Below, one piece after another: positions 1-64,000 of a stretch of 64,000 nt of DNA. Where the stretch lies: positions 32,001-96,000 of the IMG/VR virus record IMGVR_UViG_3300013121_000039. One strand, written 5' to 3'. The DNA comes from a virus. Its lineage: Duplodnaviria > Caudoviricetes. The first letter of the stretch is position 1. Each line of letters starts with the position of its first letter. The position numbers and the translations under genes were made by a program. The notes under the pieces are model-generated. The model saw nothing but the letters and a program-made list of their open reading frames with translations. It did not search any database and had not been told where the DNA came from.

Positions 1-199
1 CGGAGGGGACGTGGCCGTGCTCCTTCTTCTCGAACTTGAGGAGCTTCTTCACCTTGTCGCCCTTCTCGCCCTTGTCGTCGTCGCACTTCTCGGCGGCGAC
101 CTTCATCTTCTGGCGCGTCTCGTCGAGCACGTTGGAGATGAGAGCGGAGAGGTGGGTCTGCGAGCCGGCGAGCTTGGTCTTCAGCATCATCGTCTCCAT
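1..199 (-). CDS. Putative head-associated protein, truncated at the window edge
   Basis: ATG at 199 abuts the stop of the upstream gene; reads METMMLKTKLAGSQTHLSALISNVLDETRQKMKVAAEK..., open to position 1; carries K-x-A motifs. Confidence 0.7.
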   Translation of the reverse strand, partial: METMMLKTKLAGSQTHLSALISNVLDETRQKMKVAAEKCDDDKGEKGDKVKKLLKFEKKEHGHVPS

Positions 200-571
200 C
201 TAGATATCCCCCGCCGAGGTGGCGAGGGGCGGTGGAAGGCTGTCCGGCACCGGCCGGCTGTTGAGGAACGGCTTCGAGGGATCCCTGCGCTTGTTGGCTG
301 CGATCTTCTTCATCTCGTCAGAGAACCCCTTCAGGAAGGCCAAGCTGCTCGTCTTGGACTTGCTGCTGGGGTCCGCCGTCTGCGTGTACTCCGACTGCGA
401 CTTCCGGTACTTCCTCTTCGCCTTCTGCTTCCCTTCCGCCGTCCCGTAGCCTCCGGGGGTGTGTCCTGTTGCGTGCGACTGCTGCGTGGCGATTGCGAAG
501 GCCTGGCTCTTCGGCATCGCCGGGTTCTTCGAGAGGATGTGCTCTGCCCTGTTGTGGATCCAGGCTGGCAT
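200..571 (-). CDS. Small basic putative internal virion protein
   Basis: GAGGAG RBS before ATG 571 (MPAWIHNRA); contains GFSDEMKKIAA motif. Confidence 0.7.
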   Translation of the reverse strand: MPAWIHNRAEHILSKNPAMPKSQAFAIATQQSHATGHTPGGYGTAEGKQKAKRKYRKSQSEYTQTADPSSKSKTSSLAFLKGFSDEMKKIAANKRRDPSKPFLNSRPVPDSLPPPLATSAGDI

Positions 572-589
572 GAGCTCCTCGAACAACAT

Positions 590-625
590 CCCAGGGGCGG
601 CGTCTCGTACCCGCCGCCCCTGGGA
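590..625 (-). terminator. GC-rich intergenic hairpin, possible terminator or processing site
   Basis: cccaggggcggcg / cgccgcccctggg inverted repeat between two minus-strand genes. Confidence 0.45.
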
Positions 626-634
626 AGGGGTGTG

Positions 635-1393
635 CTACTCCTCGGCCTCCTCGGCCTGCTGCTGGACGTAGCCGGCCTCGGTCAGCATCTCGATGGCGCG
701 CTGCTCGACGCGCTCGGCCAGGACCTCCTCCGGCGCGGCGGCCTTCTTCTCCTCGCCGACCTCGATGCCGTTCTCCGCGAGGATCTCGTGGGCCCGGCGG
801 AGGGCGAGCTGGTCGAGGGCGGAGGGCTGCTCCGTCTCGGCCGACGCCTTCTTCTTCTTCATCTTCTTGTAGGCCAGGGCGCCGCCACCGGCCACGGCCG
901 CGCCCGCGGCGCCGCCGATGTACTTCTTCTTGTGGGCCTTGAGGTGGGCGCCGACCTTGCCGCCGACCTCCTTGGCCTTCGCCTTGAAGGCCTCGGCGCG
1001 GGGGCCGGCGGTCTTCTCCTCGCCCTCGGCGGCGGCGATCTTGCGGAGCTCCTGCGTGTAGGCGTGCGCCATCACGCGGCCGAGGTAGTCGGCCTCGGCG
1101 AGCTTCTCCTGGGCCTCGGCGACCTTGGCCTCCTCGCCCTCCTCGGGCTCCTTGACCTCGGCCTCCTCGTCGTCCTCCTCGCCGGAGGCCTCCTGCTCCT
1201 CCTCCTCGCCCTCCTCGCCGGCGAGCGCGGCGGCGGCGAGCGCCTCGACCTGCTCGTCGGTGATCTCGGCGGGGTCGACCTCGCCCTCGGCGGCGAGCTT
1301 CTCGGCGAGCTCGGCCGCGGCCAGCTTCTCGGTGTCCTCGCCGTCCGAGACGTCCGTCCCGTAGAGAGCGGCGAGCTGGGGATCCATCGGCAT
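635..1393 (-). CDS. Acidic helical protein, putative head scaffold or internal protein
   Basis: AGGAG RBS; E/A-rich; directly downstream of the protease; many KLAA/KVAE/KTAG motifs and YTQELRKIAAA. Confidence 0.65.
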   Translation of the reverse strand: MPMDPQLAALYGTDVSDGEDTEKLAAAELAEKLAAEGEVDPAEITDEQVEALAAAALAGEEGEEEEQEASGEEDDEEAEVKEPEEGEEAKVAEAQEKLAEADYLGRVMAHAYTQELRKIAAAEGEEKTAGPRAEAFKAKAKEVGGKVGAHLKAHKKKYIGGAAGAAVAGGGALAYKKMKKKKASAETEQPSALDQLALRRAHEILAENGIEVGEEKKAAAPEEVLAERVEQRAIEMLTEAGYVQQQAEEAEE

Positions 1394-1456
1394 GTCTTCT
1401 TCTCCTGTGTGCAAGTGCTGCGGGTGGGTGTGTGGCCGTCTCCGAGACGTGAGTCT

Positions 1457-3178
1457 CTAGGCCGCGTGTGGGGAGTCCGTCAGGAAGTCCCTGGAATCGA
1501 GAACGGCCGCACCAGCGACCGCATCACTGCGCAGGAGGTCACGGTCCTTGAAGTGAGCGCCCAAGAAGTACGTCATCGAGTTGGGGGAGAGTACCTCGGC
1601 GCTGGACGTCTTGAGGAACATGGTGCCGAGTCCGTCTCCGAGAAGCTCTGCCCTCAACTTCGGGTCACTGTGGACTGCCGCGACGACTTGCGACAGCTTC
1701 TTCAAGACACCGCGCCGGTACCCGTTGTACGCGGCACTGACCTTGTCCAGCAAAGGATGCTCGACGGGGTCACGGGTGGGAAGGGCATTTTTCGCCGAAC
1801 CGCCTGAGATGAGGACCCGGATTTGGAAGGGCGACCCGATGGCCGATCGCTCTCTCACGTACTTCTTCAGAGTGGCGAAGACGGCGTCGAGAGGATCGAG
1901 GCGGGAGGGGAGACCGCCGAAGTCGAACCCCGGCACCTGGCGGAAGACCTTGTGGTCCCGGTCCAGCGTGTCGAGAAGGTCGTCCTCGCCCATCCGGCGC
2001 AGCGTGAGGTGCTGAAACTCCTGCGGCTTGAGGACGATCCCGAGGCGGGTCAGAGCCCCCAGGATGGCGGGGAGCGGGTGCCCGGACAGCTCTTCGAGAT
2101 CGGCCTTCCGGAAGTCCGGCTCGGCCTGCTCCAGCGTCCGCATCGAAGAGGAGAAAGCCGGAACCTTCTTGAGGATCTCGGCCACCTTCTTGGACGCCTG
2201 CTTCACGCCGAAGGCGGAGGCGAGCTTCTCCTCTTCGCACGCATCCTTGGAGGCGCACTCGGAGCACAACCTCCCACATGGCCCACGCCGCTCGTCTCCG
2301 CAGGACGCAGCCTTGACGGTGTGCGCCCCACCCTGGTGTTCAGGATTGAGCTCGGCCAGGGCCGGGGGAGGGCTGGACGACACCGCTTCCGCTGCACTGG
2401 GCAGGGCGCACACCGAACCGAGACACACCTGCCGGCCCTTCGCGGCCAGCTTCGCCATCACCTTGGCCGTCTTGTCGGCACCGATGAAGACGAAGCTGAT
2501 GTCGAAGAAGCGCGGGAGGGTGTTGACGACGTAGATCTTCCTGCCGTCCGGCAGGATCTTGTTGGGGCCGAAGATGCCGCGGAACTCCTCGGTCGGCCTC
2601 ATGTGCTTGCAGTAGTCGTCGCGCGTCTTCGACTTGTGCCCGCAGATGGAGCAGACGTCGAAGGGGACCCGGCAGCCCATGCTGACGTCCGGGAACTCGC
2701 CCTTCTCGATCCGAGTGATGATCCCTTCGGCGCCGCGCTCCTTGGCCTGGGCGCGGTCGAGCCGGATGATGAGCTCGACCCGCTTCATCCCGTGGTTCAG
2801 GACCGAGAGCACCGGCACCCCGAAGGCGCGGGCTGGGTCCTTGTTCACGTGGTGCTGGAAGGCGTGAGCGTTGAGGAAGGTGAGGTAGCCGTAGTCCTTC
2901 CCCGCGTGGGCCAGAGCCTCCCAGGGGAAGTAGTCGGCGTTGATGTTGGGGCCGAAGTACTCGCCGGCGCCCAGGGCGTTCACCAGGACGTAGAGGTAGT
3001 TCTTCCGGTCCTCGGCGGTGAGCTTCTTGATGTAGCGGCGAAGGGCCTCTCCAGTCTCCCAGTCCGAAAAGGGAGCCGCGCCGGCTGTCTTCTCGAAAGC
3101 TCCGGAGCTTCCGAAAAGGGCCTGCGCGTTGGTGCCGGCGTCTGATGCGCCGAGGAAGAGGACCTGCTTGTCCATCAC
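1457..3178 (-). CDS. Prohead (capsid maturation) protease
   Basis: HH-x-N segment followed by DVSMGC-x5-CSICG-x7-YCKH and FFDISFV, as in HK97/assemblin-fold phage proteases; head-module context. Confidence 0.7.
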   Translation of the reverse strand: MMDKQVLFLGASDAGTNAQALFGSSGAFEKTAGAAPFSDWETGEALRRYIKKLTAEDRKNYLYVLVNALGAGEYFGPNINADYFPWEALAHAGKDYGYLTFLNAHAFQHHVNKDPARAFGVPVLSVLNHGMKRVELIIRLDRAQAKERGAEGIITRIEKGEFPDVSMGCRVPFDVCSICGHKSKTRDDYCKHMRPTEEFRGIFGPNKILPDGRKIYVVNTLPRFFDISFVFIGADKTAKVMAKLAAKGRQVCLGSVCALPSAAEAVSSSPPPALAELNPEHQGGAHTVKAASCGDERRGPCGRLCSECASKDACEEEKLASAFGVKQASKKVAEILKKVPAFSSSMRTLEQAEPDFRKADLEELSGHPLPAILGALTRLGIVLKPQEFQHLTLRRMGEDDLLDTLDRDHKVFRQVPGFDFGGLPSRLDPLDAVFATLKKYVRERSAIGSPFQIRVLISGGSAKNALPTRDPVEHPLLDKVSAAYNGYRRGVLKKLSQVVAAVHSDPKLRAELLGDGLGTMFLKTSSAEVLSPNSMTYFLGAHFKDRDLLRSDAVAGAAVLDSRDFLTDSPHAA

Positions 3179-3783
3179 GACCTGGAGGACCCACCCGTCT
3201 TCGGCCTCTCGTCCTTGCTGCCCTGGACGGTGACCTTGGCGCCGCCGGAGAAGGGCGCATAGTAGGACTTCGCCTTCTCCGTCTGGGCCTTCACCATGCT
3301 CTCCATGAGCTTGTGGGCGCTGCCCTCCATCTCACCGGAGTGGACCACGTTGTAGACCATGGCCCCGGCGGCCATGGGGTCCGAGGCGACGTCCGGCGCA
3401 TGGCGCTGGAGCATGTGGAAGGCGCTCCGCACCCGCTCCTGGGGATGGTCCTTGAGGGCCGGGTTCGCCTCGATCATCCGCTTCCAGTTGCGGCCGCTGG
3501 TGAGGCCGCGCCGGCTGGCGTTGTAGAGATCCGTCGCGATGGCGGTTCCGAGACCGAGGACGACCGTGCCGGCGATGCCCTTGCCGACATCCGCGAAGAA
3601 GCCCCCCACCGAGGCCTCCTTGGACTTGCCGAGAGCGTAGGCGGTGATCTCCCGCATCTCGGCCGCCACTTCCTGGGCCGAGACGGGGTCCAGCGACTCC
3701 AGCTCCTGGAGCATGGTCGCCGTCTTCTGCATGAGGTCCGGCTTGGCCGCGTGGGCGGCCTTGATGATGTCGGTCTGGGTCAT
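3175..3783 (-). CDS. Hypothetical head-module protein
   Basis: 202-aa ORF overlapping both neighbours; QKTA and SKEAS motifs; one hydrophobic Gly-rich helix. Confidence 0.7.
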   Translation of the reverse strand: MTQTDIIKAAHAAKPDLMQKTATMLQELESLDPVSAQEVAAEMREITAYALGKSKEASVGGFFADVGKGIAGTVVLGLGTAIATDLYNASRRGLTSGRNWKRMIEANPALKDHPQERVRSAFHMLQRHAPDVASDPMAAGAMVYNVVHSGEMEGSAHKLMESMVKAQTEKAKSYYAPFSGGAKVTVQGSKDERPKTGGSSRS

Positions 3784-4034
3784 CGCGAGTCCGTCATGCC
3801 GAGCTGCTGACGCAGCACGCCCGGGCGCATGTTGTTGTAGGTCTTGCGGCCCGCCCCCACCGCAGCAGCGCCACCGAGGACCGCCGTGGTCGCCTTGACG
3901 GGATGGGCCAGGCCCCAGGCCACACCCTTCCCCGCCATCCGGCCGGCTGCGTTGAGCAGACCGGCCTCCTTCGCCAGGACCAGCCGCCGGAGCGCCTGTG
4001 ACGTCTGGGCGTGCTTGCGCAGCTCAGCCAGCAA
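3780..4034 (-). CDS. Small basic Gly-rich putative internal protein
   Basis: 84 aa, coupled to neighbours; MLAELRKHAQ and AKEAG motifs. Confidence 0.6.
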   Translation of the reverse strand: MLAELRKHAQTSQALRRLVLAKEAGLLNAAGRMAGKGVAWGLAHPVKATTAVLGGAAAVGAGRKTYNNMRPGVLRQQLGMTDSR

Positions 4035-4959
4035 GGAACTCCTCCCGGATGGCCTGCTTCACCCTGTCGAGCTGCATGTCGACGTCCTCCAGGGCGGAGG
4101 CCACCTTCTCCGTCTCGTCGAGGAGGTTGTGGAGCGCCGAGAAGCCGGCGACGAAGGGGTGGGTCGGATCGACGACGCGGTGGGCCACCTTGGAGAGGCC
4201 GCGGCTCTGGAGGGTGATCTCGTCCACCGAGGCCACCTTCTCGTCGATCAGGCGCTTGATGAAGGGGCCGAGGATGGAGGCGATCTTCTGGGACGGCAGC
4301 CCCGTCTCGTTGGCACCCCGCAGGACGTCGACGAAGCTGCCGCCGTCCATGAGGTGCCTCTTCATCGAGTCGTAGTAGTCGGCCTCGGCCGTCTTGAGCA
4401 GGATCTCGAACCTCTCCCCGGAGGAGGCCAGGTTGTCCCGGAGGTCGATGAGATCGTGCTTGGCGTTGACGATCACCTCGGCGGCGGACTCCGGGGTGAA
4501 GTCCACCGCGGCGGTCTTCGCCTGGCTGCCGGTACCGAGGAAGAGCTCCTCCAGAGCCCGCTCCCTCTCCGGGGTGGAGATCGAGGAGCGGCTCGGAGAC
4601 GCGAGGTAGGTCACGTCGGCCACCTGGCCCTCCTGGGACTGGGCGTTCGAGAGCTTCTTGAGGACAGCCTGCGGGTCGGCCAGTACGAACTGGGGGTAGC
4701 TGTGCTCCGAGCCGGCGGTCTTGTTCTTGTCGTGGAAGGAGAGGTAGGCCGCCGTGTTGGCGAACTCGACCACCCGGCGGACCTGCTCCGCGTTCATGTC
4801 GGGGTGCTGGGAGGCGATCTTCACCACTCCGTCGGTCAGGGGGACGTTCTTCTCGATGAGCAGGGAGGCGGCTTCCTTGCCCATGAGCTCCAGCTTCTCG
4901 GGGGTGAGGGCAAAGCCTCCGGTCCCGGAGAGCAGGTACTTGGAGAGATCATCGGCCAT
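4024..4959 (-). CDS. Hypothetical head-module protein
   Basis: 311 aa; KEAA, KIAS, KTAG, KTAA and KVAS motifs. Confidence 0.75.
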   Translation of the reverse strand: MADDLSKYLLSGTGGFALTPEKLELMGKEAASLLIEKNVPLTDGVVKIASQHPDMNAEQVRRVVEFANTAAYLSFHDKNKTAGSEHSYPQFVLADPQAVLKKLSNAQSQEGQVADVTYLASPSRSSISTPERERALEELFLGTGSQAKTAAVDFTPESAAEVIVNAKHDLIDLRDNLASSGERFEILLKTAEADYYDSMKRHLMDGGSFVDVLRGANETGLPSQKIASILGPFIKRLIDEKVASVDEITLQSRGLSKVAHRVVDPTHPFVAGFSALHNLLDETEKVASALEDVDMQLDRVKQAIREEFLAG

Positions 4960-5019
4960 GGGTGGTAGACTCCAATCACCAGTCTTGAGCTGGGCCTAGC
5001 GTAGAAGGGAGAGGGCGAG

Positions 5020-5715
5020 GTGGGAAGCGATTTTCGAGACCTGGTGACAATGGAAGAAGCGGCCAAGATGCTGGGTCGCACGGTCCGCTCTGTCCGCTCA
5101 TACATGAAGACCGGCCTGCTGCGCAGGATCGTGGACAGCAAGAAGGTCTTCATCCCGAGGACCGACGTGGAGCAGCTCCAGGTCGAACTCGGAGCCGGCT
5201 TCCCGCCGATGAACCGCAAGACCTTCAACCAGCTGGTGGCCCACGTCCAGCGGCTGGAGATGGACCTCGTCGTCCTGAAAAGGATGAACGGCGTCTACGA
5301 CTCCCCACTTCGCCCGACGAAGGAGGAAACATCCAACCTCTTCCAGGCCTGCGTCGCAGCCCTCTCTGCGGGCTCCTGGACCCTCTCGGAGATCTCGCAG
5401 TGGGCCGACCTCTTCGAGAAGATGGATGACGTCTTCTTCGAGGTGCTAGCCGACAACATCGGCGTCTCCGACCCGTGGAGGCCCTTCTACCAGATCTGCG
5501 TGGCGCAGATGAAGCAGCTCTCCTCCATGGAAGGGTACAAGTCCTCTCTCGAACTGCAACATCTTCACAGCCGTCTCTCCATCGGCCTCTCCACGATGCG
5601 GCGTGTGATCATGGTCTGGATCGAGGCGGGGCGTAGCGAGAAGGCGCACGCAGTGGCGACGCTCATGGATGGGATCTCAGAAGCAGTGCTGCGTCGACTC
5701 ACAGCAAAAGCGTAG
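5020..5715 (+). CDS. HTH DNA-binding protein (excisionase/MerR-like N-terminus)
   Basis: LVTMEEAAKMLGRTVRSVRSYMKTGLL...IPRTDVE pattern. Confidence 0.75.
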   Translation: MGSDFRDLVTMEEAAKMLGRTVRSVRSYMKTGLLRRIVDSKKVFIPRTDVEQLQVELGAGFPPMNRKTFNQLVAHVQRLEMDLVVLKRMNGVYDSPLRPTKEETSNLFQACVAALSAGSWTLSEISQWADLFEKMDDVFFEVLADNIGVSDPWRPFYQICVAQMKQLSSMEGYKSSLELQHLHSRLSIGLSTMRRVIMVWIEAGRSEKAHAVATLMDGISEAVLRRLTAKA

Positions 5716-5735
5716 AGCCTCCGGAGATAAGAAGG
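5704..5735 (+). promoter_or_regulatory. Putative phage-RNAP promoter GCAAA-N18-ATAAG
   Basis: Same spacing as the copies at 23721, 31323, 36935 and 50737. Confidence 0.5.
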
Positions 5736-5774
5736 TGACGGGTAGTTCTTCACCTTTTTCGGAGGCAACACATC

Positions 5775-6092
5775 ATGCAGCCTGACCAGTCCACCGGCGC
5801 TCCGTCCAGCGCCAAGACCTTCAACATCACCTGCAACGCCGAGGAGCTCGTCGGCATCGCCAAGGGCGCCGCCATCGCGGGCGACGTCAAGACCGTGAGC
5901 CGCGCCGAGGAGCTGCTCGGCCAGAAGGTGGAGGTCGGCTTCTTCGACCGCCACCCCATGACCACTGGCGTGGCCATCGGCGTCGTCGCCGGCGCGGCCG
6001 TCGCCGGCGGCACCATCCTCGGCGTGCAGGCCTACAAGCGGCGCCAGGCCGCCAAGCTCCAGGCTCCCAGCCGGCTGCGCCGGGTGGGCTAG
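5775..6092 (+). CDS. Small membrane protein
   Basis: GGAGG RBS; one C-proximal hydrophobic helix followed by a basic tail. Confidence 0.75.
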   Translation: MQPDQSTGAPSSAKTFNITCNAEELVGIAKGAAIAGDVKTVSRAEELLGQKVEVGFFDRHPMTTGVAIGVVAGAAVAGGTILGVQAYKRRQAAKLQAPSRLRRVG

Positions 6093-6187
6093 TAGGATTG
6101 GGCACTCGGCGTAGTAGACCTGCGAGGACGCTCGCCACGACGTGGACAGACAACCCACGCCGTCCCAGAAGCCGAGTGGCGCGAGGG

Positions 6188-6237
6188 AGCGCGCGGAGTC
6201 GGGACTCACCCCCCGACTCCGCCCCGCTTTCTTAGCC
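6188..6237 (+). terminator. Hairpin + TTAGC terminator
   Basis: gcggagtcggg / cccgactccgc stem then TTTCTTAGC at a convergent junction. Confidence 0.55.
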
Positions 6238-8031
6238 ATCTTCCGGCGCAGCGTACCCGGTCTTCTGGGTCGGGTTCATCACGTCGTAGCGCGGGTGCCT
6301 GATCATGGAGGCCAGGAAGCAGAGCAGGATGGAGTGGTAGGAGTCGTCCGTGGCATCAGGCGCATGCTTGTACTGCACCTGCCTCTGGACCTCGTTGTAC
6401 TCCGAGAAGATGGAGAGCATGTCCTTCGCGAAAGGGTCCTCGAACTGGGGCCAGTTCGGGAAGCGGAGCACGTCCCGGCGCTTGATGGCGTTGAAGATGT
6501 CGCTCATCACCTCGGTGCGGTGAACGAGGAAGCGCTGGAGCCCCTCCTCCCACTTCACCTTCTGGCCAGGCTGGCTGTACTGGTACTTCACGAGGCGCTG
6601 CTTGCCGAAGATGCGGGCCAGGGCGTCGTTGCGGTCGAAGCCGCCGCCGTAGTCACAGCCCACCAGCTTGACGTCCCAGTACCGGATGAGCTTCTCGATG
6701 AGGTCCAGCTGGATGGGGGGCTCGATCTCCTGCCCCTCGAACCGGTGGATGTAGAAGATGGTGAAGAAGCCGTGCATGTAGGCGCCGAGGGAGAGGACGG
6801 TGTAGCTGCCCTCGCCGGTGCCCCAGTCGATGCCGGCGTAGACGGGGGAGCTGCCGCCCAGGAACCCCTTCAGCTTCACCAGGCTCTCGGAGTCCATCGA
6901 CAGGCTGTCGAGGCAGTTGTCCATCACGTCCTGGCGCGTGAGGGGTCGGGTGCCGGAGTCGTACGAGAGGCCGAGCACCTCGTTGTAGAACTGGCTCCGC
7001 GGGTACTTGATGTACTTGTCGAAGATCTCGCCCCAGTTCAGCCAGGGCACCATGAGCTGCGGGATCCGGTAGCCCTCGTACCAGTCCTTCAGCTTGTCCT
7101 TCACCCCGGGATTCATGGTGACCCACTGGGCCATGGGGTGCCGAGGGTCGATCCGCTCGCCGCACTTGTCGCAGACGAGGCCCTCCTTCGAGATGTGGGC
7201 CTCCCCCAGGATGTTCCAGTGCCAGCTGCTGGGGTTGTTCGGAGTGCCGTGCCGATCGCAGGGGACCGCCCACTCGTTCTGGGTCGAGTAGTTGGTCCAG
7301 TAGTGCTCGATGGCGTTGTCGTAGCTCTTCGGCGTGCCGGAGTAGATGAAGAGCTTGTAGTGGGAGTGTGAGGCGCACTCCTCGATGACGGGGATGTTGT
7401 CGGTGATGATGTCCTGGATCTCGTCGAGGAGGACGAGGTCCGCAGGGATGCCGCGAGTACGATCGGCGTTGTGGTAGGCGTACCGCAGCGTGATCTGGCT
7501 GCGGTTGATGAACTTCTTGAGGAAGACGTTGTCCGAGAGCTTCGAGGTCGTCCAGGCCTTCAGGATCTCCGACGTCTCGATGGGCTCCTTGAGCCGGTCG
7601 GCGGAGAAGGTCTTCGTCTGCTGGTTGGTCGGGGAGACGTAGAGGACGTTGAAGGCGTTGATGATGCAGCAGTAGGCCAGCGTCTTGTTGCCGAGGAGCG
7701 TCGACTTCTCCACCTGCCGGCCACACTTGTAGAGGGTGCGGCGGGAGGGGGTATCGTAGGGGAGGCGGAGGTACTCACGCTTCTTGAAGCTGAAGTTGAT
7801 GTGCTTCTGAAGCTCCTTGTCCGGGAGCTTCACGGCGAACTCGACGAACTGGGAGGGGGAGACGTTGATGAGCTCGGCCTGCTTGCGGGCCAGCTCGTCG
7901 TCGCTCATGAACTCGTCGGTGATCTCCGGCTCGTAGTCCCACTCCTCCCGCAGCTCGGGCTGCCCGCTCTCAGAAACGATGATGTTGGAGGTCTCCCGCC
8001 TCCATCGGCCGTAGTCGAGCACACTCTGCAT
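6232..8031 (-). CDS. terL: Terminase large subunit (lambda GpA-like)
   Basis: Walker A-like KCGRQVEKST, Walker B LVLLDE, coupling motif SGTP, Zn-ribbon insert, nuclease AGIDWG and terminal DDSYH. Confidence 0.9.
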   Translation of the reverse strand: MQSVLDYGRWRRETSNIIVSESGQPELREEWDYEPEITDEFMSDDELARKQAELINVSPSQFVEFAVKLPDKELQKHINFSFKKREYLRLPYDTPSRRTLYKCGRQVEKSTLLGNKTLAYCCIINAFNVLYVSPTNQQTKTFSADRLKEPIETSEILKAWTTSKLSDNVFLKKFINRSQITLRYAYHNADRTRGIPADLVLLDEIQDIITDNIPVIEECASHSHYKLFIYSGTPKSYDNAIEHYWTNYSTQNEWAVPCDRHGTPNNPSSWHWNILGEAHISKEGLVCDKCGERIDPRHPMAQWVTMNPGVKDKLKDWYEGYRIPQLMVPWLNWGEIFDKYIKYPRSQFYNEVLGLSYDSGTRPLTRQDVMDNCLDSLSMDSESLVKLKGFLGGSSPVYAGIDWGTGEGSYTVLSLGAYMHGFFTIFYIHRFEGQEIEPPIQLDLIEKLIRYWDVKLVGCDYGGGFDRNDALARIFGKQRLVKYQYSQPGQKVKWEEGLQRFLVHRTEVMSDIFNAIKRRDVLRFPNWPQFEDPFAKDMLSIFSEYNEVQRQVQYKHAPDATDDSYHSILLCFLASMIRHPRYDVMNPTQKTGYAAPEDG

Positions 8032-8048
8032 GCGGTAGAACCCTCTCG

Positions 8049-8375
8049 ATGAGACCGCCCGGACTGGCCTGGTTGACTTCCTTCTGCGACTCCATCGGCA
8101 CCGCGATGGGGCAGACCATCGTCTCAGACGTCAAGAACAGCGTCAATCCACTCGTGTACACCACCTCGGTGTCCTGGCGCGACCCGGTGAAGATGGACTC
8201 GGCCGTTCAGGTCTGGAACCTCTTCCAGAAGTGGGCCGCCGCGAACCGCTGCACCCCCTCTGGTCGCGTGACCTTCCAGCAGTTCGAGAAGCTGGGGGCG
8301 ACCCTGGTTCTCGGGCTGTCGGTCGAGGTGCACCTGCGTGAGAGGCTTGGACATCCGCAAGATCGTCACCCCTAG
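8049..8375 (+). CDS. Hypothetical protein
   Basis: 108-aa ORF divergent from terL; codon usage typical of the window. Confidence 0.6.
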   Translation: MRPPGLAWLTSFCDSIGTAMGQTIVSDVKNSVNPLVYTTSVSWRDPVKMDSAVQVWNLFQKWAAANRCTPSGRVTFQQFEKLGATLVLGLSVEVHLRERLGHPQDRHP

Positions 8376-8390
8376 CTGCCATAAGGAAAG
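8357..8390 (+). promoter_or_regulatory. Putative phage-RNAP promoter GCAAG-N19-ATAAG
   Basis: CATAAGGAAAG upstream of ATG 8410; spacer 1 nt longer than the consensus. Confidence 0.45.
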
Positions 8391-8409
8391 CAGAAAGGGG
8401 TTTCTAGCC

Positions 8410-8607
8410 ATGAGAACGTTCAATGCAACGCCCGGGCACATCTGCAAGCTGTGCGACAAGGCCTTCGTGGAAGGGGAGCAGGTCGTCCTCATCTCCATCG
8501 GCCCATCCGACGCTGAAGAGGCTGAGAAGAAGGCGGCCGGGAAGGCCTACACCAGTGAGGCGGTCGTCTCCCATGTCGAGCACATCCGAGAATTCCTGCT
8601 CGGCTAA
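8410..8607 (+). CDS. Small putative Zn-binding protein
   Basis: 65 aa; CKLC and HVEH motifs. Confidence 0.6.
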   Translation: MRTFNATPGHICKLCDKAFVEGEQVVLISIGPSDAEEAEKKAAGKAYTSEAVVSHVEHIREFLLG

Positions 8608-9244
8608 GAACGGCCTCATCGCGGGGCTTGACGAGGTGGGCTGGGGCGCTGGGGCCGGGCCCATCGTCTCGGTGGTAGCAGTCCTCTCTGCCGCCGACCT
8701 ACTCCTCTTGCCGAAAGGGGTCACGGACTCGAAGAAGCTGTCCCCTGCCAGGCGGGAGTCGTTCTTCGAGCACATCTGCGCAGCCTGCACCGACATCGGG
8801 ATCGGGGCCGTGGATGCCTGGGAGATCGACGCCATCAGCCCCAAGCGAGCTCTCCAGACGAGCTACAAGCGCGCCATCGAAGAGCTGCGCGTCGTGCCAG
8901 AGCTCCTCATCGTGGACGGTACGGAGTGGAACAACAAGGTCCTCGCCTGGCCCAACAAGCAGCTCATCGAGCCGAAAGCCGACCTGAAACACAAGCAGGT
9001 CTCCGTCGCCAGCATCATCGCCAAGGTGGTGCGAGACACGGTGATGAGCGAGCGGGCGGCCAAGTTCCGTCGGCTGGGGCTGCCCGATTACAACTGGGCG
9101 AAGAACAAGGGCTACCTGACCCCGGACCATCTACGTGAGATCGAGCAGCACGGTCTGTTGTTCGGGCCGGCGCAGGAGCTCTACCACCACCGACGCAGCT
9201 ACTGCCGGAACCTCCTCGGGAAGGTGCCCATCCGCACCTTCTGA
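8573..9244 (+). CDS. rnhB: Ribonuclease HII
   Basis: IAGLDEVGWG, DSKKLS, LIVDG, ASIIAKV-RD and NKGY motifs; start codon uncertain. Confidence 0.92.
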   Translation: MSSTSENSCSAKNGLIAGLDEVGWGAGAGPIVSVVAVLSAADLLLLPKGVTDSKKLSPARRESFFEHICAACTDIGIGAVDAWEIDAISPKRALQTSYKRAIEELRVVPELLIVDGTEWNNKVLAWPNKQLIEPKADLKHKQVSVASIIAKVVRDTVMSERAAKFRRLGLPDYNWAKNKGYLTPDHLREIEQHGLLFGPAQELYHHRRSYCRNLLGKVPIRTF

Positions 9245-9247
9245 GGG

Positions 9248-9272
9248 GAAGAGGCTCCGCCTCTTCTTAGCT
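9248..9272 (+). terminator. Hairpin + TTAGC terminator
   Basis: gaagaggc-tcc-gcctcttc followed by TTAGCT. Confidence 0.55.
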
Positions 9273-9736
9273 CACTTCCCGCCGAGCTGGTGGTGCAGGT
9301 CGGTGACCGCCTTCACAGCGAGGTCGAACCAGAACTGCTTGCGGCCCACGCCGGCCGCCTTGGCGTACCAGGAGCCGAGGTCCCGCTGCTCCGAGATCTC
9401 GGTGAGGCCGAAGTGGTGGGTGAGGACTGCCCGCAGGACCGGGCCGAAGCCGGTCGGGAACGGGGGCCTGGGCTTGCCATCCCTGTCGGCCTGGTGGAGC
9501 CCCCAGGGCCAGAAGTGGAAGATGAGGTCCCCGTCCTTCACGCCGAACTCCCCCTCGAAGATGCCCGGGCTGCGGACCTCTTGGAAGTGGACGGGCTTGA
9601 TCGGACGGTCCCCGGCGTTCGCCTCCTGCCGGATGATCGGCAGGCTGCCGGCCTTCACCTCGTCGAGGAGCGCCTCGCGCTCGGTCGTGACGGTGAGCTT
9701 CTTCCGCTCCTTGTGGCTCTGCTCGACCCAGCTCAT
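9272..9736 (-). CDS. Hypothetical protein
   Basis: 154 aa, ATGA-coupled to the upstream gene. Confidence 0.7.
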   Translation of the reverse strand: MSWVEQSHKERKKLTVTTEREALLDEVKAGSLPIIRQEANAGDRPIKPVHFQEVRSPGIFEGEFGVKDGDLIFHFWPWGLHQADRDGKPRPPFPTGFGPVLRAVLTHHFGLTEISEQRDLGSWYAKAAGVGRKQFWFDLAVKAVTDLHHQLGGK

Positions 9737-10641
9737 GAGGCGTTGTCCTTGTGTGGGTTGTAGGAGTGGAAGACATAGTCCTTCTTCCCGAACTTCGCAT
9801 CCGGGTCGATGGTCTTCACCTTCCGCAGGTCAGCCTCCACCCGACGGTGGAGCTCGGTGGAGGCTGAGCCCTTCCGGTGCCAGGTGCGCGGCATGACGAT
9901 GACCTCGGTCCGCTTGGACCCCACGCCCTTGCGGGGATGGGCCATCTCGGCCTTCACCCGCTTCTGGGCCTGGTGGTCGATGGTCTTGGTCAGGTCCTTG
10001 ACCTTGGCGCGGCCCTTCTGCCACTTGATCTTGACGTACTTCTTGCGGCCCTGGTGCAGGCCGGCTGCCGTGGCGAGGGCCAGGGAGCCGGCGAGGATCT
10101 TGCCCTTGTGCTTCTGCCAGACGGAGTCGCTGGGGCGATCCCAGCCGTCGTCCTTCTTGGCCGCGGTCTTCGCCTGCTGGTAGATGGGCGTGTTCTTCCG
10201 GTAGATGTGCGAGAGGCGGTGGAACTTCTCCTTGGTCTTCGGGTCCTGCTTGCCGAAGTCCTTCACGTCGAAGCCGACGCGCTTGGCCGCCCGCTCGGCC
10301 GCCCCCATGTCCCGCTTGGCGCGATGGTAGATGTGCCCGCCGGCCAGGCCGACAGCCCCGCCGACTGCCCCACCCTTGAGCGCACCCTTCGTGCGCTCCC
10401 CCTTCTCCGCCGTGACGGCCCCGATGGCGGCTCCGGGCAGGGCGCCCATGGCGAAGTGCTTCACCGCGGGGTGGGTGACGTACGGCTTCACCGCATCCAC
10501 GACACTGGCCTTCTTGGAGAGCCGCTTCCCGACCTTCTCGAAGAAGACGGAGGCCTCCTTGGCCATCTCCTGCTGCATCGCGATCTTGTCGAGCTCGTCG
10601 TAGAACCCGTTCAGCATGGCGTGGTGCTCCTTGGGAGTCAT
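9733..10641 (-). CDS. Basic glycine-zipper putative internal virion protein
   Basis: N-terminal GFYDELDKIA, KEAS/KKAS/KTAA motifs, GAVGGAVGLAGG zipper, Lys-rich. Confidence 0.7.
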   Translation of the reverse strand: MTPKEHHAMLNGFYDELDKIAMQQEMAKEASVFFEKVGKRLSKKASVVDAVKPYVTHPAVKHFAMGALPGAAIGAVTAEKGERTKGALKGGAVGGAVGLAGGHIYHRAKRDMGAAERAAKRVGFDVKDFGKQDPKTKEKFHRLSHIYRKNTPIYQQAKTAAKKDDGWDRPSDSVWQKHKGKILAGSLALATAAGLHQGRKKYVKIKWQKGRAKVKDLTKTIDHQAQKRVKAEMAHPRKGVGSKRTEVIVMPRTWHRKGSASTELHRRVEADLRKVKTIDPDAKFGKKDYVFHSYNPHKDNAS

Positions 10642-11261
10642 GACTTGGCCTCCAGCGCGGTGACCGGCTTCATGACGGGGGCCTGCATGATCTCCGACGG
10701 CCGGGTTGATTGGCGCGCAGCGAGTGAGAACTTGCGACGAGGGTAGGCGTTGGCCACCAGGGCCGAGCAGATGTGGGCCTTGGCCTCTTCCGGCTTCCTG
10801 CCCTCCCTCCGACCGCGGAAGGGCATGGCGGCGAGGAGCAGCTTGGCCTTGCTGTACGGGGTGCCCTCAGACGAGAGGGCGTACCTCACAGCCGCCTTCC
10901 GCTCCTCCCTCGTGACTTTCGGCCGGAAGGCGACGATGTTGTTCTTCCGAGCCACCGCGTTCAGGGTCCGAGTGCGTGTGCCTTCCCCGATGCGCGCCTC
11001 CACGACCTGCCCCTTCCCGACGTAGATGGAGGAGTGGCCGTAGTCGGTCCTCTGGACGAGCTTGGAGATCGGCTTGAAGACGTACTTCCCGAAGCGGCTC
11101 TTCATCCTGGAGCGGATGGGGGCCGTGAAGAGCACGTCCCCTGGCTTCAGCTTCTGCTCCAGCGCATCGACGTGCGGCACGGCAGCGGACTGAGCCGCCT
11201 CGACCTTCGCGGCCTCGGCGATCTTCGTCAGCTCGTCGATGAAGCTGGGCATCCAGGACAC
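10638..11261 (-). CDS. Permuted papain-like NlpC/P60 amidase (YiiX/YaeF-type) with leader motif
   Basis: LKPGDVLF, GHSSIYVG, GTPY, ICSALVANAY (His before Cys); N-terminal SFIDELTKIA. Confidence 0.85.
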   Translation of the reverse strand: MSWMPSFIDELTKIAEAAKVEAAQSAAVPHVDALEQKLKPGDVLFTAPIRSRMKSRFGKYVFKPISKLVQRTDYGHSSIYVGKGQVVEARIGEGTRTRTLNAVARKNNIVAFRPKVTREERKAAVRYALSSEGTPYSKAKLLLAAMPFRGRREGRKPEEAKAHICSALVANAYPRRKFSLAARQSTRPSEIMQAPVMKPVTALEAKS

Positions 11262-11268
11262 AGGCGCC

Positions 11269-12141
11269 TCAGTTCTTCAGCTTGGTGGCGGCCTTCTCCT
11301 TCTCGGAGAGGCCCCCGCCAGTGAAGTTGCCGAGCGGGGCGAGGGTGCGGATGTCTGGCGGCAGGGCCTGTGGGTGCTCCATGCGGAAGCGCTCGAACTG
11401 CTTGAGCACGTCCTTGAGGGCCATGTCGGAGGTGGAGAGCGCCTCGTGGCACTCGACCACGGCCTTGTTGAGCACCGCGATGGCCTTCACCTTGTCCGGC
11501 GACGTGCCGGGCTTCAGGCTGACCTCCTCCAGCGTGTGGTAGGCGATCTCCTGCGCCCGCTGGATCATCACCTTCGACTCGATGTTCTGCTCGATGCGCA
11601 GGTGGAAGAGGGCGATGCGGGGATCGTTGGCCTGGAGCAGTGCCATGTGCCGCTCGTAGAGCGCGGCCCGGCCGAAGAGGAACTTCCCCCACTCATCGAA
11701 GGTGAGGAGCTTGGTGTTCCAGAAGTAGTGCCGGAAGGTGGTGACCGCGTCCTCGGAGAGGAACCAGCCCATCTTCCGGTTGATGCGCTGGCAGGCCATC
11801 TTGAGGTCGAGTCGGGAGAGGATGATCTGCTCGACCACGAGACGCTGCTCGGGGTTGGCGAGGATGTCCCATGCGTCCTGCATGTTCTGGGAGTGCCGGA
11901 ACATCTCGTAGATGCCGAGCTTTCGCAGGTAGACCACCGATGGACGATGCGTCAGGTCGTAGGGGTCGAAGCCTGTCGGGGGCTGCGGGATCGTCTGCCT
12001 CAGGAACTGGAAGTAGGTCTTGTCCCACTCCGGAGGCGGAAGGATGCCCCAGTCACGAAGGCGCTTCTCGACGACAGCGTCCGTGGCCTGAGGGTCACGG
12101 ACGATGAGGAAGGTGATGAACTTCTCGGCCGGGTGGTGCAC
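11269..12141 (-). CDS. Hypothetical helical protein
   Basis: 290-aa ORF in the operon; no family recognised. Confidence 0.7.
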   Translation of the reverse strand: MHHPAEKFITFLIVRDPQATDAVVEKRLRDWGILPPPEWDKTYFQFLRQTIPQPPTGFDPYDLTHRPSVVYLRKLGIYEMFRHSQNMQDAWDILANPEQRLVVEQIILSRLDLKMACQRINRKMGWFLSEDAVTTFRHYFWNTKLLTFDEWGKFLFGRAALYERHMALLQANDPRIALFHLRIEQNIESKVMIQRAQEIAYHTLEEVSLKPGTSPDKVKAIAVLNKAVVECHEALSTSDMALKDVLKQFERFRMEHPQALPPDIRTLAPLGNFTGGGLSEKEKAATKLKN

Positions 12142-12144
12142 GGG

Positions 12145-13545
12145 CTAGCCCCCGATGCTCATGAGCTCGGAGATGAAGCCGGAGACCATGGCCTTCTTCG
12201 CCTTGGAGTTGAAGAAGCGCCTCACGCCCTTGGGAACCCTCTCCTGCCGTGCCTTGAGGTCGGCGTTGTGCAGGTGGGATCCGATGTCGACGTTGATGGG
12301 CGGCATCTCGAATTCGAGCGGCGGGGGCGGGCCCTTGGCGCCACCCTTCACCCAGTCACTCGTGGCCTTCTTGCGTGCCGCCTGACGGGCATCGTAGGCA
12401 GCCCTCGCCTTCGCATGATCTGCTGCCCTGTCCTTGACGACGGCGGCCGCACGCCGGAAGTTCTTCCCGCTCTCCCACCGCCCAGTCTTCGCGGCCTCGT
12501 GGCCGAGGTTCCCGAAGACTGCCCCAGCGGCCGCCATGGGGAGTGCGGTACTGGCAGCGCCCTTGAGGGCGTTCTTGAGCCGGGTCTCCTTCTTCGCCTT
12601 GTCGGGCTCGGAGATCGCGCCACCGAGAGCGCCGACGGCCCCGCCGGATGCCCCACCGGCCAGGGCGCCGTGCAGCGTGTGGTTGGTCAGGGCATGGTAC
12701 TTCAGCCGCCGAGGCCGGAGGTTCTTCTTGGCCCAGCTCCAGCCCTTCTTCGCCGCGGCAGGCGCCTCATCCGAGACGAACGTCGAGAGAGCGGTCGAGG
12801 GGGCCGAGAGCTTGGAGAAGTGGTCCGAGTCCGAGTACTGCTTCCACTCGGCGGAGAGCTCCTGGAACTTCTTGTGCCGCTTCGCCTTCGTCACCGCATC
12901 CTGGGCGGTGTCCGGGTGGGTCTTCATCGCCAGGTCCCGGTACCTCTTCTTGGCCTCGGCCTTCGTCGAGACCCCGGAGAGCCAGCCCGGGACGGAGCCG
13001 CCGACGGACTTGAAGCCCCGTCCGGTCGCCTGCGCCTTCCCCTTCTCTCGGACGTGCTTGAGCAGGCCGGCCGTACTGTGGGCGAGACCCAGCCCGCTCC
13101 CACCGAAGGCGCCGCTGGCAGCACCCGACAGAGCTGCCCCGAGTCGGGAAGCCTTGGGCCCGTGCTTGTTGGGCCACAGCCCCTTGGCCTTCCGCTCGTT
13201 CTGCCGCTTCGCGGAACGGTCACCACCCACGGCTCCCAGAGCGGCACCACCGGCGGTCATGAGCGCCGCGTTTCGGTAGAGCTTCGGGTTCTTGACCGCC
13301 TTGGAGAACGTCCGCGCCGTGGATAGGTTGGACCCCGTCATGGCGCCCAGCACGCCTCCACTCAGCGCGCCGAAGACCGGCCCCGGGTTCTCCTTGCGCT
13401 CCTTCGGCGTCATCTTCTTGCGCGCCCGGTGCGAGGCGTAGCCGCCGGCGGTGGCGCCCAGCAGCGCTCCACCGCCGATGTGGGCGGCGGTGTCCGGGTG
13501 GGACCGGATCAGGTACTTCAGGGTGTTCCAGTCGTAGGAAGGCAT
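12145..13545 (-). CDS. Basic multi-glycine-zipper protein containing a J-domain
   Basis: AEAKKRYRDLAMKTHPD...KFQELSAEW is a DnaJ J-domain pattern; several GxxxG zippers; C-terminal GFISELMSIGG. Confidence 0.8.
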   Translation of the reverse strand: MPSYDWNTLKYLIRSHPDTAAHIGGGALLGATAGGYASHRARKKMTPKERKENPGPVFGALSGGVLGAMTGSNLSTARTFSKAVKNPKLYRNAALMTAGGAALGAVGGDRSAKRQNERKAKGLWPNKHGPKASRLGAALSGAASGAFGGSGLGLAHSTAGLLKHVREKGKAQATGRGFKSVGGSVPGWLSGVSTKAEAKKRYRDLAMKTHPDTAQDAVTKAKRHKKFQELSAEWKQYSDSDHFSKLSAPSTALSTFVSDEAPAAAKKGWSWAKKNLRPRRLKYHALTNHTLHGALAGGASGGAVGALGGAISEPDKAKKETRLKNALKGAASTALPMAAAGAVFGNLGHEAAKTGRWESGKNFRRAAAVVKDRAADHAKARAAYDARQAARKKATSDWVKGGAKGPPPPLEFEMPPINVDIGSHLHNADLKARQERVPKGVRRFFNSKAKKAMVSGFISELMSIGG

Positions 13546-16244
13546 CAGTTCTCCGCGTGCCCGATGGCCTTGAGGTGGAGGAGGATCTCCTCCATGTTCT
13601 TCATGCTACGCTCGACGGCGCCCTCTGGGATCTCCTCCATGCCGAGGTAGCTGGAGAGCAGCATCTCGGCGAGCTTCTCGGAGGTCTGCTCCAGCTCGGG
13701 CGCGTACTCGACGAAGGTGGTGAGGTTCTCCGGGTTGACGAAGTTGAGGGCCAGCACCTTGTCGACGGTGGCCTCGTCCTCGATGGCGGCCGCCTCCTTG
13801 ATGAGATCACGGCGCAGGTCGGGGACCTTGGCCAGGAAGGCCGACGCCGTCTTCACCGACGACTGGTAGTGCTCGGAGATGGGCGTGATGGTCTTCAGGT
13901 TGTAGAGGTCGACGGAGCCCTGCTTGCGGGCCTGGGCCAGCTTCTCCTTCACGTCGGAGCCCGCGACGCCGAGCAGGCCGAGCATGAACTCCGCCGAGAC
14001 CGGGTCGAGGTCGTGGCGGTAGCTCTTGGCGAGCTTGTTGAGGCCGCAGCCGCCTTCCAGGTTGAAGGCGCCGTTCCAGAAGAGGGTGACCTTCTGGGCG
14101 GCGATCTTCACCGCGCCGGTCTTGTTCATCTGGACCGGGTCGGGGACGAGCTGGGTCTGGTTGTTGAGCGCCATGAACTTCCAGCTCGCCGGGATGGCGT
14201 ACTCCGTGTCGGAGATGCGCTGGGGCTGGATGAGCTCGGGCGAGAGGTGGATGGAGAACTGGTTCCCCATGAAGTCCTGGGCCTGGTACATCGGCCCGCC
14301 GTCCGGCCCGCTCATGCCGCCGCGGACGGTGACGGGCGCGGTGACCCGCACGCCGTCCCGGGTCACCTCGTAGAAGGCCCCCTCGCCGCGGATGGGCGAC
14401 ATCGGGAGCTGGGTGTTCTTCCCGATGAGCTCACCAGCGATGGCATCCTGGACGGCGAAGGCGGAGCCGTTGGTGAAGAGGGCCACCGGCTGCGGCTGGA
14501 AGGAGCCGTCCCAGGCCAGCGTCTCGGGGAAGACCCAGCCCATCACCTGGTTCCCCATGAGGTCCTGGGTGAGGTACTCGCCGAAGGTCTCGGCGACCAC
14601 CGCGTTCTGCGTCGGCGCGGAGGTGTCCTCCACCGGGTCGGAGACGGCGGAGACGGTCTGCCCGGGCTGCATGGCCTGGGCCTGCTCGTCCCCCATCATC
14701 TCGGCACCGGCCTCCGGCGGGACCACCTGGCCCTGGGCCTCCTGTCCGGGGACGAAGGCGTCGTTGTTGGCCTGCTTCACCAGGAACTCGCCGCCCGGCA
14801 GCTTCTGGATGGTGGTCACCGTCGGGTCGATGGCGTCGACCACGGCCTGGAGCCGCTCCTGCGACGTGGCGAGCTTGGTGACGAGGAAGGCGTTGATGAG
14901 CGGGCCCATCCCGTTGCGCTGGAAGCTGGCGACGAGGGTGGGGTCACTGGCGAGCTTCGCCTTGAAGGCCTGGCGATCCCGGTCCCGCACGGTGCTGGCG
15001 ATCTTCATGAGCAGGGACGGATTCTTCCCCGTCCGCAGCGTGGTCTCCAGGTCCTCCATGGCCGTCCCCATCTTCACGGCCGCGGTCTTCTTCTGCCCGC
15101 CGCTGCCCACCAGCTTCTGGCCCTCCTGGAGCATCTTCTGCCCCTTCTCCATCTGCTTCTGGGAGGCCTTCTGCTGCTTCTCCTGCTGCTTCTGGTGGTA
15201 CTCCTGGAGCTTCTGGGGCGGAGGCGGCTCCGGCTTCGGGTGGTAGCCGTAGTGCTTCACCGCGAGCTCGTAGACCTTGTTCTGCACGGCCGGGTGAGCC
15301 CTCTGGCCGCCGTAGTCGTGCATGAGCTTCTGGACCTCCATCGAGTTGTAGATGGCGTCCCACTGCTCCTTGGAGATGTGCTTGAAGGCCTCCTTCACGA
15401 AGGCGACCTTCTCCGAGCCCTTCAGCGCGTGCATCTGGCGCAGCAGGTCGAGCTGGTTCCGCCGCACGCGGAGCTTGTCCTCGCGCTGCGAGATGTCGTC
15501 CTGCTTCTGCTGAGCCCGCTCCTCGATCTGACGGATCTCCTTCTGGCTCCTGGCGAGGTCGATCTTGAGCTGCTCCTTCTCCAGGGCCGCCGCCTGCGCG
15601 TAGAAGGGGGTGTCGTCGAACTTCTTGAGCCAGTAGCTGCGCGGGTCCTCCTTCGTCGGGCTGCCCACGTCCATGGCCGGCTCCTTCTCCATGGCCGTCT
15701 TGGGCTTGCCGCCCTGGAGCATGGCGAGGAGCTGCTCGTCGGCGCTGGCGAGCTTGTAGTCGCCGCCCATGCCGATGCCGCTGCGCTGGGGCGGCATGAG
15801 GGGCTCGACGAGGCTCGGGTCCTGCGGCGGGACGACGGAGAGGTCGAAGGTGGAGGGGTTGAAGAGCTTCTCGCGCAGCCGCTCCTCGTTGAGCGGCATC
15901 ACCTTCTCCCCGTCCATGAAGATGGAGAAGGGCTTCACCTGGCGCTCACGGACGACGAGCGGGATGCGCAGGTGGGGCAGCCCCGCCTCGTCATGCTCCG
16001 CCTCCGGCCGCTCGGTCTTGTTGGCGACGTCGGCGTAGCCGAAGGCGTACCCCCGCTCCGCGTCCGTGCGGTCGAGGTTGACGTTGACGTCGTAGTCCGA
16101 GAGGTAGGGGAGCTGCTTGTACAGGTCGCTCGTCAGCTCCTGCGGCCAGTTCTCGGGCTCTTCGGAGAGCCGAGACGCGAAGGCGGCCGTCTTCCGCATG
16201 GAGCGGTCGAAGGCGGGAAGCTGGTCCTTGTAGAGGGAGCGCAT
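13545..16244 (-). CDS. Large head-module protein, putative processed inner-body or ejection protein
   Basis: 899 aa with more than 10 K-x-A motifs and a central coiled-coil. Confidence 0.75.
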   Translation of the reverse strand: MRSLYKDQLPAFDRSMRKTAAFASRLSEEPENWPQELTSDLYKQLPYLSDYDVNVNLDRTDAERGYAFGYADVANKTERPEAEHDEAGLPHLRIPLVVRERQVKPFSIFMDGEKVMPLNEERLREKLFNPSTFDLSVVPPQDPSLVEPLMPPQRSGIGMGGDYKLASADEQLLAMLQGGKPKTAMEKEPAMDVGSPTKEDPRSYWLKKFDDTPFYAQAAALEKEQLKIDLARSQKEIRQIEERAQQKQDDISQREDKLRVRRNQLDLLRQMHALKGSEKVAFVKEAFKHISKEQWDAIYNSMEVQKLMHDYGGQRAHPAVQNKVYELAVKHYGYHPKPEPPPPQKLQEYHQKQQEKQQKASQKQMEKGQKMLQEGQKLVGSGGQKKTAAVKMGTAMEDLETTLRTGKNPSLLMKIASTVRDRDRQAFKAKLASDPTLVASFQRNGMGPLINAFLVTKLATSQERLQAVVDAIDPTVTTIQKLPGGEFLVKQANNDAFVPGQEAQGQVVPPEAGAEMMGDEQAQAMQPGQTVSAVSDPVEDTSAPTQNAVVAETFGEYLTQDLMGNQVMGWVFPETLAWDGSFQPQPVALFTNGSAFAVQDAIAGELIGKNTQLPMSPIRGEGAFYEVTRDGVRVTAPVTVRGGMSGPDGGPMYQAQDFMGNQFSIHLSPELIQPQRISDTEYAIPASWKFMALNNQTQLVPDPVQMNKTGAVKIAAQKVTLFWNGAFNLEGGCGLNKLAKSYRHDLDPVSAEFMLGLLGVAGSDVKEKLAQARKQGSVDLYNLKTITPISEHYQSSVKTASAFLAKVPDLRRDLIKEAAAIEDEATVDKVLALNFVNPENLTTFVEYAPELEQTSEKLAEMLLSSYLGMEEIPEGAVERSMKNMEEILLHLKAIGHAEN

Positions 16245-16253
16245 CTTCTTCTC

Positions 16254-17315
16254 CTAGTGGCTGTAGAGCGACGACGACGTTGCAGAAGGCGGAGGGGGAG
16301 CAGGGACATCCGTCGCGGGAGCAGACGGAGACGGGATCGGGTGGCGGTGGGTAGCCAGCCAGAGCAGGAGCTCGTCAGTCGCCAGCATGACCGGCGCGGC
16401 AGGACCGGCAGCGCTCTTCGGGCCCACGGTGACGTTCGGGCCCAGGGCCACACCGGCGCCTCCGAAGATGGACGCCAGGGCCGCAGCCGTGATCTCGACC
16501 TTGCCCGTCTTGGCGTCGACCTTGAGATCGAGGTCTGCCAAGAGCGAGAGCGTCTTCGAGTGGATGGAGAGGTTCTCGGTCACGTCCCACGTCACGTTGC
16601 CACTGAACGACCAGGCTGCGGAGCCATCCTTCCGAAACTCCAACGAGATCTTCCTCGCCGCACCGGGCTGGCCGGAGGCGTTGACGGCGAGGGACAGGAT
16701 ATTCGCGGAGTTAGCCGTGTGGGAACCGATTTCCAGAACGGCCACCGGCTCTGGGTCGTCGGCGAACTCCCTCGCCTTGAGGCGCAGGAGTGCCGGCCGA
16801 TGCCCGTCGACCGTGGCCTCTTCCCGGTCGATGGTCCACTCCAGATCGCCGCCCAGGGTGTGCAGCCCGTAGTTCTCGCAGAGGTCGGTGATGGTGTTGT
16901 TGACCGGGATGTACATCCGCTGAGAGAGCGGCCCTCCACCCACCTGCACGACCCCACCCCGCCGCAGGATGAGGAAGTTGTCGTCCCGTGTCCCGAGGAA
17001 GATGTCCCCTGGGTTGAGATCCCTCTTGTTGCTCTTGAGAGAGTCGTCTTGTTCTCGGCCGGGTGCCCAAGCCAAGACGAAAGGCTTCCCTCCATCGGAG
17101 GGGAAGCACAGCCAGACCAGGCTGCCCACCTCCGGCATGAAGTAGATGCCTTCTCCGTTCGAGAAGTGCTGGTAGGGCGTGGCGAAGGCCAGGCCGAGCA
17201 GCGACTTCTGGGTGTACTGCGTCACCACGGAGACGGTGTAGTTCTCGACGTCCACGTCGATGACCTGGCCGGTCTCGATGTACGCCGGGACGATGCGGAC
17301 GTTGGTCGGGGCCAT
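16254..17315 (-). CDS. Baseplate central spike (gpV/gp5 OB-fold type)
   Basis: GIYFMPEVGSLVWLCF OB-fold motif, beta-strand repeats, C-terminal HRH apex motif. Confidence 0.75.
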   Translation of the reverse strand: MAPTNVRIVPAYIETGQVIDVDVENYTVSVVTQYTQKSLLGLAFATPYQHFSNGEGIYFMPEVGSLVWLCFPSDGGKPFVLAWAPGREQDDSLKSNKRDLNPGDIFLGTRDDNFLILRRGGVVQVGGGPLSQRMYIPVNNTITDLCENYGLHTLGGDLEWTIDREEATVDGHRPALLRLKAREFADDPEPVAVLEIGSHTANSANILSLAVNASGQPGAARKISLEFRKDGSAAWSFSGNVTWDVTENLSIHSKTLSLLADLDLKVDAKTGKVEITAAALASIFGGAGVALGPNVTVGPKSAAGPAAPVMLATDELLLWLATHRHPIPSPSAPATDVPAPPPPSATSSSLYSH

Positions 17316-17318
17316 GGG

Positions 17319-20300
17319 CTAGTAGACGTACGGCTTGGGCTTCGCCCCTGGGGCCGGCTTGGGGGCCTTCCCGAACTCCGCACCATAGGCCAGGCCGGGG
17401 ATGGGGTGCGAGCCGTGGATGTCGCTCTTCCACCCCATGCCGGCGCCACGCTGAATCGTCTCGCCGAGGCGCTGGTAGTTGAGGCGCGCCATCCAGTCCT
17501 CGCTGAAGCGTGGGATGTTCTCCGAGCCCTTGAGGAATGGCTCGTGGAGGACCGGCTTCGCCTTGGCCCCCTTGAGCTCCCGGTTGTGCTCCTCGACCAC
17601 CGAGTGCGGGACGATGTCGCCGACCTCCCAGTGGGAGTGGCCAGGATCCTTCACCCTCGTGTAGTTGGTGAGGGCCCTGACCACGAGCTCGACGTTGCGC
17701 TGACGCACCGACTGGTCCTTGTAGAGCTTCCCGTAGAGCTCGTCCGTCAGGAGGCGCTGCACATCCTTCATGTCCTTGGTGATGTGGAGCAGCTCCCTGG
17801 GGTGGACCGGCGCGCCCTCATGGGAGAGCGATTGGCCCTTGCGGATCTGCATGCCGACCGTCAGACCCTCCCTCATCTCATCCGGCCGCAGGTGGTGGAG
17901 CACCCCACCGATGTTGACGTCGTGACCGCCGAGGCCTGGAGCCGGCTTGATGGAGAGGATCGGCCCCTCCGTCTTGGCGAGGACCGCGGAGCCGCGGAGG
18001 ATCTCCGGCATCTTGAGGATCTGCTTCAGGCGCTCGATCTTCGAGGTCGAGCTTCCCCCGCGCCCTGAAGCCACACCGCCTGAGTGGAAGGCGTCCATGG
18101 CGAGCTGGGTCGCGGGCTCTCCGAGAGCCTGCCCGGCCAGGACGCCGATGTTGGTCCCCACGGAGTGGAGCTTCCCGTTCTCGTTCAGGCCGAAGCACTT
18201 GGCGCAGATCCCCTCGCCGTGCTGGCAGCGAAGCGGGGAACGGACCTGGACCTCCTTCTTGGGGCCGAGCAGCTTCTTGAGCCCGTTGACCACGTCCGGG
18301 GTGAGCAGCGTCCCCGCACGGTGCTGCCCGTACTCCTTCGCGAGGAAGCGGTCGTGGATGTCCTCATGGTCGAGCGACATCGAGATGCCGTTGTGGGTCT
18401 TGCAGTCGTCGCTCGTGATGAGGGTCGCGATGGTGGAGTTGATGATGTCCTTGGTCATCGTCCCTGGCTCCTTCGTGCCAGAGGCGCGGTCCAGGGTCCC
18501 CTTGCGCGCACCATGCTGCGCCAGCCAGTAGTCGCCGAGGTCGAGCCCCTCTCCGTAGGACTTGGTGATGGGGCTGAGCACCGTACGACCTGCCGAGTCC
18601 TTCACCAGCATCGGTGCCGCGATCATCTGCCGGAGCTGGTTCTGCTTGCCGCGAGCTCCCGAGTGCACCATCGTGGCGAGCCGGTTGTCCGACCCCACCT
18701 TCTTCGTCGCCGCGTCGAGCTTCTGGGTCGCCTCGGTCCAGTGCGCCTCCAGAGCCTTGCTCAGCTGCTTCCGGTCCTTGATGGATGCCTTCATCTTCTG
18801 GGCACCCTGTTCGTACTCGTGGATGATGCGGTCCCGCTCCGGGATGGTGGCGAAGTCCTTCAGGCCGATGGAGAAGCCGTGCTTGAAGGACTGGTCGGTC
18901 CCGAGATCCTTCAGGTGGTTCACCGCCGAGTCGAAGTGGTCCGGGTGCTTCCTGGCCACTTCCTCCACGAGACCGTGGAGCGTCCCCTTCGACACCACGT
19001 AGTTGGGGTCGTGGAGCAGCGTCTCGTTCTTGGAGAACCCCCGCGGCATCTTCTCGGCGATGAGCAGTCGCCCCAGGGTGGTCGGACCCTTGGCGCCCTG
19101 GAGGTGCACCACGTCCGTCATCTGGAGCTGGCCCGAGTCGTGGGCCTTCTTCATTTCCGCGATGGTCTTGAAATTCTTGCCCGTGTCGGACCCCCACTTA
19201 GAGATGAGGTGCAGACCGAGCATGAACTCCTGGTTGGGCACGTGCATGGGCCCGAAGGTGGTCGGCGAGAAGAGGTTCTTGGAGGGGAACATCCCCTTCG
19301 CCTCCTCCACCGCCTCTCGGGAGATCGGCACCGTGCCGGCCATGGTGTCGCCGTCGAAGTCGGCGTTGAAGCCGCCGGTGACGAGCGGGTGGATCTTGAT
19401 GGCCTTACCCTCGACCACCTTGGGCCGGAAGGCCATGACCGAGAACTTGTGCAGGGCCGGGTCCCGCTTGAGCAGCAGGGGGCGGTCGGCCATCACGGCG
19501 TCGAGCGCCTTGAGGGCGTGCGGCGCCTTCGACTGCATGGCCTCCAGTGCCTCCTCGGGGGTGTACCCGAGCTTGGTGTGGAGGTGCGCGATGACGAAGG
19601 GCTTGTAGAGCTCCATCGCTGCATGGCCCGGGAGCCCGACCTCATCGAGGTGGAGGGTCGGCTCGGGGATGATCACGGAGCGGATGGAGAGGTCCTGGCG
19701 ACGCTTGACGAGGCGGGACTGGAAGTAGCCCGTCTTGGGCTGGTCCCCGCCGATCACTTCGAGGATGCCCTTGAGCGGCCTCTTCTCGGCAGCGTCCTTG
19801 TCGTAGATCGGGTCGTAGGAGCCCACGGACTGGAGCGCCTTGAGCCCGTTCCAGAGGGAAGTGCGGACCATGGAGCCGGGTTCGGGGCCGAAGCGGTCGA
19901 CCGGCAGCTCCCGCAGCTTCTCGTTCAGCAGGAAGACGTTGCGGTAGTGGTTGTTGAGACTGCTCTTCGCCACGTCTCCATAGTTGGTCATGGCGACCGG
20001 CCGGAACTTGGGAGGCAGGACCGGCACGTTGTGCATGACGTAGGCCTCGTGCGGCTGGAGACCCGCCTCCTTCAGCGCCAGGAGGTACTTCAGAGAGCGG
20101 TTGTACTGGTCCCGCTTGTTGCCGCGCTTGGAGCCGATCTGCTCCCGGATCATCTTGATGGAAGCGTCGACGTCGATCTCCTTCAGCGCATCGCGGATCG
20201 CAGCCCCACCGGTCTTCCCGTTGAGCTGCTGCTTGCCCGTGACGACGGCGTCCACATCCGACACCGAGAAGTTCGGATGCTTGAGGCCGATGAGGGATGG

Positions 20301-23300
20301 GATGGGGCCCTTGTTCTGGGTGTCGCCGACGAAGATCGGGTTGGGCAGTGGTTCGGAGAGCTTGAAGTGGCTCCACCGATCCCCCTCGGTCCCGACGATG
20401 GCCGGGTCGAAGAAACCGCCCTTCTCGGGCTTCACGCTTCTGGCGATCAGGAGCCCGGCCGTCTTCACCTCGTTCGCCCCAGCGAGCCTCAGGAGGTTCT
20501 TGTCCCCCATCGGCAAGAGCCGGAGGTGGGACCCGTTCTTCTGGACATCGACCCCGAGCCCCTTGAGCAGCCCCTCGAACTTCTGGAAGGCGAACGGGAC
20601 CTTCGGGGTCCCAGGCTCGTGCCCCTCCTGGATCATCGACCAGAAGTCCTCTGACTGCTTGTCGGACTTGTAGGACGCCATCTCGCGCAGCACGTTGCGC
20701 GCGTTGTGTCCGAGGAGGGAGTAGACCTCCAGGGCACCGAAGCCTTGGCCGCTCTGCGGCCCGCCCCTGACTGGCTGGTTGTCCTGGTCGTACTTGTAGC
20801 CCTGAGGAGCTCGTCCCGGGGCTCCGAGGTCGGAGCCGCCGCCGCGGACGAAGAGCTTCTTCTCGACCTGGTGCTTCAGCTTGATGATGTGCTGAGGTCC
20901 GACGAGGACCGACCCCAGAGGTCTGCGCGAGTCCTTCGGATCGAAGACCTGCTCCTCGTCCGTGAGCCCGTGCTTCTTGAGGTCCTCCTCCACCTGCTTG
21001 CGGTAGTCGTGGTTCGCGCCGGCGAAGTTGTCGACGAGGTAGGTCTTCCCCGTCTTCTCCGCGATCTTGGCCGCGGCCGTCTCCAGGACCTGTCCGACGT
21101 TGATGCGGGTCGGCACGCCGGACGGGTTGAGGATGACGTCGAGGGGCTTCTTCTTCCCCTCATGCGTCGTGTATGGCATCTCGTCGTCCGGCAGGATCAT
21201 CGTGATGATGCCCTTGTTGCCGTGCCGGCCCGAGAGCTTGTCGCCGATCTCGGCCTTCTCCTCCGTCTTCACGAAGACGCGGACCGACTTCCCGTTGGGG
21301 CTCTTCACCACCCGGGTCACCACCCCCGGCCGGTCCTCGTCCCAGGTGAGGGACTTGTCCTTCCAGATGTTGGTGAGCTTGGTGTCGAACCGCTTGGCGG
21401 CGTCGAGCGCCTTCTCCAGGTTCGGGGTGACGCAGGTGGCCAGCACCTGACCGGGGAGGACGCGCGCCCCCTCCTTGATCACCCCATCATCGTCGAGCGC
21501 CTTCCAGTGCTCCGGCGTCATGCTCTCCGCCCGACGAGAGGCGTTGGCCTTCCAGACGCTCTTGCTGGTCCGATCCTCCTTGGGATCGATGTCGAGATGG
21601 AGCTTGTGGAGATGCTCCGAAGTCAGCCGCTCCGAGGCGCTCTGTGAGATGACGATGCCGTCCTCGAAGTTGTAGCCCTTGTACGGCAGGTAGCCCACGC
21701 GCAGGTTGGTCCCGAGCGCGAGCTGGCCGTTGCGGGTGAAGTTCGTGTCCGCGACCCGCTGGCCCGCCTTCACCTCGTCCCCCACCGCCACCGTCGGCGA
21801 CGAGTGCAGCATGGTCGTCGGGTCGTTGAGCGGGAAGTGGTTGTAGAGATGGACGACGTGCTCCTTCCCGCCCTCGTTGATGTGGATGGCGTCAGGAGTG
21901 ACCTTCGACACCTTCCCGGCGACCTTGGAGGTGTGGGAGGCGAAGGAGGTCCCGATCAGCTTCTCGAAGGTGTTCTCCGGGTTCGCTGGGTTCACCACCG
22001 ACTGCACGAGAGGCGCTTCCCGGTGCTTCAGGGAGATGGCCTGCTCCATCTGCTTGTCGGCCATCGACGCCCGGTTACCTTGATCGGTGGGCAGGAAGGG
22101 GATGAGGTTGGAGGCGTAGCTGAACATGCCCTTGGCGGAGGGCATGATGAAGTGGGCCTCGGAGAAGGGCCTCTTCTCGATGTCGCCGCCAGGGAGCTTG
22201 ACCTTCACCTCCTTGGCGATGGGGACCGGCTTGCCTCCGGTGAACTTCACCTGGTCAGGCAAGACCACCATGGCGGTGTGGAACTCCGGCACGGAGACGC
22301 TGCGGAGCTTGCCGGTCTTGAGGTCGTAGACCTGGGTCTTGAGCTCGTTGTTCTCCTTGCGGACCGCTGACCCGAGGTGGAGCGTGATACCCGTCCGCTC
22401 CGACTCCGGGGTGTGCATCGGGTCGAGGAACCCAAAGTGGGATGGGTTCACGGTCTGCATCTCGGCGCCGAGCGTGTCGGGGCTCTTGATGCCGCCGAAG
22501 TCCTTGGAGATGAGGGTCGTCTTGAAGTTGGCCGAGAGCATCTGCACGGGGTTGGTCTGCTCCCCGCGCTCTGCCACGCCACTGCCCTTCGAGAAGAACT
22601 CCCGGATCGGCCGGTTGAAGACCTCACCGCCGAGGAGGATCTCGGAGGCCGAGTTCTTGTGGCTCAGGGTGGCTCGCACCTTCTGGACGATCTGGTTCCG
22701 GCTCTTGCCGAGCTTCTCCGGCAGGTAGTCCTCGATGTGGGCCACTTCCTTGAAGATGAGGCTGTCCCGGTCGTCCGGCTCGACCTCCTTGCGCTCCAGC
22801 TTGATGAGCTTGTGGACAGAGGCCAGCAGAGCCCCGCCGGTCACCTTCGAGAAGGGGGTGCCGAGCGTCACCCGGGTCGTGTCAGGGAGAAGCTCCGTCT
22901 CGTCGAAGTACTTGTAGACGTGCTCCTTCACCTGCTCCGGCGTGGGGGACGACAGCTCGCCGCCCGTCTTCTCGTAGAACTTCCGAAGCGTCCGGTCGAC
23001 GGCTTCAGGGGCAGCGATCCGGTTGGCTGCGAAGACCTGCTTGCCCCAGGTCTGCTCCATCTCGTCGTCGGACACGCCCATGACCTTCATGAGCGGGTAG
23101 ACGGGGATGTGGGCCCCACCGCCGTGGGGCGTGAACTGGATGAGGCTCTTCTTCCTGTCGAGCTCCAGCGTGAAGTTCTTGTGGCCGCCCTTGCGCAGCA
23201 TGAACTCCGAGGCCAGGTCGCCGTTGCGACGGACCTTGGTGTAGACGCCGGAGCGCAGCTTGAGCAGGTGGTCGACCTGGTACTCCCCTCCATCGACGAT

Positions 23301-23600
23301 GAAGGAGAAGCGCGAGGTCATCTTGGGTACCTTCGCGACCTGGAGCGTGGAGGGGCGGCCGACCGGCTTCCCGGTCAGGTTGTCGACCAGTTGGACCGTC
23401 GCCTTGATGGGGATGCCCCAGGTCTGGTCGTGGTCCTTGGCGTGGACCTGGCTGGCGATGTCGTTCGGGTCGAGGTTGTCCTCCGCCCAGATCTTCAGGA
23501 GCTCCAGAGAGCGGTTCCTGGACTTGAAGTGGGGGAAGAGTTCCTGGACCTTCTCGATGACGTTCTGCGTGAGATTCGTCATCTTGGCGTCGGAAGCCAC
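17319..23600 (-). CDS. rpoBC: DNA-directed RNA polymerase, fused beta-beta' single chain
   Basis: beta motifs GYNFEDG, GDKLSGRHGNKG, NPSGVPTRIN, KLKH; beta' motifs VLPPKFRP, RDPALH, catalytic NADFDGD, GARKG, trigger loop GEPATQLAMDAFHSGG; AGGAG RBS. Confidence 0.97.
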   Translation of the reverse strand: MASDAKMTNLTQNVIEKVQELFPHFKSRNRSLELLKIWAEDNLDPNDIASQVHAKDHDQTWGIPIKATVQLVDNLTGKPVGRPSTLQVAKVPKMTSRFSFIVDGGEYQVDHLLKLRSGVYTKVRRNGDLASEFMLRKGGHKNFTLELDRKKSLIQFTPHGGGAHIPVYPLMKVMGVSDDEMEQTWGKQVFAANRIAAPEAVDRTLRKFYEKTGGELSSPTPEQVKEHVYKYFDETELLPDTTRVTLGTPFSKVTGGALLASVHKLIKLERKEVEPDDRDSLIFKEVAHIEDYLPEKLGKSRNQIVQKVRATLSHKNSASEILLGGEVFNRPIREFFSKGSGVAERGEQTNPVQMLSANFKTTLISKDFGGIKSPDTLGAEMQTVNPSHFGFLDPMHTPESERTGITLHLGSAVRKENNELKTQVYDLKTGKLRSVSVPEFHTAMVVLPDQVKFTGGKPVPIAKEVKVKLPGGDIEKRPFSEAHFIMPSAKGMFSYASNLIPFLPTDQGNRASMADKQMEQAISLKHREAPLVQSVVNPANPENTFEKLIGTSFASHTSKVAGKVSKVTPDAIHINEGGKEHVVHLYNHFPLNDPTTMLHSSPTVAVGDEVKAGQRVADTNFTRNGQLALGTNLRVGYLPYKGYNFEDGIVISQSASERLTSEHLHKLHLDIDPKEDRTSKSVWKANASRRAESMTPEHWKALDDDGVIKEGARVLPGQVLATCVTPNLEKALDAAKRFDTKLTNIWKDKSLTWDEDRPGVVTRVVKSPNGKSVRVFVKTEEKAEIGDKLSGRHGNKGIITMILPDDEMPYTTHEGKKKPLDVILNPSGVPTRINVGQVLETAAAKIAEKTGKTYLVDNFAGANHDYRKQVEEDLKKHGLTDEEQVFDPKDSRRPLGSVLVGPQHIIKLKHQVEKKLFVRGGGSDLGAPGRAPQGYKYDQDNQPVRGGPQSGQGFGALEVYSLLGHNARNVLREMASYKSDKQSEDFWSMIQEGHEPGTPKVPFAFQKFEGLLKGLGVDVQKNGSHLRLLPMGDKNLLRLAGANEVKTAGLLIARSVKPEKGGFFDPAIVGTEGDRWSHFKLSEPLPNPIFVGDTQNKGPIPSLIGLKHPNFSVSDVDAVVTGKQQLNGKTGGAAIRDALKEIDVDASIKMIREQIGSKRGNKRDQYNRSLKYLLALKEAGLQPHEAYVMHNVPVLPPKFRPVAMTNYGDVAKSSLNNHYRNVFLLNEKLRELPVDRFGPEPGSMVRTSLWNGLKALQSVGSYDPIYDKDAAEKRPLKGILEVIGGDQPKTGYFQSRLVKRRQDLSIRSVIIPEPTLHLDEVGLPGHAAMELYKPFVIAHLHTKLGYTPEEALEAMQSKAPHALKALDAVMADRPLLLKRDPALHKFSVMAFRPKVVEGKAIKIHPLVTGGFNADFDGDTMAGTVPISREAVEEAKGMFPSKNLFSPTTFGPMHVPNQEFMLGLHLISKWGSDTGKNFKTIAEMKKAHDSGQLQMTDVVHLQGAKGPTTLGRLLIAEKMPRGFSKNETLLHDPNYVVSKGTLHGLVEEVARKHPDHFDSAVNHLKDLGTDQSFKHGFSIGLKDFATIPERDRIIHEYEQGAQKMKASIKDRKQLSKALEAHWTEATQKLDAATKKVGSDNRLATMVHSGARGKQNQLRQMIAAPMLVKDSAGRTVLSPITKSYGEGLDLGDYWLAQHGARKGTLDRASGTKEPGTMTKDIINSTIATLITSDDCKTHNGISMSLDHEDIHDRFLAKEYGQHRAGTLLTPDVVNGLKKLLGPKKEVQVRSPLRCQHGEGICAKCFGLNENGKLHSVGTNIGVLAGQALGEPATQLAMDAFHSGGVASGRGGSSTSKIERLKQILKMPEILRGSAVLAKTEGPILSIKPAPGLGGHDVNIGGVLHHLRPDEMREGLTVGMQIRKGQSLSHEGAPVHPRELLHITKDMKDVQRLLTDELYGKLYKDQSVRQRNVELVVRALTNYTRVKDPGHSHWEVGDIVPHSVVEEHNRELKGAKAKPVLHEPFLKGSENIPRFSEDWMARLNYQRLGETIQRGAGMGWKSDIHGSHPIPGLAYGAEFGKAPKPAPGAKPKPYVY

Positions 23601-23688
23601 GAGTACTCCTAGCGCCTGGCGGTCGGCGTTATGTCGAACGGCCCTCTCTCCTCGCCACTGGAGATCTCCGAGCCTGGGCAGCGGTCCG

Positions 23689-23718
23689 AGGATACAGGCG
23701 GGCCGTCTGGGATGGCAA
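23689..23718 (-). promoter_or_regulatory. Sigma70-type promoter for the RNAP operon
   Basis: TTGCCA-N18-TATCCT with TG directly 5' of the -10 hexamer. Confidence 0.55.
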
Positions 23719-23720
23719 TC

Positions 23721-23753
23721 GAAAGTCGTGTCAGAACGACGGCATAAGAAGAG
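23721..23753 (+). promoter_or_regulatory. Putative phage-RNAP promoter GAAAG-N18-ATAAG
   Basis: CGGCATAAGAAGAGAA is identical to the copy near 31342. Confidence 0.6.
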
Positions 23754-23800
23754 AAGCAGGAGTTCCTCAGTTCACCTCTCACTTTTTGGAGCAAGTCACG

Positions 23801-23932
23801 ATGACGACCGGCAAGAGCACCACCGACTTCGAGGATGAGGTCCACGACGCCTTGCTGGGGGGCCTGGTCGAGGATGATCAGGAAGAAGAAGAAGACGTGG
23901 AAGACGGGGATAAGAAGGAAGAGGAGGAGTAG
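23801..23932 (+). CDS. 43-aa very acidic peptide
   Basis: GGAG RBS; MTTGKSTTDFEDEVHDALLGGLVEDDQEEEEDVEDGDKKEEE; below the ORF-track size cutoff. Confidence 0.6.
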   Translation: MTTGKSTTDFEDEVHDALLGGLVEDDQEEEEDVEDGDKKEEEE

Positions 23933-24052
23933 ATGGGTCTTTTCTTCGCGGCATTCGTGGCGTCGTTTTGCGGGTACTTCCTGATGCGGGCGGGGATGGA
24001 GATCTTCCGCGTCCAGCAGGAGGAGGCCTGGCGGCAAGCGCAGGGAGCGTAG
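23933..24052 (+). CDS. 39-aa membrane peptide
   Basis: GAGGAG RBS; MGLFFAAFVASFCGYFLMRAG...; TAGATG junctions on both sides. Confidence 0.55.
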   Translation: MGLFFAAFVASFCGYFLMRAGMEIFRVQQEEAWRQAQGA

Positions 24053-24481
24053 ATGGAACATCCTGTCCGCGTCGCCTTCTGCAAGATCCTCTTCTGGAAG
24101 AACGGAGGCACGTTCGACGTCAGAGGCATGCCGATCCGGGCGCAGCGGCAGCAGTACATTCGTGGGAAGTGTTCCCAGCCCTACGACTGCGGACAGTGCT
24201 CCCTTCTCCAAGAGTGGCTTGCCTCCCTTAGCGCTGCCGGATGGCAGTGGGGGTGGGAGTGCGACGCCTGTCTCAAGGAGACGCTGGGGCAAGATCGAGC
24301 CGCCGGGACCGAGAGGTTCGTGCAGGGCTACTACCAGGCCGGCCGCAAGGCAGACCTCTCGCCGGACGACCCCGACTTCGACCCAGACCGTCCTCAGCTC
24401 GAAGGCTGCACCAGGTGCGGCTGGGAGAGCTCCTTCTTGCAACTCGTGCTCAGGAGGCTTCCCCCTCAAGCATCCCCATGA
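24053..24481 (+). CDS. Cys-rich hypothetical protein
   Basis: CGQC, CDAC and CTRC motifs. Confidence 0.65.
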   Translation: MEHPVRVAFCKILFWKNGGTFDVRGMPIRAQRQQYIRGKCSQPYDCGQCSLLQEWLASLSAAGWQWGWECDACLKETLGQDRAAGTERFVQGYYQAGRKADLSPDDPDFDPDRPQLEGCTRCGWESSFLQLVLRRLPPQASP

Positions 24482-24843
24482 CCAGCTACTACCAATCAAT
24501 CTTCCCAGGGCACCAGTCGTCCGACCTCAAGACCGCAGAAGGAGAGCCGATCTACACCGGGCCGTACACCGCCGCCCAGGCTCCGTTCCTGGAGTGTGCA
24601 GCTTGCGGCGGTGCCATCACCGTAGGGCAGCGGGTGACGCTGGTCCAAGAGGTGATGCTGGCCATCACCCACAGCGGGAAGCTGATGTACCTCCCGCTCG
24701 TCGATTTCCCAGAGCAGGCGTTCGTCCACTCCGACTGCTCCTCGGACTTCGCCCACGACCAGATCACGAAGGAGCCGTGCGAGAAGGACGAGGACACGTA
24801 CTGCGCTGGCTGCGAGGTCAAGCTAGGAGGTGAGTCTGAGTGA
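24478..24843 (+). CDS. Zn-finger hypothetical protein
   Basis: ATGA overlap; CAAC, HSDC and CAGC motifs. Confidence 0.65.
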   Translation: MTSYYQSIFPGHQSSDLKTAEGEPIYTGPYTAAQAPFLECAACGGAITVGQRVTLVQEVMLAITHSGKLMYLPLVDFPEQAFVHSDCSSDFAHDQITKEPCEKDEDTYCAGCEVKLGGESE

Positions 24844-24860
24844 GCCTGTCCGCCGAGTAG

Positions 24861-25079
24861 ATGCGCGAGCCCCTCACCGAAGAGGACATGGACGACCTCG
24901 TCGACTACCTGACCTCGCTCTCGGACACGGTGAAGGGGTACTTCGACCGGATGCGCACCCAGACCCAGGGCAACTCGCCGATCTCCGACACCCTGTGGGC
25001 CTCGCACTGCGCCCTCAACCAGGAGGTGGACCGTCTCACAACGCTTCGGCGCAGCTACGTCTGGCCGAAGGGGAAGTAG
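24861..25079 (+). CDS. Hypothetical protein
   Basis: 72-aa helical ORF. Confidence 0.6.
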   Translation: MREPLTEEDMDDLVDYLTSLSDTVKGYFDRMRTQTQGNSPISDTLWASHCALNQEVDRLTTLRRSYVWPKGK

Positions 25080-25080
25080 G

Positions 25081-25110
25081 AGAAGGGCCAAGGTTGGCCC
25101 TTCTTTAGCT
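25081..25110 (+). terminator. Hairpin + TTAGC terminator
   Basis: agaagggcca / tggcccttct followed by TTAGCT. Confidence 0.6.
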
Positions 25111-25111
25111 C

Positions 25112-27232
25112 CTAGACGCCGGTCGAGGCGATGCGGCGGGTCGGCTTCTGCTGCGGCTGCGGACTCTGGATCGCGTCGAGTGGGTTCTCCTGCGAGCCAC
25201 GCTGCTGGTTCAGGATCTGGAGGACCAGCGAGCCGAGCTGCGGGTTGCCCATGCGGAGCTTGTTGAGCTCCATGTTGGCCTGCATGGGCCCCTGCTCCTT
25301 CTCGATCTTCTCGATCTGGTTGGCGGCCCGCTTGGCGAGGTACTGGAGGTTGTAGCCGCCGCCCTTCTGCCCCATCTGGAGCGGGGACTGCATCGCCTCC
25401 GGGAGCCCTTCCTGCGGCGCCTGCTGTGCGTTCTCCGGCGAGACCGTCGTGCCCTCGGGCATGGACGGGTCGACCTGCTGCCCGTCGATCATCTCTCCCT
25501 GGGCCCCGCTGGCCGGGGTGGGCTGGCCCATGGCCCCGGGCGGGCCCTGCTGACCGCCCTCGGCTCCCTGCTGACCGCCCATCATGGCGTCGAGCCCGCC
25601 GGCGCCGGCCGCGGCATCCCCACCGACCCCCATCTGCTGCCCGCCGTTGGCTGCCTGCGCCTCGGCCTGGGCCTTCATCATCATCTCCTGGCTCTTGGCC
25701 GCGTAGCGGCCCTGGACCAGGGAGACCTCGCCCATGATGCCGGCCTGTGCCAGCTGCTGCTTGCGCATGATGGCCAGCTGGCGGTCCATCTCCTTCTGCC
25801 GACGCTCGTCCTCGACCCCCGCCTCGAAGTCGCACTCGCTGAGGAGGGTCTGGTCGGAGATCTTCTGCGCCTGGTTGAGCTGGAAGTGGAAGGCCATCCG
25901 CTGGAGGTCGTCCGCCATCTTGAAGCGCTTCATGTGCGCCCTGACCACGGGCCACTCCATGAAGTCGGCGATGCGCCGGATGACGAAGTTGTTGAGCATG
26001 TTCTCGTGGTCCTGGCGGTACCCGATGAACATGTTCTCCAGCATTCGCATCGAGACGTTCGAGCCGGAGTACTGCATGCCGCCGAAGATGAACTCCTCGG
26101 GCACGCCCATGCCGGCCACGATGTGGCGGCTCCAGACCTCCATCTCCTGGTAGAGGCCGAGCGCCTTCCCGTCACCGCCGATGGTCTCGTTGCCGATGGG
26201 CAGTGGCAGGATGGGGATGTAGTTGTTGTCGTACTTCCACTTGGCGATCTCGGTCTCGATGCGGCCCTTCCAGGCGTTGAGGTCGACCGTGGTGTACGGG
26301 TCTGAGGTGCTGGACCCCGCCTGCGGGAAGAGCACGCGCAGCGGCACGATGTGCTCTTGCGCGATGGTCTCCTGGGCCTTGCGGAGCACCTGGAGGTAGA
26401 AGGTGTCCTTCAGCACCGGCATGATGAGCGGCATGCCCCAGCCGTTGTCCTTCTGACTGATGATGGGGCGCCGCATCACGAAAACGTTGTCGTCGGTGAA
26501 GCGGATGTACTTGTTGCGCCGCAGGGCCTCGACGAAGACGTCGGAGACCGTGTCGAGGACAGTCTTCTTGCCGAGGATGAGGTCGTTCTTGAGCTGGAGC
26601 GGAAGCTCGAAGGTGTAGACGGGGTCCGCGCCGCCGAAGCCCGGGTCGACGTTGAGGTACTCCGGATTCCAGCGCATGAGCCGGATCCGGCGGTAGTCGC
26701 GCTCGAAGAAGTCGAGGACGGTGGCCGGCCCTTCGTGGTGGCACTTGTCGCAGGCGAGGATGTACTCCAGGTTGCGCCACTTGTAGTGGACCGCGGACGC
26801 CTTGTGCCGGTGCTTGCAGGCCTTGCAGATGAGCCACTTCGTGAACGGGAAGTGGATGGTCACCACCACGATCCCGTAGGTGTAGAAGTCGAGGCCGCAC
26901 TCGATCTGGAAGGCGCGGTAGCGCAGGTGCTGGCCCAGCACTTCTTCCCACTTCTGCCTGACCTCGTTCTTCGTCTCGTCGATGACGATCTCCGTCACCG
27001 GGTACTCGCTCATCTTGTGGATGGTGGTGTTGATGAGCGGGTTGACGAGGTAGTAGTAGCGGCACCACCTGAGCAGCGCCTTCATCGACGGCGGCAGGTA
27101 GGTGTGCGCGATGTCGAAGAAGGGGGATGGGTAGCGGACACCGCTTCTGTTGGTCCCGTCGGCAGTGCGGCCGCGCTGCCCGGAGAACCGAGCTGCGCCG
27201 GAGGCACCCAACGAGAGAGAGTCCATGCTCAT
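25112..27232 (-). CDS. Portal protein
   Basis: Portal-like layout (YYYLVNPLI, FYTYG, WGMPLI, IVAGMGVPEEFI); CKAC/CDKC insert; long Q/G/P/M-rich tail. Confidence 0.75.
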   Translation of the reverse strand: MSMDSLSLGASGAARFSGQRGRTADGTNRSGVRYPSPFFDIAHTYLPPSMKALLRWCRYYYLVNPLINTTIHKMSEYPVTEIVIDETKNEVRQKWEEVLGQHLRYRAFQIECGLDFYTYGIVVVTIHFPFTKWLICKACKHRHKASAVHYKWRNLEYILACDKCHHEGPATVLDFFERDYRRIRLMRWNPEYLNVDPGFGGADPVYTFELPLQLKNDLILGKKTVLDTVSDVFVEALRRNKYIRFTDDNVFVMRRPIISQKDNGWGMPLIMPVLKDTFYLQVLRKAQETIAQEHIVPLRVLFPQAGSSTSDPYTTVDLNAWKGRIETEIAKWKYDNNYIPILPLPIGNETIGGDGKALGLYQEMEVWSRHIVAGMGVPEEFIFGGMQYSGSNVSMRMLENMFIGYRQDHENMLNNFVIRRIADFMEWPVVRAHMKRFKMADDLQRMAFHFQLNQAQKISDQTLLSECDFEAGVEDERRQKEMDRQLAIMRKQQLAQAGIMGEVSLVQGRYAAKSQEMMMKAQAEAQAANGGQQMGVGGDAAAGAGGLDAMMGGQQGAEGGQQGPPGAMGQPTPASGAQGEMIDGQQVDPSMPEGTTVSPENAQQAPQEGLPEAMQSPLQMGQKGGGYNLQYLAKRAANQIEKIEKEQGPMQANMELNKLRMGNPQLGSLVLQILNQQRGSQENPLDAIQSPQPQQKPTRRIASTGV

Positions 27233-27235
27233 GCG

Positions 27236-27940
27236 CTAGTCCCTGAGGCCTTGGGGTGGGGGCGGCAGCGAAGGAGGATGCGCCGGCTTGGGCCGGACGC
27301 CGCGGAGCTTGTCGACGGCCGCGCCGGCCGTGTCACCGATCTTGCTGCCGACCATCGACGAGAGCAGGCCTCCGGTGAATCCGAATGGGGCACCGATGAT
27401 ACCCCCAGCCTGGTCTCCGGCGAAGCGAAGAGCTCGCCTCACCCGGCTGTGGCCCTGGCCAGAGGGGTCCTCTCGCTTGAGGACGTCCCTGGTCCCGGTG
27501 AGCAGACCGTACCCCATCAGCGCCTTCCATGGCAGGCTGAGTGGCTGCCCGCCAGGCCGCCAGGTGGACTCCCACCCCTTCTGGAAGCTCTTCTTGGGAG
27601 ACGCCCAGGCCGCGGTCGCCTTGCCCAGGTTCTTCCCGACCCCCTCGGCCTGGTTCCGGACGAACCGCGTCGCCCGGCTGCCGAAGGCCTGGGCCTGCCC
27701 AGCAGCCTGCCCCATGTCGAAGGCCGTCTTCACGTTGCCGACGTGGGCCTTCTTCACCTTGTCGCCGAAGGCGCACTTCCCACAGGGCCCGTGGTAGCTG
27801 CGCAGGTCTCTCGTCGACCCGCACTCGTCGCATCGCGGCTTGTGGAGCTTCCCACAGTCCGGACACGTGATGATGCGCGCGACCTTCGTCTTGGAGATCT
27901 GGTCGACCTCGTCGAGGAAGGAGAGCAGGTCCGGGATCAC
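27236..27940 (-). CDS. Putative internal protein with Zn ribbon and glycine zipper
   Basis: GTG at 27940 overlaps the upstream stop; LLSFLDEVDQISKTKVA leader; CPDC/CDEC/CGKC; VKTAF. Confidence 0.65.
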   Translation of the reverse strand: MIPDLLSFLDEVDQISKTKVARIITCPDCGKLHKPRCDECGSTRDLRSYHGPCGKCAFGDKVKKAHVGNVKTAFDMGQAAGQAQAFGSRATRFVRNQAEGVGKNLGKATAAWASPKKSFQKGWESTWRPGGQPLSLPWKALMGYGLLTGTRDVLKREDPSGQGHSRVRRALRFAGDQAGGIIGAPFGFTGGLLSSMVGSKIGDTAGAAVDKLRGVRPKPAHPPSLPPPPQGLRD

Positions 27941-28878
27941 GAGGCCCCCAGCCAGCTCTTCAGGTTGGTGATCTGCTCCGCGAGCTGCTTGCGGCGCAGG
28001 TTCATGTAGTCCCTGGCCAGGAGCAGCTTCGCGCACTGCATGTCCTCCCGGCTCTCGGAGTGGGGCTGGAACTCCCGGAAGGACATCCCCTTCACCTCGT
28101 CCCACCGCTTGGCGATGGGCTCCCAGTCGAAGCGGGGGGCGGCCACGACGTTCTTGCCCATCCCGGCCCGCAGCTTCTCCGGCAGCGGCTGCATGGAGAG
28201 CTTCTGGGTCGGGTTCATCCGGTCGGTGCAGTTGGAGCAGACTCCGTCGTGGAAGAGCGCCAGCTCCGTGTTGCCGCAGTCCTTGCAGAGGTAGTGCGGC
28301 TGCGCCACCTCCATCTGGATGAAGTCGAGCGGCGGCGGGACGTAGAAGATGTCCTCGTCCAGCACCGTCGCCGCCATGTAGAGCTTCACCTCGTCCTCGA
28401 ACTCCTGCTCCTTGTTGATGGTCTGGAGCATGTCGACGGAGGCGTACAGCTCTGGGAGCGAGAGCTTCTGGAGATGCTGGAAGTCCGGGAAGTTGCTGTT
28501 GAGCGCCTGGGCCACCTTCTCGAAGATGTTCCACCTCTTCCAGGGCCACTTGGAGACGTGGACCACTTGGAGGGCGCGGATCTTGTGGCGGCAGAGCTCG
28601 GAGAGCTGTGTGGAGAAGCTCTCCTGAATCTCGAACCAGGTGGTCTCCGGCGTCCACCTGAACCAGTCTTCCTGGAAGCTCTTCTGGAGGGCGAAGTCGA
28701 GAACCACCGGGTGCGCGTCGGGGTGGGTGAAGAGGTTGCGGAGCGTGACAGGCTTCGTGGACTCCGGCTCCCCCTTGCGGTAGGCCGCGTCCTCTTCGGG
28801 ACTGCCTTCGGTGGGAGCCGTCGGGGCCTTCGTCTCCAGCGCCTTCAGGCTGGTCGCCAGCGTCTCCTCGGGTGTCAT
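27937..28878 (-). CDS. Hypothetical protein with Zn ribbon
   Basis: 313 aa; CKDC and CSNC motifs. Confidence 0.7.
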   Translation of the reverse strand: MTPEETLATSLKALETKAPTAPTEGSPEEDAAYRKGEPESTKPVTLRNLFTHPDAHPVVLDFALQKSFQEDWFRWTPETTWFEIQESFSTQLSELCRHKIRALQVVHVSKWPWKRWNIFEKVAQALNSNFPDFQHLQKLSLPELYASVDMLQTINKEQEFEDEVKLYMAATVLDEDIFYVPPPLDFIQMEVAQPHYLCKDCGNTELALFHDGVCSNCTDRMNPTQKLSMQPLPEKLRAGMGKNVVAAPRFDWEPIAKRWDEVKGMSFREFQPHSESREDMQCAKLLLARDYMNLRRKQLAEQITNLKSWLGAS

Positions 28879-28879
28879 C

Positions 28880-29464
28880 TTACTCCCAGTACTGGCTGGC
28901 TCCGTGCTGGACCACGAAGGGCTGGTGGGTCTGCGGCACCGCGATCGGCTTGGCGATCGGCTGCTTCACCACCCGCTTGGAGACGGCATGCATGGCCGGG
29001 TTCTGGAGCATCTGGGCATCCCCGGCGGCTCGCGGCAGGACCTTGGGAGCCGCGGCCCGCAGACGGGCCGCCGCCGCCCTGGGGTCGACGAGCTTGTTGG
29101 GAGCAGGCGCCGCCTTGGCTGCCTGCCAGGCTCCTTGGAGGGCGCCCTGACGCAGCATGGCCTTCGGATCGATCGTCGCGAGCTTGGGCTTCTTGAACGC
29201 CTTGTAGGCCGAGTGGGCCAGGTGCATCGCCGATGGGGCGGCGAGGATGCCGAGACCTGCGAGCTCGTACTTGGCAGCCTTCCGCTCTTCGGGTGGCGTC
29301 TCCTTCTTCTTGATCTTCCGGAGACGGTGCACGCTCGGGACGGCGAGGACTCCGAGGCCCGCGAGCTCGGCAGCGTGGGTCAGATGTTCGCCGATGGCCG
29401 CCTCCTTCTCCAGCTCGGAGGAGACGGCAGCGGCCAGGGCCCTGAGACGCTGTGGGTGGAGCAT
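28880..29464 (-). CDS. Basic putative internal protein
   Basis: Start MLHPQRLR; VSSELEKEAA motif; duplicated ELAGLG(V/I)LA-PS segment. Confidence 0.65.
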   Translation of the reverse strand: MLHPQRLRALAAAVSSELEKEAAIGEHLTHAAELAGLGVLAVPSVHRLRKIKKKETPPEERKAAKYELAGLGILAAPSAMHLAHSAYKAFKKPKLATIDPKAMLRQGALQGAWQAAKAAPAPNKLVDPRAAAARLRAAAPKVLPRAAGDAQMLQNPAMHAVSKRVVKQPIAKPIAVPQTHQPFVVQHGASQYWE

Positions 29465-29781
29465 CAGCGCACCTTCATGACGGGCTTCCGCCCGAGGAGC
29501 CCCTTCTTGGCGGCGACGTCGGACAGGCGCGCCGCGGCAGCCTGTGGGGACACGAGCCTCTTCGCCCGCGCCTGCTCGTTGGCCCACGACTGGAAGGTGG
29601 GATGCTGGCCGACCGGCTGCCGCACCGGGGTCGGCTTGAGGGCAGCCGCCGGTGCGGCCAGCGGCTTCGCCACCTGGCCGATGTTCTTCACGTTCATCGC
29701 CCGGCCCATGCCGCCGACATCCCCGAGGGCTGCGATCTTGGTGAGCTCGTCGAAGAAGGCGTTCAGCGTGACGCGGGTCAT
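29464..29781 (-). CDS. Small basic putative internal protein
   Basis: N-terminal LNAFFDELTKIAA. Confidence 0.7.
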   Translation of the reverse strand: MTRVTLNAFFDELTKIAALGDVGGMGRAMNVKNIGQVAKPLAAPAAALKPTPVRQPVGQHPTFQSWANEQARAKRLVSPQAAAARLSDVAAKKGLLGRKPVMKVR

Positions 29782-31235
29782 GGCACCATCCGGGTGATGA
29801 GGGCCTTGTGGGCGTCCGGCATGGAGTCGAAGATCGCCGTGGGGTTGGCGCCGAAGGCCTCCACGAAGTCGGACGAGAAGGTCTGGGAGAGCTGCTCGGT
29901 GGGGATGGAGCGGAGCGCCGCCTCGTCCACCGACTCCCCGTCAGCCCCCTGCCAGGCCCACGCCACCTTCTCCTGCCCACGGCCGCCGAACGTGGCGAAG
30001 TAGGGGTCCTGGATCGCCCCACCCCAGTGGAGGTCGAGGTCGAAGAGCTGGTCGGCCTCCTTGAGGAGCTTGGCGAAGGTCTCCGGCTCGATCATGGCCC
30101 TCTTCTCCTGGAGGTCGTCCCAGACCTCCGTGTGGGCGGGATCGACCTGCCGGCGGTTGGCGAGATGGGCCTCGACGTCGGGGGCGTACTCGGTGGACCC
30201 GTAGCGGTCCAGGAGGGCAGGGACCTGGATGCCGAGCTCGTCCGCCCGGGCCGCCGTCTTCACGGCGAACTCGTGCCGGTCGGCCGGCTCCATCACGGTC
30301 CAGGACTCCTCGAAGAAGCGGATGGCGTCCGTGACGTCGGAGTAGCTGTCGAGGGAGTAGCGGTCCCCGAGGGCGTGGCGGGAGGCGACCTTCCTCTTCG
30401 ACACCGGCCTCGGCTCCATGGAGGAGACGTCGACGACGTTGGCGACGTGGGCAGCCTTCTTCACCTTCTTCGTCTCGCTGGACGGTCCGTGGGCGACCCG
30501 GTGCGCGAGACGACCGGCGCCGTACCCGAGGAGGGCGTTCTTGCCGGCGTCGACGGCGAGCGGGACGGGGTAGCGCAGGGGGTTCACGCCACTGACCATG
30601 GCAGCAGGGATGGTGGCGGCCGCTCCGACCATGGCCCCTCTGCGCCCCCACCTGCGGGCCCGATCCCGCGTGGACTCGGTCTCCGCCTTGGCCGCCGTCT
30701 TCATCTGGTTGGCGGTGGGGATCACCCGGCCGGAGTCGGCGCCGCCACGGACGGAGATGAGGTTGGTGCGTTGGGCCCAGTCGGCCTCGTCTCCGACGTA
30801 GGGCTCGTTCTTGGAGTCCCGCTTGCGGGCGAGGGCCGTGGCGGCAGCCTTCTTCTCCCGGACCGGCAGCCCGGTCTCGGCGGCGAGGAGGAGGTCGGGC
30901 GGGACGTCGAGTCCGAACTCCTGGTTGAAGGCGATGAGGTTCTGGGCGGCCGTCTTGATGGCCTCGGCCGGCAGCTTCTCGGCGTTCTCCAGGAAGTAGA
31001 GGGTCGAGAGCGCCGTGTTCCCCTCGTCGACGCAGGCGAACTTGCGCAGGTGCGAGTCGCCCGCGTGGAGGATGAGGGCGAAGGCCTCGTCGCGGAGCAC
31101 GTTGCGCTCCTCCGACGAGAGGAAGTGGGCCGTCTTGATCGACTCCGGCAGGTCGTCGGGAGACGGGCACCAGCTCTTCAGCACCTCCCCGCCCTTGTCG
31201 TCGTAGAAGTCGAGCACCAGTCCGGCTGTCTTCAT
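29778..31235 (-). CDS. Head-module protein with multiple K-x-A sites
   Basis: AGGAG RBS; MKTAG, IKTAH, IKTAA, MKTAA, RKVAS, VKTAA and EKVAW motifs. Confidence 0.75.
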   Translation of the reverse strand: MKTAGLVLDFYDDKGGEVLKSWCPSPDDLPESIKTAHFLSSEERNVLRDEAFALILHAGDSHLRKFACVDEGNTALSTLYFLENAEKLPAEAIKTAAQNLIAFNQEFGLDVPPDLLLAAETGLPVREKKAAATALARKRDSKNEPYVGDEADWAQRTNLISVRGGADSGRVIPTANQMKTAAKAETESTRDRARRWGRRGAMVGAAATIPAAMVSGVNPLRYPVPLAVDAGKNALLGYGAGRLAHRVAHGPSSETKKVKKAAHVANVVDVSSMEPRPVSKRKVASRHALGDRYSLDSYSDVTDAIRFFEESWTVMEPADRHEFAVKTAARADELGIQVPALLDRYGSTEYAPDVEAHLANRRQVDPAHTEVWDDLQEKRAMIEPETFAKLLKEADQLFDLDLHWGGAIQDPYFATFGGRGQEKVAWAWQGADGESVDEAALRSIPTEQLSQTFSSDFVEAFGANPTAIFDSMPDAHKALITRMVP

Positions 31236-31277
31236 CTTCTCAGCTCCTAAGTGGTGGGGAAGGCTCCGGCTTTCGCG

Positions 31278-31307
31278 AGTGTAGGGCCTTCCCCCCACGA
31301 GTGGCAA
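31278..31307 (-). promoter_or_regulatory. Sigma70-type promoter for the portal operon
   Basis: TTGCCA-N18-TACACT. Confidence 0.6.
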
Positions 31308-31322
31308 CGAGAACGTGCCTCG

Positions 31323-31355
31323 GAAAGACCGCGAAAGGAGGCGGCATAAGAAGAG
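31323..31355 (+). promoter_or_regulatory. Putative phage-RNAP promoter GAAAG-N18-ATAAG
   Basis: Heads the plus-strand replication block. Confidence 0.6.
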
Positions 31356-31389
31356 AACACGGAAGTCTTAGCTCAAGGAGACGCTCGAT

Positions 31390-32040
31390 GTGCCGATGAC
31401 GCCCCCCTGCTTCGGCAAGGACTACGACAACGATTCACTACGGTGCGCTGGCTGCGGGTTCAACCACGCATGCCGACAAGAGGTCATAAGGATGAGCTTC
31501 GCGCAGTCGTTTCAACCTCCTCCCAGCGCGGTTCAGTCACCGTCCCCACCCCCGTTTTACCCCTCTGCCCCTTCCATGCCGTTCCAGCCGGCTCCTCCGC
31601 CTCCGCCGTTCGCGCAGACGCAGGCTCCGCCGCAGTTCCGGCCGCAGCCCTGGTCGCCTCCCGTCCAGCAGCCACAGCAGTTCAGGGTCCCGGTGATGCC
31701 GGCCCCGACGGCCATGCCGCCCATGCTGACGACGCAGGCTCCTCCGATGCAGCAGATGCCGATGATGTCCGGGTACCCGTCGCACTTCCAAGTGCCGCCG
31801 GGGCTCATGCAGTCCAGCTTCGGCTACTATGGCTACGCGCCGGACCAGATGTGGTCCGCGCTGGCCGCCGTCCCACCGATGTGGAGGCCGCAGCAGCCGG
31901 GCGAGACGTTCGCTCGGAGGTGGGCGGTGAACACCGGACTGAACACCATCGAGGTGCTGCTCCAGCAAGCCCTGCTCGGCGTGCGGCAGATCTTCATGCC
32001 GCCTCAGCCTCCCTTCGGGCCCACCGTCGACGCGCAGTGA
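31390..32040 (+). CDS. Protein with N-terminal Cys cluster and P/Q/M low-complexity region
   Basis: AAGGAG RBS; CFG...CAGC...C then a Pro/Gln-rich region. Confidence 0.7.
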   Translation: MPMTPPCFGKDYDNDSLRCAGCGFNHACRQEVIRMSFAQSFQPPPSAVQSPSPPPFYPSAPSMPFQPAPPPPPFAQTQAPPQFRPQPWSPPVQQPQQFRVPVMPAPTAMPPMLTTQAPPMQQMPMMSGYPSHFQVPPGLMQSSFGYYGYAPDQMWSALAAVPPMWRPQQPGETFARRWAVNTGLNTIEVLLQQALLGVRQIFMPPQPPFGPTVDAQ

Positions 32041-32049
32041 CAGGGGCCT

Positions 32050-33531
32050 GTGGTAGGGCAGCCAGAGCGAGAGGAGAACGTGAACTACGTCTTCGCACAG
32101 AAGGAGCCCGACAAGGCCTACGTGTCGAATCGGCTCTGGCTGCCCAAGGCCCGCATCCGCGAGTACCAGGTCAAGCATGCCCTGGAGTTCTTGGTGAACA
32201 TGGATGGGGAGCAGGAAGTTCTTCGGCTGTGGGACGAGAGTACGCACCATCTCGTCTGCCCGAGGGAGTTCCTGCCTCCGTCGCAGTACCCCAACTACAA
32301 GTTCCCCTTCGTCGACCTCCGGCCGGAGTTCGACACGGTCGAGTTCGAGGACTGCGTCGTGCCACGAGACGAAGACCAGGCCAAGGCCTGGGCCGCTCTC
32401 TCCCAGCACGACAACGGGATCCTCAACCTCGGCTGTGGCAAGGGGAAGACCAAGCTCGCGGTGAAGAAGATCGCCCAGCGTCGGACTCCCACCCTCGTCA
32501 TCGTGCCGGACGGCGGCATCTACACGCAGTGGGAAGAAGCCATCCACGGCGGGGCCCACTCTCCAGTCGGTCTTCGGTTCTCTGGCGCGCTCGGCAACGT
32601 GCGCGGCGGGGAGTTCGACTGGGAGGGGAGCCCCGTCGTTTTAGCTCTCATGCCGTCTCTCGCACTCAAGATCCGAGACGGGAAAGTGCCTGAGGAGTTC
32701 TTCCGGTACTTCGGCCTCATCATCTACGACGAGGTCCACATCACCGGAGCGCCGGTCTTCTCTCTCACGGCGGCACCCTTCTACGGGGACCGCATCGGCC
32801 TCACTGCCACTGTCCAGCGAGAGGACGGGCTCGACCCCATCTACCGCTACCACCTCGGTGAGCCGTTCTACACGGACCTCACCCAGGATCTCATCCCACG
32901 CATCTACTTCTGGAGGACTCCGGCGTCTCTCGACGTCAAGGAGGCGAAGCGCGGCAAGACCGTCAACATCTCGCTCCTGCGCACCATGCTCGGGCGGGAC
33001 CGTATCGGGAACGTCTACCGGTACTACGCCATCCAGCAGGCGTTGGGCGAGGGGAGGAAGATCCTCTGCCTCTCCCACTCCAAGGACCAGCTCAGGCTCT
33101 TCCATGCTCTGTTCCCAGAGAGTGGACTCATCTTGGGAGAGACTCCTCAGGATGAGCGGACAGGGATCCTCCGGAGCCACCAAGTCACCTTCGCCATCGC
33201 CAAGCTCGGCAGTCAGGGCGTCGATGACCCTCGTCTCGACACGCTCTTCTGGCTCACGCCCTTCAGGTCGAAGATCTCCCTCCAGCAGTCGATGGGCCGC
33301 ATCCAACGGGCGTATCCGGACAAGATGACCCCGGTGATGGTCGTCTTCGAGGACTACGAGACCCACCCGCTTCGCTCCCTGTGCACCAAGCTGCGCTCGA
33401 ACCTGAGAGCATGGGGATTCCCAATCGAGACGCATTCTCCAGCGCAGTTCCCACCTGACTTCCCCACCGAGGTTCGCAATGGATACGCTGCCGCCTACGC
33501 CGAGCTCCCCGAGAGAGCCGAAGCCGCCTGA
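32050..33531 (+). CDS. Superfamily 2 helicase (DExH, ResIII/XPB-like)
   Basis: GCGKGKT, IYDEVH, GLTAT, QSMGRIQR motifs. Confidence 0.9.
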   Translation: MVGQPEREENVNYVFAQKEPDKAYVSNRLWLPKARIREYQVKHALEFLVNMDGEQEVLRLWDESTHHLVCPREFLPPSQYPNYKFPFVDLRPEFDTVEFEDCVVPRDEDQAKAWAALSQHDNGILNLGCGKGKTKLAVKKIAQRRTPTLVIVPDGGIYTQWEEAIHGGAHSPVGLRFSGALGNVRGGEFDWEGSPVVLALMPSLALKIRDGKVPEEFFRYFGLIIYDEVHITGAPVFSLTAAPFYGDRIGLTATVQREDGLDPIYRYHLGEPFYTDLTQDLIPRIYFWRTPASLDVKEAKRGKTVNISLLRTMLGRDRIGNVYRYYAIQQALGEGRKILCLSHSKDQLRLFHALFPESGLILGETPQDERTGILRSHQVTFAIAKLGSQGVDDPRLDTLFWLTPFRSKISLQQSMGRIQRAYPDKMTPVMVVFEDYETHPLRSLCTKLRSNLRAWGFPIETHSPAQFPPDFPTEVRNGYAAAYAELPERAEAA

Positions 33532-33958
33532 GCTCGAAGAGCTCCACGAAGACCTGAGGAAGAACTCGATCGATCCCGATCGTCTCGCCGTGCTCTCCAT
33601 CGGGCAGAACGAGATGATCTTCGGGGAGGTACAGGGCGACGACTACTTCTACGAGGGCGAGCCGGCCGGCCTGCTCGGCGACTTGCTCGTGGCGGTGAAG
33701 AACCCGAAGCGGCTCGTGCGCTTCACGGGACCCGGGCAGGCTCCAGGGTCCGTCATGTCTTCGCTCCTGCTCTTCAACTACGACCTCATCCAGCAGGGAG
33801 TCATCGAGGTGCAGGCCTCGGCCGGCTTCTGGCTCCAGTGGCTCGACTACCCGAGCCAGGTCGCCTACTGCCGGCTGCTCTCCAGGTGGCTGCAAGACCA
33901 GAGGAAGGCCAAGTCCGGCCTCCATCTCCCGGACGGCCCTCTCGTCAAGGAGCGGTGA
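33479..33958 (+). CDS. Hypothetical protein
   Basis: 159-aa ORF filling the gap between helicase and UDG; start uncertain. Confidence 0.6.
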   Translation: MDTLPPTPSSPREPKPPELEELHEDLRKNSIDPDRLAVLSIGQNEMIFGEVQGDDYFYEGEPAGLLGDLLVAVKNPKRLVRFTGPGQAPGSVMSSLLLFNYDLIQQGVIEVQASAGFWLQWLDYPSQVAYCRLLSRWLQDQRKAKSGLHLPDGPLVKER

Positions 33959-34767
33959 TGTCGAAGAAGGCTCTACCCGTTGTGCAGGAGACTCTGCACA
34001 ACTTCCAGGGCACGAAGATGGAGCGGCTGCGCCAGCTCTGGGAGACCCAGTGGTACGGCTGTACGAGGTGCCAGCTCTCGACCACTCGGATCAACGGGAC
34101 CGAAGACATCGTCTTCGGACAAGGCAACCCGGACGCGCACGTCATGCTCATCGGGGAGGCGCCCGGTGAGGACGAGGAGGCGTCCGGAGTCCCGTTCGTC
34201 GGGCAGTCGGGACAGCTCCTGAACCAGATCCTGGCCGCCACGTCGGACGACGAAGGCATCCAGGAACTCTTCAAGTGGTACAACCGCGGCCGGCACTCCC
34301 GGGCGGACACTGACCACTTCCACGAGCAGGTCCTGAAGTGGAGGGACCAGGAGTTCTTCATCACCAACCTGGTGTCCTGCCGCCCTCCCAACAACCGGAC
34401 CCCGAACCACCCGGAGGTGAAAGCCTGTTGGGAGAGGCTCTACAACATCATCTACATCGTGGACCCGTGGCTCATCATCACCCTCGGACGTCCTTCCATC
34501 GAGGCGCTGGTCCACCGGCAGATCGAGATCACCAAGCTGAGGGGAACCATCTTCGACGTCGAGATCCGGGGGCGGCGGGTGCCGTACCGGATCCCCACCA
34601 TGGCCTGTCTGCACCCCAGCTACCTGCTACGGCAGGCTGACTGGAAGTCCAAGACCGGCTCCTTCATGAAGACCGTCCACGACTTCGATTCTGCCCTGCG
34701 ATTCGTGGACGGCATGCGCCACCACTACCTCGGTACCCCCATCCCAAGACGCACCCAGTTCGCCTGA
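33958..34767 (+). CDS. udg: Uracil-DNA glycosylase, family 4
   Basis: CTRC, IGEAPG-DE, PFVG-SG, TNLVSCRPPNNR and HPSYLLR motifs. Confidence 0.93.
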   Translation: MSKKALPVVQETLHNFQGTKMERLRQLWETQWYGCTRCQLSTTRINGTEDIVFGQGNPDAHVMLIGEAPGEDEEASGVPFVGQSGQLLNQILAATSDDEGIQELFKWYNRGRHSRADTDHFHEQVLKWRDQEFFITNLVSCRPPNNRTPNHPEVKACWERLYNIIYIVDPWLIITLGRPSIEALVHRQIEITKLRGTIFDVEIRGRRVPYRIPTMACLHPSYLLRQADWKSKTGSFMKTVHDFDSALRFVDGMRHHYLGTPIPRRTQFA

Positions 34768-34783
34768 GCGAGCAGAGGTCACC

Positions 34784-35443
34784 ATGAACATGCCCGACGC
34801 ACAGAACAACCAGCACCAGGTCCTCATCGACGAGTTCGGCGAGCTCGACCGGGAGTGCCAGGCCCTCATCGAGAAGTTCTCCACCGGCAAGATCATCTAC
34901 GACTGCATCCCGTCGGACGGGGCCAAGAACTACGAGGAGCTCTTCTCCAAGATGGTGGAGAAGTACATGGCCGCGCAGGAGGCGGCCAAGCAGCTCGTCG
35001 AGAAGCGCAACGCCAAGATCCAGGAGATCGCCGCCGCCATGCGCGGCCTCGTCATGGCCGGCGAGAACGTGGTGCGCGGGCCGGATGGGAAGTCGACCAC
35101 CCTGGAGTACGGCCCGTTCTCCGTGTCGTCCAAGACCTCCCGGTCGTTCGACCCCGAGCTGCTCTTCGCCAAGATCGCGGAGCTCGGCCTCCTCCAGCGA
35201 CTGAAGGACGTGACCTTCGTCAGCTCGGACACCGGCCAGTCGGAGCCCGCCATCAGGGAGGTCGTCGAGGTCAAGTACGAGCCCGTGAAGAACTGGCTCC
35301 GTGAGAACAACCTGGAGGCGATCCTCGACGCCGCCTACGAGGAAGAGGAGGGCACGCCGGCCGTGACCGGCCCCAAGCCCATCGCCTGGATCGGCGACAT
35401 CGACCCTAACCCCAAGAAGGCCAGCAAGAAGGGAAAGAAGTAA
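34784..35443 (+). CDS. Hypothetical coiled-coil protein
   Basis: 219-aa ORF with GAGG RBS. Confidence 0.7.
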   Translation: MNMPDAQNNQHQVLIDEFGELDRECQALIEKFSTGKIIYDCIPSDGAKNYEELFSKMVEKYMAAQEAAKQLVEKRNAKIQEIAAAMRGLVMAGENVVRGPDGKSTTLEYGPFSVSSKTSRSFDPELLFAKIAELGLLQRLKDVTFVSSDTGQSEPAIREVVEVKYEPVKNWLRENNLEAILDAAYEEEEGTPAVTGPKPIAWIGDIDPNPKKASKKGKK

Positions 35444-35700
35444 TGCCCGCCGTCCCCAAGCAGACGAAGGACCTCATCTCCAAGATCCAGCGGCAGAGGT
35501 TCTCCCCGGCCGAGCTCTCGTTCCTCGTCGCCTCCATGGATGCGCAGTGCCGAGAGAGCGCTGCCAAGCTCCTCCGCTACCTCGACGCCTCCCCGGAGAA
35601 GCCGCGCCTGGCCAGCCCTCTCCGCAAGGAGCTGAAGCGGAACATCTACCTGAAGGGCGTCCTCTCGGACATGTACTACGCCAGGAGCCACCGCAAGTGA
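35443..35700 (+). CDS. Hypothetical basic protein
   Basis: TAATG coupling to the upstream gene. Confidence 0.65.
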   Translation: MPAVPKQTKDLISKIQRQRFSPAELSFLVASMDAQCRESAAKLLRYLDASPEKPRLASPLRKELKRNIYLKGVLSDMYYARSHRK

Positions 35701-35912
35701 CCGCCACGGAGCTCATGAAGAAGATCCAGGAAGGTCTGGATCGGGTTCCTGACTCCGACGGTGAGCCGGGCTACGCCTTCGCCACCGAGGCCCACGACCT
35801 GAAGAACGAGGGCTTCGCCATCCTCGACATCACCGCCCTCGTCGACGACACCCAACCCCTGGAGGAGGAGTTCGAGCTCCTGATCAGGAAGAAGACTCCT
35901 CGCACCACATGA
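35697..35912 (+). CDS. Hypothetical acidic protein
   Basis: GTGA coupling; AGGAG RBS. Confidence 0.6.
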   Translation: MTATELMKKIQEGLDRVPDSDGEPGYAFATEAHDLKNEGFAILDITALVDDTQPLEEEFELLIRKKTPRTT

Positions 35913-36325
35913 CGGAACTCAGGAGACGCAACGTCAAGATCCTGGTTCACAAGATCTGGACCGTCGACGGTGACGAGACCAGCGCCGTCGACAACCCAAC
36001 TGCACCGGAGGCACTCATGGCGTTCGCAGAGCAGGTCCGCGGCAACGCGGGAGCCCGTGTGTCGGTCACCACCGACTTCGGGATGAAGGACTACGGCAAC
36101 GGGGCGAGCGGGAGCGTCACCATCTCGCTCGACTGCAACGAGGACGACAACACGGTCCAGGCGGTGGCCCGCGGCCTCTCGTCCTGGACGATCGGCCTCG
36201 CGGAGGAGCACTTCCAGAAGGCCGACGAGAAGTACCGGCAGCTGTACTTCCAGAAGCACCCGGAGCAGGCGCCTGTGCAGTCCCAGCAGCCCTTCCTGCC
36301 TCCGCCCGCGCCCTTCAAGCCATGA
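35909..36325 (+). CDS. Hypothetical protein
   Basis: ATGA coupling; 138 aa. Confidence 0.65.
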   Translation: MTELRRRNVKILVHKIWTVDGDETSAVDNPTAPEALMAFAEQVRGNAGARVSVTTDFGMKDYGNGASGSVTISLDCNEDDNTVQAVARGLSSWTIGLAEEHFQKADEKYRQLYFQKHPEQAPVQSQQPFLPPPAPFKP

Positions 36326-36567
36326 CGGTCTGCGTGATCTGCTACTCGCACCGGCACGGGACGGACATCTCCGTCTTCCACACCCGTGCCGGTGCCGAGA
36401 AGGCTATCCGCCAGCTCATGCTCGACTGGAAGCATGAGCTGGACGCGAAGCTCCGGCGCCGCATCCTCCGCTACCTGCGAGAGGGGAAGCTCCACAAGGC
36501 CATCGCGGTCTGGAACTCCGAGACGGAGGAGTACTTCGGCATCGAGACCACGGAGGTGCTGTCATGA
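36322..36567 (+). CDS. Hypothetical protein
   Basis: ATGA coupling; 81 aa. Confidence 0.6.
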   Translation: MTVCVICYSHRHGTDISVFHTRAGAEKAIRQLMLDWKHELDAKLRRRILRYLREGKLHKAIAVWNSETEEYFGIETTEVLS

Positions 36568-36875
36568 AGACGGTGCAGGACAAGGGTGGGATCCGCATCG
36601 ACTCGGTGCGAGCCGGAGAGGTCACCATCGACGCCATCTCGGACCCGACCGGCGTCGCCCGCCTCTCCGGCAAGATGGCCTACGTCGACTCGGTCACCGG
36701 AGAGAGGCTGGGGTACTGCAACCGCACCACCTGGAGCGACGAGACGTACGCCAAGCTCCGGGAGCTGCTGGAGTCCATGGAGGACGACGTGCTGCGCCAG
36801 CTCTTCGGAGACGACGCAAGTCCTAGTGGTCTGACCCTCCCCCTGGACCCAACAGGTGGGGTCCCCAGTCTCTAG
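36564..36875 (+). CDS. Hypothetical protein
   Basis: ATGA coupling; GGAGG RBS. Confidence 0.65.
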   Translation: MKTVQDKGGIRIDSVRAGEVTIDAISDPTGVARLSGKMAYVDSVTGERLGYCNRTTWSDETYAKLRELLESMEDDVLRQLFGDDASPSGLTLPLDPTGGVPSL

Positions 36876-36934
36876 CTTGACGGTCCCCCTCCGCTCCTCC
36901 AAGGTGGCCTCCTACCACCGGGCAGAGTGTGAGA

Positions 36935-36962
36935 GAAAGACCGAACCAGATCGAGTCATAAG
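36935..36962 (+). promoter_or_regulatory. Putative phage-RNAP promoter GAAAG-N18-ATAAG
   Basis: Exact consensus spacing. Confidence 0.55.
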
Positions 36963-36964
36963 GC

Positions 36965-37010
36965 GGCGGCGGAAGTGTCTTCGGGCATCTCCGCCGCCCT
37001 CATTTTAGCC
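36965..37010 (+). terminator. Hairpin + TTTTAGCC directly after the promoter
   Basis: ggcggcgga / tccgccgcc stem with an inner TTCG loop. Confidence 0.5.
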
Positions 37011-37031
37011 CTCTGACGGTAAGGAGACGCT

Positions 37032-38444
37032 GTGTCGGCGCAGATCGAATACGCCCTCATCTCCAAGGTCATCGAGACTCACAACTTCCAGGAGCTGGAC
37101 AAGCAGCAGATCACCGCTGACTTCTTCCTGACTCCCGAGATGCGGACGATCTACGAGTTCCTCCGCTACACGTATCACAACCCGCAGACGGCCGGACTCG
37201 TGCCTTCTGCGGACATGATCCGGCAGTACTACCCCGGCTTCAACATGGTGTACGCGCCGGATGACGTGCCGGTTCTCGCGCAGGCCGTGCGCCGCGGCAA
37301 GCTCCAGGCAGACCTCTTCCAGCTCTCCCAGATCATCAGCTTGGGGCTGGACGCCGACCCCGAGGAGGTCTTCGCCAAGGTCAGGCAGTCCGTCTCCTCC
37401 ATGTCGGCGATGGAGAACATCGGTGCCGACCTCTCCATGTCGGCTGCCTACCAGCTGCTCATGCAGCGCTACACCCAGGTGGCGAGTGCGAAGGGCCTGC
37501 TCGGGATCCCGTTCCCGTGGGAGCGGCTCAACCAAGAGACGCAGGGGATGCAGAACGGGCAGTACATCGTCCTCTACGCTCGGCCCAAGAACATGAAGAG
37601 CTGGGTGGCCATCTACATGGCCGTGTTCGCCTACCTGAAGGCCAGGCGCCGCGTGCTCTACTACACGCGGGAGATGCCCAACATCCAGATCGCCCAGCGT
37701 GTCGCCGCGGCGATGGCCGGCATCGACTACCGCAGCTTCATCAACGGCAACCTCGACCCCAACATCCTCCAGTACTTCCAGGCAGTGATGCAGGGGCTCA
37801 TCCAAGACGAGGTGTCGGCCGGGAAGCACGGGCACCAGCCCTGCTTCGTCATCACGGCGGACAAGTCGGCGAAGGGCGGCGGTGTCTCCTGGCTCCGGGC
37901 CAAGATCAAGGAGGTGAAGCCGGACCTCGTTTTCGTGGACGGCGTCTACCTCATGAGCGACGACCGTTCCGGGTCACGCCAGGCTGACTGGAAGAACATC
38001 CTCCACGTCTCCCAGGACATCCGGCAGATCGCGCTCAACGAGAACCTCCCCGTCGTGGCCATCACCCAGGCGAACAAGAAGAGCGACCAGATCCGAGGCA
38101 ACGACGACATCGACATGGCCTACACCGACGCCTTCAACCAGGACGCGGATGCCGTCTTCAAGCTGCGTCACCGCATGCGGCGTGATGAGCAGACGGGGAT
38201 GAAGCACAGCGAGATCGACATCTTCGCCCCGAACCTGCGTGAGGGCATCATCGAGGGCATCGTCATCAACGGGGTGCCCGCCACGGACTTCTCCTACATC
38301 CGGGACATCAAGGCTGAGGAGGAGCAGTCCGAACCGGAGTACGGGGCGGAGAAGAAGCAGCCGAAGATCCGTCCGCCAGGCGCTTCGTTCTCGAAGAGCG
38401 CTGGCAACTACTACGACCCGGTCATCCCAGCCCTCAAGAAGTAG
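37032..38444 (+). CDS. dnaB: Replicative DnaB-like (SF4) helicase
   Basis: GIPFPW-LN, Walker A-like ARPKNMKS, EM, VFVDGVYLM, ITQAN and QDAD motifs. Confidence 0.88.
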   Translation: MSAQIEYALISKVIETHNFQELDKQQITADFFLTPEMRTIYEFLRYTYHNPQTAGLVPSADMIRQYYPGFNMVYAPDDVPVLAQAVRRGKLQADLFQLSQIISLGLDADPEEVFAKVRQSVSSMSAMENIGADLSMSAAYQLLMQRYTQVASAKGLLGIPFPWERLNQETQGMQNGQYIVLYARPKNMKSWVAIYMAVFAYLKARRRVLYYTREMPNIQIAQRVAAAMAGIDYRSFINGNLDPNILQYFQAVMQGLIQDEVSAGKHGHQPCFVITADKSAKGGGVSWLRAKIKEVKPDLVFVDGVYLMSDDRSGSRQADWKNILHVSQDIRQIALNENLPVVAITQANKKSDQIRGNDDIDMAYTDAFNQDADAVFKLRHRMRRDEQTGMKHSEIDIFAPNLREGIIEGIVINGVPATDFSYIRDIKAEEEQSEPEYGAEKKQPKIRPPGASFSKSAGNYYDPVIPALKK

Positions 38445-38455
38445 GAGTCCACCAC

Positions 38456-39550
38456 ATGCGAGAGCACGTGCTCTCGTTGCTGGACCGCTACCTCCCCGCC
38501 GCTGGCGCGAGGCCTGGGGCGGGCGGCAACGTGTTGATGAAGTGCCCGTTCCACAAGGGCGGGTTGGAGACTAGGCCGTCGTTCTCCGTCAACGCCGACC
38601 TGGGAGTGTTCCACTGCTTCACTTGCCACACGGCCGGCTCCATCGGCTACCTGCTTCGCCTTCTCGGCCTGCCGCGGCACCTCATCGAGAAGGAGCTCGC
38701 AGTCATCCAGCCTGAACTGGATGCCAACCGGGCGCAGGCGGAGTTCCAGAAGAAGCACTTCCACGCCGTACAGGATCCGTTCAAGGCCAAGGTCATCCTC
38801 CCGGAGACCTTGCTCGCCGTCTACGAGTGGTGCCCGACGTCCTTGACCGAAGCTGGGTTCGACATGGGGCTGCTCCAGGACTACGAGGTCGGCTTCGACA
38901 GACGCCACCAGCGGGTCACCTATCCGCTGCGCGACGTCTACGGCAACCTGGCGGGGATCGCCGGGGGCAGGACCCTTCCGCACCAGGAGCCGAAGTACAA
39001 GGTGTACCAGGGCAGCTCCAGGGACGCTCACCATCGGCTGATCGAAGGCGACTTCGGGCCCAGCTTCGATGAGATGTTCCCGGGGTACCGCTGTGAGAAC
39101 CACGACTTCGTGTGGAACCTCGACCGCGTCTACCCTCGCGTCATGCAGGCGATGTCAGAGCAGGACAGTACCGTCTTCGTCGTCGAGGGCTACAAGGCCT
39201 GCCTCTGGATGATCCAGAGCGGCTACCTCAACACGGTGGCGTTGATGGGCAGCTACGTCTCAGAGGCACAGCAGCGACTGCTCCACCGCCTTGGCGGGCC
39301 AGTGGTGCTGTTCCTCGACAACGACGAACCTGGAAGGAGGGCTACGCAGAAGGTCGGAAACCTCTTGTGGCGACCACTTCACGGACGCCTCAAGGTTGTG
39401 CCGTATCCGCAGGAAGATGTGCAGGCGTCGCTCGACGGAGAGAGCGACTCTCAACCAGACGACTACGAGGCTCAAGGAATCCACCAGATGGTGGCAAGCA
39501 GCCTCCCATTCCACGTCTACTCCCAGAAGAGGTTCTCCACATGGCGATGA
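38456..39550 (+). CDS. dnaG: DNA primase
   Basis: CPFH...CFTC zinc finger; TOPRIM VVEG and LDNDEPG. Confidence 0.9.
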   Translation: MREHVLSLLDRYLPAAGARPGAGGNVLMKCPFHKGGLETRPSFSVNADLGVFHCFTCHTAGSIGYLLRLLGLPRHLIEKELAVIQPELDANRAQAEFQKKHFHAVQDPFKAKVILPETLLAVYEWCPTSLTEAGFDMGLLQDYEVGFDRRHQRVTYPLRDVYGNLAGIAGGRTLPHQEPKYKVYQGSSRDAHHRLIEGDFGPSFDEMFPGYRCENHDFVWNLDRVYPRVMQAMSEQDSTVFVVEGYKACLWMIQSGYLNTVALMGSYVSEAQQRLLHRLGGPVVLFLDNDEPGRRATQKVGNLLWRPLHGRLKVVPYPQEDVQASLDGESDSQPDDYEAQGIHQMVASSLPFHVYSQKRFSTWR

Positions 39551-41022
39551 GCACGTTTCGCAGGAACACGAAGTCCGAGCAGAAGAAGGGCGGCAAGGGT
39601 CTGCGGGGCAACTGGCGGGAGCAGTTCCGCCTGCCCAAGGGCCAGCCCACCCCGTTCGTCCTGATCAGCGGGGAGTACCCCGACCCCAACCCGCAGCAGG
39701 AGATGGTCGAGATCGACCCGGCCACCGGCCAGTACGTGCCGCCCGTCGTGCCGTACTGGAAGTGGCTGAAGCACCGGCTGAAGGGCGTGAACCAGAACAC
39801 CGGGAAGCAGAAGTTCATCGACGAGCCCTGCTCCCGCGGCTGGGACAAGCACGCGCCGAAGCCCTGCGCCGGCTGCGCCGCCATGGAGTCCGGCGACAAG
39901 CGCATCACCCTGGGCGAGGCCTACTCCATGGGCCTGGTGCACCTCGTGGTCTACCACCGGCACCCGCTCGTCGACCCGAAGAAGGGTCCGGTGATGAAGA
40001 AGGACAACTCCGGGCCGGTCATGGTGGACTCGGAGTGCCTCGGCAAGGCCTGCAACTTCTGCCGGCTCCTCTCGGGGCAGCCGCCCGTCCTCCAGCAGAA
40101 CGAGTTCTGGCCGAACTACGACCGCAACACCATCCAGAACGTCTTCGGGTCGCGTCGCTACCTGGAGATCGGCTCCGGCCACCTCGGGGACATCGGCGAG
40201 TGGGACAGCCAGGTCGGCAGCCGCTGCGGAGGCATCGCCTTCGTGAAGGACGCCGCCGGGCAGTACATCCTGGACCAGAACGGGAACGCGATCCCGAAGG
40301 GGCGGTGCAACAACTTCCTCACCATCGACAGCTACAACTGCCCGAAGTGCGGGAACGTGCTCATCGACACGGCCGCCGACCCGCGCACCCCGGCGCAGCT
40401 GGAGGAGCTGGCGACCAAGAAGTACCCGTGCCACGTCTGCCAGCAGCCGGTCTTCATGAAGGAGGTCAACTCCTGCGATGCCGGGTGCTCCGGCGTCCAG
40501 GTCCACGGCATCTTCGACGGCGTGATCCAGGGCGTGCGGCAGGGTGAGGACACCCAGTCCCACCTCGTGCTGGCCGGGTTCGTCAGCGTCGAGGAGTTCG
40601 AGAGCACGCTGCACCCCTCGGTGCGGGCGCTCTTCCAGGGCAAGACCCTCCGCCAGCGCATCGAGGAGCTCGCCAAGCCGTACGAGTTCTCCGAGCTCTA
40701 CAAGCCGAAGTCGCTGGAGGAGCAGGCCAAGCGGCTGGAGATCCAGGGCTACGGCGGCTACGGCCAGGCGCAGCAGGGCTGGGCGCCCCCGGGCCAGCCC
40801 ATGATGCAGCAGCCGGGCGGCTACTACGGCAACCAGGCCCCGGCGCCGATGCAGTACCCGCCGCAGCAGCAGCCCATGCAGTACCCGCCGCAGCAGCCCC
40901 AGCAGCCGCAGTACCCGCCGCAGCAGCCGCAGAACCCGGGCTACCAGCAGTACGGCCAGCCGCAGCAGGGGCCCGGCCCGGCGCCGTTCGTGCCGCCCCA
41001 GCAGCCCAACTTCGGCAAGTAG
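39547..41022 (+). CDS. Putative ssDNA-binding protein with Zn ribbons and a Q/P/Y/G tail
   Basis: Lies between primase and polymerase; several CxxC pairs; PMQYPPQQ repeats; SSB call is contextual. Confidence 0.55.
   Translation: MSTFRRNTKSEQKKGGKGLRGNWREQFRLPKGQPTPFVLISGEYPDPNPQQEMVEIDPATGQYVPPVVPYWKWLKHRLKGVNQNTGKQKFIDEPCSRGWDKHAPKPCAGCAAMESGDKRITLGEAYSMGLVHLVVYHRHPLVDPKKGPVMKKDNSGPVMVDSECLGKACNFCRLLSGQPPVLQQNEFWPNYDRNTIQNVFGSRRYLEIGSGHLGDIGEWDSQVGSRCGGIAFVKDAAGQYILDQNGNAIPKGRCNNFLTIDSYNCPKCGNVLIDTAADPRTPAQLEELATKKYPCHVCQQPVFMKEVNSCDAGCSGVQVHGIFDGVIQGVRQGEDTQSHLVLAGFVSVEEFESTLHPSVRALFQGKTLRQRIEELAKPYEFSELYKPKSLEEQAKRLEIQGYGGYGQAQQGWAPPGQPMMQQPGGYYGNQAPAPMQYPPQQQPMQYPPQQPQQPQYPPQQPQNPGYQQYGQPQQGPGPAPFVPPQQPNFGK
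40843..40932 (+). repeat. Three imperfect coding repeats of CAGTACCCGCCGCAGCAGC (QYPPQQ)
   Basis: Visible directly in the sequence. Confidence 0.75.
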
Positions 41023-41035
41023 CAGAGCAGTCCAT

Positions 41036-41070
41036 GAGGCCCTCCCCCGGCGTTGGGGGAGGGCCTTTCC
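41036..41070 (+). terminator. Intrinsic terminator-like hairpin
   Basis: aggccctccccc / gggggagggcct followed by TTCC. Confidence 0.55.
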
Positions 41071-41085
41071 TCTTGGAGCGCCTAC

Positions 41086-43080
41086 ATGCCCGGTTTCGAC
41101 CTGTCTCTTCCGCCCCCGTACTACCCCGAGAGTGAGTACGAGGCGCGGCAGTGGATGAATCACTTCCTCCAGTCCTACAAGCTGAACGACGGGAGCCTTG
41201 GCCTCGACTCCGAGACCAGCGGCATCGACAAGCGCAAGGACGTCGTCATCATCTGGTCGCTCTCGGACGGGGCGAACCGGATCTGCCTCCCAGCCAAGTT
41301 CCTCCAGCTCTACCGCGAGCCGATCCTGGAGAACCCAGAGATCGCGCTCGACCTGACCAACGCCAAGTTCGACGCCCACATGTTCGCCAACACGGGCGTG
41401 GACATCTCGAAGGCTGGGCCCTGGCGCGACACCATCGTCCAGAGCTTCCTCATCGACGAGAACCGGCAGGGGCGGCACGGTCTCAAGGAGACTGTCCACG
41501 ACTTCCTCGGCCGCAGCCCTCCTACCTTCGTCGAGATCTTCGGCAAGGTCCCCACGGCCAAGAAGGGCCAGGTCAGGAAGACCACTGGCGAGCTCATCTA
41601 CGAGGCGCTCGCTGACCCGGAGAAGAAGGAGAAGGCCATCGACTACGCGTCGATGGACGCGTACAACACGACGACGCTCCGGCGCTGGTTCGACCAGCAG
41701 CTCGCGCAGATCTACATGTACGAGGGGCGCAACCTCTTCGACTTCTACCACCAGGTCGAGGTGCCCTTCACGAAGGTGCTCTGGAAGATGGAGCGCCGCG
41801 GCTTCCAGATCGACCCGGTCTACCTGTGGGCTCTCAAGGAGCCCATGGAAGCCAAGATGCAGGAGATCGAGCGCGAGTTCGCCAAGGCCTATGGCCAGCT
41901 CATCAACCTCCGCTCGACCAACGCCGTCCGAGACTTCTTCTTCGGGTTCCTCGGCAAGCAAGCCATCAAGATGACGGATGGCGGGACCACGGGGAACGTG
42001 CAGCCCTCAGTCGACGCCGAAGTCCTGGAGGAGTGGGCCGGCCAGGGCGACGGGTGGGCGAAGCTGCTCCTGGAGCATCGAGGCGTCTCCAAGATCTACG
42101 GCACCTACGTCATGGGGCTCATGGATCTGCTCGACGCGCGGTTCAGGGTCCACACCTCGCTCAACCAGATCGGGGCCCAGTCCGGCCGCCTATCCTCGTC
42201 CGACCCCAACCTCCAGAACATCCCGGCCGCACGCGAAGACCAGTTCAAGATCCGGGAAGCCTTCATCGCCTCGAAGGGCAAGAAGCTCATCGTCGCCGAC
42301 TACGCGCAGTTGGAGATGCGCCTCATGGCGCACTTCTCCGGCGACGAGAAGATGATCAAGGCCATCATCGACGGCATCGACCTGCACTGCTTCACGGTGT
42401 CGGAGATGTACGGCATCCCGTACGAGGAGGTCATCGGCGCCGTCAAGCACGAGAAGAAGTTCAAGAACGGCGACACCACCGAGCCTCTCTCGCAGCGTGA
42501 GGAGGAGCTCCTCATCTACCGGCAGGCCGCCAAGGCCACCGGCTTCGGCATCATCTACGGCATCGGCGGCCCGCGGCTCGCGGCCCAGCTCACCAAGATG
42601 GGGTCGAAGGTCTACTCGCCCGAGGAGGGCTACAAGCTCATCGACAAGTGGTTCGGCGTCTTCCCTGGCGTCCGGGTCTACATCGAGGACCAGAAGAACA
42701 AGATGCGGATGTTCGGCGCGGTCCAGACCCTGACCGGCCGCCTCCGCCGTGCTGGCGACATCGCCAACATGTCGAAGAAGGATGCCGGCCAGACCGAGCG
42801 CACCCTCATCAACGCCACCATCCAGGGGTCTGCGGCCGACATCGCCAAGTCGGCCATGCTCCAGGCGGACTGCGACGCAGTGCTCCTGTCCTGTGGCGCA
42901 GCGATGCTCCTCCAGGTCCACGACGAGCTCATCTTCGAGGTGGACGACGACGAGGAGAAGGTGAAGACGGCCAAGGCGCGCCTCAAGGAGATCATGGAGA
43001 ACCCGTTCCCCGGCCAGTCGCTCCGGGTGCCGCTGCCGGCCGAGGTCGGCGACGCGTACACCTGGGCGGCCGCCAAGTAG
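41086..43080 (+). CDS. polA: Family A DNA polymerase with 3'-5' exonuclease
   Basis: DSET, NAKFD, YASMD; SGRLSSSDPNLQN, ADYAQLE-R, RQAAKATGFGIIYG and QVHDE motifs. Confidence 0.96.
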   Translation: MPGFDLSLPPPYYPESEYEARQWMNHFLQSYKLNDGSLGLDSETSGIDKRKDVVIIWSLSDGANRICLPAKFLQLYREPILENPEIALDLTNAKFDAHMFANTGVDISKAGPWRDTIVQSFLIDENRQGRHGLKETVHDFLGRSPPTFVEIFGKVPTAKKGQVRKTTGELIYEALADPEKKEKAIDYASMDAYNTTTLRRWFDQQLAQIYMYEGRNLFDFYHQVEVPFTKVLWKMERRGFQIDPVYLWALKEPMEAKMQEIEREFAKAYGQLINLRSTNAVRDFFFGFLGKQAIKMTDGGTTGNVQPSVDAEVLEEWAGQGDGWAKLLLEHRGVSKIYGTYVMGLMDLLDARFRVHTSLNQIGAQSGRLSSSDPNLQNIPAAREDQFKIREAFIASKGKKLIVADYAQLEMRLMAHFSGDEKMIKAIIDGIDLHCFTVSEMYGIPYEEVIGAVKHEKKFKNGDTTEPLSQREEELLIYRQAAKATGFGIIYGIGGPRLAAQLTKMGSKVYSPEEGYKLIDKWFGVFPGVRVYIEDQKNKMRMFGAVQTLTGRLRRAGDIANMSKKDAGQTERTLINATIQGSAADIAKSAMLQADCDAVLLSCGAAMLLQVHDELIFEVDDDEEKVKTAKARLKEIMENPFPGQSLRVPLPAEVGDAYTWAAAK

Positions 43081-43090
43081 GAGAGACACC

Positions 43091-43825
43091 ATGGGCTGCG
43101 ACATCCACTTCAGAGTCGAGAAGAAGGTCAAGGGGGTCTGGAAGGAGGTCCCAGGCCCTATGCGGACGTGCTTCGGCTGCGACGGAGACGGCAAGAAGCG
43201 GGACCAGGACGGAACGGTCACCGAGGAGAAGTGCTACTGGTGCAAGGGGCACGGTCGCCGGCGAGAGGAGTTCTACGAGGGTCGGAACTACCAGCTCTTC
43301 TCCATCCTCGCAGGCGTCCGTGACTACGGCGGGGTGAAGCCGATCAAGAAGCCGAAGGGCTTCCCGCGAGACGCCTCGGACACGGTGAAGAGGCGCTACA
43401 GGGGCTGGGGCGGGGACGCCCACTCGCCCTCCTGGTACAGCCTGAAGGAGATGCGCGACTTCGACTGGAGCCAGAAGGCCGGCTTCGTCGCAGGCATCAT
43501 CACCATCAAGCAGTTCAAGGAGCTGAAGGAGTCTGGCAAGGAGCCGGAGTCCTACTGCCAGGGCATCGGCGGCCCCAACATCCGGGTGGTCGACGAGGGC
43601 TGGGCCCAGGAGCAGCTCCTCGTCGAGAAGATCTCCCTGAAGGAAGGGGAGAAGTCCGTCTTCGAGGACGGGGTGAACTACCACGTGCGCGCCGCGTGGG
43701 GGAAGCCGTACAAGGACATGGCCGACAAGTCCTTCCTCAAGGTGCTCGACGAGATGGAGGCCATCGCCAAGAAGGCCAAGCTCAAGCAGGACCAGATCCG
43801 CATGGTCTTCTGGTTCGACAACTAG
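43091..43825 (+). CDS. Conserved phage-type protein with Zn-finger insert
   Basis: MGCDIH...RNYQLFSILAGVR...HSPSW...RMVFWFDN; CxxCxGxG twice. Confidence 0.75.
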   Translation: MGCDIHFRVEKKVKGVWKEVPGPMRTCFGCDGDGKKRDQDGTVTEEKCYWCKGHGRRREEFYEGRNYQLFSILAGVRDYGGVKPIKKPKGFPRDASDTVKRRYRGWGGDAHSPSWYSLKEMRDFDWSQKAGFVAGIITIKQFKELKESGKEPESYCQGIGGPNIRVVDEGWAQEQLLVEKISLKEGEKSVFEDGVNYHVRAAWGKPYKDMADKSFLKVLDEMEAIAKKAKLKQDQIRMVFWFDN

Positions 43826-43834
43826 GAGGGGCAG

Positions 43835-44110
43835 ATGCCCAGGTACGAGGAAGAGAAGCTCCGACTCATCGCAGGAGAAGCACTCGGGGAGCTCATGCGC
43901 GCCACGGAGCTCCACGGCCCGATGCGCAGCGGGCACGAGGGCTACGCGGTCCTCAAGGAGGAGGTCGACGAGCTCTGGGAGATGATCAAGGTGAACCCCA
44001 AGAAGCTCACCGAGATCCAGAAGGCGGAGCTCAAGCTGAAGATCCGTGAGGAGGCCATCCAGGTTGCTGCGATGGGCATGCGGTTCGTCCTGGATGTCTG
44101 CGGCCCGTGA
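43835..44110 (+). CDS. MazG-like NTP pyrophosphatase
   Basis: EEVDEL...EEAIQVAAM pattern. Confidence 0.6.
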   Translation: MPRYEEEKLRLIAGEALGELMRATELHGPMRSGHEGYAVLKEEVDELWEMIKVNPKKLTEIQKAELKLKIREEAIQVAAMGMRFVLDVCGP

Positions 44111-44403
44111 CCTTCACGGAGCTCATCGCCGCGGTGGCGAAGGACTCCAAGCTGCCACGTCATGTGGTGGCCGGAGTCCTTCGCTCCTTCATCAAGGTCT
44201 CCACCGCCGCCCTGGTGTCAGGGCGGGACGTTAAGCTGCGGTCGTTCGGCTCCTTCTACACAGTGGTGCCGAAGAGAAAGCCGCTGTTCGGTGGGCGCCG
44301 TTCCCCAAGAGGACACCCAGTCATCCGCTTCAAGGAGAGCCGCCATGGAGAAGTACGGAGTCGAGTTCGACCAGGAGAAGACGAAGACGTCGGGGAAGGG
44401 TGA
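44107..44403 (+). CDS. HU/IHF-family DNA-binding protein
   Basis: ELIAAVA...VKLRSFGSF...VIRFK. Confidence 0.8.
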   Translation: MTFTELIAAVAKDSKLPRHVVAGVLRSFIKVSTAALVSGRDVKLRSFGSFYTVVPKRKPLFGGRRSPRGHPVIRFKESRHGEVRSRVRPGEDEDVGEG

Positions 44404-44503
44404 CACCTGCCCGAAGTGCGGGCTGGCCATCGACCCCGCCACGCCCCGGTACTGCAAGACGTGCGGCACCGAGCCCTTCGAGAAGAAGCCGGACACCAAG
44501 TAG
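44345..44503 (+). CDS. Small zinc-ribbon protein
   Basis: AAGGAG RBS; CPKCG and CKTCG. Confidence 0.7.
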   Translation: MEKYGVEFDQEKTKTSGKGDTCPKCGLAIDPATPRYCKTCGTEPFEKKPDTK

Positions 44504-44527
44504 TCCCCACTCCGAGAAAGGTACGCC

Positions 44528-45805
44528 ATGGCCGTGAAGAAGGGCGGCGCAGCGCCAGCTGCGCCCAAGAAGGGTCTGTCGCGTAGTGATCGTGCCGCCG
44601 CAGTCGTGGAGTGGACCAACGACAAGATGAAGGGGCACGCCCAGGTCAAGGTGGCATCGGAGTACGTGCTGCCCTTCATGACGAAGAGGCTGCCGACCGG
44701 GCTCCTCTCCCTCGACGTGGAGCTCGGAGGCGGCTTCCCCGCCGGCGGCATCTCCCAGATCGTCGGAGCCAAGAACGCCGGGAAGAGCTACATCGCCTGG
44801 CAGGTGGCCAGACAGCAGCAGTTCTACAAGGGCGACGACTTCATGTGCCTGCTCGCCATGACCGAGATGCGTGCCGACCGCACGCAGGCCAAGCGTGCAG
44901 GAGTCGCCATCTCCCTCGGCGACGACGACATCATCTCCCTGGAGAAGGCCCGGGTGGACCAGGGCCTCGCCAAGTTCTCGAAGGAGGAGCTGTCCTCTCT
45001 GCGCCACGAGGTTGGCACCTTCCACGAGGTCCACGCCACCAGTGCAGAGAAGCTCTTCGACGTGCTCCTCAAGGCCGTCGCGGACAACGCCTACCATCTC
45101 GTCATCCTCGACTCCTTCGGCTCGATCATGAGCGCGGCCGAGTCCGAGGTGAAGACGCTGAACGACAAGACCTACGGCGGAGCCTCAGGCCCCATCTCGC
45201 AGTTCCTGAAGCACCTCACCTCCCTGCTGACCATGGACGACGGCACCGGGAACGCCAGGGACGTCTGCATCCTCGGCATCAACCAGATCCGCGACGCCAT
45301 CGGTGATCCCAACCTGGAGTACCGCTCTCCCGGCGGCAAGGCTCTGGAGCACGCCAAGTTCGTCGACCTCCTGCTGCGCTCCGGCGCCGCCCAGGGGTAC
45401 GAGGACAGCATCTACACCTCGAACGGCACGAAGAAGCGCTTCATCCAGACCGGGAAGGAAGTGAACTGGAAGATCGTGAAGGGCAAGGCCGGCATCCACG
45501 AAGGCGGGACCGGCAGCTACATCTTCGACTTCCGCACCGCCCAGGGCGACTTCTACACCGACACGCTGGTGGCCGGCGTCCGCAGCGGCGTCATCACGCA
45601 GTCCGGGGCGTGGCTCGGCCTTCCCAACCCGACCGACCCCTCGAAGAACCTCCTCTACGCCCAGGGTAAGGACAAGTTCCTGACCGCCCTCGCCGAGGAT
45701 GCCATGAAGTGCGCGCAGGAAGATCGGACCGACTCGCTGATGAACCACATCCGCAACGAGGTCTTCAAGAAGCACGGCATCTTCATCAACTACGACTGGG
45801 AGTGA
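44528..45805 (+). CDS. recA: RecA-family recombinase
   Basis: TGLLSLD-LGGGFP-G, GAKNAGKS, ILDS, INQIR and PGGKALEH motifs. Confidence 0.92.
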   Translation: MAVKKGGAAPAAPKKGLSRSDRAAAVVEWTNDKMKGHAQVKVASEYVLPFMTKRLPTGLLSLDVELGGGFPAGGISQIVGAKNAGKSYIAWQVARQQQFYKGDDFMCLLAMTEMRADRTQAKRAGVAISLGDDDIISLEKARVDQGLAKFSKEELSSLRHEVGTFHEVHATSAEKLFDVLLKAVADNAYHLVILDSFGSIMSAAESEVKTLNDKTYGGASGPISQFLKHLTSLLTMDDGTGNARDVCILGINQIRDAIGDPNLEYRSPGGKALEHAKFVDLLLRSGAAQGYEDSIYTSNGTKKRFIQTGKEVNWKIVKGKAGIHEGGTGSYIFDFRTAQGDFYTDTLVAGVRSGVITQSGAWLGLPNPTDPSKNLLYAQGKDKFLTALAEDAMKCAQEDRTDSLMNHIRNEVFKKHGIFINYDWE

Positions 45806-45808
45806 TGG

Positions 45809-46057
45809 ATGGCCAAGCTCCCCGACAAGCTGTTCAAGACCACCATCGTCATCTGGTCGGAGTACGACCCGAGCGCCAACAACATGGAGCTGGAGGATCT
45901 CGCTCGTGAGGCAACGGGCGGGGATGCCTACTGCTCCAAGCAGGAGGGGGAGTGGGTAGACCCGAGGATGGACGAGGCCTGGGACGGCTCCGAGTTCTTC
46001 GGTACCGACGACGGCGAGGAGGATGAGGATGGCGAAGAGCCGGCAGCAGAAGCGTAG
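45809..46057 (+). CDS. Acidic hypothetical protein
   Basis: 82-aa ORF. Confidence 0.65.
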   Translation: MAKLPDKLFKTTIVIWSEYDPSANNMELEDLAREATGGDAYCSKQEGEWVDPRMDEAWDGSEFFGTDDGEEDEDGEEPAAEA

Positions 46058-46577
46058 TCGTCTGCAAGAGCGCCGCATCGCTGAAGAGGTGGGCGGCCGC
46101 ACGCAGGCCGGGTCCGGATCCTCCTGGTCAGCTAAGAGTGACGTTCGCAGCATGGGCAGGCTCCGCGTCGAAGCCAAGTTCACCGAGAAGGGGACCTACT
46201 CGCTGAAGCTGGCGGACTGGCTCAAGATCAAGGACGAGGCCATCAAGGGCGGGCTGGAGACCCCAGCCATGCAGATCGAGTTCATCCCGCCAGGGGCCGC
46301 CGGCACCTACAAGCTCGCGGTGATGAGCTACCAGCTCTTCCGGCACTGGCACGGCTTCTCCCAGGAGAAGACGCTCTTCGAGGCGGAGTTCTTCTGCACC
46401 GGGAAGCAGTTCACCATCGACTGGGTCGACGCCAGATCCCACTTCGTGAGCTCCATCGGCCGGGCCGGGCACGGAGTATGGCGGGTCGTCTTCGACCGAG
46501 GCCCGAACGAGCAGAAGGTCTCCCTCGCGCTCATCGAGTGGGACCTGTTCACCACCCTCCACGAGGAGCAGGAATGA
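46029..46577 (+). CDS. PD-(D/E)xK nuclease, Holliday-junction-resolvase-like
   Basis: QERRIA...GSG...SDV...VEAK. Confidence 0.75.
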   Translation: MAKSRQQKRSRLQERRIAEEVGGRTQAGSGSSWSAKSDVRSMGRLRVEAKFTEKGTYSLKLADWLKIKDEAIKGGLETPAMQIEFIPPGAAGTYKLAVMSYQLFRHWHGFSQEKTLFEAEFFCTGKQFTIDWVDARSHFVSSIGRAGHGVWRVVFDRGPNEQKVSLALIEWDLFTTLHEEQE

Positions 46578-46876
46578 CCTTCGACGAGATCATCAAGGAG
46601 ATCGCCTCCATCACCACCAGGGTCGAGAAGAAGACGATCCAGGAACTGGCGCTCAAGACCAGCGAGGAGGTCGGGGAGCTGGCCCAGGCCGTCCTCTCCG
46701 TCACCAGTGCCCCGGGCTGTCGCTACAAGCAGAAGACCTGGGACGACGTGGACGAGGAGGCGGTGGACGTCGTCATCTGCGCCTTCGCCACCGCGCTGAA
46801 GGGCGCGCCGGACCCGGAGCGGCTCAAGACCATCTTCGAGAGGAAGATGGCCAAGTGGAAGGAGAAGCTGGGATGA
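46574..46876 (+). CDS. MazG-like NTP pyrophosphatase
   Basis: EEVGELAQAV...EEAVDV. Confidence 0.8.
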   Translation: MTFDEIIKEIASITTRVEKKTIQELALKTSEEVGELAQAVLSVTSAPGCRYKQKTWDDVDEEAVDVVICAFATALKGAPDPERLKTIFERKMAKWKEKLG

Positions 46877-47736
46877 GCAGGCCCGTACTGCACCTTCACA
46901 CCATCGAGCAGTGGTACTCCGCGCCTGAGGGGGTCCGCGAGCTCGTGCTTCGGGCCCTCCGGGTCCGGGAACGGCTGTGGGCCTTTCGGCTCAAGCTGGA
47001 GCAGGAGAAGGTCGACCTGAAGGAGGCGAAGTGGATCCCGTGCGTGGAGTGTGACCAGACCGGGTGGAGGTGGAAGCACCCCCGCAAGCCTGGGATCCAC
47101 CCGTCCGCCATCTCGACCACACCGTGCCTCCTGAAGGTCTACTGGGAGGCGGTGGGGCGCGAGGCATCGGTCATGCACGAGGCCCGGGAGCTACTCATCT
47201 TCGACCTCGGGACCGCCGCGCACGACATGCTCCAGAGCTTCGGCATGGCCGGCGCCTGGGGGTCCTACTACAAGCCGGAGATCCCCATCGAGCAGACCCC
47301 ACTCGCCCAGCAGCTCGGGCTGGTGGGCCATGCAGACGCCGACAACATCATCGTCATCGAGGACATCGCGGACGCCCCCATCATCGAGGTGGGGGTGGTG
47401 CACGAGTACAAGTCGATCAACGACAAGGGCTTCGAGAGCCTGCGCGGGAAGCCGAAGCCGCAGCACACAACGCAGGCCACCATCTACTCGGGCTGCCTCA
47501 ATCGACCGCTCGTCGTCTACCTCTACTTCAACAAGAACAACTCCAACATCGTCGACTTCCCAGTGCCCTTCAACTACTCCGTCTGGGAGAACGTGGCCCA
47601 GAGGGCGATGGTGGTGAAGCAGGCACTCGAAGCGCAGGTCGAGCCCAAGGCAGAGGTGGGCTACCACTGCGGGCAGTGCCCGTACATCTACGGCTGTGAC
47701 GCCTACAAGGCGTCCAAGCAGAAGAAGGGAGCATGA
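46873..47736 (+). CDS. Cas4/RecB-like PD-(D/E)xK exonuclease
   Basis: HPS-x-C, GTAAH, GHAD, EYKS, Q-x3-Y and C-terminal CxxC-x4-C. Confidence 0.8.
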   Translation: MSRPVLHLHTIEQWYSAPEGVRELVLRALRVRERLWAFRLKLEQEKVDLKEAKWIPCVECDQTGWRWKHPRKPGIHPSAISTTPCLLKVYWEAVGREASVMHEARELLIFDLGTAAHDMLQSFGMAGAWGSYYKPEIPIEQTPLAQQLGLVGHADADNIIVIEDIADAPIIEVGVVHEYKSINDKGFESLRGKPKPQHTTQATIYSGCLNRPLVVYLYFNKNNSNIVDFPVPFNYSVWENVAQRAMVVKQALEAQVEPKAEVGYHCGQCPYIYGCDAYKASKQKKGA

Positions 47737-47737
47737 C

Positions 47738-48319
47738 ATGATCGGCAGCCTCGTGGGCGTGCAGGCCATGGACGTGGAGCAGATCAAGCAGGCGCTCTCC
47801 GTCTCTGAGCAGGCGGCCCAAGCCGTGATCTCGAAGGGGTTCGTCTTCCCCGCCATCCCGCAGAACCAGAAGTACCACGGGGTTCTGCCCTCGAACCTCA
47901 TCTTCCTCGACGACAACAGCCTGGGAGACCTGCTCGGCGAGATCGCGACCTGGTGCAACTACGCCAACTCCGAGCTCGCCAAGGCCAGAGCGGCCAGGGA
48001 CGAGTCGGAGGAGAAGATGAAGTCGGTGGTCTCCCGGCTCCGGCTCAACGTGAAGATGGTGACGGAGGGGAGGAAGCCGTCCAATCCGGAGATGGACGAC
48101 ATCGTCAACTCCGACCAGCGCACCATCGACGTGAAGAGGAACTACCTCTTCTGCCTCGCGGTCTACGACTACACCAAGCAGCTCGTGGACGCGGCCCAGC
48201 GCGACTGGGAGACTGTCTCCCGCCGCATCACCCAGCGCGGCCAGGAGATCGAGCGGCACAAGCGGACCGAGGGCGCCGGGACCGTGCCCGTCATGGCTGG
48301 CGCCTTCAGGAGGCCGTGA
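47738..48319 (+). CDS. Coiled-coil protein, possibly a UvsY-like recombination mediator
   Basis: Helical, located in the recA cluster; function inferred only. Confidence 0.5.
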   Translation: MIGSLVGVQAMDVEQIKQALSVSEQAAQAVISKGFVFPAIPQNQKYHGVLPSNLIFLDDNSLGDLLGEIATWCNYANSELAKARAARDESEEKMKSVVSRLRLNVKMVTEGRKPSNPEMDDIVNSDQRTIDVKRNYLFCLAVYDYTKQLVDAAQRDWETVSRRITQRGQEIERHKRTEGAGTVPVMAGAFRRP

Positions 48320-48987
48320 TGGGGAAGATCATCGGCATCATGGGCCAGGCGCGGGCAGGGAAGGACTCCATCGCTGCCTACCTGGCCGAGAACTACAACG
48401 CAGTCCGCCTCGGCCTCGCAGACCCCATGAAGCGCTTCTGCAAGGAGGTCTTCGACTTCTCCGACGAGCAGCTCTACGGGGACCAGCGAGACGTTTTCGA
48501 CATCCGGTACAAGCGCCTCTCCAAGACCAAGGCCGGGCTCCCGGTCTCTGCCACCAACCTCACGGCAAGGTACGCCCTCCAGACGCTCGGCACGGAGTGG
48601 GGCCGGAACTGCTACGAGAACGTCTGGATCGACTACGGCATCCGTGTCGCGCAGGAGCTGCTCCGAGATCCGTACCGCCGCTACACGGTGGAGCAGGGGC
48701 TGTACCTCGGAGCCAGCCCTCGCCCGACTGCCGGCGTCGTCTTCTCCGACCTGCGCTTCCGCAACGAGTTCGAGGCGGTGAAGAAGGCAGGAGGCTTCCT
48801 GGTCCGGGTCTACCGCCCAGGGGCAGACGGGGAGACGGCCGGGGTGTCCAAGCACGCCTCGGAGGAGGAGCAGAAGACCATCAAGGACGAGGAGTTCGAC
48901 CTCATCCTCCGCAACAACGACACCCTCTCGCACCTCCACATGCTCGTGCGAGAGGAGCTCGCCCCGAGGGTCGGTCTCCTCCCATGA
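48319..48987 (+). CDS. Deoxynucleoside monophosphate kinase
   Basis: GQARAGKDS, LADPMK, RYALQTLGTEWGR, SDLRFRNE and HASE motifs. Confidence 0.92.
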   Translation: MGKIIGIMGQARAGKDSIAAYLAENYNAVRLGLADPMKRFCKEVFDFSDEQLYGDQRDVFDIRYKRLSKTKAGLPVSATNLTARYALQTLGTEWGRNCYENVWIDYGIRVAQELLRDPYRRYTVEQGLYLGASPRPTAGVVFSDLRFRNEFEAVKKAGGFLVRVYRPGADGETAGVSKHASEEEQKTIKDEEFDLILRNNDTLSHLHMLVREELAPRVGLLP

Positions 48988-49367
48988 GGACGGACAACCC
49001 CTATGACTCTCCGCGAGTGCTTCGAGCCGTTCTCGAAGAGATCATAGAGCGCCTCCAGGTCGGGTTCGAATCCTTGAGGTTCGACCCGGCCTTTCTTCAA
49101 CTGCTCCAGAATGCCGCCGACCAGTACTGCTGGGCCATCGCGTACAGAGGGGTACCTCTCCTCCGGCTCATCACCATCGAGGCGAGCCTCTCCACTACCG
49201 AGGAAGGGGTGGTGAACTTCACCTTCCGCCCCCGGTCGGAAGATGGTCGGTGGCTGCTGGAGAAGATGGACCTCGTGGAGAAGGCCCCAGAGCTGCCGAC
49301 CGTGAAGGAGATCCACGAGAAGGCTGAGGCGCAGGGCATCAAGATCACCCGCATCGTGGAGATCTAG
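48984..49367 (+). CDS. Hypothetical protein
   Basis: ATGA coupling; 127 aa. Confidence 0.6.
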   Translation: MRTDNPYDSPRVLRAVLEEIIERLQVGFESLRFDPAFLQLLQNAADQYCWAIAYRGVPLLRLITIEASLSTTEEGVVNFTFRPRSEDGRWLLEKMDLVEKAPELPTVKEIHEKAEAQGIKITRIVEI

Positions 49368-49368
49368 C

Positions 49369-49572
49369 GTGAGAGGGCGACTGGCCTTCATTGGCAAGAA
49401 GCTGAAGCACGTCTGGCTCCGGATCAGGTTCGGCACCATCACCGCCAAAGTCACAGGCACTGCGGGGGACAATGTCCCCGCGGAGATCGAGTTCTACGGA
49501 CGAGGTGGGAAGCTGATCGGCTTCTGGGCCTACGGCTCGTTCCATCCCAAGTTCCCCTACCAGGGAGAGTGA
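49369..49572 (+). CDS. Hypothetical protein
   Basis: 67 aa, in operon. Confidence 0.55.
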   Translation: MRGRLAFIGKKLKHVWLRIRFGTITAKVTGTAGDNVPAEIEFYGRGGKLIGFWAYGSFHPKFPYQGE

Positions 49573-49573
49573 C

Positions 49574-49804
49574 ATGGACCGCGACGCCAACCGCGGGCTG
49601 TATCAGAAGTACATCGTGAAGCGTGCCGACGGCAGTCACCGGCGCGGACAGAAGCACGAACGCTGCAAGTACTTCGTGCTCGACCTCATCCACGACAAGT
49701 TCGCCGCGCCGGCCCTCTTGGCCTACGCCCTGGCGTGCGAGTCCACCTACCCCGAGCTCTCTCGGGACCTCAAGCACATCGTCAAGACGATGGGAGGAGT
49801 CTGA
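49574..49804 (+). CDS. Small phage-type protein
   Basis: GLYQKYIVKR-DG...YFVLDL-HD-FA-PALLAYA. Confidence 0.7.
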   Translation: MDRDANRGLYQKYIVKRADGSHRRGQKHERCKYFVLDLIHDKFAAPALLAYALACESTYPELSRDLKHIVKTMGGV

Positions 49805-49806
49805 CC

Positions 49807-50751
49807 ATGGAGAAGGGTTTCACCCAGAAGATCCTGGACCACGGCTACGTGAAGTTCATCGACAGCATGGGCACCGACGAGACCATCGTCGAGGCGGCGC
49901 GCATGTCCACCAACAAGGGCTTCATCTCGTGGGAGCCCTACCGCGAGTGCTCGAAGTGCGGGCGGGTCGAGGCCCCGCTGATCGACCTCCCGAACTTCTT
50001 CGCAGGCGCCAAGGACTGCGAGCACAAGTGGGTGGAGAAGCCAGACGGCGACACCGGCTTCCTGGAGTTCCTCCTGGAGAACCGCCACACCTCGCCCTTC
50101 GAGCAGGTGGAGCTGGCCATCGAGGTGCAGGCGCCCATCTTCGTCTACCGCGAGTGGCACCGGCACCGGACCCAGTCCTACAACGAGCTCTCGGCGCGCT
50201 ACACGCAGATGCCGAACCTGCACTACGTCCCCGACGCCAGCCGGCTCAAGGCGGTGGCGTCGGCGAACAAGCAGGAGGCCAGCGTCGGCGACGGCTTCGC
50301 GGACCCGGACACGGCTCTCGAAGAGATCATGGCCGAGCAGCAGCGCATCTACGACAACTACGAGGACATGCTGAAGCACGGGGTCCCGAAGGAGATCGCC
50401 CGGGTCAACACCCCCGTATCCCGCTACTCGCGGATGCGCGCCAAGACGGACATCTGGAACTGGCTCCACTTCCTGAACCTCCGCATGCGCCCCAACGCCA
50501 TGTGGGAGATCCGCCAGTTCGCCAACGCGGTGGCCGCCATCATCGAGGAGCAGTTCCCGAAGACCTACTGGCTCTTCGAGGAGTACATGCTCCACGCCCA
50601 GAGCTTCAGCCGCACCGAGATGAAGGTGCTGCGGAAGTTCTTCGCCACCCGGATGCAGCTCGACGGCCTCACGGACCTCATGGCGGGTGAGGTCGAGTCC
50701 AGGCCGAACGCCGTGAAGCGCGTTCGGACGCTCCTCGAAAAGCTCAAGTAG
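49807..50751 (+). CDS. thyX: Flavin-dependent thymidylate synthase
   Basis: HTSPFE, REWHRHR-x-SYNELSARY, KEIAR and AMWEIR; CSKC insert. Confidence 0.95.
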   Translation: MEKGFTQKILDHGYVKFIDSMGTDETIVEAARMSTNKGFISWEPYRECSKCGRVEAPLIDLPNFFAGAKDCEHKWVEKPDGDTGFLEFLLENRHTSPFEQVELAIEVQAPIFVYREWHRHRTQSYNELSARYTQMPNLHYVPDASRLKAVASANKQEASVGDGFADPDTALEEIMAEQQRIYDNYEDMLKHGVPKEIARVNTPVSRYSRMRAKTDIWNWLHFLNLRMRPNAMWEIRQFANAVAAIIEEQFPKTYWLFEEYMLHAQSFSRTEMKVLRKFFATRMQLDGLTDLMAGEVESRPNAVKRVRTLLEKLK

Positions 50752-50768
50752 AGGACGCCATAAGAGAG
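50737..50768 (+). promoter_or_regulatory. Putative phage-RNAP promoter GAAAA-N18-ATAAG
   Basis: Consensus spacing. Confidence 0.55.
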
Positions 50769-50785
50769 GTGGAGGAACTCTTAGC

Positions 50786-51439
50786 ATGTACAACTACGAG
50801 AGCTGCCCCATTGCCCCGTGGGTGGCCGAGATCGTGACCAGGATGCACGAGGCCGCGGCCGCAGGCACCCCAGTGGTCAACCTCTCCTACACGCACCCTC
50901 GCGGCTACATCCCCAACCAGATCATCAGACGTCCAGAAGTCCGGAAGGTCATGGCCGGGTGGAGCTACGACAACGCCAGAACGGCCCCCACCCCGATACC
51001 GGACCACTGGTTCCTGCCCCCTGGTATCGACATCGCCTACGGCCCGCTCGCTCCGTTCGAGCAGGAGATCGCTCGTAGGGAGGCCGAGGCAGCCCAGGAG
51101 GCTGCGGCCAAGACCGCGATGGATGGGGAGAGGCACATCTCCGTCATCGACCTGACCACGTTCCACCCCAGGGGTGGAATCCCGCTCGTCGTCATGGCGA
51201 GACTGTCTCGACGGAAGTCGAAGACCTGGCGGACGGAGATGCTCGCCGAGATCGAGCGGCTCCAGGGAGAGGCCAACCGGGCCGAGGCCTTCTCTCAGAC
51301 GCAGAAGGACCGGGCAGAGGCGATGGCATCCAAGGGCTCCGACCCCAACCCGCTCCTCGCCTCTGCTCAGAGGGAGCTGGAGAAGGCCGCCACGGCCAGG
51401 GCGCAGATCGTGATGATCAAGAAGGAGATGGGCTCGTGA
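50786..51439 (+). CDS. Hypothetical protein with C-terminal coiled-coil
   Basis: GGAGG RBS; 217 aa. Confidence 0.7.
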   Translation: MYNYESCPIAPWVAEIVTRMHEAAAAGTPVVNLSYTHPRGYIPNQIIRRPEVRKVMAGWSYDNARTAPTPIPDHWFLPPGIDIAYGPLAPFEQEIARREAEAAQEAAAKTAMDGERHISVIDLTTFHPRGGIPLVVMARLSRRKSKTWRTEMLAEIERLQGEANRAEAFSQTQKDRAEAMASKGSDPNPLLASAQRELEKAATARAQIVMIKKEMGS

Positions 51440-51972
51440 ACATCCCGGACTTCAACGAGCATGGCCGGCGGCAGCGGATCCAGGTCTGGTACCCGGAACT
51501 GCCGCCGTCGGCCAACGCCATCTACTTCTCAGGGACCCGGCTGACGGATACCGCTCGCGAGTACAAGGAGCGGTTCCGTCAGTACATGCAGCAGTACTAC
51601 GGGCACCAGCTCAACGAGTTCGTCGAGCCGAACGAGAAGTACACCGACCCGAAGGACGGGAAGACGAAGGACCTGCGCACGCAGGCCCCCAACCTCATCT
51701 TCGGGATCGAGCTCACCTTCTTCATGGACTGCCTCACAAGCTGGGGTGACTCGACTCTTCCCAAGAGCCGTCGAGCCAAGTTCCGCTTCGCCAAGACGGA
51801 CGTCACCAACCGCATCAAGTTCGTCGAGGACTGCTTCAAGACGGTTCTCGACATCGACGACTCCCTGACCTTCGACTCCAGGGAGCGGAAGATCCACAAC
51901 CTGGAGCAGCAGGGCGTCCACATCGACTACTTCGTGGTGCCCGTCGAGCAGTACAACCTACCGAGGATCTGA
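51436..51972 (+). CDS. RusA-like resolvase
   Basis: LPPSAN...DVTNRIK-VED...IDD pattern. Confidence 0.75.
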   Translation: MNIPDFNEHGRRQRIQVWYPELPPSANAIYFSGTRLTDTAREYKERFRQYMQQYYGHQLNEFVEPNEKYTDPKDGKTKDLRTQAPNLIFGIELTFFMDCLTSWGDSTLPKSRRAKFRFAKTDVTNRIKFVEDCFKTVLDIDDSLTFDSRERKIHNLEQQGVHIDYFVVPVEQYNLPRI

Positions 51973-52415
51973 TGCAGACGCTCAACCCGGACACTCTGCA
52001 ACCGGTGGGCGGGGATGAGCTGAGGCAGCGACAAGGTCGAACGGGGGAGTTGGGGAACGGGAAGACCGTGTTCTGCCAACCCGACCTCTCGGACCCGTAC
52101 GTCGTGCAGCACGTCTCCCGAGTCATGTGCCTCACGACGCCGTACGCCGCCTGCCTGTCCTGTGCCCATCACCGGTTCGAGTACATCTTCGCCGTCCCCC
52201 AGCAAGAGGACTGGGTGCTCTGCCCGCGCTGGAAGAACGGGGCTGACGGAGGTCCGCCGGACTACTACGTGCCGGTCTGGATGTCGGAGTGCCGTGCTAC
52301 GCCACACACGTTCTGCTGTCACTGCCCTGGCAGAGAGGAGCTCGCGGACCTCTCGACGGACAAGCAGAAGGACGGATGGCTGGAGCGGTACAGACGCTTC
52401 ACCAAGGAGGAGTAG
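51972..52415 (+). CDS. Cys-rich hypothetical protein
   Basis: TGATG coupling; many Cys. Confidence 0.65.
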   Translation: MQTLNPDTLQPVGGDELRQRQGRTGELGNGKTVFCQPDLSDPYVVQHVSRVMCLTTPYAACLSCAHHRFEYIFAVPQQEDWVLCPRWKNGADGGPPDYYVPVWMSECRATPHTFCCHCPGREELADLSTDKQKDGWLERYRRFTKEE

Positions 52416-52417
52416 AG

Positions 52418-52741
52418 ATGGTCCTTGAGGGCGACGAGCCCCTCTACGAGCTGAACGAGTCAGAGCTGCTGTGGATGGCTCGTCTTCAGGGGCTCCCGCT
52501 TCTTAGGCGAGGAATTCCGCGCGAGGAGCTCGTGGAACTCGTGTCGGGCAGCAGGGCCGTGGAGGAGAGACACCAAGCAAGCACCAACTACACGAGGGGA
52601 CGGCTCGAAGACTTCGTGCAGGCCAACATCGACCGGCTCCGTGGGCAGCTCCCAGGCTGCAACGGGCTGTGTCGAACCTTCCAGTGCACCGAAGGCAAGC
52701 ACATGTCGTGCTTCATGCCGAACGAGGCACTGCTGCTATGA
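52418..52741 (+). CDS. Cys-rich hypothetical protein
   Basis: AAGGAGG RBS. Confidence 0.65.
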   Translation: MVLEGDEPLYELNESELLWMARLQGLPLLRRGIPREELVELVSGSRAVEERHQASTNYTRGRLEDFVQANIDRLRGQLPGCNGLCRTFQCTEGKHMSCFMPNEALLL

Positions 52742-54006
52742 GCACCTACCAAGAGTGTTTCACCTGTGCGAAGGTGGGGTACTGCTCAAAGACCGACGTG
52801 CAGAAGATCTTGAGGGGGTTTGTCTGCCCACTCTTCGCTCCGGTGACGGAGCCGATCATCATGGCGCGCTGTTCGATGATCGATCAGTACGGCCCCATCC
52901 CAGCAGCCCGCGCCATGCTGCACAGGCCGCCAGACGCGAACCAGGAGGAGCATGTCCAGATGACCTACGACGCCCCGCCAGCCCAGGGGACGACGTACGC
53001 TGACCGCCGCAAGCAGCTCGAAATCATGTCCTTCACCGAGGTGCGCCTTCTCGGCAACAAGCGGTACAAGACTGCCGACGGCCAGCCCGTGTTGGACTGG
53101 GACGAGTCTCTCCAGATCGACAGGAAGTCCCAGTCCATCGAGAAGATCCTCCAGTTCGAGCTCGTGAACGGCATCATCGTCCCCGACAACCAGCAGTCCA
53201 CCCAACCGCAAGGAGCAGACCAGATGGCCCAGCAGCCCGTGCCCCCGCAGTTCCCGCCCAACGGCGCCCCCCAGATGCCGCAGGCCTTCCAGCCGCCGGC
53301 GCCCGGCGCCCAGCCGCAGCAGATGCCGATGCCGCCCAACGCCCCGCCCATGCCCCCGCAGATGGCGCCGCCGATGCAGCAGATGGCGCCCCCGCCGATG
53401 GGCCCGCCCGCCTTCCAGCCGCCCCCCGGCTTCGCCCCGCAGGCCGGCCCCGGCCCCATGGGCACCCCGCAGCTCCCGCAGACGGAGGCTCCGGCGCCCC
53501 AGGCGGGGGGCAAGAAGAAGCGGAACTCCGGCGCCGCCGCGGCGCCACCGCCGGCGCCCGCGCCCGGGCCGGGCACGCCCCCGCAGCAGCCCAACGCCCC
53601 CATGATGGCCCCGCCGGCCGGGCCCCCGGCCTTCCAGCCGGGCGGCTTCGCGCCGCCGCAGCAGGGCTTCCAGCAGCCCCAGCAGCCCGGGTTCGCGCCG
53701 CCCCAGCAGCAGGGCTTCGCGCCGCCCCAGGCCGCGCCGCAGCCGGCGCCCCAGGCCGCCGTGGACCTCACCCCGGTCCTCCAGCTCATCGACCAGGTGG
53801 GCAAGGCCGTCAACGCCCTCGGGGCCGCCGAGGGTGAGACCCTGGCGCGCCTGGAGCGGAACCTCCAGGTGCTCACCATCGGCGTCATGCACATCTACGG
53901 GTCGCAGACCCAGCTGATGCAGTGGCTCTCCGGCCAGAACAAGGCCGACGCCGTGCAGGACCCGACGAAGTTCGTCGAGTTCCTCTCCCAGTACCTCCCT
54001 CGGTAA
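52738..54006 (+). CDS. Protein with a long P/Q/A/G low-complexity region
   Basis: ATGA coupling; N-terminal Cys cluster; GFAPPQQ repeats; a separate start at MAQQP (53224, AAGGAG RBS) is possible. Confidence 0.65.
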   Translation: MSTYQECFTCAKVGYCSKTDVQKILRGFVCPLFAPVTEPIIMARCSMIDQYGPIPAARAMLHRPPDANQEEHVQMTYDAPPAQGTTYADRRKQLEIMSFTEVRLLGNKRYKTADGQPVLDWDESLQIDRKSQSIEKILQFELVNGIIVPDNQQSTQPQGADQMAQQPVPPQFPPNGAPQMPQAFQPPAPGAQPQQMPMPPNAPPMPPQMAPPMQQMAPPPMGPPAFQPPPGFAPQAGPGPMGTPQLPQTEAPAPQAGGKKKRNSGAAAAPPPAPAPGPGTPPQQPNAPMMAPPAGPPAFQPGGFAPPQQGFQQPQQPGFAPPQQQGFAPPQAAPQPAPQAAVDLTPVLQLIDQVGKAVNALGAAEGETLARLERNLQVLTIGVMHIYGSQTQLMQWLSGQNKADAVQDPTKFVEFLSQYLPR

Positions 54007-54083
54007 GGACGCCGGCAGCCGCGCCGGAGGGAGTGCCTCCTCCCTCCGGCCGGCGTCCCAATACCATCCCGCCCACGACCCTC

Positions 54084-54239
54084 ATGTCGCTGACCAGCGA
54101 CCAGACGAACGTGATGAGTGACGAGCAGCTCATCGCGTTCCTCGACTTCTACCAGGGCGTGCGGCTGCCTCAGGGCACTCCACGCTCAGTGCTGCTCTCC
54201 AAGCTGCACTCGGTCGCCATCGTCGCGAGGGACTTCTGA
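54084..54239 (+). CDS. Small helical protein
   Basis: MSLTSDQTNVMSDEQLIAFL...SVLLSKL; no clear RBS. Confidence 0.45.
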   Translation: MSLTSDQTNVMSDEQLIAFLDFYQGVRLPQGTPRSVLLSKLHSVAIVARDF

Positions 54240-54365
54240 GACGGTGAGAGAACGCGGTTACGAAATCAGGCGTCTCAGTCGCCTGTAGGGACTGCGCCAG
54301 GGGCGAGGTCAACCGCGCGAGATACCTACTCCGCGGCTCCAGCGTGAAGCCACTACCGAGCAGTG
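54237..54365 (+). ncRNA. Candidate structured RNA of unknown class
   Basis: Stems cgcggtt/aaccgcg, caggcg/cgcctg, gtagg/cctac (pseudoknot) and ccact/agtgg; no convincing CDS. Confidence 0.35.
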
Positions 54366-54406
54366 GAAGCAGGCCTGCGGCGAGTCCCCGGGCCTGCTTC
54401 TTTTTT
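54366..54406 (+). terminator. Intrinsic terminator insulating the tRNA promoter
   Basis: gaagcaggcc / ggcctgcttc followed by TTTTTT. Confidence 0.85.
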
Positions 54407-54412
54407 ACCCAC

Positions 54413-54441
54413 TTGACTCTGCGGAACGTGCTGACTAAGGT
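54413..54441 (+). promoter_or_regulatory. Sigma70-type promoter of the tRNA operon
   Basis: TTGACT-N17-TAAGGT. Confidence 0.75.
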
Positions 54442-54450
54442 GCTCCTCGC

Positions 54451-54606
54451 ATGACGCTCTTGTCGCAAACACGGTGGTCGGACTCAGTGGCCGAAAGGGC
54501 CCTGCTGTCCCACGTGTATGCGGCGATGGAGTGCGCCACCCTCGTGGCCTCCAAGCGCGACCCCCAGGCCCAGATCCCGTTCAACGGTAGCAGGCCCGGC
54601 CCATAG
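54451..54606 (+). CDS. Putative attenuator leader peptide (51 aa, all 20 amino acids)
   Basis: MTLLSQTRWSDSVAERALLSHVYAAMECATLVASKRDPQAQIPFNGSRPGP; ATG 9 nt after the -10 box; no RBS. Confidence 0.65.
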   Translation: MTLLSQTRWSDSVAERALLSHVYAAMECATLVASKRDPQAQIPFNGSRPGP

Positions 54607-54645
54607 AAGAACCACTCCAGAGTGGACCCCTTCTAGAGGCCGGGC
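54594..54645 (+). promoter_or_regulatory. Antiterminator hairpin
   Basis: gcccggcc/ggccgggc, tagaag/cttcta and ccact/agtgg nested stems. Confidence 0.7.
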
Positions 54646-54674
54646 GAGCAAAGGCTCCCCGGCCTCTTCGTTTT
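54635..54674 (+). terminator. Attenuator terminator
   Basis: agaggccggg-c-gagc / gctc-cccggcctct followed by TCGTTTT. Confidence 0.75.
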
Positions 54675-54708
54675 CCTGAGGAGGCACGGATGAAACGACA
54701 ACCGACAT

Positions 54709-54780
54709 AGGTCCCCATGCCCAAGGCTGGCGAGCTGGTCTCCAAAACCGGCTGGGAGGGTTCGATTCCCTCGGGACCTG
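54709..54780 (+). tRNA. tRNA-Trp(CCA)
   Basis: Cloverleaf; ctggt-CT-CCA-AA-accgg; atypical D-arm. Confidence 0.8.
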
Positions 54781-54786
54781 CTGTAC

Positions 54787-54860
54787 GCCCTGGTAGCTCA
54801 GCTGGTAGCAGCGCCGCACTCGTAATGCGGAGGTCGCCGGTTCGACTCCGGCTCAGGGCT
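54787..54860 (+). tRNA. tRNA-Thr(CGT)
   Basis: Cloverleaf; ccgca-CT-CGT-AA-tgcgg. Confidence 0.9.
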
Positions 54861-54871
54861 CACAAGAAGAT

Positions 54872-54947
54872 GCGGCTCTAGCTCAGCTGGTAGAGCGCTG
54901 CCTTGCCAAGGCAGAGGTCGCGGGTTCGATTCCCGTGAGCCGCTCCA
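54872..54947 (+). tRNA. tRNA-Gly(GCC)
   Basis: Cloverleaf with encoded CCA. Confidence 0.95.
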
Positions 54948-54951
54948 GTAC

Positions 54952-55033
54952 GGGGACGTTGACGGTAAGGGTACCGACGCCGGCTGTAAACCGGCTCTCC
55001 TTGAGCAACCTGGTTCGAGTCCAGGCGGCCCCA
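54952..55033 (+). tRNA. tRNA-Tyr(GTA)
   Basis: gccgg-CT-GTA-AA-ccggc; variable arm; one acceptor mismatch. Confidence 0.8.
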
Positions 55034-55047
55034 TTCGCAGCACCGCA

Positions 55048-55065
55048 GTTCTTTGACAACTGAAT
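55048..55065 (+). promoter_or_regulatory. rrn-type boxA antitermination element
   Basis: GTTCTTTGACAACTGAAT, AT-rich in a GC-rich context; resembles boxA GYTCTTTAACAA. Confidence 0.65.
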
Positions 55066-55086
55066 CGCAGTGACAGTGAAGATGCA

Positions 55087-55157
55087 GGGACGGGTGCGTC
55101 CCACGATGCTCTGCGCCTGAACTCGTGTCAGGAGCAACATCAGCGCGCACCCGTCCC
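55087..55157 (+). ncRNA. Long bulged hairpin RNA of unknown class
   Basis: 12-bp gggacgggtgcg / cgcacccgtccc stem; apical cctga/tcagg. Confidence 0.5.
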
Positions 55158-55168
55158 AGCAGTACTTC

Positions 55169-55239
55169 GCGTCTCTAGCTCTGGGGAGAGCAGTGGCCTT
55201 TTAAGCCGAAAGAAGTGGGTTCGACTCCCACGGGACGCA
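55169..55239 (+). tRNA. tRNA-Lys(TTT)
   Basis: tggc-CT-TTT-AA-gccg; short D-loop. Confidence 0.8.
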
Positions 55240-55244
55240 CACAC

Positions 55245-55320
55245 GCCTGCGTAACTCAACTGGTAGAGTACTCGGCTCTTAACCGAGAAGTTGTGGGTTC
55301 GACTCCCTCCGCAGGTACCA
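55245..55320 (+). tRNA. tRNA-Lys(CTT)
   Basis: Cloverleaf with CCA. Confidence 0.92.
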
Positions 55321-55323
55321 TCT

Positions 55324-55401
55324 TCCTCGTTGGTGCAGTCAGCTGTTGAGCACGTCGCGCTTGAAGCGCGGAGGCCCTGGCCTTGCGATCAGGACGAGGA
55401 G
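55324..55401 (+). ncRNA. Aberrant tRNA-like element, anticodon position TGA
   Basis: tcctcgt/acgagga acceptor, gtgc/gcac D stem, tcgcg/cgcgg anticodon stem; no TTCG T-loop; short variable region. Confidence 0.6.
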
Positions 55402-55407
55402 CATCAT

Positions 55408-55483
55408 GCGGCACTAGCTCAGTTGGTAGAGCGTCGGCTTCCCAAGCCGAAGGTCGCGGGTTCGAATCCCGCGTGCCGCTCCA
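55408..55483 (+). tRNA. tRNA-Gly(CCC)
   Basis: Cloverleaf with CCA. Confidence 0.95.
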
Positions 55484-55487
55484 GCAT

Positions 55488-55562
55488 GCGGGTGTAGCTC
55501 AGTGGTAGAGCTCTGGCCTTCCAAGCCGGGAGTCGACGGTTCGAATCCGTTCACCCGCTCCA
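55488..55562 (+). tRNA. tRNA-Gly(TCC)
   Basis: Cloverleaf with CCA. Confidence 0.93.
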
Positions 55563-55565
55563 TCT

Positions 55566-55805
55566 TCTCCGTACCCGGGTAGCTTAATGGCAGAGCTCCA
55601 GCCTATGAAGCTGGCGATGCGGCTTCGAGACCCGCCCTGGGGGAGATCGTCGTGAGGGGTACTGAACCCCAATCGGCTACGGAGAGTACCGGGTCGCGAG
55701 GCCCGGGCAGGCCCTCCTCGATGAGTGGGGAGGTGGAAGATGCAGGGCCATCGGGGCCCGAGCCTCTGCCATGTCGGTGAGATCCCGGCCGCCTGACACA
55801 AGTTC
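55566..55805 (+). ncRNA. ~240-nt structured RNA containing a tRNA-like domain (anticodon ATG)
   Basis: tRNA-like 55574-55641 nested in a tctccgta/tacggaga stem, followed by several hairpins and a T-arm-like gtcgg-TGAGATC-ccggc. Confidence 0.55.
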
Positions 55806-55807
55806 GC

Positions 55808-55881
55808 AGAGGAGTCGTCCAACGGCAGGACGCTGGTCTTTGGAGCCAGCTATCTCGGTTCGAATCCGAGCTCCTCTTCCA
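55808..55881 (+). tRNA. tRNA-Gln(TTG)
   Basis: Cloverleaf with CCA; A1-U72, U73. Confidence 0.9.
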
Positions 55882-55887
55882 CTTCGC

Positions 55888-55962
55888 AGGGGTGTAGTTC
55901 AACGGCAGAACGTCTGGCTCTGGACCAGAAAGTTGAAGGTTCGAATCCTTCCACCCCTTCCA
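55888..55962 (+). tRNA. tRNA-Gln(CTG)
   Basis: Cloverleaf with CCA; A1-U72, U73. Confidence 0.9.
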
Positions 55963-55966
55963 CCTT

Positions 55967-56042
55967 GCCGGCGTAGCTCAGTTGGCAGAGCAGCCGCCTT
56001 GTAAGCGGCAGGTCGCGAGTCCGACTCTCGCCGCCGGCTCCA
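55967..56042 (+). tRNA. tRNA-Thr(TGT)
   Basis: Cloverleaf with CCA; T-loop TCCGACT. Confidence 0.9.
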
Positions 56043-56051
56043 TCTTCACAT

Positions 56052-56124
56052 TCCGGGGTAGCTCAACTGGCAGAGCGGGCGGCTGTTAACCGTCAGGTTG
56101 GGGGTTCGAATCCCTCCTCCGGAG
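56052..56124 (+). tRNA. tRNA-Asn(GTT)
   Basis: Cloverleaf. Confidence 0.92.
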
Positions 56125-56130
56125 CTTCAT

Positions 56131-56205
56131 GAGTCGCAAGTCATCGAGGGATGGCCGCGGTCTGCAACACCGCAGAGCGGAGTTCGACTCTCCGGCGACT
56201 CTCCA
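56131..56205 (+). tRNA. tRNA-Cys(GCA)
   Basis: gcggt-CT-GCA-AC-accgc; U73 and CCA. Confidence 0.85.
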
Positions 56206-56209
56206 GTAC

Positions 56210-56284
56210 GGCCCTGTCTTCTAGCGGTAGGAAGCCGGACTCTCAATCCGGTAACGGCGGGTTCGATTCCCCCCAGGGTCACCA
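56210..56284 (+). tRNA. tRNA-Glu(CTC)
   Basis: Cloverleaf with CCA. Confidence 0.88.
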
Positions 56285-56289
56285 CTCAC

Positions 56290-56362
56290 GTCGCGTTCGT
56301 CCAGGGGCCAAGGACGCTGGCCTTTCAAGCCGGAAACGCGGGTTCGAATCCCGCACGCGATA
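56290..56362 (+). tRNA. tRNA-Glu(TTC)
   Basis: Cloverleaf. Confidence 0.9.
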
Positions 56363-56365
56363 CTT

Positions 56366-56439
56366 CGGGGTGTAGCGCAGCCTGGTAGCGCGCCTGCCTT
56401 GGGCGCAGGAGGTCGCGGGTCCGAATCCCGCCACCCCGA
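56366..56439 (+). tRNA. tRNA-Pro(TGG)
   Basis: Cloverleaf; T-loop TCCGAAT. Confidence 0.9.
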
Positions 56440-56502
56440 CTCGTATTTTAGGTTCAGGCCCGAAGCTAAAATAAGGGGCCGACCTGTGATGGCTTACTTC
56501 AA

Positions 56503-56576
56503 CAGCGTGTAGCTCAGCTTGGTAGAGCACCAGCTTGGGGTGCTGGGGGCCGGAGGTTCAAATCCTCTCACGCTGA
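56503..56576 (+). tRNA. tRNA-Pro(GGG)
   Basis: Cloverleaf. Confidence 0.92.
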
Positions 56577-56582
56577 CTTCTT

Positions 56583-56656
56583 CGGGGTGTAGCTCAGACT
56601 GGTAGAGCGCACGGTTCGGGACCGTGAGGTCGCTGGTTCGATTCCAGTCACCCCGA
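56583..56656 (+). tRNA. tRNA-Pro(CGG)
   Basis: Cloverleaf. Confidence 0.93.
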
Positions 56657-56664
56657 CTCTTCAT

Positions 56665-56742
56665 CCGCTCGTAGCTCACGTGGCCCAGAGCACCCGCCTG
56701 ATAAGCGGGAGGTAGGTGGTTCAAGTCCACCCGAGCGGACCA
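56665..56742 (+). tRNA. tRNA-Ile(GAT)
   Basis: Cloverleaf with CCA. Confidence 0.92.
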
Positions 56743-56749
56743 TCTTCAT

Positions 56750-56824
56750 GGTGATGTTCGTCCAACGGCAGGACATGGGATTGTGGATCCCAGAATGAGA
56801 GTTCGACCCTCTCACATCACCCCA
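56750..56824 (+). tRNA. tRNA-His(GTG)
   Basis: G-1:C73 pair and CCA. Confidence 0.9.
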
Positions 56825-56829
56825 TTCAC

Positions 56830-56920
56830 GGGGGACCTCTCCGCAGCGGAGGGTACATGCCCACCGGCTCTTGCGCGCCGACACGGCTAAGGTCCTGGGG
56901 TTGAAGTCCCCGGTCCCCCT
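56830..56920 (+). ncRNA. tRNA-like element without a canonical anticodon arm
   Basis: gggggac/gtccccc acceptor, ctcc/ggag D-like stem, T-arm tgggg-TTGAAGT-ccccg. Confidence 0.55.
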
Positions 56921-56930
56921 CCTTCGTCCT

Positions 56931-57005
56931 GGGGTCATCGTTCATCGGTCAGGACACCGGCCTGTCACGCCGGAGAGGCGAGTTCGATTCTCGCTGGCCC
57001 CGCCA
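56931..57005 (+). tRNA. tRNA-Asp(GTC)
   Basis: Cloverleaf with CCA. Confidence 0.92.
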
Positions 57006-57009
57006 TCTT

Positions 57010-57085
57010 GGAGCGATAGCTCAGCAGGTAGAGCACTGGTCTGAAGAGCCGGGTGTCGCAGGTTCGATTCCTGCTCGCTCCACCA
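57010..57085 (+). tRNA. tRNA-Phe(GAA)
   Basis: Cloverleaf with CCA. Confidence 0.92.
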
Positions 57086-57087
57086 CC

Positions 57088-57180
57088 CTTCGCAGCAACC
57101 TCATGAATCGCGATGCGGGACCCTACCCCGCCTCTCACGACGACGAGGGCCTCGGTACTTGCGGCCGCGGTGCTGCGAAG
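57088..57180 (+). ncRNA. Structured spacer RNA
   Basis: 10-bp closing stem cttcgcagca / tgctgcgaag with internal hairpins. Confidence 0.45.
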
Positions 57181-57187
57181 ACTTCTT

Positions 57188-57260
57188 GGGGCCGTAGCTC
57201 AGTTGGGAGAGCGCCTGCTTCGCACGCAGGAGGTCAAGGGTTCGACTCCCTTCGGTTCCA
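57188..57260 (+). tRNA. tRNA-Ala(CGC)
   Basis: Cloverleaf; G3:U70. Confidence 0.93.
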
Positions 57261-57263
57261 CAT

Positions 57264-57339
57264 GCGCGCGTAGTTCAGTGGCCAGAACGCTGCCTTGACA
57301 TGGCAGAGATCGCCGGTTCGAGTCCGGCCGCGCGTACCA
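57264..57339 (+). tRNA. tRNA-Val(GAC)
   Basis: Cloverleaf with CCA. Confidence 0.93.
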
Positions 57340-57345
57340 CTTCCC

Positions 57346-57421
57346 GGGGCTATAGCTCAGACGGGAGAGCGCCTGGATGGCATCCAGGAGGTCGTCGGTT
57401 CGATCCCGACTGGCTCCACCA
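57346..57421 (+). tRNA. tRNA-Ala(GGC)
   Basis: Cloverleaf with CCA; G3:U70. Confidence 0.93.
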
Positions 57422-57427
57422 CTTCAC

Positions 57428-57503
57428 GGGTCCATAGCTCCAACGGGAGAGCAGCGGCTTTGCAAGCCGACGGTTGCCGGTTCGAGTCCGGCTGGATCCA
57501 CCA
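57428..57503 (+). tRNA. tRNA-Ala(TGC)
   Basis: Cloverleaf with CCA; G3:U70. Confidence 0.9.
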
Positions 57504-57517
57504 CATCAGGAGTACGC

Positions 57518-57733
57518 ATGCCGCGGCCGCCAGAGGCTCAAGCCCTCTTCGAAAGGAGCGGGATGTTCTCGACTCACGAGAAGTTGGTCTCCTTCCTCTA
57601 CGAGCTGATGAGGGACCACCTTCCCCCAGGAGTCGTCGAGAGGCTCGTCCAGAACAACCAGGAGACTCCGGCGTCGCTGACGAACGGCTACCTGGCGCAG
57701 TACGCCAAGGACCTCGCCGACCGACTCAAGTAG
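57518..57733 (+). CDS. Small protein inside the tRNA array
   Basis: AGGAG RBS; KLVSFLYELMRDHLPPGVVE; an alternative start at 57563 also has an RBS. Confidence 0.7.
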   Translation: MPRPPEAQALFERSGMFSTHEKLVSFLYELMRDHLPPGVVERLVQNNQETPASLTNGYLAQYAKDLADRLK

Positions 57734-57734
57734 T

Positions 57735-57808
57735 GCCGATGTAGCTCAGAGGCAGAGCACTGCCTTGGTAAGGCAGCGGTCTGGGTTCGACCCCCAGCAT
57801 CGGCTCCA
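57735..57808 (+). tRNA. tRNA-Thr(GGT)
   Basis: Cloverleaf with CCA. Confidence 0.9.
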
Positions 57809-57812
57809 TCAT

Positions 57813-57890
57813 CCGCCCGTAGCTCAGCTGGATCAGAGCGCTTGACTACGAATCAAGAGGCCGGGGGTTCGAATCCCTCCGGGCGGACCA
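57813..57890 (+). tRNA. tRNA-Arg(ACG)
   Basis: Cloverleaf with CCA. Confidence 0.93.
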
Positions 57891-57893
57891 CAT

Positions 57894-57971
57894 GCGTCTG
57901 TAGCTCAGATGGAAGAGAGCGCTGGCCTCCGAAGCCAGAGGGCGGGGGTTCGAGTCCCTCCAGACGCGCCA
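57894..57971 (+). tRNA. tRNA-Arg(CCG)
   Basis: Cloverleaf with CCA. Confidence 0.92.
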
Positions 57972-57974
57972 CAT

Positions 57975-58049
57975 GCTCCTGTAGCTCAGGTGGACGAGAG
58001 CGGCTGTTTCCTAAACAGCAGGCCGGGTGTTCGAGTCACCCCAGGAGCA
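57975..58049 (+). tRNA. tRNA-Arg(CCT)
   Basis: Cloverleaf. Confidence 0.9.
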
Positions 58050-58055
58050 CTTCAC

Positions 58056-58137
58056 TGCGGGATCGTCTAGTGGCCATGACACCGGGCTCATAACCCGGGG
58101 GCGAAAGCCATCGTGGGTTCGAGTCCCACTCCCGCAA
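58056..58137 (+). tRNA. tRNA-Met(CAT), initiator-like with a long variable arm
   Basis: ccGGG-CT-CAT-AA-CCCgg; variable stem ggc-GAAA-gcc; U1-A72. Confidence 0.85.
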
Positions 58138-58140
58138 CAT

Positions 58141-58216
58141 GCACGCCGAGGTAGCTGGAGACACCGCCTCTCTCACACGGAGGACTTGCTGGGTTCGATC
58201 CCCAGGGCGTGCACCA
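58141..58216 (+). tRNA. tRNA-Val(CAC)
   Basis: cctct-CT-CAC-AC-ggagg; CCA; atypical D-arm. Confidence 0.8.
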
Positions 58217-58223
58217 TCTTCAT

Positions 58224-58308
58224 GTCCAGGTGGCGGAACTGGTAGACGCACCAGCTTGAGGGGCTGGCGGGTAACACCGTGCGGGTTCGATTCCCGCCCT
58301 GGACACCA
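58224..58308 (+). tRNA. tRNA-Leu(GAG)
   Basis: Type II cloverleaf with CCA. Confidence 0.93.
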
Positions 58309-58313
58309 TCTTC

Positions 58314-58397
58314 GGTCGAGTGGCGGAATGGTAGACGCACCTGGCTCAGAACCAGGCGGGTAACACCGTGAGAGTTCGACTCTCTCCTCGACCACCA
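58314..58397 (+). tRNA. tRNA-Leu(CAG)
   Basis: Type II cloverleaf with CCA. Confidence 0.93.
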
Positions 58398-58401
58398 TCA
58401 T

Positions 58402-58482
58402 GCCCGAGTGGCGGAACGGTAGACGCGGCGGACTCAAAACCCGCTGCCGAGAGGCGTGCCGGTTCGAGTCCGGCTTCGGGCA
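58402..58482 (+). tRNA. tRNA-Leu(CAA)
   Basis: Type II cloverleaf. Confidence 0.92.
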
Positions 58483-58521
58483 CTTCACGCAGTACCACTA
58501 CAACAAGAAAGGAGCGTAGCG

Positions 58522-59066
58522 ATGGACACGTTGGTGTTGTCCCACGCCTACGAGCCCGTCGCACGCGTCCACTGGCAACGGGCCGTAACCCTCCTCTGGG
58601 AGGGCAAGGTCGAGGTCATCGAGGAGTACGAGAGCAGGACGGTCAGGTCGGTCACGCTGGAGTTCAAGATCCCCAGCATCATCCGCTTCCTCAACGTCAT
58701 CCGCCGGCGCAAGCCGTCGATGAAGTTCTCGCGAGAGAACGTCTTCGCTCGGGACAAGGGCCGCTGCCAGTACTGCGGCAACAAGGTCACGAGAGCAGAG
58801 TCGACCTACGACCACGTCACCCCGCGGTCGAAGGGGGGCGGGACGAACTGGGAGAACGTCGTCATCGCCTGCACCCCGTGCAACCAGCGGAAGAGCGACA
58901 AGACCCCGGCCCAGGCCGGCATGAAGCTGCTCTCGGTGCCGGTGAAGCCGGCGCACCTGCCTGGCACCACCAGGCTGACGTTCCTGCTCGACAAGAACGT
59001 GCCGCAGTCCTGGAAGCAGCTCATGATGGACTACGGCTACTGGCACGGCGAGCTGGAGCACGACTA

Positions 59067-59067
<1 letters not shown>
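58522..59067 (+). CDS. HNH endonuclease (McrA-like)
   Basis: AAGGAG RBS; RD-x3-CQYCG, TYDHVTPRSKGG, WENVVIACTPCNQRK. Confidence 0.93.
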
Positions 59068-59158
<91 letters not shown>

Positions 59159-59224
59159 GCGTGTGTGGCCCCGAGCACCTTGGGTGTCTGGCACTCAGCC
59201 AGAGCGCACCATCGGGGCATCCTT

Positions 59225-59314
59225 GGAAGAGTGGGTGAGTGGCTCAAACCACCGGCCTCGAAAACCGGACGTGGGGCAACCTGCGCGAGAGTTCGAATCT
59301 CTCCTCTTCCGCCA
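59225..59314 (+). tRNA. tRNA-Ser(CGA)
   Basis: Type II cloverleaf with CCA. Confidence 0.93.
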
Positions 59315-59319
59315 TCTTT

Positions 59320-59409
59320 GGAAGCGTGGCCGAGTGGCTCAAGGCACCAGCTTGGAAAGCTGGAGGTGGCTCCGGCTGCCCGCAGGTTCGAATCCTGCCG
59401 CTTCCGCCA
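59320..59409 (+). tRNA. tRNA-Ser(GGA)
   Basis: Type II cloverleaf with CCA. Confidence 0.93.
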
Positions 59410-59412
59410 TCT

Positions 59413-59503
59413 GGAGAGGTGGGCGAGTGGCTCATGCCGCCGGTTTGCTAAACCGGTCTGCGATCACATCAAAGCGAGGGTTCGAATCCCTCCCTCTCCG
59501 CCA
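59413..59503 (+). tRNA. tRNA-Ser(GCT)
   Basis: Type II cloverleaf with CCA. Confidence 0.93.
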
Positions 59504-59506
59504 CAT

Positions 59507-59583
59507 GCCCCCGTAGCTCAGAGGACAAGAGCAGCCGCCTTCTAAGCGGACGGTCGCTGGTTCGAGTCCAGCCGGGGGCACCA
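59507..59583 (+). tRNA. tRNA-Arg(TCT)
   Basis: Cloverleaf with CCA. Confidence 0.93.
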
Positions 59584-59607
59584 CTGTCACTACGACTCAG
59601 GAGTCCT

Positions 59608-59865
59608 ATGAAGAAGGTCGCGAAGATCACCGGCCGGGCGCTCTGCTACGACGTGCTGGAGTGCCCCATCTGCGAAGCCCGCACCGTCGTCAACGAGAAC
59701 ATGCCCTGGTGCGCCACGTGCGGCACCGAGTACTACCACGGCCGAGACGACCGGAAGACCGGCGCCAGACGCTGGGTCTTCGACACGAAGCGGAAGACGC
59801 CACAGTACGCCTGGGGCAAGGCCCTGAACCTGTCCGGCGGGATACGGATCGGGCCGAAGAAGTAG
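59608..59865 (+). CDS. Zinc-ribbon protein
   Basis: AGGAG RBS; CPIC and CATC. Confidence 0.75.
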   Translation: MKKVAKITGRALCYDVLECPICEARTVVNENMPWCATCGTEYYHGRDDRKTGARRWVFDTKRKTPQYAWGKALNLSGGIRIGPKK

Positions 59866-59902
59866 AGGGGCGGGCCGCTGCGCCCGCCCCTCTTTCTTAG
59901 CT
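59864..59902 (+). terminator. Hairpin + TTAGC terminator ending the plus-strand block
   Basis: agaggggcgggc / gcccgcccctct followed by TTCTTAGCT. Confidence 0.75.
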
Positions 59903-59936
59903 CACTTCACCATTGGAGTGGCCTTCCTTTCCCCAG

Positions 59937-60257
59937 TTACCCGCCGAAGAGCTTCTCGTCGCGGCACTGGATGCAGAACGTGTCTGCGTCTGGGTACTGC
60001 CCCTTCAACATGAAGACCCGGTGACCGCAGGGCAGCTCACGAGTCCGGAAGTGCCGGTTCGTGTAGTGCGTCCGCATGTGCGAAGCGCGAGGGTGCTTGT
60101 CTCCCACGTCGATCGACACCTTCGGCCCAACCAGCCCCGGCTTGGGAGCGTGGTAGGACGACTTGGAGACGTCGGTGTAGTAGACCTTGCGCTTGTGGTG
60201 ATGGTCAGTCGGGCCCCCGGACGAGCGCCTGCTGCGCCCGAAAACAAGGGTAGCCAT
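59937..60257 (-). CDS. Basic hypothetical protein with C-terminal Zn motif
   Basis: AGGAGG RBS; LPCGH...CIQC. Confidence 0.65.
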   Translation of the reverse strand: MATLVFGRSRRSSGGPTDHHHKRKVYYTDVSKSSYHAPKPGLVGPKVSIDVGDKHPRASHMRTHYTNRHFRTRELPCGHRVFMLKGQYPDADTFCIQCRDEKLFGG

Positions 60258-60361
60258 ACAGCCTCCTAGAGCTGGTCGAGATCAGGTCTGACCGCTGGCG
60301 CGCCTCACGGGCGCTGGGCGGGTTCTCGGGACCGGTCTAGGAGTGGGACATGACGGCGCGG

Positions 60362-60390
60362 AAGGTAGACGCGACGCCACGTAGAGTCAA
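60362..60390 (-). promoter_or_regulatory. Sigma70-type promoter
   Basis: TTGACT-N17-TACCTT. Confidence 0.55.
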
Positions 60391-60409
60391 GCGGTCATTT
60401 CCAAGCAGA

Positions 60410-60438
60410 AGGGGGCCCAGCTTGTACTAGGCCCCCTC
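60410..60438 (-). terminator. Terminator-like hairpin
   Basis: agggggcc / ggccccct downstream of the 60448 gene. Confidence 0.5.
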
Positions 60439-60447
60439 GCGATCAAC

Positions 60448-60687
60448 TCAGCTTGCTTGCTTCAGGCGAATGAACTCATGCCAGCCGCACTTGTGGGGGC
60501 AGACGACGCTCGGGCTCACCTGGCCGTCGGCCGTGATGGTGTGGTTGACGAGGGACAGCAGATGGTCGCATTTCGGGCACACCAAGGCCACCGTCTGCTT
60601 GAAGACCGGACCTGGGAAGACACTGGCGATCCATGGTCGCCAGCGTCCCTTGGTCCAAGCCCCGCCGTCTGGCAGGAGCTCCTGCAC
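60448..60687 (-). CDS. Small Zn-binding protein
   Basis: CPKC...VSPSVVC-x3-CGWH. Confidence 0.65.
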   Translation of the reverse strand: MQELLPDGGAWTKGRWRPWIASVFPGPVFKQTVALVCPKCDHLLSLVNHTITADGQVSPSVVCPHKCGWHEFIRLKQAS

Positions 60688-61097
60688 TAGAAGCTGCCCT
60701 TGATGCGGATCCCAGTGGCCCGGCGGAAGGCGCCGGTCGGGTACTTCACGTCGCGCTCGGTGTAGTCGTCCACGACCTCTCGGTCCGCCGAATAGCCGCG
60801 GCAGACCTTGGCGTCCTGGTCACCCGGCAGCGCGTCGATGGCCGCCTGGGTCTGGTTGCAGCGGGAGCACTTGTCCTTCCCGGGCGGGAAGTAGTGCACC
60901 GCCATCTCCGACGGCCAGTGGTGGAACTCCGCCACGTAGGGCCGCATGGTGGCGCGCTGCATCTCCGAGACGAAGCGGGCCATCATGCAGTCGGGGCAGG
61001 TCTCCTGCCCGCAGCCCCTGATCTCGGAGCCCTCCTTCGCGTTCCGGTCGCAGCCGTGTCCGCCCGTCGCTTCGATCACGATTCTGAAGTCACCCAT
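60687..61097 (-). CDS. Cys-rich hypothetical protein
   Basis: AAGGAG RBS; GGHGC, CPDC and CSRC. Confidence 0.7.
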   Translation of the reverse strand: MGDFRIVIEATGGHGCDRNAKEGSEIRGCGQETCPDCMMARFVSEMQRATMRPYVAEFHHWPSEMAVHYFPPGKDKCSRCNQTQAAIDALPGDQDAKVCRGYSADREVVDDYTERDVKYPTGAFRRATGIRIKGSF

Positions 61098-61152
61098 GTC
61101 TGCTCTCCTTCACTGCTCTGCGTTCACTGCCTCACTGCACTCGCTGCCAGTA

Positions 61153-61515
61153 CTACTGCTGCTCTGCGGGGAACTTCCGGCCCTCGCAGTCGTCCGTGAT
61201 GATACCGTCTCGGATCCAGCCGTGGTAGATGCCGTGCACGTTGATGCTCGGGGAGACGGTGATCTTGGGAGCGGTCCCCGTCACCACCCAGCCGTCCCGG
61301 TTTCCGGAGCCGCCGATGTCCACGCAGTGCTCGTGGCCCCCGGGCAACTTCACGACGAGCGGCGGGCGCTTCCCGGCCCAGTCCCGGTCGTACTGGATCG
61401 AGGTCCAGTAGCGTCGGCTGCCCTCATCCTTGAGGAACCACGGGGCCGGCCACATGTCGCCGACCTTCGGCTTCTCAGGACGCTCCTCGTGGTAGGTGAT
61501 AGGCCAGGCCATCAC
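61153..61515 (-). CDS. Hypothetical protein, probable paralogue of 60448-60687
   Basis: ITVSPSI...YHGWIRDG. Confidence 0.7.
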   Translation of the reverse strand: MMAWPITYHEERPEKPKVGDMWPAPWFLKDEGSRRYWTSIQYDRDWAGKRPPLVVKLPGGHEHCVDIGGSGNRDGWVVTGTAPKITVSPSINVHGIYHGWIRDGIITDDCEGRKFPAEQQ

Positions 61516-61835
61516 TTCGTCCCGTTCTTCACTGGCTCAGGCTCGCCGAGCGGGTCCTTGTCGTCCTTCTCGACCAGGCAGTGGGCGATCCCGGTGCAGG
61601 TCGCCCCGTACATCTTCCTGATCGCGTCCGTCTTGCACAGCGCGCAGAAGAGGTTCGGCTCGTTGCGGCTGGTGATGACGATGAGCCGCTGCGAGGGGTA
61701 GTCGCGGACCAGAACCTCGTCTGGAGTGATGCTCTCCAGGCGGGCGCGCGGGAGGATCTCCTTGCGCTCACGATAGGAGAGCAGGGTCCTAGTGTCCCCC
61801 CAGAACACTGCCAGCTCTGGACGCCGCTTGCTCAC
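61512..61835 (-). CDS. Hypothetical protein
   Basis: Coupled to both neighbours. Confidence 0.6.
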   Translation of the reverse strand: MSKRRPELAVFWGDTRTLLSYRERKEILPRARLESITPDEVLVRDYPSQRLIVITSRNEPNLFCALCKTDAIRKMYGATCTGIAHCLVEKDDKDPLGEPEPVKNGTK

Positions 61836-63304
61836 TGTGTCGCCTGATCACGCTTCAGCAGCTCCCTGAACTGGTAGTTGAGCCGTTCCTTGTCCTGCGA
61901 GAGACGGCTCAGGTACTCGTCGACGCCGAAGCCTGGGGAGCGCAGCTTCATCTTCTCAAGTACCCCTGACCGCGGGCGCGTGGCAAGGAATCGCTCGACG
62001 CGCACCTTTCGCTCCTCTGGTGGCAGATCAGCGTGACTCCCGTACCTGATGCCACGTCCTTCGACCTGCTTCAGCTTCTCGTCATTCCAGTGCGGCTCCA
62101 TGACTTGGATGAGGCGAGTCCCCTTGAGGTCGAGCCCCTCACCGCCGGCGCTGGAGAGCATCAGGGCCCTGAGCTTGCCTGCGTTGTATTGCCGCACGAG
62201 CTCGTCCCGCTCCTTCTTCTTCATCTGCCCGGTGAACTCGCCGAACGGGATCCCCTCCTGTGTCAGGCGTTCCTTGTACGGGTTGAGCCCGGCATCGAGG
62301 TAGTTGGAGTACACCACCGCCTTCGACCTCGGGTTGGAGCCCAGCTCCTTCCGCAGGCGCTGGAAGGCCTCTTCGACCTTCGGCTCTTGGGGCGTTGCCT
62401 GCTGATCGTGGTACGGCCGAGTGGTGTTGGAGACCTGCCTGGCCCCGCCGAGGAAGGCGTTCAAGTCGCCGGCCTCTTGCTTGGTCGGCGGCAAGCCCTT
62501 GCGGACCTTGTAGCGGACCCAGAACGGCGCCTTCTTCATCAGCGTGTCGTAGTAGTCGAGCTGGTCCTTGGTCATCGGCACGCGCACGTCCTCGCGCGAG
62601 ACCTCGGGGAAGTTCTCCTTGGCGCCCTCGTAGTAATCGACCCACTTGTCGAGTACCTGCTTCAGCTCCTTGCGCCTGCCCGGATGCAGGATGGGGACCG
62701 TGGAGCCCTTCACGCCGCGGAGCTTGGCGAGGAAGCCGGGGTCCTTCTTCAGGTTGTAGATGTACTTCTCCTCGAACTCCTTGCGGTCGACCGGCAGGAC
62801 CTTCCCGCCAGCGGCGAGGTTCACGAGGGGCGAGATGTCGGCCGGCCGGTTGTAGAAGGGGGTGCCGGTGAGCAGGAGCCTCTTCTGAGCCTTGTTCTTC
62901 TTCAGGGACTCGTAGGTCTTGGTCCCAGGCTCGCGGGCCCGGTGGGCCTCGTCCACGACGAGCATGGGGCTGCGCAGCTCCGCCCCGCCGCGCGCCACGT
63001 TCTGCATCGAGAGGACGCGCGCCGGCTTGTGCTCGCCCTTCGTGTGCTTGGCGAGCTCCTTCTTGTAGTTGGCTTGGAGGGACGCCGGCACCACGACATC
63101 GGACGGCATCGCCATCGCATCCTGCGCCGCGATGGCGGTAAGGGTCTTGCCGGAGCCCAGGCCATGAGCCACGACGAGGCCTGGCTGGTCCTTCTCCTGG
63201 ATGCGGTTGACCACCCGCTGCTGGTGCGGCTGGAGCGGGGTGAAGACCTTGGCCTCCTTCAGGAGGCGGGCTGCGGACCGGAAGGCGGAGAGATGTGGGC
63301 TCAC
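61832..63304 (-). CDS. SNF2-family helicase
   Basis: HGLGSGKT, VVDEAH, LTGTP-N, AGGEGLDL, EPHWN and QVEGRGIR motifs. Confidence 0.92.
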   Translation of the reverse strand: MSPHLSAFRSAARLLKEAKVFTPLQPHQQRVVNRIQEKDQPGLVVAHGLGSGKTLTAIAAQDAMAMPSDVVVPASLQANYKKELAKHTKGEHKPARVLSMQNVARGGAELRSPMLVVDEAHRAREPGTKTYESLKKNKAQKRLLLTGTPFYNRPADISPLVNLAAGGKVLPVDRKEFEEKYIYNLKKDPGFLAKLRGVKGSTVPILHPGRRKELKQVLDKWVDYYEGAKENFPEVSREDVRVPMTKDQLDYYDTLMKKAPFWVRYKVRKGLPPTKQEAGDLNAFLGGARQVSNTTRPYHDQQATPQEPKVEEAFQRLRKELGSNPRSKAVVYSNYLDAGLNPYKERLTQEGIPFGEFTGQMKKKERDELVRQYNAGKLRALMLSSAGGEGLDLKGTRLIQVMEPHWNDEKLKQVEGRGIRYGSHADLPPEERKVRVERFLATRPRSGVLEKMKLRSPGFGVDEYLSRLSQDKERLNYQFRELLKRDQATQ

Positions 63305-64000
63305 CAGCGACCTCCGATGCCCCCTGCGACCCCCAGCTTGCCGTCTGTCGTGAACAGCACCCCAGCCTCCGCCTCCAGGCGGATAGGCCCCATCTCGAAA
63401 GGCGGGAAGAGCGCCTTCGGGCCGAAGTCCAGACCGGTCGCCCGGGAGTAGGTGGTGATGATGCCGGCCCCCCAGCGCTTCTCACGCCGTGTCGGCAGCA
63501 CCACGACGTCAGACTTCGGGGCGTCCGTGGTGATGTAGTCGGTGAAGAGGACGAGCTCGGACGGGGTGGTGCGGATGCACTGCACGCGGCCGGTCAGCAC
63601 CGTGTTGTCGTTCGGGGTCTTGTAGTGGAGCTCGTCGAGGGCTGCTGTCACCTTGTCGCCCTTCAGCAGCACGATGTCCTTCTTGTCCTCTGGGCACTCA
63701 CGGGCAGGGCCCGGATCCCCTGGCACCGGCTTCTCCACGAACCGGATCTCCACCACCTTGATGAGCTTCGGCTTCTCGCCAAGCAGCTTCTCCAGTTGCT
63801 CGACCTGGGCCTTCCAGGCAGCGTCTTGGCGCAGGATCTCCTTCTCCTGCTTCTCCAGCGTCTTCTTGTTGGACTCTCGCTCCGCGACGAACTTCTCACG
63901 TTCGAGCTGGAGAGCCTCCTTGTCCTTCCGCAGGGTATCCCGCTCGCCTCGGGCGTTGTTCCAGTAGAAGGCGAAGACGATGATGACGATGAGGAGAGCG
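63301..64000 (-). CDS. Membrane-anchored coiled-coil protein, spanin-like; start lies beyond the window
   Basis: Frame open to the edge: ALLIVIIVFAFYW transmembrane segment, coiled-coil, then C-terminal beta strands ending in W. Confidence 0.6.
   Translation of the reverse strand, partial: ALLIVIIVFAFYWNNARGERDTLRKDKEALQLEREKFVAERESNKKTLEKQEKEILRQDAAWKAQVEQLEKLLGEKPKLIKVVEIRFVEKPVPGDPGPARECPEDKKDIVLLKGDKVTAALDELHYKTPNDNTVLTGRVQCIRTTPSELVLFTDYITTDAPKSDVVVLPTRREKRWGAGIITTYSRATGLDFGPKALFPPFEMGPIRLEAEAGVLFTTDGKLGVAGGIGGRW

Follow-up and report, generated by a model that had tools for sequence, protein, structure and literature searches.

Structural genes and tag sites in the window

The window analysed here is a stretch of 64,000 nucleotides from the 138 kb genome of an uncultured soil phage, and the features described within it lie on the minus strand. 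Its structural genes encode a large terminase subunit (6232..8031; phrog_675, E 9e-62; Pfam GpA_ATPase), a portal protein (25112..27232; phrog_16240, E 6e-8) with 24 related loci of 42-79% identity, an acidic scaffold-like protein (635-1393), the core head proteins p202 (3175-3783) and p311 (4024-4959), an 899-aa head-module protein with a conserved N-terminal R-K-T-A-A (13545..16244), and a 485-aa protein starting M-K-T-A-G that is the product of the first gene of the portal operon (29778..31235). Inside the structural operon lies the gene for a fused beta-beta' multisubunit RNA polymerase of 2093 aa (17319..23600; Pfam Rpb2_6, E 1e-60; Rpb1 domains 1-5). This polymerase is a candidate for packaging in the virion, by analogy with the distant cultured relative Arash, in which virion mass spectrometry found no protein more abundant than the polymerase beta subunit, whose gene adjoins that for the portal (PMC10585845).

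A ten-residue peptide, A/S-F-x-D-E-L-E-K-I-A, is common to the N-termini of about 12 unrelated, very basic small proteins of this phage and recurs in a large clade of related phages; the peptide and the proteins are referred to here as the tag and its carriers. The RNA polymerase is untagged; if it is packaged, the tag would not be the sole route into the capsid. All nine peptides listed in an earlier sequence-only reading are present in minus-strand open reading frames where it had placed them, and seven of these are real tags when scored with an 11-column matrix built from the instances. The canonical N-terminal tag, AFFDELTKIAA (29728..29760; 32.7 bits), occupies residues 8-18 of a 105-aa basic protein (29464-29781) with a mature pI of 11.9. 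N-terminal tags are also found in an amidase (10638-11261; SFIDELTKIAE, 11214..11246, residues 6-16, 28.5 bits) and in a 302-aa basic protein (9733-10641; GFYDELDKIAM, 10576..10608, residues 12-22, 28.7 bits) with a mature pI of 10.3 and a glycine zipper (Pfam E 2.6e-5, below the curated cut-off). A degenerate form, AVSSELEKEAA (29396..29428; 15.7 bits), lies at residues 13-23 of a 194-aa protein (28880-29464) whose orthologues carry canonical tags, namely SFFDELEKISS, AFADEFQKIAG and SCRDELSKIAG in relatives G003, G005 and G007, respectively. The gene directly upstream of the portal gene (27236-27940) encodes a 234-aa protein with SFLDEVDQISK at residues 7-17 (27890..27922; 18.1 bits), in which Q-I-S takes the place of K-I-A and K-V-A follows at residues 19-21; its orthologues carry AFTDELEKIAL and AFLDELEKISG.

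Two of the seven tags are internal. GFSDEMKKIAA (296..328; 25.2 bits) lies at residues 88-98 of a protein of 129 residues (200-589), the gene for which has the scaffold-like gene on one side and the next head gene on the other; the internal position (approximately residue 84-88) is kept in the G001 and G005 orthologues, and the syntenic G004 counterpart has an N-terminal tag instead. AYTQELRKIAA (1031..1063; 19.0 bits) is a tag-like block within the scaffold-like protein, forming the second half of the best-conserved block of its family, EADYLGRVMAH-[AS][YF]xQELRxI, in 7/7 genomes.

The C-terminal peptide GFISELMSIGG (12148..12180) of a 466-aa basic protein (12145-13545) is a marginal look-alike that is probably not a tag, given its score of 9.1 bits, at which a shuffled proteome is expected to give about one match, and its absence from the only orthologue (G004). 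The same protein contains glycine zippers and a J-domain-like segment (DnaJ PF00226, E 6.4e-6) with an HPD motif. LLAELRKHAQ, in a small open reading frame (3780..4034), was rejected as a chance resemblance (-20.4 bits, with an orthologue lacking the motif). Four further clear carriers are encoded outside the window in the same genome, as is FFNELIRVS, a weak variant with a score of just 1.4 bits.

Consensus of the tag and properties of its carriers

Among 244 distinct instances from related IMG/VR phages, the consensus is M-x(4-10)-[ASG]-F-x-D-E-L-E-K-I-[AS]. Information content is 1.8-3.8 bits at nine of the ten positions and 0.6 at the variable x, then drops to 0.1-0.25 bits directly after position 10, forming a sharp boundary. 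D4, E5 and K8 are invariant, and the hydrophobic residues at positions -2, 2, 6, 9 and 10 can be read as lining one side of a helix. The amphipathic helix proposed previously thus fits the hydrophobic face seen in the profile, and a helix is also predicted in the one carrier folded, the amidase at 10638-11261, where the AlphaFold2 model (pLDDT 81) places the tag within helix 4-25 at low confidence. This carrier is a permuted papain-like (C92/YiiX) cysteine amidase of 207 aa (Pfam PF05708, E 1.9e-7) with Foldseek matches to 3kw0 and 2if6 (E 4e-7 to 1e-4) and with a Cys and a His that do not vary among the aligned sequences; most of the homologues found also bear the tag.

Occurrence of the tag by chance is excluded. 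The whole genome holds 12 matches of at least 12 bits against 0.1 expected from shuffles, and seven related genomes hold 52 matches of at least 16 bits compared with 0-0.4 in controls made by shuffling, reversal or use of alternative frames. Within the window, the strict pattern F.DE[LMV].KIA occurs four times, in minus-strand coding frames only, and an unbiased search for common N-terminal 10-mers returned exactly one clique in this genome, consisting of the tag carriers. The tag starts at residue 6-15 in 41 of the 52 instances, most commonly at residue 8, so that a motif first described as mostly terminal can be placed more sharply at the N-terminus, the two internal sites and the marginal C-terminal one apart. 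It is unchanged in relatives with a capsid protein only 33% identical and with GC contents of 32-70%. Synonymous codons vary within the tag coding DNA and the upstream DNA is not conserved, so that selection acts on the peptide.

The carriers are otherwise dissimilar, as had been noted, with 51 carriers falling into 35 BLAST families. Tandem arrays of 4-7 genes share near-identical leaders, with mature parts lacking detectable similarity in five of six arrays. The mature parts have a median pI of 10.3, and 96% exceed pI 9 versus 28% of size-matched proteins (p = 4e-24); glycine-zipper segments occur in several carriers, and a weak Bacteriocin_IIc match in one. The synteny of carrier slots adjoining the portal, scaffold-like, protease-like and capsid genes is conserved. 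In this genome the tag is found in 12 of 75 genes of the late structural blocks versus 0 of 76 other genes (Fisher p = 1.4e-4), bearing out the earlier impression that replication proteins lack it. The description of the carriers as head-module proteins holds as far as their restriction to late structural blocks, but is too narrow for gene location, since three carrier families are encoded in tail/baseplate blocks (genome positions 19315-19662, 120404-120712 and the relatives' orthologue of 119070-120404). These families are not predicted by a head-only system and count against a capsid leader.

The K-h-A tripeptide and a candidate protease

The K-I-A at the end of the tag is one instance of K-[ILVMT]-A, or K-h-A, which among 400 X-h-Z classes is the sole tripeptide class over-represented in the head module (76 occurrences versus 25.2 expected, z = 10.6; runner-up z = 3.3). 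It is concentrated in eight head families in 7/7 genomes, and not in the portal, RNA polymerase, terminase or sheath of these genomes. In the window, there are 13 sites in the 899-aa protein (1.8 expected), 8 in p311 (0.6), 7 in the 485-aa protein (0.9) and 6 in the scaffold-like protein (0.9), with further sites in p202 and 3 in the RNA polymerase (3.7). Positionally conserved K-h-A sites number 25, versus 0-2 for control tripeptides, and are found in the scaffold-like proteins and at each border of the protease-like domain described below. Other head proteins have K-h-A near the N-terminus with no F-x-D-E-L half. The mature parts of 45 N-tagged carriers contain fewer K-h-A tripeptides than expected (9 versus 22.6 +/- 4.5), whereas 293 equally basic non-carriers show no such deficit (101 versus 93.9 expected). 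By its distribution, K-h-A behaves like the site of a maturation protease, and its enrichment, positional conservation and depletion in mature carrier parts are consistent with the earlier suggestion that the tag ends in a putative cleavage site. K-h-A could instead be a binding motif; no report of it as a cutting motif was found in the literature.

A candidate for the protease that would remove the tag is a head protein of 573 aa (1457..3178) matching phrog_18299, annotated 'head maturation protease' (E 8.4e-7). An invariant FEKTAG (residues 28-33) and GADKTAKVMAKLA (residues 233-245) flank a conserved His/Ser domain. The nearest named Atlas clusters are Peptidase_S77/S78 (0.89-0.91) and there is a weak match to NCBIfam NF045541 (E 0.018); no match was obtained to Pfam S78, to T4 gp21 by hhalign or in a PDB search, and the AlphaFold2 model is poor.

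A putative capsid-targeting leader and its alternatives

The sequences themselves contain a modular, N-terminal, sharply bounded tag that is confined to late structural blocks, together with basic cargo and the K-h-A pattern; from these we infer docking, a receptor, cleavage, virion residence and injection. We favour, with a probability of roughly 0.6, a capsid-targeting leader working like the capsid-targeting sequence (CTS) of phage T4, which would load the carriers into the capsid and then be trimmed off. The leader would comprise approximately 15-20 N-terminal residues, consisting of Met, 4-10 variable residues and [ASG]-F-x-D-E-L-E-K-I-[AS]. In its first half, hydrophobic positions -2, 2, 6 and 9 together with the invariant D4, E5 and K8 would give an acidic amphipathic helix, by which the carrier would dock on the scaffolding core or on the inner shell while the prohead assembles, and the N-terminus of the capsid protein is itself related to the tag. 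The K-I-A end would serve as a K-[ILVMT]-A site for the head-maturation protease of the phage. Once the shell is closed, this protease would destroy the scaffold-like proteins, which have 5-13 K-h-A sites each, and clip the leader off the cargo, leaving the basic mature proteins to stay with the DNA and be delivered along with it into the host.

The CTS of T4 internal proteins was reportedly described by Mullaney and Black in 1996. It is removed from IPI, IPII, IPIII and Alt by the gp21 prohead protease; the T4 internal proteins are basic and diverse, having in common only an N-terminal CTS of 10-19 residues with a front part that targets and an end that is processed, and related phages swap them for other CTS-bearing basic proteins (PMC9026906, PMC3012670). 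The tag likewise is a short N-terminal leader (approximately 15-20 residues versus 10-19 in T4) on otherwise unrelated small basic proteins, with a putative targeting front and a putative protease motif at its end. In both systems this motif also riddles scaffold-core proteins, and related phages differ in their cargo genes but retain the leader. However, the T4 sequence MKTYQEFIAE has no evident likeness to x-F-x-D-E-L-E-K-I-A, as judged by eye without alignment, the presumed cut motif is K-h-A here and (L/I)-x-E in T4, and hhalign detects no relationship between the protease-like protein and gp21. The phages are also of unrelated lineages, with an RNA polymerase in the structural operon here, and the carriers number up to about 12-15 per genome, compared with a handful of CTS-bearing proteins in T4. 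The tag is most likely a T4-like strategy with a different tag sequence and putative cutting motif.

It is unlikely that the tag docks on another common partner, such as a chaperone, the portal/neck, the tail/baseplate lumen, the RNA polymerase or a host protein, the carriers then being a client regulon and not cargo. In favour of such a partner, the genes of some carriers lie in tail, baseplate and accessory regions, one marginally tagged protein has the J-domain-like segment, and the N-terminus of alphaproteobacterial PhoU is strikingly similar to the tag (Hyphomonas MSEHIVSAFTDELEKIAA). With this portal as query no homologue was found in Hyphomonas genomes, which makes PhoU a cellular and probably convergent match. 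A constant host partner is improbable across phages spanning 32-70% GC, however, and the K-h-A avoidance and uniformly high pI of the carriers fit residence with DNA and protease, while the tag-like scaffold block and the related capsid protein N-terminus point to the prohead interior.

A leader used for processing recognition only, with no role in capsid entry, is rather improbable. In this reading the maturation protease, or a different one, would recognise the extended helix together with K-I-A and remove a short propeptide from basic proteins, possibly membrane-active or lytic, that stay inert as long as they carry it. Conservation stops exactly at the putative cleavage motif that ends the tag, and the near-N-terminal K-h-A of other head proteins without the F-x-D-E-L half could be read in the same way, as could Arash, which has a K-x-A signal and in which a search for shared N-termini found no shared tag. 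The double-glycine type, which shares E-L-x-x-I, is a known case of an extended helical leader that a protease reads. On the other hand, strong conservation at nine of ten tag positions goes far beyond the three residues of K-h-A that are apparently enough at more than 60 other sites. The protein at 27236-27940 retains the helix half (F-x-D-E-[LV]) though its own K-I-A is lost, with K-V-A two residues on, suggesting that docking and cutting are separable. Depletion of K-h-A in mature parts also implies that carriers and protease share a compartment, and for a prohead protease that compartment is the prohead interior.

The shared N-terminus is very improbably a functionless leftover of common descent or gene-start recombination (a paralogous family or cassette junction): the identical leaders of tandem arrays suggest duplication, but the array bodies are unrelated by BLAST, the carriers form 35 families, the tag is kept at 33% capsid-protein identity while bodies turn over, upstream DNA is not conserved, synonymous sites vary and the conservation boundary is sharp. 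Equally remote is a role in export from the cytoplasm, as a double-glycine leader or some other secretion signal. Double-glycine leaders, found in class II bacteriocins and competence peptides, end in G-G, are cleaved by C39 peptidases and need an ABC exporter with a C39 domain. Like the tag, they are N-terminal amphipathic leaders of approximately 15-25 residues (about 18 here) with an E-L-x-x-I core, read by a protease as a helix; small residues follow the tag, and the glycine-zipper carriers and the Bacteriocin_IIc match would also suit export. The tag, however, has no G-G at its end, and the genome yielded no C39 peptidase. Being acidic instead of hydrophobic, the leader is unlike a Sec or Tat signal, and the carrier genes are located in virion operons.

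The capsid-targeting reading can also be set beside other systems that load proteins into capsids. Phage P1 is not known to have a shared consensus or a protease site coupled to its packaging signal. The first 30 residues of P1 DarB suffice to package a protein, including a reporter, into the capsid, a signal reported for this one 250-kDa protein and not as a consensus across many (PMC9024508). The likeness lies in an N-terminal peptide for capsid entry and delivery with the DNA, a role that is putative for the tag. In the giant phages phiKZ, 201phi2-1 and SPN3US, propeptides of head and ejection proteins, mostly of 111-254 residues, are cut by the prohead protease at A/S/G-x-E; a targeting role has been proposed and no shared consensus reported (PMC10052503). 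As is proposed for the present phage, the prohead protease of these phages acts on many head-internal proteins through a simple tripeptide motif, and a virion RNA polymerase accompanies them, but their propeptides are long and their motif ends in Glu, whereas the tag is a sharp ten-residue consensus ending in K-h-A. A short terminal peptide common to unrelated cargo is also seen in encapsulins, which lack DNA, scaffold and protease. Encapsulin cargo-loading peptides bind the interior of an HK97-fold shell; they differ from the N-terminal tag in their consensus, are usually C-terminal and are not removed.

Genome organization and the common tag

The source genome is a single virus contig of 138,310 bp with 65% GC and a CheckV completeness estimate of 72%, of which the window comprises bases 32001-96000. 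Gene calls and annotation place a long, one-directional block of virion genes on the minus strand of window positions 1-31.3 kb, including those for the protease-like protein (1457-3178 (-)), the large terminase (6232-8031 (-)), a fused beta-beta' RNA polymerase of 2093 aa (17319-23600 (-)) and the portal (25112-27232 (-)). The tail sheath (genome 15249-18554) and major capsid protein (genome 29023-30141) genes lie to the left of the window, and a second block on the minus strand, containing baseplate genes, spans genome 96.7-128.8 kb. The tail sheath and baseplate genes therefore identify the phage as a myovirus. A search of the phage collection found no cultured clade member, the closest being Salmonella phage Arash with approximately 30% portal identity; IMG/VR holds many uncultured relatives with portal identities of 42-79%, mostly on contigs of 130-210 kb, and the contigs at 65-79% derive from many metagenomes. 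Plus-strand islands of small genes (5044-6092, 8073-9244 and 23786-25079 (+)) break up the minus-strand structural block, flanking the terminase gene on both sides and preceding the portal gene, and some have homologues at the same places in relatives.

The nine peptides that a sequence-only reading had grouped as one signal are all present where it placed them. When ranked with a scoring matrix built from tag instances, seven are real tags with scores of 15.7-32.7 bits (296-328, 1031-1063, 10576-10608, 11214-11246, 27890-27922, 29396-29428 and 29728-29760). The other two fared less well: the C-terminal GFISELMSIGG (12148-12180 (-)) is marginal at 9.1 bits, a level at which about one match is expected per shuffled proteome, and the orthologue lacks the motif, while LLAELRKHAQ within 3780-4034 (-) scores -20 and is no instance of the tag. 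The whole genome contains 12 matches of at least 12 bits, versus 0.1 expected. Absence of the tag from the replication proteins, as first noted, is borne out by its presence in 12 of 75 genes of the two late structural blocks versus none of the 76 others (p = 1.4e-4). An unbiased search for any N-terminal 10-mer held in common returned a single clique in the source genome, which consists of nine carriers, the proteins bearing the tag.

Six related genomes were retrieved, giving a seven-genome set together with the source genome. Each relative encodes 5-10 tags, for 52 in the seven genomes, while shuffled, reversed or out-of-frame controls give at most 0.4. The tag, which the first reading had as mostly terminal, is N-terminal, starting at residues 6-15 in 41 of the 52 instances and most commonly at residue 8; it is internal in the p129 family, represented here by a small protein (200-589 (-)), and in a block of the acidic scaffold-like protein (635-1393 (-)). 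A pattern scan of IMG/VR yielded at least 119 stretches, and pooling all loci gave at least 244 distinct tag instances with the consensus [ASG]-F-x-D-E-L-E-K-I-[AS] among the matches listed. Over these (at least 244) instances, nine of the ten tag positions carry 1.8-3.8 bits of information and the variable x carries 0.6 bits, with a drop to 0.1-0.25 bits directly past position 10; the sole upstream features are the start methionine, which most commonly precedes the tag by seven residues, and a hydrophobic preference at -4 to -2.

The tag stays constant even where the capsid protein of a relative is 33% identical to that of the source phage. As it is essentially uniform over the clade, co-variation of tag and lineage permits no inference about a co-evolving receptor. 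Tag-bearing genomes range from 32 to 70% GC among the matches listed, and the tag codons differ synonymously with GC content while the upstream DNA is without conservation; selection therefore acts on the peptide, and a DNA- or RNA-level element behind the repeat is ruled out by the same two observations. Cysteine-containing variants of the tag in one relative (G006) belong to neighbouring genes and may be recent duplicates. A literature search for the strings DELEKIA, DELEKIS, DELTKIA and FDELEKI found no paper.

Carriers and the K-h-A motif

The description of the carriers as otherwise dissimilar holds across the seven genomes, in which 51 carriers fall into 35 BLAST families. Several phages encode carriers in tandem arrays of 4-7 genes; within an array the first 15-20 residues are almost identical, and in five of six arrays no similarity is detectable beyond the leader. 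The carriers in the window include a cysteine amidase of the permuted papain-like (C92/YiiX) type, whose Cys and His are invariant across the alignment, and a protein that contains a glycine zipper. Pfam and PHROGs searches of the carriers returned no families besides the C92 amidase, glycine zippers and a J-domain-like segment, and a Pfam search of 40 carriers from relatives gave two glycine-zipper matches and nothing more. Carriers have a median length of 152 aa, and their mature parts, once the leader is removed, are strongly basic (median pI 10.3, 96% above pI 9) relative to size-matched other proteins (median 6.7, 28%; p = 4e-24), while the leader itself is acidic with a median pI of 4.6. 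Three carrier families are encoded amid tail or baseplate genes, which calls for some caution over a role in the capsid.

The J-domain-like segment (YRDLAMKTHPD) lies in the middle of the very basic 466-aa protein encoded at 12145-13545 (-), which has repeated glycine-zipper-like segments and was found only here and in relative G004; its match to DnaJ (PF00226, E = 6.4e-6) falls just under the cut-off.

The sequence E-K-[T/I/L]-A recurs at the N-termini of core head proteins. K-h-A stands out as the sole outlier when all 400 X-h-Z tripeptide classes of the head module are counted (h being I, L, V, M or T), with 76 occurrences versus 25.2 expected (z = 10.6; the runner-up class has z = 3.3). 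In all seven genomes it is concentrated in eight families, comprising the scaffold-like protein, three other Ala/Lys/Glu-rich proteins, an 899-aa and a 485-aa protein, the protease-like protein and the N-terminus of the capsid protein, with no enrichment in the portal, RNA polymerase, terminase or sheath. Twenty-five K-h-A sites are positionally conserved within otherwise poorly conserved proteins, versus 0-2 for control tripeptides. In 45 N-tagged carriers the mature part, although rich in K and A, is depleted of the motif (9 versus 22.6 +/- 4.5 expected), whereas 293 equally basic non-carriers show no depletion (101 versus 93.9 +/- 8.3). Abundance in proteins to be destroyed and scarcity in those that survive is the signature of a putative maturation-protease motif, and the depletion further implies that carriers meet the corresponding protease.

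The last three residues of the tag form a K-h-A site, and tag conservation stops exactly there. A leader that acts purely as a protease-recognition element, with no targeting role, would share this ending, but is judged rather improbable. In the carrier at 27236-27940, K-I-A has decayed to Q-I-S while the F-x-D-E-[LV] half is retained and a K-V-A lies two residues on, a pattern suggesting different roles for the two halves of the tag, putatively docking and cutting.

The candidate protease is the 573-aa protease-like protein, in which a conserved His/Ser domain is flanked by the invariant sites FEKTAG (28-33) and GADKTAKVMAKLA (233-245). Its matches are weak, comprising a PHROG hit (E = 8.4e-7), an NCBIfam hit (E = 0.018) and Atlas neighbours in the S77/S78 families. 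Comparison of the family with T4 gp21 by hhalign gave no match (probability 0.1), sequence and profile searches of the protein against the PDB returned none, and a Pfam search of the source genome found no S78 domain; the AlphaFold2 model is poor (pLDDT 41). The G006 gene for this protein (L095:2907-5759) carries an intein- or homing-endonuclease-like insertion of approximately 380 aa inside the conserved GAGE motif. The same cause probably accounts for the far greater length of the G004 protein (1674 aa; L067:13249-18273) and for terminases of 963 and 970 aa in G004 and G006, versus 599 aa in the source phage.

Proposed capsid targeting and its alternatives

The sequence-only reading had interpreted the peptide as a capsid-targeting signal, and, within the reach of sequence analysis, this finds support: a T4-like capsid-targeting leader that is subsequently trimmed is given a probability of roughly 0.6. 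The best-conserved block of the scaffold-like protein, EADYLGRVMAH-[AS][YF]xQELRxI, aligns with the tag over its second half (19 bits here and 14.9 bits in relative G007), and the capsid protein N-terminus bears a shorter relative of the tag, F-[FL]-[DE]-K-[VI]-[AS], which is conserved over the clade and reads SFIDKI in Arash. The tag may thus imitate a helix by which the scaffold-like and capsid proteins bind each other, which would explain how unrelated proteins enter the core. That the tag instead docks its carriers on some other partner seems improbable, to about the same degree as a leader with a purely proteolytic role.

A fuller and distinctly more tentative version of capsid targeting is a programmable cargo system shared by uncultured myoviruses of approximately 130-210 kb that form a large and deeply branching clade. 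Any protein with the leader M-x(4-10)-[AS]-F-x-D-E-L-E-K-I-A would join the scaffold assembly, through imitation of the scaffold-like [AS]-[YF]-x-Q-E-L-R-x-I helix and the N-terminal F-x-[DE]-K-[VI]-A arm of the capsid protein. A prohead protease with K-h-A specificity, of which no description was found, would then free the leader, and dozens of fast-changing basic cargoes would serve as injected effectors (anti-defence, envelope-breaching, takeover) alongside a virion RNA polymerase.

Mimicry of a universal host protein can be set aside, as most matches from 596 Gb of scanned cellular genomes were internal and unrelated (UvrB-like, Campylobacter, Bacteroides and Nostoc proteins). Among the cellular look-alikes, correct positioning is seen solely at the N-terminus of the PhoU phosphate regulator (MSEHIVSAFTDELEKIAA) in two Hyphomonas genomes, and the query used detected no portal homologue in either. 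PhoU of Hyphomonas beringensis (L266:976-1773 (-)) and of a second species (L353) begins MSEHIVSAFTDELEKIAADLMRMGG, a 32-bit tag match in which the preceding residues are included (compare VNESIVSAFMDELTKIAAGG at genome 120404-120712), and probably represents a cellular, convergent N-terminal helix. Two N-terminal tags were also identified on a 71,667 bp contig (CALEMW010000041.1) binned into a bacterial metagenome-assembled genome, and that assembly (contig C41) encodes a portal 47% identical to that of the source phage; the contig is probably of phage origin and was placed with cellular DNA by a binning error.

Comparison with known systems

The internal proteins of T4 are small, basic and diverse, with only a 10-19-residue N-terminal capsid targeting sequence (CTS) in common, whose front residues target the scaffolding core and whose final residues form the gp21 cleavage site; this site is repeated many times in the T4 core proteins, and T4-related phages encode other basic proteins with CTS-like leaders (PMC9026906, PMC3012670). 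The leaders described here are likewise short, located at the extreme N-terminus of the cargo and common to otherwise unrelated proteins that are small and basic. The tag ends in K-h-A, a putative prohead-protease motif that shows the statistics expected of one, and the protease is tentatively identified. However, the T4 sequence MKTYQEFIAE is unlike the tag consensus when compared by eye, gp21 (Peptidase_S77) cuts after (L/I)-x-E while the motif enriched here ends in Ala, and the protease-like protein has no hhalign match to gp21. These differences argue that the present system is not homologous to that of T4; it would resemble T4 in how cargo is targeted and processed, but would use another tag and another putative protease motif, serve a far larger set of cargoes and extend over a large uncultured clade.

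The DarB protein of P1 is packaged through an N-terminal signal (PMC9024508) and phiKZ-like phages have long propeptides cut at A-x-E (PMC10052503), but no consensus tag common to many proteins is reported for either (PMC9024508, PMC10052503). Double-glycine leaders, which end in G-G and depend on a C39 peptidase-ABC exporter, differ in that no G-G occurs here and positions 11-12, past the tag, are variable; no C39 peptidase (PF03412) was found in the source genome, at its estimated 72% completeness. Encapsulin cargo-loading peptides are C-terminal (rarely N-terminal), uncleaved and G-S-L-x-I-G-S-L-like, while the present tag is N-terminal with another consensus and the shell is a tailed-phage capsid, accompanied by portal, terminase and sheath genes.

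If capsid targeting is correct, a ten-residue string would suffice to list the capsid-borne, probably injected proteins of a whole uncultured clade from sequence alone; the small, fast-evolving carriers, which cannot be annotated by other means, belong to a class that tends to include anti-defence and takeover functions. A second, independent case of the T4 logic would be gained as well, a targeting helix and protease site with sites numerous in the scaffold and absent from the cargo, built on a different tag and a K-h-A motif unlike the Glu-ending motifs of T4 and phiKZ-like phages, so that this logic would look like a general solution and not a T4 peculiarity. The tag could further serve as a short, portable handle to load foreign proteins into such capsids, and the contrast of enrichment and depletion offers a general, proteomics-free route to the prediction of both protease motifs and capsid cargo.

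In the head genes of Arash (OQ632216.1, approximately 144.5-153.7 kb), K-x-A is the top over-represented x-spaced pair (47 versus 22.9, z = 5.8), with examples close to the N-termini of the protease (LTKQAAA) and the capsid protein (VKEAG), and the published virion mass-spectrometry data for this phage could test the predicted K-x-A cleavage specificity. A search of the Arash genome for a common N-terminal tag found none. K-x-A enrichment without a tag argues that the processing system is older, that the tag joined it later and that the tag is not the sole route into the capsid.

The RNA polymerase of the structural operon carries no tag. It combines beta (Rpb2 domains 2, 3 and 6) and beta' (Rpb1 domains 1-5) in one protein encoded between the portal and terminase genes, and is a candidate virion-packaged polymerase. 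The fusion is kept in all six relatives at 2087-2169 aa, while Arash has two separate genes, and mass spectrometry of Arash virions ranks the polymerase beta subunit first in abundance among the proteins (PMC10585845).

Follow-up and report, generated by a model that had tools for sequence, protein, structure and literature searches.

Attenuation by a translated leader is known from amino-acid operons, with trpL, hisL, leuL, thrL and pheL as examples and ilvGMEDA as a multivalent one. In attenuators of the trpL/hisL type a short promoter-proximal ORF is followed by a terminator before the regulated genes, and an antiterminator shares the 5' arm of that terminator. Which of the two folds forms depends on where the ribosome stands, with termination favoured when it has reached the stop codon, and the end product feeds back via charged tRNA. 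The phage leader described here has the same layout, and the same ribosome-dependent choice and feedback are proposed for it. It differs in having no codon runs, every one of the 20 amino acids and 33-34 tRNA species being represented once or twice each, in preceding tRNA genes rather than genes for biosynthetic enzymes, and in being phage-borne, with a start that is probably leaderless and a stop codon that falls within a strand of the antiterminator. The pheM leader of the E. coli pheST operon, which attenuates the phenylalanyl-tRNA synthetase genes according to charged-tRNA supply, resembles it in placing a gene of the translation apparatus under attenuation, but pheM responds to Phe alone, and what it regulates is a synthetase rather than tRNA genes. 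T-box riboswitches also sense tRNA charging through a terminator/antiterminator choice; unlike the leader, they bind one specific uncharged tRNA directly and do not need translation.

Leaderless small upstream ORFs with unconserved peptides, including Cys-rich candidate attenuators, have been described in mycobacteria (PMC4633059). These ORFs of 5-50 aa resemble the leader in starting where the transcript starts, as first gene in the operon, in keeping their arrangement but not their peptide, and in their proposed regulation in cis. They are unlike it in being enriched in one amino acid and in preceding protein genes, and the terminator/antiterminator pair is a feature of this leader for which the sections of that paper drawn on here describe no counterpart.

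Why phages carry large tRNA sets, and how these are controlled, is an old open question. Among the ideas put forward in the work drawn on here are codon compensation, substitution for a host pool that has been degraded, and evasion of defences that cleave tRNAs (PMC10264068, PMC11555353). A preliminary description of this locus proposed that a leader peptide controls a tRNA array and stated that no such system had been described; the latter holds within the literature searched, as full-text searches returned no description of leader-peptide control of tRNA genes.

Anatomy and conservation of the leader

The window analysed is a stretch of 64,000 nucleotides of a large, GC-rich virus of the Caudoviricetes (IMG/VR record IMGVR_UViG_3300013121_000039), and all features below lie on its + strand. 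The upstream terminator, promoter, 51-codon ORF, antiterminator, attenuator and tRNAs reported in the preliminary description were all recovered at the same positions when the sequence was checked. An intrinsic terminator at 54365-54406, with a 13-pair stem of -26.7 kcal/mol followed by T6, would close the upstream genes and insulate the leader promoter. The predicted promoter, of sigma-70/SigA type (54413-54441), consists of TTGACT at 54413-54418, a 17-nt spacer and TAAGGT at 54436-54441. A consensus promoter/terminator scanner missed this promoter, of which the -10 box matches at three of six positions, and both terminators, in which the loop or stem is beyond the limits of the scanner. TTGACN-N17-TANNNT occupies the corresponding position in each of the five related arrays. 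With a spacer of 16-18 nt the motif has two matches in the 138-kb genome, the leader and one on the opposite strand, and none within the array; in the tRNA regions of the relatives it occurs only at the leader. DNA contigs from four runs of four studies span the leader with no differences from the window, so that the sequence is not an artefact of assembly; the one RNA run contained only a small share of its sequence words. An Rfam scan of 53800-60500 with E-values up to 1 returned nothing, T-box included, in the leader at 54413-54707.

The leader ORF (54451-54606) has 51 codons and a TAG stop, ends in Pro-Gly-Pro-stop, and is near-leaderless, without a Shine-Dalgarno sequence. It was compared with two homologous leaders, G002 and L017, from the uncultured lineages G002 and L016/L017. 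The distance from the -10 box to the ATG is 9 nt in this phage, 7 nt in G002 and 9 nt in L017, and two of the three mRNAs may therefore have 1-3 extra nucleotides at the 5' end. Leaderless initiation in mycobacteria reportedly requires an mRNA that starts with the start codon (PMC4633059).

The preliminary description had asked whether related arrays share the arrangement. The same design heads the syntenic arrays of G002 and L016/L017, behind unrelated upstream genes, so the leader ORF travels with the tRNA array and not with the genes before it. The PolA of G002 is 70% identical to that of this phage, which in turn is at most 33% identical to that of any cultured phage among the matches listed. 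In G003 and G004, which are related more distantly, there are a promoter and a short ORF whose end is covered by a hairpin; in this type a GGAG Shine-Dalgarno sequence precedes the ORF at the corresponding position, the terminator is absent and the diversity of the ORF is not unusual. The order of the tRNA genes is syntenic in G002, L017, G003 and G004.

A pattern scan of metagenomes gave seven loci, of which L016 and L017 are real and the other five are chance matches in coding DNA, and pattern scans of viral sequences and genomes gave chance matches only, besides G002. For the distant type, scanning with tRNA-Trp as the anchor yielded G003 and G004 alone, and a DNA search of cultured phages, near or distant, gave only tRNA-sized matches. 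Microbacterium phage Big4 was set aside, its tRNA region not being syntenic, and a 445-aa protein encoded upstream found no relatives when tried as an anchor.

Mutually exclusive RNA structures

The whole leader folds better than shuffled sequences (z = -3.3 and -5.5). A long hairpin within the ORF (54460-54526, codons 4-26; conserved core 54469-54517) is predicted in all three homologues, with four pairs changed on both sides, and is a candidate pause or synchronising hairpin. Further downstream, region 1 (CCAGGCC, 54564-54570) has two possible partners, the start of region 2 and region 4 (MFE, alifold consensus). The pairing of regions 1 and 2 is weak in this phage and in G002, and L017 has a different partner, which makes the role of region 1 uncertain.

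The switch itself is formed by regions 2 and 3. Region 2 (54594-54609), the 5' strand of the antiterminator, comprises the final codons of the ORF and the stop codon (54604-54606), and is identical in the three homologues except for one base directly before the stop. Its segments 54594-54601 and 54604-54609 pair with region 3 (54630-54645) in a hairpin of -36.4 to -36.8 kcal/mol (z = -6.0 for the value of -36.8), capped by a small apical hairpin (54612-54625) that all three homologues have, its sequence differing and its register shifted among them. Region 3 also belongs to the 5' arm of the attenuator, an intrinsic terminator at 54635-54674 made of a stem of 10 + 4 pairs (54635-54667; -28.8 to -31.8 kcal/mol) and the imperfect U tract TCGTTTT, and ending 36 nt before tRNA-Trp. 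Antiterminator and terminator overlap at 54635-54645 and exclude each other, the antiterminator being the alifold consensus. Each of the three homologues has a GC-rich stem of 14-15 pairs (-28 to -30 kcal/mol) with a U-rich tract after it; the outer stem carries a compensated G/C insertion in G002, and the inner stem a compensatory double change in L017. Region 5 (54676-54685), which contains GAGGAGG, is complementary to the 3' arm of the terminator (4:5 hairpin, -18 kcal/mol); all three homologues share it, L017 showing compensatory changes. The counts of covarying pairs are small because only three homologues contribute to them.

A ribosome at the stop codon was expected to mask the antiterminator, and the predicted folds agree: a footprint at codons 45-52 gives a terminator probability of 0.96-0.99, and G002 and L017 behave likewise. 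The accompanying claim that stalling at almost any upstream codon would induce the array depends on how folding is treated. It stands in a kinetic model in which the structure formed first prevails. In folds of the growing transcript the antiterminator is the MFE structure from about 40 nt past the stop codon until the 3' arm of the terminator is fully out, and it displaces the pairing of regions 1 and 2, in all three homologues. At equilibrium the claim does not stand: the full leader with no ribosome favours the terminator (P = 0.93-0.98), and the antiterminator is favoured only by stalls at about codons 35-42 in this phage and at codons 32 and 40-41 in G002 (more weakly at 31-33), while hardly any stall position favours it in L017. 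The estimated barrier to refolding from antiterminator to terminator is only 6.7-10.6 kcal/mol.

Composition of the leader ORF

The peptide encoded by the leader shows no sign of purifying selection in the three homologues (dN/dS 1.0, 1.7 and 0.9), identity is flat over codon positions, and 33-49% of aligned residues are shared. What has been retained is the start, the stop and, through compensatory changes, the terminator and antiterminator; a poorly conserved peptide beside a covarying terminator and antiterminator had been anticipated. When 5.8 billion proteins were searched by word index, with the single query and with a four-sequence profile, the 51-aa product retrieved only itself; it matched no PHROG family, and a back-translated scan of viral contigs gave nothing. 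GC3 in the ATG frame is 0.86 in this phage, 0.73 in G002 and 0.87 in L017, compared with roughly 0.55 for the first two codon positions (shuffle P = 0.0008, 0.07 and 0.0003). Openness of the frame was dropped as evidence, since the other frames of the leader are also open in this GC-rich DNA. Taken together, these features suggest that the leader ORF is translated but that the peptide itself is not the conserved product.

The counts given in the preliminary description were reproduced in full: the 51 codons include all 20 amino acids and 35 distinct codons, with no TTA, CTA, GTA or ATA, and engage 34 of the tRNA species of the array. The six tRNAs listed as unengaged (Lys-TTT, Gly-CCC, Gly-TCC, Val-GAC, Ala-TGC and Arg-TCT) were also correct, but ARAGORN finds 41 tRNAs rather than 40, and a His-like tRNA with anticodon ATG joins those not engaged. 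Compared with 51-codon windows of the phage's own CDSs, as had been suggested, the ORF is unusual (P = 0.001 for at least 35 codons, 0.013 for 20 amino acids and 1.5e-4 for both). The occurrence of 20 amino acids is also unusual against mononucleotide shuffles (P = 0.0045), but the raw number of distinct codons is not (P = 0.17). Random sequence of like composition reaches the same number, so it was replaced as evidence by the tRNA species engaged; the signal lies in the amino-acid set, in the tRNA species engaged and in their restriction to one frame. The avoidance of codons without a tRNA in the array was likewise set aside as uninformative, being expected in 92% of CDS windows and in 11-47% of shuffles.

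The 34 tRNA species engaged exceed the 26.7 +/- 2.1 of mononucleotide shuffles and the 27.8 +/- 1.9 of position-specific shuffles (P = 0.001-0.002), as well as the 23.3 +/- 2.5 of CDS windows. When the peptide is kept and its codons are redrawn from CDS usage, 28.9 +/- 1.6 species are engaged (P = 0.002). The diversity is confined to the ATG frame, the other five frames holding 13-17 amino acids and engaging 21-28 tRNA species; other frames, shuffles and CDS windows together span 21-30. The two independent homologues likewise lie well above conservative nulls. All three leader ORFs contain all 20 amino acids, for which, with inherited residues fixed, P = 0.069 in G002 and 0.066 in L017 (joint ~0.005), and they engage 34, 34 and 33 tRNA species. 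With the codons shared with this phage held fixed, engagement has P = 0.0056 or <0.0002 in G002 and P = 0.0002-0.0008 in L017.

The leader thus has the promoter-proximal ORF, terminator, exclusive antiterminator and stop-codon placement of a leader-peptide attenuator. Clustered regulatory codons are absent, all 20 amino acids being present and most codons occurring once or twice and never as runs, and in this respect the leader is a variant rather than a classical member of the ribosome-mediated attenuators. With single codons and no runs, sensitivity to a mild shortage would be low. The last eight codons form a blind tail, in which a stalled ribosome would still mask region 2. This limit had been foreseen for the last codons, and it applies to all Gly codons in the three homologues and to the single Phe and Asn codons of this phage, which occur only there.

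Proposed mechanism and alternative explanations

The interpretation offered in the preliminary description is supported, in so far as all of its predictions open to testing in silico were borne out. On balance we lean towards the view that a ribosome-dependent transcription attenuator gates the whole tRNA operon and that the leader ORF has been selected to sample a near-full set of amino acids and tRNAs. In the scheme that follows, the transcription start, translation, termination efficiency, direction of regulation and regulated read-through are all inferred from the features above. Host RNA polymerase would initiate at the promoter, giving a transcript with its 5' end at the ATG or 1-3 nt before it, which would be translated in leaderless fashion. 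A lead ribosome keeping pace with the polymerase would cover region 2 on reaching Pro-Gly-Pro-stop, and regions 3 and 4 would then pair and terminate transcription 36 nt before tRNA-Trp. Should scarcity of a charged tRNA delay the ribosome within about the first 43 codons, regions 2 and 3 would pair once region 3 emerges, the terminator would come too late, and polymerase would read on into the 41-tRNA array. The tRNAs produced would speed translation of the leader, which would make the loop self-limiting. With a single promoter, a test ORF and a switchable stop before the 41 tRNAs, the phage probably makes these tRNAs only when ribosomes decode slowly.

A stronger form of this reading is that the leader is a self-tuning monitor of the tRNA pool, in which shortage or cleavage of any of about 30 species, whether by starvation, shut-off of the host or a defence aimed at tRNAs, switches on a complete replacement set and the new tRNAs switch the operon off again. 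We put this forward tentatively, as somewhat short of an even chance, and any role against tRNA-targeting (anticodon-nuclease) defences would be pure inference. If true, a phage would gauge decoding capacity directly and make tRNAs on demand, by an undescribed way of regulating phage tRNA genes through leader-peptide attenuation. Attenuation would be extended from one amino acid to the whole pool and from enzyme genes to tRNA genes, and the element, self-contained in about 260 nt, could serve as a compact sensor of translational stress.

The single codons, the Gly, Phe and Asn codons in the blind tail and the equilibrium footprint scan, in which only stalls at codons 35-42 (32 and 40-41 in G002) favour the antiterminator, would also suit an attenuator whose sensing does not extend to the full range of codons. 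Such a leader would report transcription-translation coupling or, in the manner of a classical four-region attenuator, slow decoding over region 1 (about codons 35-42), the latter fitting the pairing of regions 1 and 2 that is possible in this phage and in G002, and its diversity would have no sensing role. We consider this unlikely. It gives no reason for three diverged leaders to retain every amino acid and 33-34 tRNA species in a single frame, codons 35-42 show no shared enrichment across the homologues, the partner of region 2 is different in L017, and the growing transcript displaces the pairing of regions 1 and 2 in all three.

Sampling of the tRNA set by a translated ORF has also to be weighed against readings in which the ORF is incidental or is a gene in its own right. 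The leader could be an untranslated structured RNA, acting in processing, stability or rrn-like antitermination, or a terminated small RNA, with a frame that is fortuitous in GC-rich DNA. The missing Shine-Dalgarno sequence, a dN/dS near 1 with equal identity at all codon positions, conserved nucleotide blocks that lie mostly within predicted stems, folding far beyond shuffles, the open frames and a boxA-like element downstream would all be in keeping with this. The strong GC3 periodicity seen only in the ATG frame argues against it, as do the ATG that three lineages retain where the transcript should begin, the GGAG of the distant relatives, the confinement of the amino-acid and tRNA diversity to that frame and the lack of an Rfam match, and it seems improbable to us. 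It appears quite improbable that the ORF is an ordinary small gene of the phage that has a promoter and terminator to itself, the array being transcribed through leakage or from unrecognised phage promoters and the diversity reflecting weak selection on codon usage. Gene callers do predict the ORF as a protein (P0001), with GC3 typical of coding sequence and conserved N-terminal and C-terminal residues. These termini, however, coincide with RNA stems, the protein searches and PHROGs gave no homologue, dN/dS is about 1, the ORF moves with the tRNA array, and its stop codon lies within a conserved structure that excludes the terminator; moreover, tRNA engagement beats the null in which only synonymous codons are redrawn.

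The tRNA array

The 41 tRNA genes occupy 54710-59583, beginning with tRNA-Trp and with one HNH endonuclease gene among them (58456-59067). After the fourth tRNA lies a boxA-like conserved element (55050-55075), a 26-nt block containing TCTYTGACAAC that is nearly invariant in three arrays, where it follows the third or fourth tRNA. In one Streptomyces draft genome, where no link of such matches to rrn operons was found, the related motif TCTTTGAGAAC occurs five times and TCTCTGAGAAC once, against one control hit. Between the attenuator and the array, a six-codon mini-ORF (54690-54710) after the GAGGAGG of region 5 runs into tRNA-Trp; it is probably a remnant, and at its place G002 has an HNH gene.

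Leader anatomy and genomic setting

Every leader element claimed in the preliminary description was recovered when the sequence was checked, and the anatomy it observed is confirmed. On the plus strand an upstream terminator (54365-54406; -26.7 kcal/mol, then T6) is followed by a sequence match to a promoter, TTGACT-17 nt-TAAGGT (54413-54441), and by an ATG at 54451, 9 nt past the -10 box and with no Shine-Dalgarno sequence, which opens an ORF of 51 codons with its TAG stop at 54604-54606. On the same strand, 54594-54609 (region 2) and 54630-54645 (region 3) form a predicted antiterminator hairpin of -36.8 kcal/mol (z = -6.0), and an intrinsic terminator of -28.8 kcal/mol occupies 54635-54667 plus TCGTTTT, with 54635-54645 common to both. 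The first array gene, tRNA-Trp, starts at 54710 (plus strand, ARAGORN). The array itself is as described, but its count of 40 needs correction, since ARAGORN gives 41 plus-strand tRNAs up to 59583, the additional one being a His-like tRNA with anticodon ATG. As claimed, the ORF uses 35 different codons, encodes all 20 amino acids and addresses 34 array tRNAs (34 of 41 anticodon species in the ARAGORN set).

The source virus record is 138,310 bp long (the window being its bases 32001-96000), about 72% complete and about 65% GC, and its phage encodes PolA, a DnaB-like helicase, a RecA-like protein and a ThyX-like protein for replication. No close cultured relative was found, PolA being at most 33% identical among the matches listed. 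Four runs, each from a different study, contain contigs identical across the leader (activated sludge twice, an anaerobic digester and a soil), so the sequence is real and widespread. The gene two upstream of the leader (52669-54006) specifies a protein of 445 aa, the middle of which is a very long low-complexity stretch rich in Pro, Gln and Ala; for this protein there was no PHROG family and no relative among viral contigs.

Homologous leaders and arrays

Four related viral contigs were found through PolA, and the tRNA regions of three match the gene order of the window array (Trp, Thr-CGT, Gly-GCC, Tyr, Lys, Lys, Gly, etc.), which indicates that the arrays are homologous. The same leader arrangement, a point on which the preliminary description had staked its reading, is carried by homologous arrays in G002 and in L016/L017. 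G002 is a complete genome of 209 kb, with PolA 70% identical to that of the window's phage (G000), and its leader (L006:5947-6211, L006 being its locus) has TTGACA-17 nt-TATCTT and, 7 nt on, the ATG of a 49-codon ORF, with regions 2, 3 and 4 (the last being the 3' arm of the terminator) of the same design. L016/L017, a third lineage from two samples recovered in one metagenome pattern scan, has TTGACG-17 nt-TATCTT and, 9 nt on, the ATG of a 48-codon ORF that leads into the same switch; behind it come a tRNA-Trp-like gene missed by ARAGORN (uncalled tRNA-Trp, L017 1240-1314) and then the syntenic tRNAs. Further scans yielded no homologous leaders beyond these. The upstream neighbours are unlike one another in the three lineages, and the leader therefore travels with the array.

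The G002 and L017 ORFs also cover 20 of 20 amino acids, using 35 and 36 different codons, and engage 34 tRNA species (own array) and 33 (G000 array as proxy), respectively. The three peptides have 33-49% of aligned residues in common, and several of the rare residues His, Asp, Asn, Ile, Lys and Phe stand at differing places.

Codon, amino-acid and tRNA diversity

The expectation that codon diversity exceeds background holds against one null and fails against another. Random 51-codon CDS windows, drawn from 113 genes of the window's phage called crudely by GC3, have 25.3 ± 3.2 distinct codons (P(>=35) = 0.001) and 16.5 ± 1.7 amino acids (P(20) = 0.013). These windows are the wrong null if the leader ORF is merely free of codon bias, and mononucleotide shuffles of the leader kept open served as the alternative. 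Against these, 35 distinct codons are ordinary (P = 0.17) and 20 amino acids unusual (P = 0.0045).

The number of tRNA species engaged, that is, distinct array tRNAs that read codons of the ORF, is a sharper statistic than the codon count. The G000 leader engages 34, against 23.3 ± 2.5 in CDS windows, 26.7 ± 2.1 in mononucleotide shuffles and 27.8 ± 1.9 in shuffles that keep codon-position composition (P = 0.001). When the same peptide is kept and synonymous codons are redrawn from phage usage, 28.9 ± 1.6 species are engaged (P = 0.002). Recurring amino acids tend toward different isoacceptors, and the sets for Ser (4/4), Leu, Pro and Thr (3/3 each) and Gln and Glu (2/2 each) are fully engaged. 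In all three leaders the diversity is confined to the ATG frame, the other fifteen frames giving 13-19 amino acids and 21-28 tRNA species.

For the relatives, residues common with G000 (for L017 also with G002) were treated as inherited and left unchanged, only the others being redrawn from the proteome, which gave probabilities for all 20 amino acids of 0.069 in G002 and 0.066 in L017, jointly about 0.005. With common codons fixed, P for tRNA engagement was 0.0056 (position-specific shuffle) and <0.0002 (CDS usage) in G002, and 0.0002-0.0008 in L017.

Structure and predicted direction of the switch

Terminator and antiterminator covary in related arrays, as had been anticipated, pairing being kept through compensatory changes in the three leaders. 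Terminator pairing survives a G/C insertion in G002, which is compensated, and a double change in the inner stem of L017, which is compensatory; the loops differ among the three, and the antiterminator's apical hairpin persists in different sequences. In the RNAalifold consensus of the three leaders, codons 7-23 form a hairpin in which four pairs have changed on both sides, regions 2 and 3 pair as the antiterminator, and region 1 (54564-54570) pairs with region 4. The terminator 3' arm and U-rich tail have a further possible partner close behind them, a conserved GAGGAGG-like segment (region 5, 54676-54685; -18 kcal/mol in G000), with which they can form a hairpin at 54658-54685 of the window, L006 6190-6212 and L017 1198-1224, the last with compensatory changes. 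In G000 a 6-codon mini-ORF (54690-54710) follows this segment and runs into tRNA-Trp.

Folding of the growing transcript follows the same order in all three leaders: the region 2:3 pairing is the MFE structure from about 40 nt past the stop codon, and the global optimum flips to the terminator only once its whole 3' arm has emerged. This modelled order is the one by which antiterminators act, by forming first. With a ribosome footprint placed over codons 45-52, region 2 is no longer available and P(terminator) is 0.96-0.99; together with the growing-transcript folds, this implies that uninterrupted fast translation should terminate transcription and that a delayed ribosome should permit read-through into the tRNA array. 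All three peptides end in Pro-Gly-Pro-stop. Peptide release is slowed by a C-terminal proline, and this could help to hold the ribosome on region 2.

The proposal that a stall at almost any codon would induce the array agrees with this order of folding but not with equilibrium folding or the last eight codons. At equilibrium the ribosome-free full leader prefers the terminator (P = 0.93-0.98), and stalls favour the antiterminator only at about codons 35-42 in G000, at 32 and 40-41 in G002 and almost nowhere in L017. The refolding barrier is 6.7-10.6 kcal/mol by a direct-path estimate, at which refolding would not clearly be slow on the termination time scale. A stall within the last eight codons leaves region 2 masked, and the earlier caveat about such a blind tail is borne out: this is where all three leaders have their Gly codons and G000 its only Phe and Asn codons.

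Alternative explanations and known systems

The explanation that we consider best, and whose chances we put slightly above even, is attenuation that depends on the ribosome, with a leader that samples nearly all of the tRNA set. It competes mainly with an attenuator that responds more narrowly, a structured leader that is not translated, and a small gene of the ordinary kind. A narrower readout would suit the few stall positions effective at equilibrium, and has to be set against the breadth of tRNA engagement in three leaders. For an untranslated structured leader it can be said that the conserved N- and C-terminal peptide residues coincide with RNA stems, that identity among the leader ORFs is equal across the three codon positions, and that the open frame is no evidence of coding because other frames are open too. 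On the other side, ATG-frame GC3 reaches 0.86, 0.73 and 0.87 in the three leaders, whereas the first two codon positions have a GC fraction of about 0.55 (shuffle P = 0.0008, 0.07 and 0.0003). An ordinary small gene would share this coding signal; the peptide is, however, as poorly conserved as had been foreseen (pairwise dN/dS of 1.0, 1.7 and 0.9), and a word-indexed search of 5.8 billion proteins found no homologue other than the ORF itself. From these sequence comparisons we infer that the ORF is translated, yet lacks a sequence-dependent protein function. High GC3 with free amino-acid replacement would be expected if composition, and not order, were selected.

The leader shows the defining structural features of leader-peptide attenuation, with the hairpin over codons 7-23 as a candidate pause hairpin, except for clustered regulatory codons, and their absence is exactly where it is new. 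The leader has no Rfam match, T-box included, and a full-text literature search gave no description of tRNA genes controlled by a leader peptide. In mycobacteria, leaderless small upstream ORFs with unconserved peptides have been proposed to have a role in cis (PMC4633059).

Distant relatives

In the more distant relatives G003 and G004 (PolA 55-57% identical; about 50% GC) the leaders have TTGACG-17 nt-TANNNT, a GGAG Shine-Dalgarno and an ORF of 40 or 33 codons, whose end falls within a conserved long hairpin or directly ahead of it, with tRNA-Trp next. Leaders of this type lie at L008 4633-4875 (the G003 locus) and at L010 3244-3011 (minus strand). The G003 and G004 leaders have no U-tract terminator and their ORFs no unusual diversity (18 and 16 amino acids), so both the terminator switch and the complete set of amino acids are confined to the GC-rich branch. 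Missing from the G004 leader are Cys and Asp, the only two amino acids that its 29-tRNA region leaves without a tRNA, and also Glu and Arg, though that region serves both. This type of leader may represent leader control in an ancestral or an alternative form. A tmRNA gene lies inside the G004 tRNA region (L009 6437-6808).

Operon layout and array features

The strict promoter pattern has two matches in 138 kb, at the leader and on the minus strand at 60390, with none within the array, and in the relatives' tRNA regions it occurs at the leader only. The minus-strand promoter (60390-60340, TTGACN-N17-TANNNT) is directed away from the array end and is followed by a 4-codon ORF (ATG TCC CAC TCC TAG) and then a 107-aa gene. 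After the third or fourth tRNA stands a boxA-like 26-nt block (TCTYTGACAACYGAATCGCAGTGACA; window 55050-55075, L017 ~1585-1610, L006 ~6960-6985), nearly invariant in three diverged arrays. Its resemblance to rrn-type boxA may point to Nus-type processive antitermination of the long untranslated tRNA transcript.

HNH endonuclease genes lie within the arrays (window 58456-59067; L006 6248-6634), and in G002 one is inserted between the attenuator terminator and tRNA-Trp; many such insertions spread the G002 array over about 20 kb, whereas that of G000 is compact (4.9 kb). The His-like tRNA with the unusual anticodon ATG (window 55572-55644; L006 8472-8542) holds the same array position in both, and a CAT codon is present in the G002 leader and absent from that of G000. 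At L006 6816-6960 G002 has a sequence that resembles tRNA-Tyr (GTA), has a long variable arm and was left uncalled by ARAGORN. Anticodons that read stop codons occur in a CTA tRNA of G002 (L006 3648-3723) and a TCA tRNA of G003 (L008 10587-10658).
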